From Eledone cirrhosa (Eukaryota), in contig CAXHJY010000110.1 in NCBI GenBank assembly GCA_964016885.1, forward strand, positions 1 through 64,000: DNA of 64,000 nucleotides, in the 5' to 3' direction. Every line of letters begins with the position of its first letter. Position 1 is the stretch's first letter. Positions 1-64,000 of the stretch are shown here, piece by piece. The position numbers and the translations under genes are program-made. A model generated the notes under the pieces. It saw only the letters and a program-made list of their open reading frames with translations. It had not been told where the DNA came from and did not search any database.

Positions 1-37
1 CATGGTAAATAACTGAGAGAGATACAATAGGATTAGA
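1..37 (-). mobile_element. 5' tip of a family A RTE LINE running off the left edge of the window
   Basis: Bases 1-14 (catggtaaataact) are the exact reverse complement of agttatttaccatg, the first bases of the near-full-length family A copy at 55511. The segment abuts (TA)n. Confidence 0.6.
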
Positions 38-72
<35 letters not shown>

Positions 73-87
73 ATTATATATATATAT

Positions 88-171
<84 letters not shown>

Positions 172-172
172 A

Positions 173-571
173 TTACCCAACTACACCTCTCAAAGTCAAT
201 GACACACGACCGTGACTTCTGGCGTCACGCAGTAATACAGGGTACCCGACCTCCCATGGGTACATGCTGAAGCATATAAACAATATGCCCCCCCCCCCCC
301 ACCGCAAGGTGGTCGTGGAGGTGCCACGGCAAAAAAGCACCCAGCCCACACTGTAGAGTGGACGTGTAGGCGCCACGAAAAAGCACCCAGCACTCACTGT
401 AAATGAGGTTGGTGTTAGGAAGGGCATCCAGCTGTAGAAATCAAGCCAGATCAGTTCCTGTATGAGCAAGGCATGATCAGCCGACCAGACACTGCCCACA
501 ACAGGACAACCCGTCTAACCCATGCTAGCGTGGAAGAACGGACGTAAAACGGTGATGATGATGATGATGAT
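173..571 (+). mobile_element. RTE LINE family A, 3' terminal fragment
   Basis: Near-identical to 59182-59571 (ORF end, 3' UTR, (GAT)n tail); flanked by (TA)n on both sides. Confidence 0.95.
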
Positions 572-1553
<982 letters not shown>

Positions 1554-3381
1554 ATCATCATCATCATCACCGTTTTACGTCCGTTCTTCCACGCTAGCAT
1601 GGGTTAGACGGGTTGTCCTGTTGTGGGCAGTGTCTGGTCGGCTGACGATGCCTTGCTCATACAGGAACTAATCTGGCTTGATTTCTACAGCCGGATGCCC
1701 CTCCTAACACCAACCCCACCCACAGTGAGTGCTGGGTGCTTTTTCGTGGCGCCTACACGTCCACCTCACAGCGCGGGCTGGGTGCCCTTTTTGCCGTGGC
1801 ACCTCCACGACCACCTTGCGGTGGGGGGAGTGGGGGCATATTGTTTATATGCTTCAGCATGTACCCATGGGAGGTCGGGTACCCTGTATTACTGTGTGAC
1901 GCCAGAAGTCACGGTCGTGTGTCATTGTCTTTGAGAGGTGTAGTTGGGTAAGGTCGGCTTTTATCACCTCATCCCAAGTCATCTTGGGTCTCCCCACTCC
2001 GCGGTTTTCATCAACTTCTAGTGCTCTGCACCTTTTTATGCAGCTGTCATCCTTCATACGCATCACATGTCCATACCAGCGTAACCGCCTCTCCTGCATG
2101 ATTCCTCTTATGCTCAGTCTCTCTCTCAATTCCTTTATGCTTTGTCGTTCACGTATATTACTGTTACACATCCATCGGAGCATGCAGGCTTCGTTTCTCT
2201 CTAATCTACGTAAGTCTTCCACCTTCAGCGCCCAGGTCTCACTACCATGCAACATCGCTGTTCGGATACACGCATCATACAGTCTGCCTTTCATTCTGAG
2301 GGAGAAGCCTTTTGCAGCTAGCAGTGGTAGTAGTTCCCTAAACTTCTTCCATCCCGTTCTTACCCTAGTTATTGTACTTTCTGAGCACCCACCTCCGTTG
2401 CTAATTCGGTCACCTAGGTAGCAGAAGCTGTCTACTGTTTCTACAGGGCCCTCCCAGAGATTGGTGGTACTTGTTTCCTGTGGCTGTTTGCTTGCTGTTT
2501 CAGCACAGCTGCTGCATGTGAATCCTACATTCTTAATTAAGCTTCCTGAGATCCCGCTACATCTCTTGTGTACCCATTGTTTGCATTTGGGGCAGAGAAT
2601 GGAGTTCCTACCTACACCTTTCCTACATACTGAGCAAGGCCATTTCCCTGAGGGATCTGGGTTCTGTTTTCTCGTCTACTTACAAGGACCTTAGTCTTTG
2701 TCATGTTGACTTTGAGGCCCTTTCTCTCTAGTCCCTGCTTCCAGGTTTGGAATTTGTTCTCTAGTTCTACCATAGATTCAGCTATGAGTGCGAGGTCATC
2801 AGCATACAGGAGTTCCCATGGGCATCCGGTCTTAAACTCCTCCGTTATTGCCTGCAGGACTATGATGAACAGGAGAGGGCTAAGAACAGAGCCCTGGTGG
2901 ACCCAACCTGTACGCTAAATTCCTCGCTATACTCATTGCCAATCCTAACTTTGCTGACTGCTCCCCTATACATGGCTTGTACCGCTTTCACAAGCCATTC
3001 ATCTACTCCTAGTTTTCTAAGAGCCCACCAGATTACTGCACGTGGAACTCTGTCAAAGGCTTTCTCAAGGTCGACAAATGCCAAGTAGAGTGGCTTACTT
3101 TTAGCTAGGTACTTTTCTGTAATTGCCTCACAAGGAAGAGGGCATCAGTGGTGCCTTTCCCTGGTACAAACCCAAATTGCATCTCGTCTATATTCACCCG
3201 GTCCCTAATCAGCTGTGCTATAACTCTTTCTGTTACTTTCATGACCTGGTCCATCAACTTTATACCTCTATAGTTTCCTCTATCTAGTGCATCGCCTTTA
3301 CCTTTGTAGCAGTTGACAATGATGCTACTGCACCAATCTTTTGGTATGGCCCCCTCTAGTATTACCTGGTTAACGATACGT
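1554..3381 (-). mobile_element. RTE LINE family A, 5'-truncated and frameshifted
   Basis: Minus-strand ORF pieces (NYRGIKL, FVDLEKAFDRV, RRLRWYGHV) match 56160-59279; (ATC)n tail at 1554. Confidence 0.95.
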
Positions 3382-3582
3382 ATATTTATATATATATAAA
3401 TATATATATATAAATATATATATATATAAATATATATATATATAAATATATATATATATAAATATATATATATATAAATATATATATATAAATATATATA
3501 TATATAAATATATATATATAAATATATATATATATAAATATATATATATATAAATATATATATATAAATATATATATATATA

Positions 3583-3618
<36 letters not shown>

Positions 3619-3669
3619 AATATATATATATATAAATATATATATATATAAATATATATATATATAAAT

Positions 3670-3752
<83 letters not shown>

Positions 3753-3760
3753 AATATAAT
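3382..3760. repeat. (TA)n microsatellite with TAAA interruptions
   Basis: Direct inspection. Confidence 0.95.
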
Positions 3761-6113
3761 ATAAGATCAAAAGATGGTTAAAGGAGTTCCATATATTTTA
3801 TTATGCGCATTTCAAAAACAAACATCATCATGCAATAATATTTGTGTTTTCATCAGATAAAACAGGAGAACATGATATGAAGGCTAAAAAACACTTGTGG
3901 ATAGTGCAATTTTAAATCAACATATGAAAAGTGGTTTTAGATTGATGTGTGATATTGGGAAAAATATTTTATTTAGAGAGGGGGGGGGGGAAGGATGAAT
4001 AGGGAAGGAGATGAAAGGGAGAGATGGGTGATAGATAGAAAGAGATAGTTTTTATAACTGAGAGGAGATATATTTTTTACATAGAGAGGTTGAAAACCGT
4101 TGGAAGATACTGTATAAATTAAAAATTTTGAAAATTAACGAAGGGAGGATATGTGCGAGGAAAAAATATTTTATTTAGGGAGGGGGGGGGGTGGAAAGGA
4201 TGAAAAAAAGGGGGAGGAGATGAGAGTGAAGGTGGAGAGGGAGAGATGGGTGATAGAGAGAAAGAGATAGTTTTTATAACTGAGAAAAAGATATATTGTT
4301 TTAATATAGAGAGGTTGGGAACCGTTGGAAGATAATGTATAAATTAAAGGAATTTGAAAATTAACGAAGGGAAATTATGTATGAAGATAGAGAGAAAAAA
4401 ATAATAATTGTGGGTGAATATTCTAACGTCAAAAAAAGAAATGTATGTATTGTGGCAATTTCAAAATTAGCGAAGAGAAAAATTGTTAAGGTTTGTGTGT
4501 AGAAGGATTTGAGAAAAATAATGTGAAGTTAAAGTTTGTATATTGATTGAATTGATAATATATGCGAATAAAGAGTTAATATGTATTAATAATGAGTTCG
4601 TTGATGGGGAGAAAAAAATAATAATAAATTAAGGATGAAATTGAGATTAAAAAGATTTATGATAGAGAGAAAAAATAATAATGATTGCGGATGAATATTC
4701 TAATGTCAAAACAAATGTTATGATTTTACAAGAAGATAGAATGAGGGTAATGAGTAAACGAGTATTATAGAGTGTATAATGCCCTTTAAAGTAAGGTAGA
4801 TGGGTATATTTTAAAGAGGTGTATGTATATGTGCCTTTGAGAAAAGATTCTAAATTGATAAAGAATTGAATATTAACTGTATACTTTGTGAAAAGTTCTA
4901 TGGAATTTATGCAGGCAGATAGAAAACAAATCTGTGCGTCTATTTATTATAGAATCTAGGTTAGAGATAATGGTAAATTTTTCATTTAGGCAGAGATTAC
5001 AGATTTTAGATAGAGAGCTGTTCAAGTATGAGGATGCAGAAGAAATCTTCTTCCAAAAGATGGTATATTTAATGTTTTTGTCTTTTAAGGACCATATGAG
5101 TTATGAGAGAGCAGTGTTAGTTCTTTTAAGTTTGTATTTGAAAGATGAATGATGATTATAGAGACGAGCTTTAAAAGAGGTGGAAGTGGAGCCAAAATAG
5201 GTGAAGGAATTGGTGCTAGTTATAATTTTACATTCATAAATTAAGTTTTTATCGAGACAATGGTTGTTGAGAGGACATTTATTTTTAATGCGGCAGTTGC
5301 AATTAGAGAGATTATTAATGAGTGATCTAGTGTTATCTATAGAAGGAATTGGATTGGAGAAGTTGTTTGCGATAGGAATAATAGGAATAATAGTTTCTTG
5401 ATTTAGAGTTGGATTATGAACATTTAGCAAAGTTGTGTTTGACGTTGTATTTGGGTTTACAGAAGTTAGCCTAGGGTTTACAATGACGTCGGGAGTACTA
5501 TTACTGTTATTATGAAATTCAATATTGGAAGGAAGAGATTTAGTATTTAGTATTTTGTTGTTGTGTTTAGAGATGATGTTGGAAATATTGGAGGATGTAG
5601 AATACGAAAATTTGATGGTGTGTTTGTTAAATATTTTACTATAGATATGTGAGGGGGGAAGCATTTATTTAAGGCACTAAAAAATAATTTAGGAATATTG
5701 TTATTAATAGAGATGGAGAAAGGAGCATTATACCAGATTATGTTTTTGTATCTAGGTCTTTTATTAAAATTATTGGAATGGTCATGATTAATTATTCTAC
5801 TGTAAGTTTTTCTAGAATTTGTTTCTTTATTATATTTGATTTTATCTGGATAGCCGGCTTTAGAAAGTGCGTTATTATAGTAATTGGCGTTAGCATCAAA
5901 GATGTTTTTATTAGAAGATATGTTAGATATTCTATTTCCAATATTATTAACTATAGCATTCTTGATATTGGTAGGATGGTTAGATTTAAAGTTAACATAA
6001 TTAAGGTTCTCATTGTTTTTATGGTAAGGGTAATATAAGCCAGTGTCAAGATTAAGAGATACATCCAAGAAATTAGCTAGTTTGATACTATTATCAAATT
6101 CAATTTTTAGGTT
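3761..6113 (-). mobile_element. Penelope-like element (Naiad-type), 5'-truncated: RT thumb, GIY-YIG endonuclease, long 3' UTR/pLTR with hammerhead
   Basis: Minus-strand translation [24 protein letters not shown] (RT C-terminus), then CNCR..CPL..C..NLIYEC..YFGSTSTSFKARLYNH. After a TAA at 5101 it continues LIWSLK..CNLCLNEK..INRR..CLH to ~4875. Frameshift near 5655. The 3' UTR has a ~210-bp tandem duplication (3960-4385). Flanked by (TA)n. Confidence 0.9.
3794..3864 (-). ncRNA. Type I hammerhead ribozyme
   Basis: Minus strand reads TGTTTTAT-CTGATGA-[long stem II aaacacaaatattatt/gatgatgtttgttttt]-GAAA-T(GCGC)A-TA-ATAAAATA. Core intact, stem I pairs over 8 bp, loop III is palindromic. Confidence 0.85.
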
Positions 6114-6222
6114 ATATATAAATATATATATATATATATATAAATATATATATATAAATATATATATATATAAAAATATATATATATATATATAAATATA
6201 TATATATAAATATATATATATA

Positions 6223-6284
<62 letters not shown>

Positions 6285-6425
6285 AATATATATATATAAA
6301 TATATATATATAAATATATATATATATAAATATATATATATAAATATATATATATAAATATATATATATAAATATATATATATAAATAAATATATATATA
6401 TAAATATATATATAAATATATATAT

Positions 6426-6484
<59 letters not shown>

Positions 6485-6650
6485 AATATATATATAAATA
6501 TATATATATATAAATATATATATATATAAATATATATATATATAAATATATATATATATAAATATATATATATATAAATATATATATATATAAATATATA
6601 TATATATAAATATATATATATAATATATATAAATATATATATATATATAA

Positions 6651-6681
<31 letters not shown>
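6114..6681. repeat. (TA)n microsatellite with TAAA interruptions
   Basis: Direct inspection. Confidence 0.95.
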
Positions 6682-7976
6682 CAGAAGAAATTCCAAACAT
6701 GGAAGCATGGCCTAGAATGAAAAGGCCTTAAAATTAACCTGGCTAAGACTAAAGTTCTAGTTTGTAAGAGAGAAAATAAGGTGGTGGTCCCTTCCGGGAA
6801 GTGGCCATGCTCAGTGTGTAGGAAAGGCGTAGGTAGAAACTCCATTTTGTGTCCCAAATGCAAAGTATGGGTGCATAAAAAATGTAGTGGGATCACAGGT
6901 AATCTAACTAAGAACATAGATTTTACATGTGGCCGGTGCTCTGGTCCAATAAGTAGCAGCAAGTGCCCACAAAAAACTAGCTCTTTCAACTGCGCAGAGG
7001 GTTCTATAGAAATAGTGGACAGCTTCCGTTACCTGGGTGACAAAATCAGCAGTCGGGGAGGGTGCTCTGAAAGTACAGTAGCTAGAGTCAGAACTGGATG
7101 GAAAAAGTTCAGAGAACTTATACCACTATTAGCCGCTAAAGGGTTCTCCCTAAAAGTGAAAGGCAGGTTGGACGATGCCTGCATACGAACAGCAATGTTG
7201 CATGGCAGTGAGACCTGGGCATTGTGTGCAGAGGATATATGCAGACTAGAGAGAAACGAAGCTTGCATGATCCGCTGGATGTGTAATAGTAATATACGTG
7301 AACGGCAAAGCATAAACGAACTAAGGAAAAAATTAGAAATAAGAGGGATCAGATGTTGTATACTCGAGAGAAGGCTACGTTGGTATGGTCACGTGATGCG
7401 CATGAAGGACGATAGCTGTATAACAAAGTGCAGGGCAATAAAGATAGACGGTAGCCACGGAATAGGCAGACCCAGAAAAACCTGGGACGAGCTGATAAAT
7501 TCCGACCTCACACACTTACACCTCACCAAGACAATGTCACTGGACCGAGACCTTTGGCGGTACTCATTAATAGAGAAGACCCGCCTTACCTAAATACAAA
7601 GTAAAACCTACTACATCAGTAGGCATCTCTAACAAAATACACCCCGTCCCACCACCCCCACCTCATCCACACCGCCCCTTTCAATGTAAAGTTATGTTGG
7701 TGCGACAACATCCAGGCCGAAACAAATGAGATCGTGTAGGTGTCACGTCAAAAAAACACACAGTTCACGCTGTAATGTGGCCGTGTAGGCAACACGGTAA
7801 AAACCTCCCAGCCCCACACTGTAAATGTGGTTGGTGTTAGGAAGGGCATCCAGCTGTAGAAAACCAGCCAGATAGTCCTATGCGAGCAAGATAACCACTC
7901 TTGCCTCAAGTGGGAAAACGCCCGTCCAAACCCACGCAAGCGTGGAACACGGACGTTAAACGATGATGATGATGAT
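6682..7976 (+). mobile_element. RTE LINE family B, 3' portion (PHD finger, RT C-terminus, 3' UTR, (GAT)n tail)
   Basis: ORF 6781-7593 is nearly identical to the C-terminus of 12426-15089. Confidence 0.95.
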
Positions 7977-8069
7977 ATATAAATATATATATATAATATA
8001 TATAAATATATATATATAATATATATAAATATATATATAAATATAAATATATATAATATATATAAATAT

Positions 8070-8102
<33 letters not shown>

Positions 8103-8148
8103 TAAATATATATATAAATATATATATAAATATATATATAAATATATA

Positions 8149-9030
8149 TATGTAGGCGGACAGTACCTGATTTGGAGTCGCAGAAACCAATACTGGATCT
8201 TACCATCAGTCCAGGGTCCGGGAAAGTATCAACACATATATTTTTATTGTTTGACCCGAATTACTTGGTCGTTTTGTTTTGGCTGTGCGGATGATATGTT
8301 TAACCATCATCTCAGTGTGTTTGGCCCTTAACGTATGTTGTAGCTCTGATTCATATGATTCATCGAGCGCTTGCCACACATATCGGACGTTGATTTTCGT
8401 TAATTCCTGAGCTGAAAACGATTCTCACTAATTTATATTTGTATTAATCTCCAGAGTCTAGCTATTGAGCAGTTAATTTTATTGATTTTTTCAGTTACTT
8501 ATATTGACTGTTGAATAGCTCTGTTATATTTAACCATTCTGTCGAGAGCTTTATTCGATTTGTGATATTTTGCATTCTCGCAATAATACACAACTGAATC
8601 ATTCGCTTAATAGAGGTGTTACCTCCCTTGCTGAATCCCACGAGGGGTCAGTAATAGCCACACTATCTATAGCATCTTGGAGCAAAACCCGTTGATAAAA
8701 CGACTACCTTGTTCATCATCTCACCAGAAGCCCAACATTCTTTATGTAGGCGGACAGTACCTGATTTGGAGTCGCAGAAACCAATACTGGATCTTACCAT
8801 CAGTCCAGGGTCCGGGAAAGTATCAACACATATTTTTATTGTTTGACCCGAATTACTTGGTCGTTTTGTTTTGGCTGTGCGGATGATATGTTTAACCATC
8901 AGCTCAGTGTGTTTGGCCCTTAACGTATGTTGTAGCTCTGATTCATATGATTCATCGAGCGCTTGCCACACATATCGGACGTTGATTTTCGTTAATTCCT
9001 GAGCTGAAAACGATTCTCGCTAATTTATAT
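8149..9030. repeat. Unclassified insert: two ~285-bp direct repeats around a ~310-bp spacer (1.5 units of a ~592-bp monomer), embedded in (TA)n
   Basis: 8151-8438 and 8745-9030 are near-identical. Confidence 0.85.
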
Positions 9031-9078
9031 ATAAATATATATATATATATATAAATGTATATAAATATATATAAATAT

Positions 9079-9109
<31 letters not shown>

Positions 9110-9120
9110 AATGTATATAA

Positions 9121-9171
<51 letters not shown>

Positions 9172-9242
9172 AATGTATATAAATATATATATAAATATAT
9201 ATATAAATATAAATATAAATATATATATATATATAAATATAA

Positions 9243-9291
<49 letters not shown>

Positions 9292-9603
9292 AATATATAT
9301 ATATAGATATAAATATATATATATAGATATAAATATATATAAATATATATATCTATATAAATATATATATATATAAATATATATATATATAAATATATAT
9401 ATCTATAAATATATATATCTATAATATATATATCTATAAATATATATATCTATAAATATATATATCTATAATATATATATCTATAATATATATATCTATA
9501 AATATATATATCTATAATATATATATCTATAAATATATATATCTATAATATATATATCTATAATATATATATCTATAATATATATATCTATAATATATAT
9601 ATA

Positions 9604-9881
9604 TCTATCTATCTATCTAAGGCGGGTAAAATTCCCGAGATCCATGGACGAGTTTTCTCCAGCGGTCTCTGTCCCTCATTAGCGCTGCCATATCCTGCAT
9701 CTCCAACAGACCAGTGTCTGTCCTTAAGGCATCAACATATGTTAACCTTGGTCTTCCTCTTCAGAGGAGACTGGGGTTGGCTGGACATGCTCACCGACAT
9801 CCAGAGTTGACATTGCACTCAGTGCTCCTTTGGGAGCCCCTACATGGACACACTAGAAGAGGAAGACCAAGGTTAACATAT
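9604..9881 (-). mobile_element. RTE-like LINE (family E) 3' end with an inverted upstream segment
   Basis: Minus strand 9762-9617 encodes RGRPRLTYVDALRTDTG..MRDRDRWRKLV..PP* followed by (TAGA)n. Plus strand 9762-9881 encodes the preceding QRRLGLAGHAHRH..LLWEP.HG.TRRGRPRLTY. Confidence 0.85.
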
Positions 9882-10117
9882 ATATATATATATATAAATT
9901 TATATATATAATATATATATAAATATATAATATATATAATCAGCCGTCAGGGTCTTATTTGTTCCTATTACCCACTCTACTACCCTAAGTATTGAGTACT
10001 TTGGTGTGTTATGGTCCACCTGGTTCCTTACCACATTTCCTTCATTATATATATATATAAATATATTTATATATAATATATATAATATAATATATATATA
10101 TATAATATATATAATAT

Positions 10118-10149
<32 letters not shown>

Positions 10150-10278
10150 AATATATATAATATAATATATATATATAAATATATATATATATAAATATAT
10201 ATAATATAATATATATATATAAATATATATATATATAAATATATATATATATAATATATATAAATATATATATATATA

Positions 10279-10310
<32 letters not shown>

Positions 10311-10403
10311 AATATATAAATATATAAATATATATATATATATATAAATATATAAATATATAAATATATAAATATATATAAATATATAAATATATATATA
10401 TAT

Positions 10404-10748
10404 GCTATTTCTGGGATGGCTGTTCCCTTCGGTTCCTTCGGTATAAAGTAACGTTCAAATTTTTCTCGATTCTTCTCTCCATTCGAACCCATTCATTCAA
10501 TCACTTCTATGTCCTAATTTCACACTATATCCTATTTTCACCATTCTATATCATATCTTTTCTCTAAAAATCATATTTTCCCTATCTCCGCATTTTCTCT
10601 ACCGTATTTTCTTAAACAAAACAAATCTTGTATTTTCGTTTATTGTTAAATTATGCCCAATTTTTTCTCGATTCTTCTCTCCATTCCAAAAATTTGAACG
10701 TTACTTTATACCGAAGGAACCGAAGGGAACAGCCATCCCAGAAATAGC
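10404..10748. repeat. Duplicated 5' end of the family B LINE followed by its inverted copy
   Basis: 10404-10686 matches 11254 onward; 10688-10748 is the reverse complement of 10404-10464. Confidence 0.9.
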
Positions 10749-10791
10749 ATATATATATATATTTATATATTTATATATATTTATATATTTA

Positions 10792-10841
<50 letters not shown>

Positions 10842-10930
10842 TTATATATATATTTATATATTTATATATATATTTATATATTTATATATATATTTATATA
10901 TTTATATATATATATATATATTTATATATT

Positions 10931-10997
<67 letters not shown>

Positions 10998-11124
10998 ATT
11001 TATATATATTATATATATATATATTTATATATATATATAAATATATATAATATAATATATATATATAAATATATATATATATAAATATATATATATATAA
11101 TATATATAAATATATATATATATA

Positions 11125-11156
<32 letters not shown>

Positions 11157-11253
11157 AATATATAAATATATCTATATATATATAAATATATAAATATATA
11201 TATATATATATAAATATATAAATATATATAAATATATAAATATATATATATAT

Positions 11254-14200
11254 GCTATTTCTGGGATGGCTGTTCCCTTCGGTTCCTTCGGTATAAAGTA
11301 ACGTTCAAATTTTTCTCGATTCTTCTCTCCATTCGAACCCATTCATTCAATCACTTCTATGTCCTAATTTCACACTATATCCTATTTTCACCATTCTATA
11401 TCATATCTTTTCTCTAAAAATCATATTTTCCCTATCACCGCATTTTCTCTATCGTATTTTCTTAAACAAAACAAATCTTGTATTTTCGTTTATTGTTAAA
11501 TTATGCCCAATTTTTTCTCGATTCTTCTCTCCATTCGAACCCATTCATTCAATCACTTCTATGTCCTAATTTCACACTATATCATATTTTCACCATTCTA
11601 TATCATATCTTTTCTCTAAAAATCATATTTTCCCTATCACCGCATTTTCTCTATCGTATTTTCTTAAACAAAACAAATCTTGTATTTTCGTTTATTGTTA
11701 AATTATGCCCAAAATACGGCGATCTTATCTTAAACCTTACATTCTCGCTAACAACCCATCATCCCTCCCTCCCGCCCCCACGCACCACCATTATTACGTG
11801 GACCAATCATAAGTCAGAGGCCCATACTATCGCTTAACTGGTTGCTTTTCGATATCATGGATGGACTACGGAATTCTGGAGAGTTGAAGAGAGAAAAATG
11901 TGGACGCTCAGCGACAATGCCAAAGATAAAGCCAAATTCACCTCGTGGACGAGAATGCAAGCACTCCTCCTTGTTTCGGCCCAGGATGGCTAACATAACC
12001 CCATCCCCCCCCCCCCGCGCCCCACAGCTCCCACCCTCCAAACGCAATCCAAAACTTCAGAGTTGGTACCATGAATGTAGGCACCTTAAAGGGTCGCTCT
12101 AACGAGGTTGTAGAAATGCTTGAACGTAAGGAGGTCGATGTTTGTTGTATTCAAGAGACCAGGTGGAGGGGAGGGTAGGCTAGATTCATCGTGGGTAAAG
12201 AACGATGCTATAAGCTTTTCTGGGTGGGAAATGACAATGGGTTGGGTGGGGTAGGAATCATGGTAGCAGAAAAGTGGGCAGATAAGATAATAGACGTAAA
12301 TAGAGTGAACGACAGAATAATTAAAATAAGACTTGTCCTCAATAAAACTACGGTGACAGTAATATCTGCGTACGCACCCCAATCCGGACTGCCCGGCGCT
12401 ATAAAAGAGATTCTACGAGACACTGATGCTCGCTACCTCCCAAATAACCGACAGTGACTATATAGTTATTGCAGGCGACCTAAATAGTCACATTGGACAA
12501 CATTGTGACGGCTATGACGGAATCCATGGAGGCTATGGGTTCGGTACTAGAAATGAGGAAGGCTCCAGAATCCTGGAATTCTGCGACGCAAATAACTTAA
12601 CTATCTGTAACACTAACTTCAAAAAACGAGACAATCACTTGATCACCTATAGATCGGGGGAACACACAAGCCAGGTAGATTATATCCTTACCAGAAGACG
12701 TGACAGAGTGTCTGTTGTTAACACTAAATCCCACCCCCATGAAGAATTCACCTCCCAACATAGACTGATAATTAGCGACCTCATAGTCAGGACGAGACGT
12801 ACTAGACAGCGGAAGAGGACTATCCTCAGGAGAAAAATATGGAAGCTAAAGGACCCCATAGCCAGAAATAAATTTCAAAGCATATTACTTGACACTTTCG
12901 ACAGTAAGGAAGAGCAATTAGAGTCGTATAATATAGAGGAACAGTGGGAATTCCTGAGAGCAAACCTGCTGACGGCGGCAGACGAAGTCTGTGGCTGGAG
13001 CAGGCCTGTAGGTAGGAGGAGAGTAACATGGTGGTGGAACAGTAAGGTGGAGGAGTCAATTAAGGCCAAAAAGCAGGCTTGGAAAGTATGGCGGGATGGG
13101 GGAAGTAGAGAAGACTATCAAGTGGCCAGGAGGGAAGCTAGGAGACAAGTGTACTTCGCAAGAAGGGAAGCAGAGGAAAGAAAGTTCAAGCATGTTCTAC
13201 AACGTGAGGACCAAAAACGTGAGGTGTTCAGGATTGCCAGGCAATGTGTCAAGGAAAACCGTGATATTGTCGGGGAGAAGTGTGTACTTAACGATGATGG
13301 CATACTTGCCATCACCGACGCTGATAAGAAGGTAGCTTGGAAGTGTCACTACGAAAGGCTTCTAAATGAGGAGAACAAATGGGAGAAAGACAGTCTCCCC
13401 CAGATCGATCCAATAGAGGGACCAGCAGTGTTAGTTGAAGGTAGTATAATAAGTAAGGCAATCAAAGATATGAAGACGGGTAAGGTGGCTGGGCCTTCGG
13501 AAATAGTTGCTGAGATGCTGAAGGCATCTGGTTCGGTGGGACACACCATGGTCACCCGGATAGTTAACCAAGTCGTACAGAATGGGGTTGTTCCGAAGGA
13601 ATGGCGTAGCAGCATCATCGTTAACTGCTATAAGGGAAAAGGAGATGCCCTAGATAGGAGTAACTATAGAGGCATTAAATTAATCGACCAGGTCATGAAA
13701 GTCACGGAAAAAGTAATAGCGCAACTAATCAGAGAGAGAATTGATCTAGATGAAATGCAGTTCGGGTTTGTGTCAGGCAAAAGTACCACAGACGCTCTTT
13801 TCATTGTACGACAACTACAGGAGAAGTACCTAGCTAAAAGTAAACCCCTATACTTAGCTTTCGTCGACTTGGAGAAAGCCTTCGACAGAGTCCCCCGTTC
13901 CATTATCTGGTGGTCTCTTAGAAAACTAGGTGTTGACGAATGGCTTGTGAGAGCTATACAAGCCATGTATAAAGAAACAGTCAGTAAGGTTAGAATTAAC
14001 AACGAATATAGTGAAGAGTTTAGCGTAAAAGTTGGTGTCCATCAGGGCTCTGTTCTTAGCCCCCTACTATTTATTATTGCCCTTCAGGCTATAACAGAGG
14101 AGTTCAAGACCGGCTGCCCATGGGAACTCCTATACGCAGATGATCTAACGCTCATAGCTGAATCAATGACCGAACTAGAGAAGAAATTCCAAACATGGAA

Positions 14201-15706
14201 GCAAGGCCTAGAATCAAAAGGCCTTAAAATTAACCTGGCTAAGACTAAAGTTCTAGTTTGTAGGAAAGAAAATAAGGCGGCGGTCCCATCTGGGAAATGG
14301 CCATGCTCAGTGTGTAGGAAAGGCGTAGGTAGAAACTCCATTTTATGTCCCAAATGCAAAGTATGGGTGCATAAAAGATGTAGTGGGATCACAGGTAAGC
14401 TAACTAAGAACATAGATTTTACATGTGGCCGGTGCTCTGGTGCAATAAGTAGCAGCAAGTGCCCACAAAATACTAGCTCCTTCAACTGCGCAGAGGGTTC
14501 TATAGAAATAGTGGACAGCTTCCGTTATCTGGGTGACAAAATCAGCAGTGGGGGAGGGTGCTCTGAAAGTACAGTAGCTAGAGTCAGAACTGGATGGAAA
14601 AAGTTCAGAGAGCTTATACCACTATTAGCCGCTAGAGGGTTCTCCCTAAAAATGAAAGGCAGGTTATACGATGCCTGTATACGAACAGCAATGCTGCATG
14701 GCAGTGAGACCTGGGCATTGTGTGCAGAGGATATACGCAGACTAGAGAGGAACGAAGCTTGCATGCTCCGCTGGATGTGCAATAGTAATATACGTGAACG
14801 GCAAAGCATAAACGAACTAAGGAAAAAATTAGAAATAAGAGGGATCAGATGTTGTTTACTCGAGAGAAGGCTACGTTGGTACGGTCACGTGATGCGCATG
14901 AAAGACGACAGCTGTATAACAAAGTGCAGGGCAATAAAGATAGACGGTAGCCACGGGGTAGGCAGACCCAGAAAAACATGGGACGAGATGATAAATTCCG
15001 ACCTCACACGCTTACACCTCTCCAAGACAATGTCACTGGACGGAGACCTTTGGCGGTACTCAGAAATAGAGAAGACCCGCCTTACCTAAATACAAAGTAA
15101 AAACCTACTACAGTCAGTAGGCATCTCTATCAAAACACACCCCCGTCCCACCACCTCCACCCCACCCACACCGCCCCTTTCAATGTAAAGTTATGTTGGT
15201 CCCACAACATCCAGGCCGAAACAAATGAGATTGTGTAGGTGTCACGACAAAAAACACACAGTCCACGCTGTAAATGTGGCCGTGTAGGCAACACGGTAAA
15301 AACCTCCCAGCCCCACACTGTAAATGTGGTTGGTGTTAGGAAGGGCATCCAACTGTAGAAAACCCGCCAGACAGTCCACGCTGTAATGCGGCCGTGTAGG
15401 CAACACGGTAAAAACCTCCCAGCCCCACACTGTAAATGTGGTTGGTGTTAGGAAGGGCATCCAACTGTAGAAAACCCGCCAGACAGTCCACGCTGTAATG
15501 TGGCCGTGTAAGCAACACGGTAAAAACCTCCCAGCCCCACACTGTAAATGTGGTTGGTGTTAGGAAGGGCATCCAACTGTAGAAAACCCGCCAGACAGTC
15601 CTATGCGAGCAAGACAACCACTCTTGCCTCAAGTGGGAAAACCCCCGTCCAAACCCATGCAAGCGTGGAACACGGACGCTAAACCTGATGATGATGATGA
15701 TGATGA
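11254..15706 (+). mobile_element. RTE LINE family B, full length; frameshifts in the APE N-terminus
   Basis: 5' UTR with 2 x 202-bp tandem unit (11310-11712); APE motifs (IQETRW, SAYAPQ, GDLN, VDYIL, SQH); RT (FVDLEKAFD, QGSVLSP, YADD); PHD finger; 3' UTR with 3 x ~112-bp unit; (GAT)n tail. Confidence 0.95.
12426..15089 (+). pseudogene. 887-aa open portion of the family B APE-RT polyprotein; true start near 11860 is disrupted
   Basis: ORF track; the upstream APE sequence is split over 11842-12102 and 12191-12457 in other frames. Confidence 0.9.
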
Positions 15707-15715
15707 AATATATAA

Positions 15716-15772
<57 letters not shown>

Positions 15773-16071
15773 AATATATAAATATATATATAAATATATA
15801 TTTATAATATATATATATAATATATATATATATATAATATATATAAATATAATATATATATATTTATAATATATATATAAATATATAAATATATATAATA
15901 TATATAAATATATATAAATATAATATATATATATTTATAATATATATATAAATATATAAATATATATAATATATATATATATAAATATATATATATATAA
16001 TATGTATATATAATATGTATATATAATATGTATATATATAAATATATATATATATAAATATATATATATAT

Positions 16072-16107
<36 letters not shown>

Positions 16108-16133
16108 ATATATATATATATAAATATATATAT

Positions 16134-16190
<57 letters not shown>

Positions 16191-16238
16191 ATATATAATA
16201 TATATTTATATATAATATATATATATATAAATATATAT

Positions 16239-16276
<38 letters not shown>

Positions 16277-16291
16277 GATATATATATATAA

Positions 16292-16322
<31 letters not shown>

Positions 16323-16399
16323 AATATATATATATATAAATATATATATATAAATATATATATATATAAATATATATATATAAATATATATATATAAAT

Positions 16400-16432
<33 letters not shown>

Positions 16433-16474
16433 AATATATATATATATAAATATATATATATATAAATATATATA
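15707..16474. repeat. Interrupted (TA)n microsatellite
   Basis: Direct inspection. Confidence 0.95.
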
Positions 16475-17578
16475 TGCGCAGAGGGTTCTATAGAAATAGT
16501 GGACAGCTTCCGTTACCTGGGTGACAAAATCAGCAGTGGGGGAGGGTGCTCTGAAAGTACAGTAGCTAGAGTCAGAACTGGATGGAAAAAGTTCAGAGAG
16601 CTTATACCACTATTAGCCGCTAGAGGGTTCTCCCTAAAAATGAAAGGCAGGTTATACGATGCCTGCATACGAACAGCAATGCTGCATGGCAGTGAGACCT
16701 GGGCATTGTGTGCAGAGGATATACGCAGACTAGAGAGGAACGAAGCTTGCATGCTCCGCTGGATGTGCAATAGTAATATACGTGAACGGCAAAGCATAAA
16801 CGAACTAAGGAAAAAATTAGAAATAAGAGGGATCAGATGTTGTTTACTCGAGAGAAGGCTACGTTGCTACGGTCACGTGATGCGCATGATAGACGACAGC
16901 TGTATAACAAAGTGCAGGGCAATAAAGATAGACGGTAGCCACGGGGTAGGCAGACCCAGAAAAACATGGGACGATATGATAAATTCCGACCTCACACGCT
17001 TACACCTCTCCAAGACAATGTCACTGGACCGAGACCTTTGGCGGTACTCAGTAATAGAGAAGACCCGCCTTACCTAAATACAAAGTAAAAACCTACTACA
17101 GTCAGTAGGCATCTCTATCAAAACACACCCCCGTCCCACCACCTCCACCCCATCCACACCGCCCCTTCAATGTAAAGTTATGTTGGTCCCACAACATCCA
17201 GGCCGAAACAGATGAGATCGTGTAGGTGTCACGAAAATAAAACACACAGCCCACGCTGTAAATGTGGCCGTGTAGGCAACACGGTAAAAACCTACCAGCC
17301 CCACACTGTAAATGTGGTTGGTGTTAGGAAGGGCATCCAGCTGTAGAAAACCCGCCAGACAGTCCACGCTGTAATGTGGTCGTGTAGGCAACACGGTAAA
17401 AACCTCCCAGCCCCACACTGTAAATGTGGTTGGCGTTAGGAAGGGCATCCAACTGTAGAAAACCGCCAGACAGTCCTATGCGAGCAAGACAACCACTCTT
17501 GCCTCAAGTGGGAAAACCCCCGTCCAAACCCATGCAAGCGTGGAACACGGACGCTAAGCCTGATGATGATGATGATGA

Positions 17579-17582
<4 letters not shown>
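16475..17582 (+). mobile_element. RTE LINE family B, 3' fragment with 2 copies of the 3' UTR unit
   Basis: ORF 16499-17077 matches the C-terminus of 12426-15089; (GAT)n tail. Confidence 0.95.
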
Positions 17583-17663
<81 letters not shown>

Positions 17664-17776
17664 AATATATATAAATATATATATAAATATATATATAAAT
17701 ATATATATATATATAAATATATATATAAATATATATATATATATAAATATATATATAAATATATATATATATATAA

Positions 17777-17807
<31 letters not shown>

Positions 17808-17840
17808 AATATATATATCAATATATATATATATATAAAT

Positions 17841-17895
<55 letters not shown>

Positions 17896-17905
17896 TATAT
17901 ATATG

Positions 17906-17979
<74 letters not shown>

Positions 17980-17993
17980 TATAATATATATAT

Positions 17994-18026
<33 letters not shown>

Positions 18027-18070
18027 ATATATATATATATATTATATATATATATATATATAATATATAT

Positions 18071-19305
18071 TCAGGTTTGAGGTTCACCACTGTATAGAGC
18101 TGGTCTATTCCGTATGGTCAATCGTAATGCAATAATATAGAGAGTACTCAACGTAAGGCAGTTCAACCGTCTTTGTTTTTGTAGTTGGTGGTGCTATTAC
18201 GGAGTTAAATATTATAATGAAATGACAGGAGGCTGGATTTGCGTAAATCCTTGAAAGGTTTATTATACTATGATCATTTCAATGACCGGGTTCCTTTTCT
18301 ACTTCTCTAAGCAAAATTTTATAGTTCCAACTTTCTGTCGGACTGTTGGGTGGGTTTTAATGGCGGCGTGACCAGCTCCCTTGTGCACGAGCTTACCTGG
18401 AGTGCTTTGAAAAATAAATTGCCCCTTCTTTCGGTAAATGAAAATACTCGGCTAGGCTTAATTCGCCATGGGGCCCGGGGCGCGGCCGGTGTTTTAACCG
18501 CCACATAGTACCTTTAAATTACAGAACAAATCGGAACTATTAGATATATCAACCTGAAAATGTTAAACTGTTGAACTTTAAATTTTCTAACCTCTCTAAT
18601 ATTGAATATTGATTATTAATTTTTTAACTTCATCCTAGAAGTCTAAACATTGTAACACACTGACTCCCAATTTATTCACCTCTGCTAAGATGCGGGTCCC
18701 TGTGAAAATTTTCTCGCGCCACTCCTGGCCTGAATGTGGTCTGACATTAATATCGACCTTTCTATCTTCCTTCTTGTAGCCATCAACCCTTACTTTTCTA
18801 TTTCTCTCTCTCTTCCTTCTCTTCTCCCCTCTTCCTGTCTTCTTCCCGCAGACGTATCTTCCTTCCCCCTCTTGCTTGCCTATATCTGACCGGTAGTAGT
18901 TGCCTTTCTTCTTTTAGCTGACATTAACCCTGGCTTCTCTCCTTCTTTCTTCCCCCTTCTTCTCTCTCCTTCCTTTCTTTCCTTCTTTTACCTTGTGTCA
19001 TGAGATTGACGCTAACTTATGTTCCCATCCCTTTCTGTTTTCGTTTATCTGACCGGTAGTAGCATACTATAAACTTTAGCCCCGTCACTCGAGGGCGACC
19101 GGCTGAGGTTGAAGGAACAGAATAGCGGTCGCCCTCCGGTCCTCGATTTTCAGCCCCATGGATTTTATCTATTACATTCACATATTATATTTCGAATACC
19201 TGATGATATCACCGGATTCATACGGAACCCGGTCATTGAAATGATCATAGTATAATAAACCTTTCAAGGATTTACACAAATCCAGCCTCCTGTCATTTCA
19301 TTATA
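18071..19305 (+). mobile_element. Non-coding hammerhead-bearing fold-back insert (probable Penelope-like pLTR/3' UTR with inverted copy)
   Basis: 82-bp inverted repeat 18213-18294 / 19224-19305; hammerhead core at 19200-19249; pyrimidine-rich body; flanked by (TA)n. Confidence 0.7.
19196..19253 (+). ncRNA. Type I hammerhead ribozyme
   Basis: ATAC-CTGATGA-[stem II accgg/ccggt]-GAAA-T(GATC)A-TA-GTAT; palindromic loop III. The base of stem II is a T.T mismatch, so activity may be reduced. Confidence 0.72.
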
Positions 19306-19323
19306 TAATATATATATATATAT

Positions 19324-19367
<44 letters not shown>

Positions 19368-19481
19368 TATATATAATATATATATTATATAATATATATA
19401 TCATATATAATATATATATTATATATAATATATATATTATATATATTATATATAATATATATATTATATATAATATATATA

Positions 19482-19601
19482 CTAAACTCCCGCTTCCTCG
19501 ACCCCCACCCCCTATCCCCTCTACTTCGCGAGGGCATGGCGGTCAACCGCCCAATACACACACACATCATGCGGCCAACCCCCCCCCCCTCTCTCTCTTA
19601 G

Positions 19602-19635
<34 letters not shown>

Positions 19636-22425
19636 GATAGAAATTCACTTCGCCAAATTTCATCGCATTGCTGTCTACTCCACGATATTCATGTAACGTA
19701 ATGTACATATTTTTCTTCATCTCTACCTCCACACTCCATATTTCGTATCAAGTCCAAATAGCCAATCTATTGCTAAAACAATCTACATTTTTTGTATTCA
19801 TTAATTGTTAGATACGAAAGTTTTTTGTCGTATTGAACAGAACAAATTTTGTATTTTTGTTAATCGCTTGTTAAATGCAAGGACCCCATTCAATCATTAC
19901 CTTCTATCTAGCTACCCAACACCCCTCCCTCCCGCCCCACGCACCACCATTGCTATTACGTGGACCAATCATAAGCCAGAGCCCCCACGCATCACCAGTA
20001 TTATTATTACGCGGACCAATCATAAGCCAGAGGCCTATACTATCGCTTGCCTGGTTGCCTTTCGATATATGATGGATGGATGGACTGCGGGAATCCTGGA
20101 GAGTGGAGGAGAGAGAGAGAAAAATCTGGACGCTCAGCGACAATGCCAAAGATAAAGATAAAGACAAATTCACCTCGTGGACGAGAATGCGAGCACTCCT
20201 CATTGTTTCGACCGCGGACGGCTAACATAACCCCATCACCCACCGCCCCCTACCGCCCCCAACCCCCAAACGCAATCCAAAACTTCAGAGTTGGTACCAT
20301 AAATGTAGGCACCCTAAAGGGTCACGCTAACGAGGTTGTAGAAATGCTTGAACGTAAGGAGGTCGATGTTTGTTGTATTCAACAGACCAGGTGGAGGGGT
20401 GGGTCTGCTAGATTCATTGAGGGTAAAAAACGATGTTATAAGCTTTTCTGGGTGGGAAACGACGATGGGCTGGGTGGAATCATGGTAGCAGAAAAGTGGG
20501 CAGATAAGATAATAGACGTAAATAGAGTGAACGACAGAATAATTAAAATACGACTTGTCCTCAATAGAACTACGGTGACAGTAATATCTGCGTACGCACC
20601 CCAATCCGGACTGCCCGGCACTATAAAAGACAGATTCTATGAGACACTGATGCTAACTACCTCCCAAATATCCGACAGTGACTATATAATTATTGCAGGC
20701 GACCTAAATGGTCACGTTGGACAACATTGTGACGGCTACGACGAAATCCATGGAGGCTATGGGTTTGGTACTAGAAATGAGGAAGGCTCCAGAATCCTGG
20801 AATTCTGTGATGCAAATAACCTAACTATCTGTAACACTAACTTCAAAAAACGTGACAATCACCTGATCACCTATAGATCCGGGGAACACACAAGCCAGGT
20901 AGATTATATCCTTACCAGAAGACGTGACAGAGTGTCTGTTGTAAACACTAAATCCCTCCCCATGAAGAATGCACCTCCCAACATAGACTGATAATTAGCG
21001 ACCTCATAGTCAGGACGAGACGTACTCGACAGCAGAAGAGGACTATCCTCAGGAGAAAAATATGGAAGCTAAAGGACCCCACAGCCAGGAATAAATTTCA
21101 AAGCATATTACTTGATGCTTTCGACAGTAAGGAAGAACTTTTAGAGTCAGACAATATAGAGGGAGAGTGGGAATTTCTGAAAGCAAACCTGCTGTTGGCG
21201 ACAGACGAAGTCTGTGGCTGGAGCAGGCCTGTAGGCAGGAGGAGAGTAACATGGTGGTGGAACAGTAAGGTGGAGGGGTCAATTAAGGCCAAAAAGCAGG
21301 CTTGGAAAGTATGGCGGGATGGGGGAAGTAGAGAAGACTATCAAGTGGCCAGGAGGGAAGCTAGGAGACAAGTGTACTTAGCAAGAAGGGAAGCTGAGGA
21401 AAGAAAGTTCAAGCATGTTCTACAACGCGATGACCAAAAACGTGAGGTGTTCAGGATTGCTAGGCAATGCGTCAAGGAAAACCGTGATATTGTCGGGAGA
21501 AGTGTGTACTAAACGACGATGGCACACTTGCCATCACCGACGCTGATAAGAAGGTAGCTTGGAAGTGTCACTATGAAAGGCTACTAAATGAGGAGAATAA
21601 ATGGGAGAAAGACAGTCTCCCCCATATCGACCCAATAGAGGGACCAGCAGTGTTAGTCGAGGGGAGTATGATAAGTAAGGCAATCAAGGATATGAAGACG
21701 GGTAAGGCGGCTGGCCTTCGGAAATAGTTGCTGAGATGCTGAAGGCATCTGGCACGGTGGGACACACCATGGTCACCCGCATAGTTAACCAAGTCGTACA
21801 GAATGGGGTTGTTCCGAAGGACTGGCATAGCAGCATCATCGTTAACTGTTATAAGGGTAAAGGAGATGCCCTAGATAGGAGTAACTATAGAGGCATTAAA
21901 TTAATCGACCAGGTCATGAAGGTCACAGAAAAAGTAATAGCACAACTAATCAGAGAGAGAATTGACCTAGATGAAATGCAGTACGACAACTACAGGAGAA
22001 GTACCTAGCTAAAGGTAAACCCCTCTACTTAGCTTTTGTCGACTTGGAGAAAGCCTTCGACAGAGTCCCCCGTTCCATTATCTGGTGGGCTCTTAGAAAA
22101 CTAGGCGTTGACGAATGGCTTGTGAGAGCTATACAAGCCATGTATAAAGAAACAGTCAGCAAGGTTAGAATTAACAACGAATATAGTGAAGAGTTTAGCG
22201 TAAAAGTTGGCGTCCATCAGGGATCTGTTCTCAGCCCCCTACTATTTATTATTGCCCTTCAGGCTATAACGGAGGAGTTCAAGACCGGCTGCCCATGGGA
22301 ACTCCTATACGCAGACGACCTGACACTCATAGCGGAATCAATGGCCGAGCTAGTGAAGAAATTCCAAACATGGAAGCACGGCCTAGAATCAAAAGGCCTT
22401 AAAATTAACCTGGCTAAGACTAAAG
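19482..22425 (+). mobile_element. RTE LINE family B variant, 5' UTR + APE + RT to LAKTK; 3' end deleted
   Basis: ORF pieces 20047-20991, 21195-21512, 21736-22008, 22044-22436; ~46-bp internal deletion near 21981. Inclusion of 19482-19634 as 5' UTR is tentative. Confidence 0.9.
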
Positions 22426-25400
22426 ATGCCTACTGACTGTAGTAGGTTTTACTTTGTATTTAGGTAAAGCGGGTCTTCTCTATTACTGAGTACCGCCAAA
22501 GGTCTCGGTCCAGTGACATTGTCTTGGTGAGGGGTAAGTGTGTGAGGTCGGAATTTATCAGCTCGTCCCAGGTTTTTTCTGGGTCTGCCTATTCCGTGGC
22601 TACCGTCTATCTTTATTGCCCTGCACTTTGTTATACAGCTATCGTCCTTCATGCGCATCACGTGACCATACCAACATAGCCTTCTCTCGAGTAAACAACA
22701 TCTGATCCCTCTTATTTCTAATTTTTTCCTTAGTTCGTTTATGCTTTGTCGTTCACGTATATTACTATTACACATCCAGCGGAGCATGCAAGCTTCGTTT
22801 CTCTCTAGTCTGCGTATATCCTCTGCACACAATGCCCAGGTCTCACTGCCATGCAACATTGTTGTTCGTATGCAAGCATTGTACAACCTTCCTTTCATTT
22901 TTAGGGAGAACCCTTTAGCGGCTAATAGTGGTATAAGCTCTCTGAACTTTTTCCACCCAGTTCTGACTCTAGCTACTGTACTTTCAGAGCACCCTCCGCC
23001 ACTGCTGATTTTGTCACCCAGGTAACAGAAGCTGTCCACTATTTCTATAGAACCCTCTGCGCAGTTGAAAGAGCTAGTATTTTGTGGGCACTTGCTGCTA
23101 CTTATTGCCCCAGAACACCGGCCACATGTAAAATCTATGTTCTTAGTTAGCTTACCTCTGATCCCACTACATCTTTTATGCACCCATACTTTGCATTTAG
23201 GACATAAAATGGAATTTCTACCTACGCCTTTCCTACACTCTGCGCATGGCCACTTCCCGGAGGGGACCGCCACCTTATTTTCTTTCTTACAAACTAGAAC
23301 TTTAGTCTTAGCCAGGTTAATTTTAAGGCCTTTTGATTCTAGGCCGTGCTTCCATGTTTGGAATTTCTTCTCTCGCTCGGCCATTGATTCAGCTATGAGC
23401 GTTAGATCATCTGCGTATAGGAGTTCCCATGGGCAGCCGGTCTTGAACTCCACTGTTATAGCCTGGAGGGCAATAATAAATAGTAGGGGGCTAAGAACAG
23501 AGCCCTGATGAACACCAACTTTTACACTAAACTCTTCACTATATTCGTTGTTAATTCTAACCTTGCTGACTGTTTCTTTATACATGGCTTGTATAGCTCT
23601 CACAAGCCATTCGTCAACACCTAGTTTTCTAAGAGCCCACCAGATAATGGAACAGGGGACTCTGTCGAAGGCCTTCTCCAAGTCGACGAAAGCTAAGTAT
23701 AGGGGTTTACTTTTAGCTAGGTACTTCTCCTGTAGTTGTCGTACAATGAAAAGAGCGTCTGTGGTACTTTTTCCTGACACAAACCCGAACTTCATTTCAT
23801 CTAGATCAATTCGCTCTCTGATTAGTTGCGCTATTACTTTTTCCGTGACCTTCATGACCTGGTCGATTAATTTAATGCCTCTATAGTTACTCCTATCTAG
23901 GGCATCTCCTTTACCCTTATAACAGTTAACGATCATGCTGCTACGCCAGTCCTTCGGAACAACCCCATTCTGTATGACTTGGTTGACTATCCGGGTGACC
24001 ATGGTGTGTCCCACCGTACCAGATGCCTTCAGCATCTCAGCAACTATTTCCGAAGGCCCAGCTGCCTTGCCCGTCTTCATATCTTTGATTGCCTTACTTA
24101 TTATACTACCTTCAACTAACACTGCTGGTCCCTCTATTGGATCGATCTGGGGGAGACTGTCTTTCTCCCATTTGTTCTCCTCATTTAGAAGCCTTTCGTA
24201 GTGACACTTCCAAGCTACCTTCTTATCAGCGTCGGTGATGGCAAGTATGCCGTCATCGTTAAATACACACTTCTCCCCGACAATATCACTGTTTCCTTGA
24301 CACATTGCCTAGCAATCCTGAACACCTCACGTTTTTGGTCCTCACGTTGTAGAACATGCTTGAACTTTCTTTCCTCTGCTTCCCTTCTTGCGAAGTACAC
24401 CTTGTCTCCTAGCTTCCCTCCTGGCCACTTGATAGTCTTCTCTGCTTCCCCCATCCCGCCATACTTTCCAAGCCTGCTTTTTGGCCTTAATTGACCCCTC
24501 CACCTTACTGTTCCACCACCATGTTACTCTCCTCCTGCCTACAGGCCTGCTCCAGCCACAGACTTCGTCTGCCGCCCGTCAGCAGGTTTGCTTTCAGGAA
24601 TTCCCACTGTTCCTCTACCTTGTACGACTCTAATTGCTCTTCCTTACTGTCGAAAGCATCAAGTAATATGCTTTGGAATTTATTTTGGCTGTGGGGTCCT
24701 TTAGCTTCCATATTTTTCTCCTGGAGGATAGTCCTCTTCTGTTGTCTAGTATGTCTCGTCCTGACTATTAGGTCGCTAATTATCAGTCTATGTTGGGAGG
24801 TGCATTCTCATGGGGGAGGGATTTAGTGTTTACAACAGTCACTTTGTCACGTCTTCTGGTAAGGATATAATCTACCTGGCTGTATGTTCCCCTGATCTGT
24901 AGGTGATCAAGTGATTGTCTCGTTTTTTGAAGTTAGTGTTGCAGATAGTTAGGTTATTTGCGTCGCAGAATTCCAGGATTCGGGAGCCTTCCTCATTTCT
25001 AGTACCAAACCCATAGCCTCTATGGATTTCGTCGTAGCCGTCACAATGTTGTCCAACGTGACCGTTTAGGTCGCCTGCAATAATTATATAGTCACTGTCG
25101 GTTATTTGGGAGGTAGTGAGCATCAGTGTCTCATAGAATCTGTCTTTTATAGTGCTGGGCAGTCCGGATTGGGGTGCGTACGCGCATATTACTGTCACCG
25201 TAGTTCTATTGAGGACAAGTCTTATTTAATTATTCTGTCGTTCACTCTATTTACGTCTATTATCAGATCTGCCCACTTTCTGCTACCATGATTCCTACTC
25301 ACCCAGCCCATTGTCATTTCCCACCCAGAAAAGCTTATAGCATCGTTTTCTACCCACAATGAATCTAGCAGATCCACCCCTCCACCTGGTCTCTTGAATA

Positions 25401-26060
25401 CAACAAACATCGACCTCCTTACGTTCAAGCATTTCTACAACCTCGTTAGAGCGACCCTTTAAGGTGCCTACATTCAAGGTACCAAATCTGAAGTTTTGGA
25501 TTGCGTTTGGGGGGTGAAGGTGGGGAGCGGGGGGAGATGGGGTTATGTTAGCCATCCGCGGCCGAAACAAAGAGGCATGCTCGCATTCTCGTCCACGAGG
25601 TGTGTTTGTCTTTAACTTTGGCATTGTCGCTGAGCGTCCAGATTTTTCTCTCTTCAACTCTCCGGAACTCCGTAGTCCTTCCATCCTACATATCGAAGGC
25701 GACCAGGTAAGCGATAGTATAGGCCTCTGGCTTATGATTGGTCCACTAATAATAATGGTGGTGCGTGGGGGCGGGAGGGAGGGGTGTTGAGTTGTTAGCG
25801 AGAAGAATAGGTTTAAGTGAGATCCTCGTATTTAACGAACGTAAACAAAAATACAAGATTTGTTTAGTAAAATACGCCAAAAACTTCCGTATTTTACAAG
25901 CATGACAAAAATACAAGAGATTTGTTTTGGAAAATACAGGAGGAAATAGGATGGGATGGCTAGTGAGACAAGAATTGGAAAGAGGATAGAAAAATGCTAT
26001 GTGATTTGGAAGGACTATGGAATTAAGCGGATGTTAGAAAAGGTAGAAAAATGAGTACAT
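22424..26060 (-). mobile_element. RTE LINE family B, near full length, frameshifted; most of the 3' UTR and the tail are deleted
   Basis: ORF pieces 25295-25684 (APE start), 24872-25198 and 22449-24305 (RT + PHD). Confidence 0.95.
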
Positions 26061-26258
26061 TATAATATATATATTATATATAATATATATATATATATAT
26101 AATATATATAAATTTTGAGTTTATGTTGGTTGTATACCAACACCTCAGTATGCAGGCTGGAGCACTCGACAAAGTGCGCAGGTTGGTTTAGTTACTCCGG
26201 AGTAGTGTAAAATAAAGTTAAATAAAAGTCAAATGATTAAAATTTAGCTTCGTTTATT

Positions 26259-26312
26259 ACTGCTATATATATTTCAGTGACAGCCATCTTGGCTGTGACC
26301 TCTTCAGGCAGT
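26259..26312 (-). ncRNA. Type I hammerhead ribozyme (inverted copy)
   Basis: Reverse complement of 26809-26863 with a 1-nt shorter loop II. Confidence 0.85.
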
Positions 26313-26808
26313 TTGAATTAGTATGGTATAGACAAGTACATATGTTGTTTAGGTGTATAATATTGTCAATCAAGATATAAGCTGACCACTACACCAACAA
26401 CAGTACCAAAATAATGGTGGAGGTCAAATGTACTGAACAATAGCAGGCATAAACACCACAGGGAGCCTCACCCCAGAAAGAATTCTATAGACTTCTGACT
26501 GAGGAATGCTCTCAGAACTGACCAATGGGAAGTTTGACACTTTTTTGTTATTTTGTTCCTTTAACACCTTGTCCCTTCTACCATTTTATCAATTTTTAAG
26601 CTAACTCCAACAATAACAACACTTAGAATGAGGAATGTTCTAATAACTGACCAATGAGAGGAGAAGGGGACCTTTGACACTGAAATTCGTTTGTTTGAAT
26701 TCATATGACTCCAGTTCCTCAGTGAATTAACAACCCAACAATATCAGAGTATTGACAATATTATACACCTAAACAACATATGTACTTGTCTATACCATAC
26801 TAATTCAA

Positions 26809-26863
26809 ACTGCCTGAAGAGGTCACAGCCAAAGATGGCTGTCACTGAAATATATATAGCAGT
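26809..26863 (+). ncRNA. Type I hammerhead ribozyme
   Basis: ACTGC-CTGAAGA-[ggtcacagcca aaga tggctgtcact]-GAAA-T(ATAT)A-TA-GCAGT; core intact, perfect 5-bp stem I, palindromic loop III. Confidence 0.88.
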
Positions 26864-27285
26864 AATAAACGAAGCTAAATTTTAATCATTTGACTTTTAT
26901 TTAACTTTATTTTATAATATATATATAATATAATATATATATAATATATATATAATATAATATATATATAATATATATATAATATAATATAATATATAAT
27001 ATAATATAATATATATATAATATAATATAATATATATATAATATAATATAATATATATATAATATAATATATATATAATATAATATATATATAATATAAT
27101 ATAATATAATATATATATAATATAATATATATATAATATAATATATATATATATAATATAATATATATAATATATAATATATAATATATATATATATAAT
27201 ATATATATATAAAATATATATATATATAATATATAAATATAAAATATATATATATATATAATATATATATATAATATATATATAT

Positions 27286-28766
27286 AAAGTTGGCGTCCAT
27301 CAGGGCTCTGTTCTCAGCCCACTACTATTTATTATTGCCCTTCAGGCTATAACAGAGGAGTTCAAGACAGGCTGCCCATGGGAACTCCTATACGCAGACG
27401 ACCTGACACTCATAGCGGAATCAATGGCCGAGCTAGAGAAGAAATTCCAAACATGGAAGCACGGCCTAGAGTCAAAAGGACTTAAAATTAACCTGGCTAA
27501 GACCAAAGTACTAGTTTGTAGGAAAGAAAACAAGGCGGCGGTCCCTTCTGGGAAATGGTCGTGCTCGGTGTGTAGGAAAGGCGTAGGTAGAAACTCCATT
27601 TTATGTCCTAAATGCAAAGTATGGGTGCATAAAAGATGTAGTGGGATCACAGGTAAGCTAACTAAGAACATAGATTTTACATGTGGCCGGTGCTCTGGTG
27701 CAATAAGTAGCAGCAAGTGCCCACAACTACTAGCTCTTTCAATTGCGCAGAGGGTTCTATAGAAATAGTGGACAGCTTCCGTTACCTGGGCGATAAAATC
27801 AACAGTGGGGGAGGGTGCTCTGAAAGTACTGTAGCTAGAGTCAGAACTGGTTGGAAAAAGATCAGAGAGCTTATACCACTATTAGCTGCTAAAGGGTTCT
27901 CACTAAAAATGAAAGGCAGGTTGTACGATGCCTGCATACGAACAGCAATGCTGCATGGCAGTGAGACCTGGGCATTGTGTGCAGAGGATATACGCAGACT
28001 AGAGAGGAACGAAGCTTGCATGCTCCGCTGGATGTGTAACAGTAATATACGTGAACGGCAAAGCATAAACGAACTAAGGAAAAAATTAGAGATAAGAGGG
28101 ATCAGATGTTGTTTACTCGAGAGAAGGCTACGTTGGTATGGACACGTGATGCGCATGAAAGTCGATAGCTGTATAACAAAGTGCAGGGCAATAAAGATAG
28201 ACGGTAGTCACGGAATAGGCAGACCTAGAAAAACCTGGGACGAGCTGATAAACTCCGACATCACACACTTACACCTCTCCAAGACAATGTCACTGGACCG
28301 AGACCTTTGGCGGTACTCAGTAACAGAGAAGACCCGCCTTACCTAAATATATAGTAAAACCTACTCCAGCCAGTAGGCATCTCTAACAAAATACACCCCG
28401 TCCCACCACCCCCACCCCCACCCCATCCACACCACCCCGTTCTATGTAAAGTTATGTTGGTGCCGCGCCATCGAGGCCGAAACAAATGAGATCGTGTAGG
28501 TGTCACGACAAAAAAACACACAGTCCACGCTGTAATGTGGCCGTGTAGGCAACACGGTAAAAACCTCCCAGACCCACACTGTAAAAACCTCCCAGACCCA
28601 CACTGTAAATGTGGTTGGTGTTAGGAAGGGCATCCAACTGTAGAAAACCTGCCAGACAGTCCTATGCGAGCAAGACAATCACTCTTGCCTCAAGTGGGAC
28701 TACCCCCGTCCAAACCCATGCAAGCGTGGAACACGGACGTTAAACGTTGATGATGATGATGATGAT
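27286..28766 (+). mobile_element. RTE LINE family B, 5'-truncated (from VGVHQG), one frameshift
   Basis: ORFs 27424-27762 and 27717-28346; (GAT)n tail. Confidence 0.95.
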
Positions 28767-29083
28767 AATATATATATATAATATATATATATATAATATA
28801 TATATATATTAATATATATATATATAATATATATATATAATATATATATATATATAATATATATATATAATATATATATATATAATATATATATATATAA
28901 TATATATATATATAATATATATATATAATATATATATATATATAATATATATATATTTAATATATATATATAATATATATATATATATAATATATATATT
29001 TTAATATATATATATAATTATTATATATATATAATATATATATATTTAATATATATATATAATATATATATATATATAATATA

Positions 29084-29121
<38 letters not shown>

Positions 29122-29966
29122 TATATAATATATATATATATATAATATATATATATATAATTATATATAATATATATATATAAATATTATATATATAATA
29201 TATATATATATAAAATATATATATATAATATATATATATATAATATATATATATAATATATATATATATAATATATATATATATAATATATATATATTTA
29301 ATATATATATATAATATATATATATATATAATATATATATATTTAATATATATATATAATATATATATATAATATATATATATAATATAATATATAATAT
29401 ATTATATTTAATATATATATATTTAATATATATATATTTAATATATATAATAATATATATTTAATATATATATATTTAATATAATTAATATATATAATAT
29501 ATATAATATATATATAATAATATATATATATTTAATATATATATATTTAATATATTTATTTAATATAGTATATATTTAATATATATATATATATATATAA
29601 TATTTATATTTAATATATATAATTATATATATAATATATATATAATATATATATATATACTATATATAATATATATATATATAATATATATAATATATAT
29701 ATATATATATCTATAATATATATAATATATATATTATATATATATATATAATATATATATAATATATAATATATATATAATATTAATATATATATATATA
29801 ATATATATATATATAAATATATATAATATATATATATATAAATATATATAATATATATATATATAAATATATATATATAATATATAATAATATATATATA
29901 TATAAATATATATATATAAATATATATAATATATATATATAAATATAAATAATATATATATATATA

Positions 29967-30004
<38 letters not shown>

Positions 30005-30182
30005 AATATAAATAATATATATATATATAAATATATATATATAAATATATATAATATATATATATATAATATATATATAATATATATATATATAATATAT
30101 ATAATATATATATAATATATATATAATATATATATTATATATATAATAACTATATAATATATATATAATATATATATAATAT
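28767..30182. repeat. ~1.4-kb interrupted (TA)n microsatellite
   Basis: Direct inspection. Confidence 0.95.
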
Positions 30183-30416
30183 ATCATCATCATCATCATC
30201 ATCATCATCGTTTAACGTCCGTGTTCCATGCTTGCATGGGTTTGGACGGGAGTTTTCCCACTTGAGGCAAGAGTGGTTGTCTTGCTCGCATAGGACTGTC
30301 TGGAGGGTTTTCTACAGTTGGATGCCCTTCCTAACACCAACCACATTTACAGTGTGGGGCTGGGAGGTTTTTATCGTGTTGCCTACACGGCCACATTACA
30401 GCGTGGACTGTCTGGC
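30183..30416 (-). mobile_element. RTE LINE family B, 3' UTR-only insertion
   Basis: Reverse complement of ~15477-15706. Confidence 0.93.
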
Positions 30417-30450
30417 ATATATATATAATATATATAATATATATAATAAT

Positions 30451-33400
30451 ATCATCATCATCATTTTTACGTCCGCTTTTCCCTGCTTGCAAGGGTGGGA
30501 TGGGTCTTATTCAGCACAGCATCTCTCCACTCGTCACGGTCCCTCGTCATCTCCACCGTGAGCTTCAATGATCTGAGGTCTGTTATCACCACCTCCGCCA
30601 TGTTTTTCGTGGTCTACCTCTACCACGTCTTCCTTCAACTGGCAATTCCTGGCACTTCTTCACCCATCGGTCATCCTCCATGCGCATCACATGTCCATAC
30701 CACCTCAGTCTCCTCTCCCGTACACTACATTCTATCCCTCTCAGACACAGTTTCTCTCTCAACACATTTATGCTGGGTCGTTCACGCACATTTACACTGC
30801 ACATCCAACGGAGCATGCTTGCCTCATTTCTCTCCAGCCGTCGCATATCCTCTGCAGTTGCTGCCCATGTCTCACTACCATGCAGCATCGCGCTCCTCAC
30901 ACAGGCATCATACAACCGGCCTTTCGTACGCAGGGAGAAACCCTTCTTCACAACAGAGGAAGCAGCTCCTAAACTTCTTCCAACCCGTCCTTATTCTAGA
31001 TACTATCGCCTCGGAACACCCTCCTCCCATGGTAATCTGATCTCCTAGGTACCGGAAGCTATCCACCACTTCTATAGCGCCCTCTTGCATTTGAAAAATG
31101 TGTCTATCAGTGCGACTTCTACTGTCTAATTTCCCTGTACATCTACAGCATACATATTTCTCCCTACCTGTTAGTTTGCCTGCTATCCCGCTACATCTTT
31201 TGTGTACCCAGGATCTGCATTGTGTGCATTTTATAGAATTTATGCCAGTTCCTTTTCTGCATATCGAACATGGCCATTTCCCTGACGGAATCAGGGTTTT
31301 GTCCTCTTTTCTACTCATCAACACTTTTGTCTTAGCTAGATTCACTCTCAGTCCTCTTGCTTCCAACTGCTGTTTCCATAGTCAGAATTTATTCTCTAGC
31401 TCCTCTACTGATTCTGCTATAAGAACCAGATCGTCAGCGTAGAGAAGTTCCCATGGACAGCCAGTCTTAAACTCCTCTGTTATGGCTTGGAGGACTATAA
31501 TGAACAAGAGCGGGCTGAGGACTGAACCCTGATGTACTCCTACTTGTATCTGGAATTCCTCACTAAACTCCATTCCTACCCTGACTTTACTGAGAGTACC
31601 TCTGTACAAAGGTTGCACTGTCCTCACAAGCCATTCCTCAACACCTAGCTTCCTTAGGGACCACCAGATGACAGATCGGGGTACCTTATCAAAGGCCTTC
31701 TCTAGGTCAACAAAGGCTAAGTATAGTGGCTTATTCTTCTCTAAGAACCTCTCTTGCAATTGTCTCACCAAGAAGAGGGCATCTATTGTACTCTTCCCAG
31801 GCACAAAACCAAACTGCATCTCATCTAGTTTGACCCTTTCTCTAATTAGTTGTGCTAAAATCCTTTCTGCCACTTTCATAACCTGATCTATCAGTTTTAT
31901 ACCCCTATAATTGCTCCTCTCCAAAGCATCCCATTTACCTTTGTAGCAATTTATGAGAATACTGCTGCACCAGTCTTTGGGTATGACACCACCATATATA
32001 GTCTGATTGATGATGCGTGCAACCAGTTTAGTGCCTACGTCCCCTGATGCCTTCAGCATCTCAGCAACAATTCCCGATGGTCCGGCAGCCTTACCATTTT
32101 TCATTTCCCTAATCGCCTCTTGGACCCTATATTCGTCAATCTCAATAGCTGGTCCCTCTGTCGGATCCACCAAAGGTAATTTCTCTCTCTCCCATTCGTT
32201 CTCCACATTCATCAGTCTCTCATAATGACATTTCCAGGCCTCCTTTTTCTGATCATTCGTGACATTAAGTACACCGGCATCATCCCGGACACATTTATCT
32301 CCAACAACATCCTGATTTGCATTGACACACTGCCTTGCAATGTGGAACACCGCACGCCTCTGATCTTCCCGTCGCAGAACATTGGCAAACCTCCTACTCT
32401 CTGCCTCCCTGCGTGCTAAGTACACCTGACGTCTAGCTTCTCTCTTAGTGGCTGTACATTCTTCCCTACTCCCACCCTTTTTCCAAGCCTTCCATGCTAG
32501 TCTTTTGTCTCTAATAGCCTTATCTACTGTGCTGTTCCACCACCAGGTCACTCTCTGTCTGGTTGGAGCTCTGCTCCAGCCACAAGTTTCATCAGTAGCC
32601 TGCAGCAAGTTGTCACGTAGGAAATTCCAGTTATTATCTATGTCATACGTCTCTAAATCGTCTTCTTTTTCGTCATATACATCTTGAAAGGCTTTCCTAA
32701 ATTTGTATTTTAGTGAAAGGTCTTTTAGCTTCCAGACCTTTCTCCACACCTTCCTATATGTCTCATTCCATCTCTTGCTTACTGAGATATCACTAACAAC
32801 TAACCTATGCTGTGGGGTACATTCTTCCCCAGGGTATGCCTTGGTATTAGACACTATCTGCCTGTCCCGCTGCCTAACTAGCAGGAAGTCAATCTGGCTT
32901 ATGTGCTCACCAGATTTGTAGGTTATTAGGTGATTGGCAGGTTTCTGGAAGTTTGTGTTGCAAATAGTCAATGTACCCGCATCACAAAATTCAAGAAGTC
33001 TCACTCCTTCCTCATTTCTTGAACCGTAACCGTTCCCACCATATATCCCAGTGTAACCATCCTGGAGCTGTCCAACATGACCATTGAAGTCTCCTGCTAG
33101 CATAACAATGTCTCCGTCCTCTGTCATTGCGGTTGTTTGCAAAAGTTGCTCATAAAAGCAGTCTTTCTCATCTTTGCCTAGGCCTGCTTGGGGAGCATAG
33201 GCCGAGATGATTGTCAGTAGTCTCCTACCTACAACTAATCTAAGCTTAATTATTCGATTACTAACTCGAACTACCTCTATTGTCTTATTGATCCATTTCT
33301 CAGCCAGGAAAATGCCTACTCCCCCTAGCCCATCATCCTTACCTACCCAGAATAGCTTATAGCTAAGACGCTTGCCTACGAGTAGTCTCGCAGAGGCACC

Positions 33401-34435
33401 TCTCCATCTCACCTCTTGCACGCAGCACACATCCACCTGCCTTCTCTCCAGCATCTCCGCTATTTCAGCAGATCTACCTCTGAGAGTGCCAACATTAAGT
33501 GTTGCAACTCTGAGATGCGATGTCTTCATATTTTGTTGTTGTTCCTATTTGTTGCTGTGCTGATAAGAGTTTTGGCATTGATACACTGGTTGGATGCCCT
33601 TCCTAACACCAGCACCACTTTACAGCATGGACTGGGTGCTTTTATTTGTGCCACCAGCACTAGAGAGGATGTCTTACTAGACTCAAGGGCCCTCTCTACC
33701 CCTCCATTTTACAGCATGGTCATAAAAAAAAAAAAATTTTCAAAAAACTTATTGACACGACGCACACACAAACACTCACACACCAACACTCATGCATACA
33801 AACCACAACCACACACACGCCACTCACATACCAACACTCATTCATGCATACAATCACACACACCACTCACAAACACACATATATATACATATATTACCGA
33901 CAGTACTGATACAAATACAAAATCAAAATCAAAATCATCAAAATCAATATTATGTCAACTGTTGACCTTTCCCAGTCCAGTTCAGCTTGTATATAATAAC
34001 AATAATAATAATTGTTTGCTTTACGCTGGTAGTGGCGTTGGTGGTGGTGAATCGTGCCAGTGTGGTGGTGGTGGATGGTGTCAGTGTGGCGGATGGTGTC
34101 AGTGTAGTGGTGGTGGATGGTCAGTGATGGTGGTGGCAGTTGTTGGTGCTGTAGTTGTTGTCGTTGTTGTCGCTGTTGTTGTTCTTCTTCATTTCACTGC
34201 TGCTGTTGCTGCAGACAATGGTGTTGATGCTGTTATTGCTGTCGCATATATACATACACACACATTCAACACAGACAATGGTGTTGTTGCCGTTGTTGTT
34301 GTTGGTGTTGCTGCTGTTGTTGTTGTAGTTGTTGCTGTGTTGAAATCTGGTCGCATCCATACATATAAACACACATATATATATGTATATACACATACAT
34401 ACATCAAAAGAGTCAGCAGTATGTCAACAGGGACA
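30451..34435 (-). mobile_element. RTE LINE family C, probably full length; one stop and one frameshift in the 3' third
   Basis: ORF 31382-33529 (APE + RT to YADD), then 30908-31366 (PHD) and 30586-30951. Very short 3' UTR with (GAT)n. The simple-repeat-rich 33530-34435 is read as 5' UTR; its boundary is inferred from the flanking TA tract. Confidence 0.9.
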
Positions 34436-35094
34436 TATAATATATATAATATATATATATAATATATAATATATATATATAATATATATATATATAATAT
34501 ATATATATAATATATATATATATAATATATATATATAATATATATATATATAATATATATATATAATATATATATATAATATATATATATAATATATATA
34601 TATAATATATATATATAATATATATATATAATATATATATATAATATATATATAATATATATATAATATATATATAATATATATATATAATATATATATA
34701 TAATATATATATATAATATATATATAATATATATATATAATATATATATATAATATATATATATAATATATATATAATATATATATATAATATATATATA
34801 TAATATATATATATAATATATATATATAATATATATATATAATATATATATAACATATATATAATATATATATATAATATATATATAATATATAATATAT
34901 ATATAATATGTAATATATAATATATAATATATATATAATATATATATAATATATAATATATATATAATATATAATATATATATATATATAATATATATAT
35001 ATATAATATATATATAATATATATAATATATAATATATATATATATAATATATATAATATATATATATATATAATATATATATATATATATAAT

Positions 35095-35137
<43 letters not shown>

Positions 35138-35408
35138 TAATATATAATATATATATATATATAATATATATAATATATAATATATAATATATATATATAT
35201 ATAATATATATATATAATATATATATATATAATATATAATATATAATATATATATATATAATATATATAATATATATATATATATATATAATATATAATA
35301 TATATATATATAATATATAATATATATATATATAATACATATATATATAATATATATATATATAATACATATATATATAATATATATAATATATATATAT
35401 ATATATAT
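34436..35408. repeat. (TA)n microsatellite with TAA interruptions; right boundary of the first transposon nest
   Basis: Direct inspection. Confidence 0.95.
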
Positions 35409-35694
35409 TACAAGAGCAAACATACTATTTGAAGATAGTGCATTCCATTGACATCACTGTATTATATATTCCTTAGTATATATAGAGAGAGATAAAAATA
35501 GCAATGGAAACTCTAATGGGTTGTGTTTCCTGATTTATGGAGACAAATAGGAGTACAATCTATGGAAGACTCGACTATCTATTGTATATATAAACACTCC
35601 TAATGGGTTATGATTTATTTATTTAGTACCTACTATAGCCGAGGATGTGAAAGCTAAAGCCAAAATTATTTGACACCCAGTAGTTTATACACAA

Positions 35695-35840
35695 CGAAAT
35701 GGCAAAGTCGTTAGAACGCCAGATAGAATGCTTTGTGGTATTCGTTTCAGCTCTGAGTTCAAATCCCGCTGAGCTCAACTTTGCCTTTCATCCATTCAAG
35801 GTTGGTAAAAAGAAGTACCAGTCTAGTACTGGGGCCAATT
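35695..35840 (+). mobile_element. Decayed tRNA-derived SINE
   Basis: A-box-like tggcaaagtcg, B-box gagttcaaatccc, then a core caactttgcctttcatcc..aagtaccagt resembling mollusc SINE cores (from recollection). Confidence 0.6.
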
Positions 35841-36259
35841 CACCCTCTATATCTCTGCATCACTTCCATTCTCTCACTATCTTTCTCTAGAAGAAATCTA
35901 CTATATTCTAACATTAAGAGGATTGGGTTCCACCAGGTTTTAAAAGTGCCCTAGAAACACTATGTTAATACGGCACACCTACGACTCCCTTAGGAGTTAT
36001 AGGACCATGCCATACCATGCCATCAGTAGTTTAAGTTAAGTTCTTTAAGCCCAAGAAGGAATTGGGGAAAAGGTGGTAATAGCACCTATCCATTACTGAA
36101 ATAGAAATTGAATGGAGAATTTCTCAAGGTACTCCTAAAGAATCTTTCCTTGGACCACATGAATGGACCACATGAATGTACATTTTTCATCCATCTTTCC
36201 CATGTAGTTTATTTTAATTCTATTTTTTTTAAATTGTTAATTGTCCGAGGTTTAGAATG

Positions 36260-36503
36260 TGTCTGGAGGATCTTAGAATGTCTGGATCCAATGTTGATCT
36301 TTTCTTTGCAAAATATTTTCTTTTGTCTCTTCCACGTCTGTATATAGTTGTAACACCATTTTCACATACCCTTGCAGAACATGTTCCGTTCTTCCATAAT
36401 GTTGTATTTGTAATCTTTGCTCAGAGTTTGTGTCTGTGCATATTATTTTGTACAGATTTATGCCCAGGTGTGATATTTTCCTATCATTTCTCATGCATTA
36501 CAG
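36260..36503 (-). mobile_element. Possible decayed Penelope-like GIY-YIG C-terminal fragment
   Basis: Weak motif similarity only (..EHV..ILQRKDQHWIQTF). Confidence 0.25.
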
Positions 36504-37764
36504 GTAAAACTCACACACACACACGTGTGTGTGAGTGTGTGTGAATTTACAGATACTAGTGAGTTTATATATTTCATACAACCTTATAGTTACTTCTTAT
36601 TTGTGTGATAGAGAGAGAGAGAGAGAGAGTGGGGAGAGGGGGAGAGAGAAGGAGAGATAGAAAGAAAGAGAGGAAGAAAGAAAGAAACAAAGAGAGAGGG
36701 GAAGAAAGTCTGCAGTGTTGACTACACCCTTGAAAAGACATGCTGAACACACAAACCAAAACCTCTGGGCACAGCGGTCAGGATTTTACACACACACACA
36801 CACACACAATAATCCATATTTTCATATGCACATCTACACTACACACATGTATTCACACATGCATCCATACGCACAAACATTCATATGTACATATTCACAC
36901 ATGCACTGAGACAAACATACAGCATATACACATATGGGAGCATGGGGGCACATACACACATGCATGTTTACACAGGCACAAAGACACTCATAATAACACA
37001 CATCATATACACATGTGAGTACATTCACACACAAGCATGCATATATTTGCATATTCACAGACACCAAGACACACAAACAAACATACATCATACACTCATG
37101 TAAGTATGTTCAAACATGCACACGCACATTTACACAAGCACTAATACACATACAAAATACACATGAATGTTCACACAGGTAGACTTATACATATACACAT
37201 TTGTTCCCAGAGGCCCATGCAAAAACACGTACGTGTACATTCATACAATTCTCATAATTCCCTTGGCATCTTCCTGTTTATCACAGGAAGACTTGATATT
37301 AGATATTTCCAGCATTTTAATGAACCAAACAGCCAACCAATCGAAGTGGAGCTTTCTTCAAGCATTGCCTGCCAACTATTGAAAATATTCTATCTATTCA
37401 ATTCTCCGAAAAATAACAGCCAGTTAACATGCTAAATAATGTAGCAATGAATGAAAAACCAAAACAAGAGAAAATTAAATATACTGCTCACACCTCAGAG
37501 CGCACACTAATTCAATGGTCACAACAAAGAGTGAAGATACCTTTAACCCATTCAATACCATTATTCTAGTGAAAGACACTGCCTATGATTTTTAAAATAA
37601 TCAATAATTTGGTTCGATTTAGTAATATAACAAACATTCTCATTAGCAAGTGTTTTGGAGCATTACTTAAAGGATTTGACATAATATTAGGATGGAAGGT
37701 TTTTAGATAAATATGAAATGGCTGTGCAGTCTCTGTTTGGTTGTATGCTTCTTTCAACAGACAT

Positions 37765-38045
37765 TCATCATCATCATCTCTATTTAACATCTATTTTCCA
37801 TGCATGCATGGATTAAACGGGTTGCCATATATTGAGGCTAGACTGGTCAGGTGCTTGTATGATTTGTTTTGGATTGATTTCTATGTCTGGATACCGTTCC
37901 TGATTCTAACCACTTTACCGCATGCACTAGGAGCATTTTATCACGATTCTGGCACTACCATCTTACAAGGTGGTCTGGGAGCTTTAGTCATATCACCAGC
38001 GCTACCACTTTACAGAGTGGACTAGGTGCTTTTTATCATGGTATC
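37765..38045 (-). mobile_element. Old RTE 3' UTR / RTE-tailed SINE remnant
   Basis: (CAT)n tail, ttttccatgcatgcatgg and tggataccgttcctg..gtgcttttt motifs similar to the family A/B 3' UTR. Confidence 0.6.
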
Positions 38046-39959
38046 AACAATAGGGAGGCATTGATGGGAAAGATGATACCACCATGAGAGAGGAAGCATT
38101 GAGGTATGCCGGTGGCTTTCAAGAGAGTGAGCTGTGTCTGGTGATATATTGTAAGGCATGTCTGGATTTCCATGTTGACATGAGTTGGACAAGGAACAGG
38201 GATGCATGGGCCTGGCTTTCTATGTTGGTATAGATTGGACAAAGAAAATGAATCAGGAATGTGGATGGAAGTAGGGAGCACGTCTTTCTTCCATGCTGTC
38301 ATAGGTTAGGTCAAGGAAGGTGAATTTGAGATATAGGAGAGGGAAGCACAATTCAAGAGTGGGAGGACACTTTTTTTCTTGCTGGCATAAATTAGATGAG
38401 GAAAGGAGGATAGTTAGGAAGATTAAGGTAGGGAAGGTGGACAGAAGAATTAGAGATTGTCTTCCCATGCTGACATGAGTTGGGTAAAGAGAAGGGGAAT
38501 CAGTGGCGCAAATGGGAAGGAAGACTAAGTGGTGGTGGTGGTAGGAGATAATGAGAGCCTATAAAGAGTGTTACACCTCACTGCTGATGTTTCACACTCC
38601 TCATGTAAGAGGAGAATCTTCTGTAGTACATGTCACTATTTGACTCAACTGAGAAAGATAAATAAGATAGTGCAATACATAGAAAGTGGTGTCACTAAAT
38701 GCTACAATACATTTTTTCCAATGCTTTACCAATTCTCTCAATCTACCAGCCTTGGAAAATCATTTAATAAAGGACAAATTTTTATCTGCTAAAATTTAAT
38801 CTTACCTTTCATATCATAAAATGATTTCAGTTGAGATTTTAATTTTTTCTTCTTCGCCCACTATTCCTGGGAAGGTTGTGGGGGCAGAGTTCTCAAACAC
38901 TCCTTCCAGTAGGTCCTATCAGAAGCGACCATCCCCAATTAATCCGACTGGATCCCCAAGCGAGAACTGCCGAGCTCATGGATGTTATCCAATCATCTTA
39001 CTCGTGGTCTACCCCTGGGCCTCCTACCCATAAAATTTATTCAGCAATTCTTTCCTGAGACATTCTAGCCACATGCCCATAATAAATATCGGCATTGTGA
39101 CCTCTAAATTCAGCACAAGCTGGATCAACCTCTCTGATCTCGGAGCTACGAACTCTATCAAGTAACGTTACTCCAAAGACCCTTTGGAGGAACCCTATTT
39201 TGGCTGCTTGTGTTCACGATCGTATTGTTTCAGTCATTACTTAAGATTCGTGACAAAAATTCAATTTTAATTTAAATCTTAATGCTTTAATAAGTGACTC
39301 AATGTTGAAATGAGTTAAAGCAAATAAATTACTTACCTCCTGAAAAATATCTAGTTCGGAACATAAGGAACGGTAAGTCGAAGACTATAATCCATTATTA
39401 CTTCTCACCACATTTGACAGTAAAATTCCTCCTGAAATACAAAGATAGGAATTGTTAGTGGGTGGCAAAATGTAATGCTTTTTATATGAAATAATGGCAC
39501 TACTATGAGTATGATAACAATAAAATAATAGAATGGGTCACCATTGTAACCAATGAAATGTAAATAATATCTATTTGAAATAAACATCATTGAATCAGGA
39601 GCAGTTACAAACAGTTTGGTATGAAAAGTATTAAGGTCATGCAGATGTTTATTGTCCCAGATAAGATAATTATCTGTAGCATATGAATTAAGAGTCTGGA
39701 TACATCCTCCAAGAATCCAAATTCAGCTATACTTTGATCTCAGTGGGTTGGTACACATCCTGTCAGTCTAATAACAGGTATGAAGCTTAAAGTGTATTTT
39801 GGGTAATGTTGACTCCTCATCAAAGGTCTATAGATATCATCCTTTTCCTGTATTATCTTTTACCATAATGGTGTCAAGAGAGCAGCTAATCTCCACAATA
39901 AAAGATATTTTGGTTAATTTTGTTAGTAATGTCAGGTCAGTTGCTTTTTAATTTCATGG

Positions 39960-40207
39960 CTGTTTTCATTTTTAGAAGTTGGATAATTCAATGCAGCCAA
40001 TCACCACTGAGGGTTGCATCCATCAGCAGCTTTCCAGTGTGATTCACCAGAACAGACAGCTCAATATATACTGAGTGAGTGCCCAAATCTCCAACCACCT
40101 ATGGTTATGGACGTCACACACCCTAATCCCACTACCATGAGCTGGTTCCAATGCCTGGGAGACATCACATAATTGCAGCTATCTTATATGCCAGAAGAAG
40201 AAAAGAT
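39960..40207 (+). mobile_element. Decayed Ingi/Vingi-like LINE 3' end
   Basis: Translation ..FNAANHH*GLHPSAAFQCDSPEQTAQYILSECP..P..W..* is a CCHC knuckle remnant, followed by an agaagaagaaaaga tail. Confidence 0.5.
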
Positions 40208-40501
40208 TCTTTAGGTTCCACCAATATTCTTTTGAGCCATAGGTCTCAATATATTCATTGTTATTTATTATATCAATTTTTCTTTTTCACTCTATTCTAG
40301 ATTGTTCTGACAACCAAATCAACTCATGTTAAGGCTGTATCATCATCACCATCATTATTTTACATCCATTCTTTCATGCTATATATATATAAGGAATACA
40401 TTGCAGGTGAGGTGTCAAGCATTTCAGAAAATGAATTTTTGACAAGAGATGAAATAAATGTATAAATAAATAAATAAGTAACTTTAAAACAAACAAAAAT
40501 A

Positions 40502-40542
<41 letters not shown>

Positions 40543-41579
40543 TAATAATGATAGAGTTTCTGCTTGGAAAGAAATATGGAAGGAAGGACAACAACACAAA
40601 AAAAATGAATAATGTTGACGTAAAAGTAATAGAAATGGATGCTGAAATAACTAGTGGAGACAGGAGTGAAGAATTTGGAAAATGGTATTGAAAGGAAGCT
40701 GCAATTCCTCTGCTGACATATATTCTCTGGAATGAGAGACAAGAAACAACAATGGGACCTTAAAGAAAGGGGACAAAAAATATTTAGGGAACGGATGAGA
40801 AGCATTTTTTTTTAATTATTCAGAGAATTTGGATGATTAACAGGAGGACCCTTCTGTGATCTCCCTCACCACATTACCCTTTCCTCCCACTGGTGGTAGT
40901 GTGTGGGGTGAAAGAGTGGATAGAGAAAGGAAGGGTAGAGATTCCTGTCTTGTTTGAAGTATATTAGTGGCAGTGTGTGGGAGATGGGCTGATTATAAAC
41001 ATGTGTATGGAAGTAAGGGGATGTGTGGCGATGATGATGTGTGTGTGTGTGTGTGCACGCGCGCGCAAGAGTGTGACGAGTGCAGGGGTGGCGTGGGAGT
41101 TTATTTAATGGGTGATATATGTAATGTGTATGTGTGTAATGTGTGTGTGTGTGTAATGTGTATGTGAATGGAATCTAGAGCAGATGATGATGGGGGGGGG
41201 GGGGGGTAATTAATATTTATAAACAAAAAATTAAATAAATAAATAAAGCAATAGATAAATGTAGAGATGAAGAAGAAATTTAGGAATATGGAAGAAGTGA
41301 GAATGAGTGAAAAGGAGGAGATGACATTATCAATATTATTGATAACATGGAAGGTAGTAAACAAGTCAGTAGAGCAACAAACCAAGAGGCACAGGTAAGG
41401 TTGTATGGTTATGAAGTTTGTTTCACAGCCATGTGACTTTGGGATTACATTCTATTATATATATGTGTGGGTATGTGTGTATGTATATGTATGTATGTAT
41501 ATGTATGTATATGTGTATATGTATGTATGTATATGTATGTATATGTATGTATATGTATGTATGTATATGTATGTATATG

Positions 41580-41637
<58 letters not shown>

Positions 41638-41704
41638 TATAGAAAAGCTTCTACGAGACTAGAACTGTTTCATTCGTGAGAAATCATCATTGAACCCGGA
41701 ATAA

Positions 41705-42597
41705 CATCATCATCATCATCATCATCACCGTTTTACGTCCGTTCTTCCACGCTAGCATGGGTTAGACGGGTTGTCCTGTTGTGGGCAGTGTCTGGTCGGC
41801 TGACCATGCCTTGCTCATACAGGAACTGATCTGGCTTGATTTCTACAGCTGGATGCCCTTCCTAACACCAACCTCATTTACAGTGAGTGCTGGGTGCTTT
41901 TTCGTGGCGCCTACACGTCCACTTTACAGTGTGGGCTGGGTGCTTTTTTGCCGTGGCACCTCCACGACCACCTTGCGGTGGGGGGGGGGGGGGGGCATAT
42001 TGTTTATATGCTTCAGCATGTACCCATGGGAGGTCGGGTACCCTGTATTACTGCGTGACGCCAGAAGTCACGGTCGTGTGTCATTGACTTTGAGAGGTGT
42101 AGTTGGGTAAGGTCGGCTTTTATCACCTCATCCCAAGTCATCTTGGGTCTCCCCACTCCGCGGTTTCCATCAACTTCTAGTGCTCTGCACCTTTTTATGC
42201 AGCTGTCATCCTTCATACGCATCACATGTCCATACCAGCGTAACCGCCTCTCCTGCACGCAGCATTTGATTCCTCTTATGCTCAGTCTCTCTCTCAATTC
42301 ATTTATGCTTTGTCGTTCACGTATATTACTGTTACACATCCATCGGAGCATGCAGGCTTCGTTTCTCTCTAATCTACGTAAGTCTTCCACCTTCAGCGCC
42401 CAGGTCTCACTACCATGCAACATCGCTGTTCGGATACACGCATCATACAGTCTGCCTTTCATTCTGAGGGAGAAGCCTTTTGCAGCTAGCAGTGGTAGTA
42501 GTTCCCTAAACTTCTTCCATCCCGTTCTTACCCTAGTTATTGTACTTTCTGAGCACCCACCTCCGTTGCTAATTCGGTCACCTAGGTAGCAGAAGCT
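41705..42597 (-). mobile_element. RTE LINE family A, 3' fragment
   Basis: The element-derived part of ORF 42013-42636 (from SFCYLGD) is identical to the C-terminus of 56160-59279; (CAT)n at 41705. Confidence 0.95.
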
Positions 42598-42610
42598 ATA
42601 TATATATATA

Positions 42611-42996
42611 GTTAAAAGAATAGAGGTGTAACACACAAGTTATTATATATTGGTAAACGGAATAGAAAATGCTGACAAATTGTTCACAGTTGAAAAATGG
42701 TTTAATTAGGAATAAAAGAGGTTTTTAAGTTTTTACCGGTTGCGCATTTCTAAATGCTTTTCAAAAATAATTTTGAGATAGAGTGTCCGTGCTGTTTGCT
42801 CTGATCAGAGCAAACAGCACGGACACTCTATCTCAAAATTATTTTTAAAAAGCATTTAGAAATGCGCAACCGGTAAAAACTTAAAAACTTAAAACCACAA
42901 CTGAATAATAACCCATACAATCACTAATACTCTTTTATTCCTAATTAAACCATTTTTCAACTGTGAACAATTTGTCAGCATTTTCTATTCCGTTTA

Positions 42997-43005
<9 letters not shown>
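42611..43005. repeat. Large spacer-less palindrome centred at 42804/42805, with a degenerate minimal hammerhead in each arm
   Basis: Arms 42644-42804 and 42805-43005; a 41-bp segment (42889-42929) is present in the right arm only. Confidence 0.9.
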
Positions 43006-43037
<32 letters not shown>

Positions 43038-43117
43038 AATATATATATATAAAATCTAAGTGTACAATTCAATCGAGGAGAGAGTAGAGATTAGTTTATG
43101 AGAACTATAAGCCAGTA

Positions 43118-43441
43118 GTGAAGGCATATAGCTTAGTGGTTAGAGCATTGGGCTTGCAATTGTGATGTGAGTTCGATTCTCATACAGGTTGTTGTGTTGT
43201 GTCCTTGAGCAGGACACTATTTTCATGTTATGACAGTTTACTCGGCTGTATAAATGAGTTGAGACACCACTGGTGCCAAGATGTATGGACAACATCAGTG
43301 GTGGAGAGGAGAGACTGGTATTTATGGGCAACTGCTGGTTTTCTACAAACAACCTTGCCTGGACATGTGCCTCTGAGGAGAACTTTCTTGGTGCAAATCC
43401 CATGGTCATTTGTGACTGAATGGGGTCTTTACCCTTATCCT
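43118..43441 (+). mobile_element. tRNA-derived SINE
   Basis: A box tagcttagtgg, B box gagttcgattc, then a gtgtccttgagcaggacact core. Confidence 0.7.
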
Positions 43442-43459
43442 ATGTGTGTGTATCAGAGT

Positions 43460-43622
43460 ATCATTCATTTTACGTCTGCTTTTCCCTGCTTGCAAGGGTG
43501 GGACGGGAACCGATTCTGGCTTGATTTCTACAACTGAATGCCCTTCCTAACACCAACCTCATTTACAGTGAGTGCTGGGTGCTTTTTTGCCGTGGCACCT
43601 CCACAACCACTTTGCAGTGGAA
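43460..43622 (-). mobile_element. Short RTE-derived element: family A-like UTR module joined to a family C-type tail
   Basis: 43467-43503 matches 30464-30499; 43514-43620 matches the family A 3' UTR. Confidence 0.75.
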
Positions 43623-44419
43623 TGATATGGACCCCAGTCCCTATCATCTCATTTCTACAGCTGAGTAAACTGGAGCAATGTGAAATAAAGTGTCTTGCTC
43701 AAGGAAGTGTGTTAGAAATTTGTATTAAATAAACACAGTATATTAATAAATATACAATACGTACATTCACACACACATAGATACATACACATACATTTTA
43801 TATAAACATGAAAAAAGTTTTAAATCCCACAGTGCTTCAAACAAGCTATGACACGTGTGTGAGTCTTCACTTTGCATGCATACCAGTTGAGCATCCTATG
43901 GTATTTGTCAATGTCCAGCATAACCAGTATGTCTCACAGCTCAAGAATTCAGCAGTAAATGTGTAAATAAATATAAAAGTTGGCATCAGGAAAGGCATAC
44001 AGCCAGAAAACACTGCCTCAAAAATGTTCATTCAAACCATGCAGGCATGGAAAAGCACACAAGACAATTATAATGAAGACTCTGTTAAAGAAGTGAGGAG
44101 AGTTTGATGAGGGAAGGGATGTTATCATTACTATAGATTGGAAATCAATAGACTGAGAAAGGCAGTGGAGCATCAGACTAAGGAGAAATATAGAAATAAG
44201 ACCATTATGCAGTGAGGAAGGTTTAATAACAGAAGGAATATAGTTAAAGTTAGCAATATTATCATACATTGTATATGGCATCTTTTTCTTTTTGTCATCT
44301 CTATTATAGCCTGTTTTAGGGAGAGATTCTCTCTATCTCTCTCTGTGTTTGTGTTTGTGTGTGCATGTGCGTAGTAATAAAGGATGTTAAAAGTATATAT
44401 CATTATCCTCAATATTGTA

Positions 44420-44590
44420 TAGGTGCTGGCATGGCTATGTGGTTAAACAGTTTTCTTAGAAACCATTTGATTTGGGGTTCAACCCCACAGGGTGACACCT
44501 TGGACAAGTGTCCTCTACTCTAGCCTAATGCAAACCAATGCCATGTGAATGAATTTGGTAGATGGAATCTGTGCAGAAGCCTACTGCATG
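44420..44590 (+). mobile_element. tRNA-derived SINE (second family; a partial head also at ~41385-41452)
   Basis: A box tggctatgtgg, B box gggttcaaccc, caccttggacaagtgtc core, gatggaatctg..gaagcc end followed by (TG)n. Confidence 0.65.
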
Positions 44591-45959
44591 TGTGTGTGTG
44601 TATCTTTACATTGATACCACTTGGGCAGCTGATATTTGTTTCAGGTATAAATAATATATCCCAGAGTAATGAACTCAAATATTGGATATGAACTGGTGCT
44701 TTCAATCATGTGTGACAATTTGAAAACAGCAACACCATGGACTGTGTGAGTATACGAGATACTTATTTTAATGTATATGTTACCTTGTCAATGTCTTTGC
44801 TTGTAAACCTCAGATTCTGAAGGTAACTAACTACTTAGACCTTTAATAACGTAACCAATTAGTATTATCCTCATCATAATTTTTTTTTACATCTGCTTTT
44901 CCATGCTTGCATCTGTTTGATGAGTCTTCTTCACTGGTTTCATTCCTTCATCTCCTTTGTGAATAAGTTTCTTGAGATCAGCGTTCACATCTTCCCACAT
45001 CTTCTGATATCTATTTCCTGCATAAACAATATGTACCACAGCTCAGCAGTTTAACAAGTGAACATCAGTACCTTTTTTTGTTTTCAAGTGTCATACTTGT
45101 AAACAATGGTTGCACATCTGACCTTAAAAAATGTTAAATTCATGCTAATGTGGAGCCGAGGATCAGTAGGACTGTGTTATGCAGTAGAGTGAGCTCCTAG
45201 AGCTCATACTTGTCTACAAAATGGCTCAAATAAATTGCCAGCCAAACTCTCCATGTGTCCCCATCATGGCACTAGCTCCACCAAATTGGCTTGGGTGTGA
45301 AAGCAAGAGCTTGGCGTTGTAACGGATGCAATCCTTGGATTGCACTATCCTAAAATGCATTTACTTGCAGCTGGGCACTGCTTGCAAAACCAATAGCCCA
45401 AAGTAACTCCATTGAAATGAACTTACACAGTGAATTCCTTTGATGGAGCTGGTTCAACCCATCCCAGGTAAACACCACCATAAGTAAGTATGGAAAAGCA
45501 GATTTAAAAACGATGATGACTACTCCAGTTGGTGTATCAATTTAACTGTCACAAGAGCCCCATGGTTAAATACTCTGTGTTCTTGTTTTATTAATGTCAA
45601 GCAAATATAGATATTGTCAAGCAAATATAGATATTGTATGAATAGAAGCATACACACACATGTACACCAGGTCTGAACACAGAGGAGCTGAACTCCCACT
45701 GTCATTGCCTCCATATCTCTTGCCCTCCCCATCTCACACTATTATGAGCAAATGGGTCCCATGCGCTGGTCGCCCCAAGGCCCCAGCGGACAGAATAGAG
45801 AAGGCATTTCGTCAGAGGATAGTGAGGGTGATGTGCTGGAAGAGCCATACTATCTCACTAAGCCCACATCTACAGCTAGCCAGCTTAGCGCTTATGGTGG
45901 TGAGATGGTTAGGAAGGGATTTGGGCTCTACTCTACAATTGTATGTTGACATGCAATGG

Positions 45960-46112
45960 GCTAGCAAGGTATCTGAGAATCAGTTTCTTAAGATCAGCTT
46001 CACCACTATAACCTACATCTTTCTTGGTCTTCTTTTTCCTTAGTTTCCTTCCACAGGAAATTCTTGACAATTCTTCACCCAACGATCATCATCCATACAC
46101 ATTACATGTCCT
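45960..46112 (-). mobile_element. Old RTE RT C-terminal fragment (family C-like)
   Basis: Similar to 30560-30700 (GHVM..DDRWVK.CQE). Confidence 0.6.
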
Positions 46113-47818
46113 TATCAATATAAAACCAAGTGTATCAGTAATTACAGGTACAAATGTAAATTTATTATCTGGGTAAAGAACTTACAGCTTTCCAAATGTA
46201 CATAGGCTTTATGTGAAAGAAAACAAAAAAAATTGTGATTGTATTTACACACACACATACACTCACACACACAAGTGTGTGTGTGTGAGTGTGTGTGTTT
46301 GAGTGTGTGTGTGTTTGAGTGTGTGTGTGTTTGAGTGTGTGTTTCAGTGTGTGTGTGTCTGAATGTTTGTGTCAGTGTGTTAGTGAGTGTTTCAGTGTGT
46401 GTGTGTCAGTGTGTTTGTGAGTGTTTCAGTGTGGTGTGTGTGTGTGTGGTTTGTCTGAATGTTTGTGTCAGTGTGTTAGTGAGTGTCTGTTGCTGAAAGA
46501 TTACTTGCTATGAAAGTATGTTTCAAAAGCTACAGATTGTTTATATATCAAGTTGAATTGATCCAATCAAAATAAGATAATTAAGGAGTCAATTAACATA
46601 TGTTATTAGATAGATTAGAAAAAATTGAGTTTAAATTTGCAGCTAATGATTTTATTAGAAAAAAACTAATGCAAGGAATAAACTGAAGTATATAACATAA
46701 TGAAATATTTCAATGTGCACATCTGTCTGCATGCGTCTGTTTGCACAAGTATATGCATGTGCGTGCATGCATGCATGTGTGTTGGTAAAGACAAAATGAA
46801 TATAGCAAATAAGGGAGTAAAAAAATCTCCATCAAATAAGACAATCCTCACAATTTCACAACCAAAGCTCCCTTCAAAATTAGTCCAAAAAACTTGTATC
46901 AGCTCAAGCTATAGAAGTTTTCTCCCTTATTTATTTCTCATCACATGAACCCCCTCACTGGATCATATATTTTTTATCAGCTAGTTGTTGCTGTTGTTTA
47001 GTGCCAAGTCAGCCATGATTTTGTCAACCTATGACCAAAAGCTATGACAATCCCAGTATAAGTGCAGGGAATTCAGAACAACATTCTTTATTACAACAGT
47101 AGGCAATGATTTGATGGAGGTTTGGATGCAATTTCTAGCAGGTTGAGTGACCATGAATATGCTCCCTAATAGATTCACTGTGTCAATTACTAATTCTTGG
47201 TTCAGATTAATAGCCCTATTTCAAGGAAATTCAGCTCTAAAATAGTCTCAAAAAGGATTACCTGATGAGTATGAAGTCTGCCAGAGTGCCTACAAAGTTA
47301 ACCCTGCTATGACAAGAGGCAATGGCCATGAAATGCTTTTTACCTTGTATTTATTTTCTATTTTAGCTTCTAAAGTTACACTCACACAGATGTGCATTCA
47401 TGTGTATCAAGTAATTGTATTTTTTCTTGTTATTTTTGTCATTCTTTCAAAGAGTGTGTCATGTTCTCCATTGTCTATTAATATTGCTTTGACTTCAAAA
47501 GATAAAATATCACAATATATTCATTTATTGCTGAATTTTTTATATTCCATTTTCAGTATTCCAGTTTGTTTTTGTTGTTGTAATTGTTATGTCACCCCCC
47601 CCCCCCTCTCTCTCTCAAAGTGAAACAAACATCTAATAGCATTCTAGATAAAGATGACCTGAGTACTTGACTACCTGGTTTTTACTACATTTTTTTTAGT
47701 CTTTCAATACCTTCCAAAATTCCTCTTTGAAAGTTAACAAAGGATGTTTACATGATATTTGCATTGTTTAGTAAGCAGCAGTAGTAGCATGATATTAGGT
47801 TACATTCACCGATTCTTA

Positions 47819-47930
<112 letters not shown>

Positions 47931-48112
47931 AAAACAGTGAGGGAGAGGGGGCAAGAGAGGAAAAGAGGCTGGGTTATACAAATTGGAGAAATAAAACATT
48001 ATATGAGCAGAATGATATATACTTTATTACAGCTGTAAAGCTACATCAGTGATTCAACGTCATGGATTTTAGACTTAAGGACACAACATTTGATTGATTG
48101 GAAAGTGATCTT

Positions 48113-48349
48113 GTAGGTGTCACCACAAAAAACACCCAGCCCACACTGTAAAGTGATTGTGGAGGAGGCATGTCAAAAAGCCCCCAGCACACACTGTAAA
48201 TGTGGTTGGCGTTAGGAAGGGCATCCAGCTGTAGAAATCTGGCCAGAAACAGTTGAGCAAGACATGGTCACCTAACCCAACTTGTCTCAAATGGGACAAC
48301 CCATCTAACCAATGCTAGCGTGGAAAGTGGACACTAAGCGATGATGATG

Positions 48350-48351
<2 letters not shown>
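48113..48351 (+). mobile_element. Diverged RTE 3' UTR module / RTE-tailed SINE
   Basis: Contains gttggcgttaggaagggcatccagctgtagaaa and ends in tgctagcgtggaaag..gatgatgatga, then (TA)n. Confidence 0.8.
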
Positions 48352-48398
<47 letters not shown>

Positions 48399-48400
<2 letters not shown>

Positions 48401-48447
48401 TCCCATCCTTGCAAGCAGGGAAAAGCGGATGTAAAATGATGATGATA
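48399..48447 (+). mobile_element. ~48-bp family C 3' terminus inserted in (TA)n
   Basis: ccttgcaagcagggaaaagcggatgtaaaatgatgatgat matches the reverse complement of 30451-30495. Confidence 0.8.
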
Positions 48448-49904
48448 TATATATATATAATAGGGTTGCATATGAAAGTTTGTGCCATATGTTTAAATGC
48501 AACAAATATATGGGAGCCATGCTATAAAAAAATTTTTTTTCTTTTGCTCTGTGAACAGAAGTCACATATCGGTAACAATCGAGAATAACAGACAGTGTTG
48601 TTTCAAGATTCATTAATCTTTCATATGTGACATTCACTCAACTGGTACTAACATGGAAATGGACTAGTATCTATATAGATTTTGCATGATGCACATTTGA
48701 ATAACAAATAGACAACATTGGCTGGAAATGCTCATCTGCATATAGTGTGAACTTGGCTGGTTATATTTACTTGGCAGATGCACTAAGGCAGCGGTGTATA
48801 TGCTTTCATGCTTAACAGTGTCTTTATGCTATTGCCAATATATATATATATATATAGGGGTGGGGGGGATATATGACCTTAGTAGCCACAGCAATCTAAA
48901 CTACCATAGCAAATATATGATCAGAGAAGTGAAACAACTACACAAGAACTCTAGTTGCACAAGTCTGGTAGATATAACAGCCAAAATCCCTCAAATCATG
49001 CACTATTGGTGTTACAAAAAGATGGATAATGTTTTATATTACATTTGCAAAATCTAAAAAACAAACAAAATAAATTGGGTGGTCACTACTGGAATGCCTT
49101 TAATCACACATCTGCCCAATCAGGGCAGAATATTAACAACAGAGGAATATGTGATCAGCAATGCAAGCAAACAATGGTGCCTCAATGATTGCTCAACCTT
49201 CTAGAAACAGCAAACAAATCTCCTAAGATCACATCCTACTTCTCTTTAAAATGAAGAACCTATTGGATAATGTAGCCCTAGATATACAAAAATACAGGAT
49301 TCCTTCATGCTAGAGTTCCATGGGGTAAACTTAGTATGAAAGTAGGGACCTCAAGACACTTTACACTTAGAAAAAAAACATACATGACAAAAACGTACAT
49401 TACTACAAATCCCATAAGTTATAAAATAAATAGGTTGGGTGTCTCAATATGTAAACTAACCGACAAATACTGGTTTTAAAAAAAAAAATCAATGAAGACA
49501 ACCTAGAAATATGACTGATCCCCCCCCCCCACCACCACCAACTTATTCCACCCACACCACCTATCATTTGGGACGCCAAAGAGTACCAGCCAGTGTATCA
49601 CAGTGATAGGAAAAGATAACATGAGGTCTCTACTACCAAGCATTATAAATGGATTTTGTTTGTTTTGTGGGTTGAGTTAGTCAGATGAAGTTACAACCTT
49701 GACCTTCACAGGCACTTCAAAACAGGTGAGATTGATTCAGTTGATATACACAGTTTGATCATCTGTAAAATGATGAATGCAGGAAAAATGTGGGTAAGGA
49801 AGTAATTCCATAGTGCTGACATTCTAGGGGAGGGGGGGGGGGACTGATGAAAATCTGTTAATGTGGAGGTTGGATAGAAAGACAATATAGTGACATGGTG
49901 AAAG

Positions 49905-49924
49905 AGAGAGAAGAAAGAGGTGTG

Positions 49925-49960
<36 letters not shown>

Positions 49961-51100
49961 TGCAAGAGAGAGAGAGAGAGAGATGGAGTGCAAGAGAGAG
50001 AGAGAGATGGAGTGCAAGAGAGAGAGAGAGATGGAGTGCAAGAGAATGAGAGAGAGATGGAGTGCAAGAGAGAGAGAAAGAGATGGAGTGCAAGAGAGAG
50101 AGAGAGGATGGGGTGCAAGAGAGAGCGAGAGAGAGAGAGATGGAGTGCAAGAGAGAGAGAGAGAGATGGTGTGCAAGAGAGAGAGAGAGAGATGGGGTGC
50201 AAGAGAGTGAGAGAGAGAGAGATGGGGCGCAAGAGAGAGAGAGATGGGGCGCAAGAGAGAGAGATGGAGTGCAAAAGAGAGAGAGAGAGAGAGAGATGTG
50301 GTGCAAGAGAGAGAGATGGAGTGCAAGAGAGAGAGATGGGATGCAAGAGAGAGAGAGAGATGGGGTGCAAGAGAGGGAGAGATGGAGTGCAAGAGAGAGA
50401 GAGATGGAGTGCAAGAGAGAGAGAGATGGAGTGCAAGAGAGAGAGAGATGGAGTGCAAGAGAGAGAGAGAGATGGAGTGCGAGAGAGTGAGAGAGAGAGA
50501 TGGGGTGCTAGAGAGAGAGAGAGAGAGATGGGGTGCAAGAGAGAGAGAGAGATGGGATGCAAGAGAGAGAGAGATGGGGTGCAAGAGAGAGAGAGAGATG
50601 GAGTGCATGAGAGAGAGAGAGAGAGATGGGGTGCAAGAGAGAGAGAGAGATGGGGTGCAAGAGAGAGAGAGAGATGGGGTGCAAGAGAGAGAGAGATGGA
50701 GTGCAAGAGAGAGAGAGATGGAGTGCAAGAGAGAGAGAGAGAGAAATGGAGTGCAAGAGAGAGAGAGATGGAGTGCTAGAGAGAGAGAGAGAGTTGGGTG
50801 CAAGAGAGAGAGAGAGATGGGATGCAAGAGAGAGAGAGATGGGATGCAAGAGAGAGAGAGATGGGGTGCAAGAGAGAGATGGAGTGCATGAGAGAGAGAG
50901 AGATGGGATGCAAGAGAGAGAGAGAGATGGGATGCAAGAGAGAGAGATGGGGTGCAAGAGAGAGAGAGAGAGATGGAGTGCAAGAGAGAGAGAGAGATGG
51001 AGTGCAAGAGAGTGAGAGAGAGATGGAGTGCAAGAGAGAGAGAGATGGAGTGCAAGAGAGTGAGAGATGGAGTGCAAGAGAGAGAGAAAGAGATGGAGTG

Positions 51101-51169
<69 letters not shown>

Positions 51170-51985
51170 TGTAGTGCGAGAGAGAGAGATGGAGTGCAAG
51201 AGAGAGAGAGAGATGGAGTGCAAGAGAGAGAGAGAGATGGTGTGCAAGAGAGAGAGAGAGAGAGAGATGGGGTGCAAGAGAGTGAGAGAGAGAGATGGGG
51301 CGCAAGAGAGTGAGAGAGAGAGATGGGGCGCAAGAGAGAGAGAGAGAGATGGGGCACAAGAGAGAGAGAGAGAGATGGAGTGCAAGAGAGAGAGAGAGAG
51401 ATGGTGTGCAAGAGAGAGAGAGAGATGGGGTGCAAGAGAGTGAGAGAGAGAGATGGGGCGCAAGAGAGAGAGAGATGGGGCGCAAGAGAGAGAGAGATGG
51501 GGTGCAAGAGAGAGAGAGATGGAGTGCAAAAGAGAGAGAGAGAGAGAGAGAGAGAGATGTGGTGCAAGAGAGAGAGATGGGGTGCAAGAGAGAGAGAGAT
51601 GGAGTGCAAGAGAGAGAGATGGGGTGCAAGAGAGAGAGAGATGGGGTGCAAGAGAGAGAGAGAGAGAACATGTGGTGCAAGAGAGAGAGAGAGAGAACAT
51701 GTGGTGCAAGAGAGAGAGAGAGAGATGGGGTGCAAGAGAGTGAGAGAGAGATGGGGTGCAAGAGAGTGAGAGAGAGAATGTGGTGCAAGAGAGAGAGAGA
51801 GAGATGGGGTGCAAGAGAGAGAGAGAGAGATGTGGTGCAAGAGAGAGAGAGAGATGGGGTGAAAGAGAGTGAGAGAGAAAATGGGGTGCAAGAGAGAGAG
51901 AGAGAGAGAGAGTGCAAGAGAGAGAGAGTGCAAGAGAGAGAGAGAAAGAGAGAGAGAGTGCAAGAGAGAGAGAGATGGGGTGAAA
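49905..51985. repeat. ~2.1-kb minisatellite: ATGG(A/G)GTGCAA core alternating with variable (GA)n
   Basis: Direct inspection. Confidence 0.95.
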
Positions 51986-52271
51986 ATAGAAAGAGAGAGC
52001 AGGCGAAAAAAGAGAGATTGAGGGGATGAAAAGGAGAAGAATGACTTGTGTCAGGTGGTCCTGAATAGAAGTCGTGTGTAACCAACTGGTGTGTAACTAA
52101 GTGGTATGCAGCAACCCCAACGATTGAAATTTTAGAGTTCTCTCCCTTGTCTTCAAAAAATTCCCTAAATGTTAATGACATTTTTTTCTCATTATAGGTA
52201 AAATTTCAAATGCTTAAATATTATTTTTGACATTCCATTAAGTATGATAGCCTACAATTAACTAACATAGG

Positions 52272-52304
<33 letters not shown>

Positions 52305-52324
52305 TATATATATATATGTATGTG

Positions 52325-52512
52325 TGTCTAATACACGTGGACATGCCTACAAAATCAGAAAACAACACAACTCCCATGACTTTCGGAAACATTTTTTCAC
52401 GCTTAGAGTTGCTGCAGCATGGAACAAACAGCCTGTGTCAGTTGTTAGCTGCCGAGACACTGCATTCTTTAAAACCCTCATGCTGCGCGAAATTCGCCAA
52501 AATTACACCTGA
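52325..52512 (+). mobile_element. CR1/L2-group LINE 3' end
   Basis: [33 protein letters not shown] is the typical CR1/L2 ORF2 C-terminus; flanked by TA tracts. Confidence 0.8.
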
Positions 52513-52752
52513 TATATACATATATATACATACATATACATATATATATACATATACATATATATATACATATACATATATATATACATATACATATATA
52601 TATACATATACATATATATATACATATACATATATATATACATATACATATATATACATATACATATATATATATATACATATACATATATATATATATA
52701 CATATACATATATATACATATATATATATATACATATATATACATATACATA

Positions 52753-55220
52753 TTAGAGACATTTAACGTAGAAGAGAACTGGGAGTTCTAAAAAATAACT
52801 TACTAGAGGCGACGGATGAGGTTTGTGGCTGGAGTAAGACCTCAAGCAGGAGAAGAGTGACTTGGTGGTGGAACAATAAGGTAGATGAAGCAGTCAAGGC
52901 CAAGAGACAGGCATGGAAAGAATGGAAGAACGGGGGGAGCAGGGTACATTACATAGAGACCAAGAGGGAAGCTAGACGACAAGTATACTTAGCTAGGAGG
53001 GAAGCAGAGGATAGAAAATTCAAGCATGTTTTACAACGTGAGGACCAGAAACAGGAGGTATTCAAGATTGCGAGGCAGTGTGTCAGAGATAGTTGTGATG
53101 TCATTGGAGAGAAGTGTATCCGGAATGATAAAGGTGAGCTTGCCCTCACAAGTGCTGAGAAGAAAGATGCATGGAAGAGTCATTATGATAGATTACTAAA
53201 TGAGGAGAATGCATGGGAAGAAGAGACCCTACCCCATGTAGACCCTATAGAGGGACCAGCAGTACAAGTCAGCGGCAGCGTAGTAAGTAAGGCAATCAGA
53301 GATATGAAGATGGGGAAGGCAACCGGTCCATCGGGTATAGCTGCCGAGATGCTGAAGGCATCTGGGTCTGTAGGTCACACTATAACCACACGTATCGTTA
53401 ACCAGGTAATACTAGAAGGGGCCATACCAAAAGATTGGTGCAGTAGCATCATTGTCAACTGCTACAAAGGTAAAGGCGATGCACTAGATAGAGGAAACTA
53501 TAGAGGTATAAAGTTGATGGACCAGGTCATGAAAGTAACAGAAAGAGTTATAGCACAGCTGATTAGGGACCGGGTGAATATAGACGAGATGCAATTTGGT
53601 TGTACCAGGGAGAGGCACCACTGATGCCCTCTTCCTTGTGAGGCAATTACAGGAAAAGTACCTAGCTAAAAGTAAGCCACTCTACTTGGCATTTGTCGAC
53701 CTTGAGAAAGCCTTTGACAGAGTTCCACGTGCGGTAATCTGGTGGGCTCTTAGAAAACTAGGAGTAGATGAATGGCTTGTGAAAGCGGTACAAGCCATGT
53801 ATAGGGGAGCAGTCAGCAAAGTTAGGATTAGCAATGAGTATAGCGAGGAATTTAGCGTACAGGTTGGGGTCCACCAGGGCTCTGTTCTTAGCCCTTTCCT
53901 GTTCATCATAGTCCTGCAGGCAATAACGGAGGAGTTTAAGACCGGATGCCCATGGGAACTCCTGTATGCTGATGACCTCGCACTCATAGCTGAATCTATG
54001 GTAGAACTAGAGAATAAATTCAAACCTGGAAGCAGGGACTAGCGAGAAAGGGCCTCAAAGTCAACATGACAAAGACTAAGGTCCTTGTAGTAGACGAGAA
54101 AACAGAACCCAGATCCCCTCAGGGAAATGGCCTTGCTCAGTATGTAGGAAAGGTGTAGGTAGGAACTCCATTCTCTGCCCCAAATGCAAACAATGGGTAC
54201 ACAAGAGATGTAGCGGGATCTCAGGAAGCTTAATTAAGAATGTAGGATTCACATGCAGCAGCTGTGCTGAAACAGCAGCAAACAGCCACAGGAAACAAGT
54301 ACCACCAATCTCTGGGAGGGCCCTGTAGAAACAGTAGACAGCTTTTCTGCTACCTAGGTGACCGAATTAGCAACGGAGGTGGGTGCTCAGAAAGTACAAT
54401 AACTAGGGTAAGAACGGGATGGAAGAAGTTTAGGGAACTACTACCACTGCTAGCTGCAAAAGGCTTCTCCCTCAGAATGAAAGGCAGACTGTATGATGCG
54501 TGTATCCGAACAGCGATGTTGCATGGTAGTGAGGCCTGGGCGCTGAAGGTGGATGACTTACGTAGATTAGAGAGAAACGAAGCCTGCATGCTCCGATGGA
54601 TGTGTAACAGTAATATACGTGAACGACAAAGCATAAAGGAATTGAGAGAGAGACTGAGAATAAGAGGAATCAAATGCTGCATGCAGGAGAGGCGGTTACG
54701 CTGGCATGGACATGTGATGCGTATGAAGGATGACAGCTGCATAAAAAGGTGCAGAGCACTAGAAGTTGATGGAAACCGCGGGGTGGGGAGACCCAAGATG
54801 ACTTGGGATGAGGTGATAAAAGCCGACCTTACCCAACTACACCTCTCAAAGTCAATGACACACGACCGTGACTTCTGGCGTCACGCAGTAATACAGGGTA
54901 CCCGACCTCCCATGGGTACATGCTGAAGCATATAAACAATATGCCCCCACTCCCCCCACCGCAAGGTGGTCGTGGAGGTGCCACGGCAAAAAAAGCACCC
55001 AGCCCACACTGTAAAGTGGACGTGTAGGCGCCACGAAAAAGCACCCAGCACTCACTGTAAATGAGGTTGGTGTTAGGAAGGGCATCCAGCTGTAGAAATC
55101 AAGCCAGATCAGTTCCTGTATGAGCAAGGCATGGTCAGCCGACCAGACACTGCCCACAACAGGACAACCCGTCTAACCCATGCTAGCGTGGAAGAACGGA
55201 CGTAAAACGGTGATGATGAT
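52753..55220 (+). mobile_element. RTE LINE family A, 5'-truncated, several frameshifts
   Basis: ORF pieces 52857-53624, 53596-54042 and 54264-54926; (GAT)n tail. Confidence 0.95.
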
Positions 55221-55510
55221 ACATATATATATATATATACATATATACATATACATATATATACATATATATACATATACATATATATACATATACATAC
55301 ATATACATACATATATATATATACATATATATACATATACATATATACATATATATATATACATATACATATATACATATATATATATATACATATATAC
55401 ATATATATATATACATATATATATATATACATATATATACATATACATATATATATATACATATATATATATACATATATATATATATACATATATATAC
55501 ATATATATAT

Positions 55511-58500
55511 AGTTATTTACCATGCGACCCTCAGTTCCTACCCCCCCCCCTCTCTATGCACTTCTTTAAGGCTTACTACCCTGTCTTTAACCTAATTCAT
55601 TCAATCTGAAAATATTGAAGAGATAAGACACTTTCCCATTCTTCTCTGCTAAAATGTACCACTAGAGCTGATTCAAATTTTCCCAGCCAGCCATCCATCT
55701 AATCTACGAAGGTATTTTAGCCTACATATTGTCGTTAATATTATGATGTTCCCTGCTGTATTAGCGTTAAATTTTCCCTGCTGTATTAGCGATAAATTTT
55801 CGAGGGTTTCTCTTAGTAGCTTTTTTCATGACGTTATTATTGTTAATTTTACTGATGTAGTATTAACTTGGATATTTACCATGTGACCCTCAGTTCCGAC
55901 CCTCAGTTCCTACCTCACAATTTCCCTCCCCCCCCCACCCCCACACACCACCATAGTCTATTCGACCAATCAAACCTAGCATGCCATTTCCACTGCTGCT
56001 GCTGCTACTACCTGCCTAACTAACTCTCTCCTCCTCTGGCGCATCCCAACACACCCTGCCATTACCCCACCACCACTGTCCTTCTAGCCCTCAATTTTCC
56101 CACCGTTATGGATGGATGAGCTGGGAATACACGAGCAACTCTGAATCAATAGATGAAATATGAATCTGCGAGCTACCAAGCACCCACGTGAAGCGCCAAC
56201 CCAGAGACCCTCCCCTACGAGTGTCGACAAATGCCCAAAACTCCGAGTTGGTACCATCAATGTAGGCTCAATGAAAGGAAGAGCAGGAGAAATCGTAGAA
56301 ATGCTAGAGCGAAAGGAAGTTGATGTATGCTGTGTGCAAGAGACTAGATGGAGAGGAGGGTCTGCTAGAGTCCTTGTAGGAAAAAGCCAGTGCTACAAAT
56401 TTTTCTGGGTGGGAAATGACGATGGGATGGGTGGTGTAGGTATACTATTAGCTGACAAGTGGGTAGATAAAGTAATCTCAGTGTACAGGGTAAATGCAAG
56501 AATCATTAAACTCAGACTAGTCCTGAATAAGACAATTACCACAATAATATCAGCTTACGCACCCCAATCGGGGCTGCCAGACGAACTTAAGGATAGGTTT
56601 TACGAGTCCCTAATACACACTACTGCTCTAACAGACGACAAGGACTTCCTAATCATTGCAGGAGATTTTAACGGACACGTAGGTAAACACTGCGACGGCT
56701 TCAATAGAGTACATGGAGGCCATGGAGTTGGCACAAGGAATGAGGAAGGATTCAGACTTCTAGAATTCTGCGACGCCAATGACATGTCGATATGTAACAC
56801 AAACTTTAAAAAACCCGACAACCACCTGATCACCTATAGATCAGGGGAGCACTCTAGTCAGTTAGATTTTATCCTCATCAGAGGACGTGACAGATGGACG
56901 GTCGTAAACACAAAAGCCTTCCCTAGTGAGGAATGTACATCCCAACATAGCTTAGTTGTCAGCGACCTCACGGTCAGAACTAGACGAGCCCTGAAACAGA
57001 GGCCAACCTGGAGAAGAAAGATCTGGAAGCTGAAAGTCCCCTCAACCAGTAACAGATTTAAAGATATTTTACTCAACGCCTACGACAGTAAAGAAGAACA
57101 GATAGAGACATTTAACGTAGAAGAGAACTGGGAGTTCCTAAAAAATAACTTACTAGAGGCGACGGATGAGGTTTGTGGCTGGAGTAAGACCTCAAGCAGG
57201 AGGAGAGTGACTTGGTGGTGGAACAATAAGGTAGATGAAGCAGTCAAGGCCAAGAGACAGGCATGGAAAGAATGGAAGAACGGGGGGAGCAGGGTACATT
57301 ACATAGAGACCAAGAGGGAAGCTAGGCGACAAGTATACTTAGCTAGGAGGGAAGCAGAGGATAGAAAATTCAAGCATGTTTTACAACGTGAGGACCAGAA
57401 ACAGGAGGTATTCAAGATTGCGAGGCAGTGTGTCAGAGATAGTTGTGATGTCATTGGAGAGAAGTGTATCCGGAATGATAAAGGTGAGCTTGCCCTCACA
57501 AGTGCTGCGAAGAAAGATGCATGGAAGAGTCATTATGATAGATTACTAAATGAGGAGAATGCATGGGAAGAAGAGACCCTACCCCACGTAGACCCTATAG
57601 AGGGACCAGCAGTACAAGTCAGCGGCAGCGTAGTAAGTAAGGCAATCAGAGATATGAAGATAGGGAAGGCAACCGGTCCATCGGGTATAGCTGCCGAGAT
57701 GCTGAAGGCATCTGGGTCTGTAGGTCACACTATAACCACACGTATCGTTAACCAGGTAATACTAGAGGGGGCCATACCAAAAGATTGGTGCAGTAGCATC
57801 ATTGTCAACTGCTACAAAGGTAAAGGCGATGCACTAGATAGAGGAAACTATAGAGGTATAAAGTTGATGGACCAGGTCATGAAAGTAACAGAAAGAGTTA
57901 TAGCACAGCTGATTAGGGACCGGGTGAATATAGACGAGATGCAATTTGGGTTTGTACCAGGGAAAGGCACCACTGATGCGCTCTTCCTTGTGAGGCAATT
58001 ACAGGAAAAGTACCTAGCTAAAAGTAAGCCACTCTACTTGGCATTTGTCGACCTTGAGAAAGCCTTTGACAGAGTTCCACGTGCAGTAATCTGGTGGGCT
58101 CTTAGAAAACTAGGAGTAGATGAATGGCTTGTGAAAGCGGTACAAGCCATGTATAGGGGAGCAGTCAGCAAAGTTAGGATTGGCAATGAGTATAGCGAGG
58201 AATTTAGCGTACAGGTTGGGGTCCACCAGGGCTCTGTTCTTAGCCCTCTCCTGTTCATCATAGTCCTGCAGGCAATAACGGAGGAGTTTAAGACCGGATG
58301 CCCATGGGAACTCCTGTATGCTGATGACCTCGCACTCATAGCTGAATCTATGGTAGAACTAGAGAATAAATTCCAAACCTGGAAGCAGGGACTAGAGAGA
58401 AAGGGCCTCAAAGTCAACATGACAAAGACTAAGGTCCTTATAAGTAGACGAGAAAACAGAACCCAGATCCCCTCAGGGAAATGGCCTTGCTCAGTATGTA

Positions 58501-59571
58501 GGAAAGGTGTAGGTAGGAACTCCATTCTTTGCCCCAAATGCAAACAATGGGTACACAAGAGATGTAGCGGGATCTCAGGAAGCTTAATTAAGAATGTAGG
58601 ATTCACATGCAGCAGCTGTGCTGAAACAGCAAGCAAACAGCCACAGGAAACAAGTACCACCAATCTCTGGGAGGGCCCTGTAGAAACAGTAGACAGCTTC
58701 TGCTACCTAGGTGACCGAATTAGCAACGGAGGTGGGTGCTCAGAAAGTACAATAACTAGGGTAAGAACGGGATGGAAGAAGTTTAGGGAACTACTACCAC
58801 TGCTAGCTGCAAAAGGCTTCTCCCTCAGAATGAAAGGCAGACTGTATGATGCGTGTATCCGAACAGCGATGCTGCATGGTAGTGAGACCTGGGCGCTGAA
58901 GGTGGAAGACCTACGTAGATTAGAGAGAAACGAAGCCTGCATGCTCCGATGGATGTGTAACAGTAATATACGTGAACGACAAAGCATAAATGAATTGAGA
59001 GAGAGACTGAGCATAAGAGGAATCAAATGCTGCGTGCAGGAGAGGCGGTTACGCTGGTATGGACATGTGATGCGTATGAAGGATGACAGCTGCATAAAAA
59101 GGTGCAGAGCACTAGAAGTTGATGGAAACCGCGGAGTGGGGAGACCCAAGATGACTTGGGATGAGGTGATAAAAGCCGACCTTACCCAACTACACCTCTC
59201 AAAGTCAATGACACACGACCGTGACTTCTGGCGTCACGCAGTAATACAGGGTACCCGACCTCCCATGGGTACATGCTGAAGCACATAAACAATATGCCCC
59301 CCCCCCCCCACCGCAAAGTGGTCGTGGAGGTGCCACGGCAAAAAAGCACCCAGCCCACACTGTAAAGTGGACGTGTAGGCGCCACGAAAAAGCACCCAGC
59401 ACTCACTGTAAATGAGGTTGGTGTTAGGAAGGGCATCCAGCTGTAGAAATCAAGCCAGATCAGTTCCTGTATGAGCAAGGCATGGTCAGCCGACCAGACA
59501 CTGCCCACAACAGGACAACCCGTCTAACCCATGCTAGCGTGGAAGAACGGACGTAAAACGGTGATGATGAT
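55511..59571 (+). mobile_element. RTE LINE family A, essentially full length (~4.06 kb) with intact ORF
   Basis: ~650-bp 5' UTR, single ORF, ~290-bp 3' UTR, (GAT)n tail; (TA/TACA)n on both sides. Confidence 0.97.
56160..59279 (+). CDS. 1039-aa APE endonuclease - reverse transcriptase polyprotein with embedded C4HC3 PHD-type finger
   Basis: GTINVG, VQETRW, SAYAPQ, GDFNGH, LDFIL, SQH (APE); NYRGIKL, FVDLEKAFD, QGSVLSP, YADD, YLG (RT); Cx2Cx10Cx2Cx4Hx2Cx14Cx2C at 58488-58619; RTE C-terminal RRLRWYGHV..GRPK.W. Confidence 0.95.
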   Translation: MNLRATKHPREAPTQRPSPTSVDKCPKLRVGTINVGSMKGRAGEIVEMLERKEVDVCCVQETRWRGGSARVLVGKSQCYKFFWVGNDDGMGGVGILLADKWVDKVISVYRVNARIIKLRLVLNKTITTIISAYAPQSGLPDELKDRFYESLIHTTALTDDKDFLIIAGDFNGHVGKHCDGFNRVHGGHGVGTRNEEGFRLLEFCDANDMSICNTNFKKPDNHLITYRSGEHSSQLDFILIRGRDRWTVVNTKAFPSEECTSQHSLVVSDLTVRTRRALKQRPTWRRKIWKLKVPSTSNRFKDILLNAYDSKEEQIETFNVEENWEFLKNNLLEATDEVCGWSKTSSRRRVTWWWNNKVDEAVKAKRQAWKEWKNGGSRVHYIETKREARRQVYLARREAEDRKFKHVLQREDQKQEVFKIARQCVRDSCDVIGEKCIRNDKGELALTSAAKKDAWKSHYDRLLNEENAWEEETLPHVDPIEGPAVQVSGSVVSKAIRDMKIGKATGPSGIAAEMLKASGSVGHTITTRIVNQVILEGAIPKDWCSSIIVNCYKGKGDALDRGNYRGIKLMDQVMKVTERVIAQLIRDRVNIDEMQFGFVPGKGTTDALFLVRQLQEKYLAKSKPLYLAFVDLEKAFDRVPRAVIWWALRKLGVDEWLVKAVQAMYRGAVSKVRIGNEYSEEFSVQVGVHQGSVLSPLLFIIVLQAITEEFKTGCPWELLYADDLALIAESMVELENKFQTWKQGLERKGLKVNMTKTKVLISRRENRTQIPSGKWPCSVCRKGVGRNSILCPKCKQWVHKRCSGISGSLIKNVGFTCSSCAETASKQPQETSTTNLWEGPVETVDSFCYLGDRISNGGGCSESTITRVRTGWKKFRELLPLLAAKGFSLRMKGRLYDACIRTAMLHGSETWALKVEDLRRLERNEACMLRWMCNSNIRERQSINELRERLSIRGIKCCVQERRLRWYGHVMRMKDDSCIKRCRALEVDGNRGVGRPKMTWDEVIKADLTQLHLSKSMTHDRDFWRHAVIQGTRPPMGTC

Positions 59572-59635
59572 ATATATATATACATATATATACATATATA
59601 TACATATACATATATATATATATACATATATATAC

Positions 59636-59668
<33 letters not shown>

Positions 59669-59893
59669 CATATATATACATATATATACATATACATATA
59701 TATACATATATATATATACATATATATACATATATATACATATACATATATATACATATACATATACATATATATACATATACATATATATATATACATA
59801 TACATACATATATATATATACATACATATATATATACATACATATATATATATATACATACATATATATATACATACATATATATATACATAC

Positions 59894-59930
<37 letters not shown>

Positions 59931-59951
59931 CATACATATATATATACATAC

Positions 59952-59984
<33 letters not shown>

Positions 59985-60005
59985 CATACATATATATATA
60001 CATAC

Positions 60006-60040
<35 letters not shown>

Positions 60041-60070
60041 CATACATATATATATATACATACATATATA
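59572..60070. repeat. (TA)n/(TACA)n microsatellite
   Basis: Direct inspection. Confidence 0.95.
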
Positions 60071-62859
<2,789 letters not shown>

Positions 62860-62946
62860 ATATATACATACATATATACATACATATATACATACATATA
62901 TACATACATATATATATACATACATATATATATATATACATACATA

Positions 62947-62982
<36 letters not shown>

Positions 62983-63039
62983 CGTACATATATATATACA
63001 TACATATATATATATATACATACATATATATATACATAC

Positions 63040-63072
<33 letters not shown>

Positions 63073-63095
63073 CGTACATATATATATATACATAC

Positions 63096-63126
<31 letters not shown>

Positions 63127-63131
63127 CATAC

Positions 63132-63164
<33 letters not shown>

Positions 63165-63169
63165 CATAC

Positions 63170-63202
<33 letters not shown>

Positions 63203-63223
63203 CGTACATATATATATACATAC

Positions 63224-63254
<31 letters not shown>

Positions 63255-63373
63255 CATACATATATATATATATATACATACATATTTATATACATACATA
63301 TATATATATATACATACACATATATACATATATATATATATACATACATATATATATATACATATATATATAT

Positions 63374-63412
<39 letters not shown>

Positions 63413-63424
63413 CATATACATATA

Positions 63425-63460
<36 letters not shown>

Positions 63461-63471
63461 CATATACATAC

Positions 63472-63508
<37 letters not shown>

Positions 63509-63635
63509 CATACATATATATATATATATACATATACATACATATATATATATATACATATATATACATATATATATATATACATACATATATATATATA
63601 CATACATATACATACATATATATATATATATACAT

Positions 63636-63674
<39 letters not shown>

Positions 63675-63711
63675 TAATACATATATATACATATATATAT
63701 ACATATATATA

Positions 63712-63767
<56 letters not shown>

Positions 63768-63777
63768 TATACATATA

Positions 63778-63813
<36 letters not shown>

Positions 63814-63825
63814 AATATATATACA

Positions 63826-63857
<32 letters not shown>

Positions 63858-63915
63858 CATATATATATACATATATATATATATATTACATATATATATA
63901 TATATATAATATATA

Positions 63916-63970
<55 letters not shown>

Positions 63971-64000
63971 CATATATATACATATATATATATATATATA
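62860..64000. repeat. (TA)n/(TACA)n microsatellite, >1.1 kb
   Basis: Direct inspection. Confidence 0.95.

Follow-up and report, generated by a model that had tools for sequence, protein, structure and literature searches.

Fold-back insertions of three Penelope-like element families in (TA)n of Eledone cirrhosa combine two fixed end sites

Which elements, and which kind of event, leave inserts in (TA)n whose two arms are inverted copies of each other, but of which only one arm carries an additional terminal stretch? Three such fold-back inserts with TA borders (n = 3) lie in the window, i.e., the 64-kb stretch of E. cirrhosa DNA analyzed here (Table 1), and the same layout was found genome-wide. 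That they are TA-bounded fold-backs, as proposed in an earlier sequence-only reading by a model, was borne out by the arm alignments, which revealed one mismatch in insert 1 (18217-18294 versus 19224-19301), one indel in insert 2 (26210-26370 versus 26751-26912), and, in insert 3 (42651-42802 versus 42803-43000), one mismatch as well as 41 nt missing from the inverted arm. Whereas the direct arm stops at a short site, the inverted arm reads through to a long site, by 147, ~99, and ~39 nt in inserts 1, 2, and 3, respectively, close to the ~140, ~97, and ~33 nt estimated before. What had been taken for a short unique bit at this end is the fixed tail of each family, which also occurs in direct orientation in many copies. 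Inserts 1-3 represent three families of Penelope-like retrotransposons (PLEs), F1, F2, and F3, each as a 5'-truncated copy sited in (TA)n; a pLTR from a partial tandem, an inverted 5' copy, and a tail are present in all three families. With its inverted pLTR, one-arm tail, and (TA)n target, the layout is the known PLE footprint and as an architecture ordinary for PLEs. The element at 3761-6113 has a short end and lacks an inverted arm.

Table 1. Positions and strands of the inserts, their parts, and a further PLE in the window.
Feature	Position	Strand
F1 tail, 147 nt, to long site, adjoins (TA)n	18071..18217	-
F1 inverted arm, common to direct arm; 3' half of hammerhead only	18217..18294	-
F1 direct arm: 3' part of ORF-less 2.4-kb monomer, to short site	18295..19301	+
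Insert 1, minimal type I hammerhead motif, loop III TGATCA; predicted cleavage 19249/19250	19196..19253	+
F2 (Hydra-clade PLE) tail, ~99 nt, long site	26111..26209	-
F2 inverted arm, holds complete mirror hammerhead motif	26210..26370	-
F2 direct arm: 3' UTR/pLTR, to short site	26371..26912	+
Insert 2, minimal type I hammerhead motif, loop III TATATA	26810..26862	+
F3 (Neptune-type PLE) tail, ~39 nt, long site	42611..42650	-
F3 inverted arm, 41-nt deletion	42651..42802	-
F3 direct arm; GATC 42803-42806 at the centre of a palindromic joint without loop; hammerhead core absent	42803..43000	+
Fourth-family Hydra-type PLE, 5'-truncated: RT C-terminus, CxCX5C linker, GIY-YIG, hammerhead motif 3798-3860	3761..6113	-

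The earlier statement that ORFs are lacking holds for the inserts themselves, but inserts 2 and 3 turned out to be the ends of ORF-bearing elements: the suggested genome search and extension of hits uncovered variable inversion points and, upstream, F2 and F3 arms that run on into RT/GIY-YIG ORFs. In both families, the RT is followed by a C-terminal GIY-YIG endonuclease (EN), as in EN+ PLEs, and full elements with both domains were recovered (L081, L083, L088, and L080). A domain search with L088 returned GIY-YIG at E 2.9e-08 and RVT_1 at E 8e-04, the latter below the cut-off; the RT and EN motifs of L081 were found by eye, its RT and GIY-YIG being unmatched in Pfam, where two like elements gave weak GIY-YIG matches only. 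Clades were assigned from protein motifs rather than from an RT phylogeny. On these grounds, insert 2 is identified as the 3' end of an autonomous Hydra-clade PLE: F2 shares with this clade, as described in PMC8557442 (in whose supplement Hydra-1_Obim is a Hydra PLE), the RWK and DKT motifs, the CxCX5C linker, the absence of CCHH, and CxxC/CxH around conserved E and N, and likewise has a pLTR hammerhead motif and the (TA)n target (64 of 69 F2 ends in TA). F2 deviates by its long RT-EN linker, its long 3' UTR, and a monomer of 4.15 kb (4152 nt from one short site to the next in L081) versus the usual <3 kb, a size that is a tendency and not diagnostic. Insert 3 is, by the same kind of motifs, assigned to the 3' end of a Neptune-type PLE; the translations of L088 and L078, inspected by eye, combine a C-terminal EN, a CX2-5CxxC linker, and CCHH, which are Neptune features. 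The Naiad clade invoked before was dismissed for all inserts, as Naiad elements have an N-terminal EN and no canonical hammerhead according to PMC8557442, while the EN is C-terminal in F2/F3 and hammerhead motifs are present in F1/F2; insert 2 and the element at 3761-6113 are assigned as Hydra-type and insert 3 as Neptune-type.

Hammerheads had been attributed to all three inserts, and for inserts 1 and 2 this stands. Type I cores with a palindromic loop III are present in both as well as in 3761-6113, and inserts 1 and 2 contain the CUGANGA, GAAA, and UH core together with stems I-III, a motif match that makes them putative ribozymes. In a pairing test on five rows picked by hand, stem I, stem III, and the loop palindrome paired in 40 of 40 cells across five families, a score attained in none of 500 shuffles; the Rfam hammerhead model, proposed as a check, found no match on the window or, at E values up to 10, on 121-nt pieces. 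For insert 3 the attribution fell, with zero CTGANGA on the sense strand of a 5252-nt full-length F3 element and no UH after GAAA-TGCGCA. The ribozyme-bearing end is inverted with its complete motif in insert 2, but only with the 3' half of the ribozyme in insert 1. By eye, arm ends did not pile up at the predicted cleavage site. Rfam miRNA matches at 42764-42845 scored below the gathering threshold and were discarded, since the palindrome alone accounts for them.

End combinations were counted in a position-ordered sample of outward-facing pairs, restricted to contig C1 and to near-exact anchors. Mixed pairs, consisting of one short and one long end, made up 89 of 93 (F1, 31/31; F2, 28/31; F3, 30/31), against 46.5 expected under independent choice (P 3e-22), the long site accounting for 0.49 of ends, such that both sites are about equally used. 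The four exceptions comprise a false anchor (L157), a tail broken after 8 nt (L162), a long/long pair (L158), and a short/short pair (L281). Thus, instead of ending at any TA-like site, as had been assumed, each family has exactly two fixed end sites, used as a coupled pair. The one-tail rule, newly counted here, is independent of which arm is longer: among 87 single-switch insertions, the tailed arm was longer in 30, the untailed arm in 26, and both were within 15 nt in 31. At least four TA units lay within 40 nt of 200 of 210 terminal ends, and the short sites of F1 and F3 sit in self-complementary TA words. We found no published account of how strict short/long coupling is. The mixed pairs suggest that both broken DNA ends likely start copying at two fixed points and that the copies are joined head to head; the PLE origin, (TA)n target, variable inversion points, and head-to-head joining of two cDNAs envisaged in the sequence-only reading are supported.

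The arms of an insertion also resemble each other in their variants. Non-majority bases shared by both arms amounted to 0.0122, 0.0096, and 0.0136 per column in F1, F2, and F3 (27, 27, and 26 insertions) versus 0.0009, 0.0009, and 0.0020 after the pairs were shuffled, the observed values exceeding every one of 500 shuffles, and rare variants common to both arms reached 7-13 times the shuffled-pair level; private variants were found on both arms in 11, 13, and 4 cases and on a single arm in 32, 42, and 40. Such sharing would also be expected if a single source locus dominated or if gene conversion took place later. The 86 joints were classified as overlap (43), blunt (6), short insert (16), or unclean (21), the overlaps representing microhomology. 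Many joints were loop-less palindromes. They recurred at GATC in F3, where the joint of insert 3 is the family's hot spot, and at CATATG in F2, and occurred once at CG; these palindromes cannot self-fold and were counted for the joining of two cDNAs. Outside hot zones that were set after data inspection, equal arm lengths, as expected if one RNA was copied, were weakly represented (2/24, P 0.11; 3/14, P 0.003; 0/14). Five of seven unpaired F2 copies begin at reference positions 222-225, where arms stop. Imperfections in the flanking arrays had AA:TT ratios of 41:1 and 10:5 for insert 1 and of 3:2 and 48:0 for insert 2, leaning the same way on both sides, so that the flanks are unlike mirror copies.

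Judged from these sequence patterns, it is probable that a single complex of reverse transcriptase and endonuclease opens (TA)n on both strands and primes from either end of the break, beginning one cDNA from each DNA end; the two ends would be assigned to different ones of the two fixed RNA sites, which are taken to be the known RT start sites. Copying may stop anywhere; its most frequent stop, ~200-225 nt upstream of the short site, probably marks the RNA 5' end (the transcription start being deduced solely from 5' ends). For such run-off, RNA starts are predicted at distances of ~208 nt (F1), 221 and 204 nt (F2), and 198 nt (F3) from the short site. The identical cDNA ends would then anneal via short palindromes, i.e., by microhomology, and likely be joined head to head. 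The template may be a single RNA that, through strand displacement, is copied a second time, or a set of two RNAs from the same source; we lean slightly toward the single RNA.

A single cDNA whose 3' end snaps back and self-primes (PMC3846280), one arm being trimmed by the endonuclease at the short site ('EN-mediated resolution', PMC8557442), would likewise yield one tail per insertion, arm-shared variants, joint palindromes, and many near-equal arms, and would fit the TA words at the F1 and F3 short sites. In its simple form, however, it does not allow the untailed arm to exceed the tailed one in length; as the untailed arm was longer in 26 of 87 cases, trimming would need to hit either strand. 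Moreover, loop-less joints on palindromes of 2-6 nt leave no room for a hairpin loop, and the short site corresponds to an RT start site in vitro, though in another clade (PMC11167929). We consider this route unlikely, and two-cDNA joining fits the data better than the self-priming proposed for EN+ PLEs in PMC3846280 as far as outlined there. Near-identical palindromes of 392 nt (F3) and 438 nt (F2) that recur, as well as the ORF-less F1, might suggest dedicated non-autonomous units of the MITE or retrozyme kind that are palindromic and multiply as fixed fold-backs; yet these palindromes differ at their centres and carry different alleles on both arms, arm lengths span ~20 to 4800 nt, the tail is always on one arm only, and F2/F3 arms reach RT/EN ORFs, making this very improbable. 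The earlier idea of a dedicated non-autonomous element applies to insert 1 only, where the fold-back is nevertheless formed anew at each insertion and is no fixed unit. Priming of the two ends independently, on separate RNAs and at any TA-like site met (the earlier reading taken literally), has in its favor that both sites are TA-like and equally used, but predicts that half of the pairs are alike (4 of 93 were) and that arms are as divergent as random copies, which the shared variants contradict; it is hardly tenable. Assembly artefacts or later rearrangement beside (TA)n can practically be set aside: palindromes and microsatellites do assemble poorly, and a read lay-up confined to the direct arm (two RAD-seq runs, two contig sets) gave related copies with depth rising toward the 3' end and no clear strand-change joint, but the arms are non-identical with different family-specific ends, and the three families obey the rule at 89 separate loci, in keeping with the PLE structure known from the literature.

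The family of insert 1, F1, appears to lack ORFs and to consist of a 2.4-kb monomer with a hammerhead motif and signals of the Hydra type. The longest frame of the 2414-nt monomer encodes 112 aa (best tblastn E 1.1), and no RT/EN ORF was seen over the 1.5 kb checked at 30 monomer starts out of 55, at 30 out of 145, and in 30 sister copies, with nine extended. There were 2081 exact matches to the F1 end and two sister families, of which F1b is likewise ORF-less; monomers measure 2.4 and ~1.85 kb, with at most about two units per copy seen. ORFs near F1 copies were rejected as F1 genes, being split off by (TA)n, upstream, or on the opposite strand, and among the copies examined no ORF-bearing element with an F1 end was found. 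In a single case (L271), F1 nt 276 directly abuts a truncated RT-EN element of a different type. Motifs are common to F1, F2, and other Hydra-type ends; inserts 1 and 2, considered unrelated in sequence before, share hammerhead design, tail motif, and post-tail hairpin and are thus not wholly unrelated. A Hydra-type protein probably acts in trans to copy F1 RNA, and the F1 group marks candidate cis signals for Hydra-clade copying. Somewhat short of an even chance, we would give a wider reading in which PLE tail and inverted pLTR originate from one event: a dimer would prime both break ends on a single RNA, one subunit per fixed start site, and the cDNAs would be welded head to head; the rule would span Hydra- and Neptune-type elements, with ribozyme or without, and a kilobase-sized gene-less ribozyme RNA family would exploit it, keeping the start-site signals only.

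In twin priming of L1, both ends of the target are used to prime on the L1 RNA, and the inversion that results is joined by microhomology. The process proposed here is alike in these respects, but L1 twin priming gives an inverted 5' piece, whereas here the start sites are fixed and close, so that the arms overlap as an inverted duplication. For the Poseidon element PAc, of another clade, two internal RT start sites that delimit the tail were identified in vitro, located close to AC-rich RNA; nicking and extension take place on each target strand, hammerhead cleavage is dispensable, and dimerization is predicted (PMC11167929). In the part of that paper drawn on here, the start site is alike on top and bottom strand, coupling lies outside the study, inverted pLTRs and site pairing are not addressed, steps after first priming are left unvalidated, and no primer/start-site homology is reported, whereas both sites are TA-like in our families. 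The coupling in 89 of 93 pairs translates into a yes/no prediction for the PAc system, namely that the two strands of one target use different start sites. Insertions of EN+ PLEs (PMC3846280, PMC8557442) share 5'-truncated partial tandems, the head-to-head inverted copy, the one-end tail, joint palindromes, and (TA)n, but the tails described there are 30-40 nt, as opposed to ~95-100 and 147 nt here; in the respective section of PMC8557442, the origin of inverted pLTRs and one-sided tails is called unresolved. Finally, F1 resembles both non-LTR retrozymes (PMC7229834; bioRxiv 10.64898/2026.07.22.740005) and non-autonomous Chlamys elements such as MRC1 (PMC8557442) in being ORF-less, tandem-capable, and PLE-related and in having a type I hammerhead. 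We rejected its classification as a non-LTR retrozyme: those are described as tandem repeats of 170-400 nt with a canonical hammerhead, whereas F1 monomers are dispersed and 5'-truncated and have a full PLE end structure and a minimal hammerhead. The F1 group bridges full PLEs and small retrozymes.

The three fold-back inserts lie where a sequence-only reading had placed them, each flanked by (TA)n arrays and with a near-perfect inverted arm. Each represents a high-copy family (F1, F2 and F3 for inserts 1, 2 and 3): exact end motifs of 25-28 nt matched 2081 (F1), 3525 (F2) and 8448 (F3) times in the 3.0-Gb genome, and reversed control motifs 0 times. Each family has two kinds of end, a short site and a long site, the latter reached after a tail of 147 (F1), about 95-100 (F2) or 39 nt (F3). 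Outward-facing pairs were fetched from the initial 100 end matches that each family gave on contig C1, with a few extra pairs obtained via anchors allowing two mismatches; one F2 pair (L081) and, for F3, the final two pairs were not included. In this sample, one short and one long end were combined in 89/93 pairs (F1 31/31, F2 28/31, F3 30/31), where 46.5 mixed pairs are expected under independent end choice (P = 3e-22); of the other four, one was a false anchor, another had its tail interrupted after 8 nt, and one each was long/long and short/short. TA repeats adjoin 200 of 210 terminal ends.

For a Poseidon element, PMC11167929 shows a tail delimited by two internal RT start sites, with both target strands nicked and extended, and predicts a dimer; inversions are not treated there. 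Taken together with our pair counts, these start sites lead to a model according to which one complex would prime from the two DNA ends of a broken (TA)n array, each DNA end starting at a different one of the two RNA sites, before repair joins the cDNA ends. We consider this course of events probable. Snap-back self-priming (PMC3846280) followed by endonuclease trimming (PMC8557442) would account for the single tail and for variants common to both arms. Such sharing is observed: non-majority bases are common to both arms 7-13-fold above shuffled pairs, so that both arms of an insertion come from one source, a result that fits one RNA, one locus or gene conversion alike. Snap-back requires trimming of either strand, however, and loop-less joints are hard to obtain from it; we regard it as unlikely. 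In the 87 single-switch cases among 89 mapped insertions, the longer arm was tailed in 30 and untailed in 26, the arm lengths differing by at most 15 nt in 31. The 86 joints comprised 43 with microhomology overlap, 6 blunt, 16 with a short insert and 21 not cleanly mapped. Arm ends cluster upstream of the short site, at a distance of ~200-225 nt (10/62, 22/56 and 21/56 arms, in zones drawn post hoc), and 5/7 unpaired F2 copies start at the same four bases; a fixed 5' end of the RNA would be the simplest reading. The two arms of an insertion frequently end together at these positions, joined on GATC or CATATG with the loop absent; outside the hot zones, equal arms are weakly enriched (5/52). 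The cluster also holds putative initiator-like and CATAAAA/TATAAA words. Independent priming of the two ends, fixed palindromic units and an artefact all fit the data poorly.

The claim of hammerheads stood for inserts 1 and 2, which carry a type I core with palindromic six-base loop III, as does the 5'-truncated Hydra-type Penelope-like element (PLE) at 3761-6113; it fell for insert 3, as neither the insert nor its full-length parent has a core. An Rfam check of the hammerheads returned no match. In five hammerhead motifs of different families, stem I and the loop palindrome are maintained with changes on both sides (40/40 cells paired, 0/500 shuffles scoring as high), a comparison that, its rows having been picked by the motif itself, speaks to consistent design and not to activity.

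Inserts and other elements in the window
Feature	Position	Structure
Insert 1	18071-19305	
Insert 2	26111-26915	
Insert 3	42611-43005	
TA-bounded non-coding element	10404-10748 and 11254-11712	61-bp perfect terminal inverted repeats, 202-bp tandem unit
TA-bounded 870-bp element	8152-9025	287-bp direct terminal repeats
Endonuclease-RT LINE copies, several	11655-15685, 19805-25899, 27287-28760, 52754-59569, 60364-62850	

Neither TA-bounded element contains a hammerhead core. The LINE copies, presumably RTE-like, are piled into the same (TA)n arrays, one of them carrying an inversion at 22421-22425. Elsewhere in the genome, two or three further hammerhead PLE families (L080, L050, L106, L286, L010) display identical short-plus-long pairing with tails of ~85-95 nt. 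At F2 terminal long ends, where the element itself reads one TC unit, at least two such units stand between tail and (TA)n in 10/35 (e.g., L147, L204, L216, L218), which looks like stuttering at initiation.

The F1 monomer spans 2414 nt without a PLE frame, and none was found within 1.5 kb at the 30 of 55 and 30 of 145 monomer starts checked or in 30 copies of the ORF-less sister family F1b, if adjacent insertions and a single direct junction (L271) are set aside. Common to F1 and F2 are the hammerhead design, an ACTCC...GAGT motif inside the tail and a GCTC-loop-GAGC-CTTCAAA hairpin directly beyond the long site. F1 is probably copied by a Hydra-type protein; no such partner was found among the F1 and sister copies examined. 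At L271:1733, an F1 start directly adjoins an RT-EN element that is 5'-truncated and of a different type, by template jump or nested insertion. An F1 mini-monomer of ~468 nt (L327/L328, G000:C1:164673167-164676810), with nt 1-85 fused to 2032-2414, occurs in tandem and inverted arrangement as a retrozyme-sized derivative. Monomer nt 1345-1414 (~window 18390-18460) are 85-89% kept between F1 and F1b amid unalignable surroundings; the antisense strand of this block reads CCAGGTAAG, a splice-donor-like word, and downstream of it the sense strand has pyrimidine tracts that terminate in AG.

The literature searched, with subscription papers partly out of reach, yielded neither a count of short/long coupling nor a two-site twin-priming model, and described neither tails of around 100-150 nt nor any ORF-less Hydra-type family of kilobase size. 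Extension of hits, as had been proposed, reached coding sequence for inserts 2 and 3: longer F2 and F3 copies, with a pLTR at both ends and often an inverted 5' copy, enter RT plus C-terminal GIY-YIG frames. F3, with a CX4CxxC linker and CCHH (Pfam GIY-YIG, E 2.9e-08), is by its motifs a Neptune-type PLE. F2 shares RWK, DKT and CxCX5C and the absence of CCHH with the Hydra clade, as characterized in PMC8557442 (section 11), and on these motifs is assigned to that clade.
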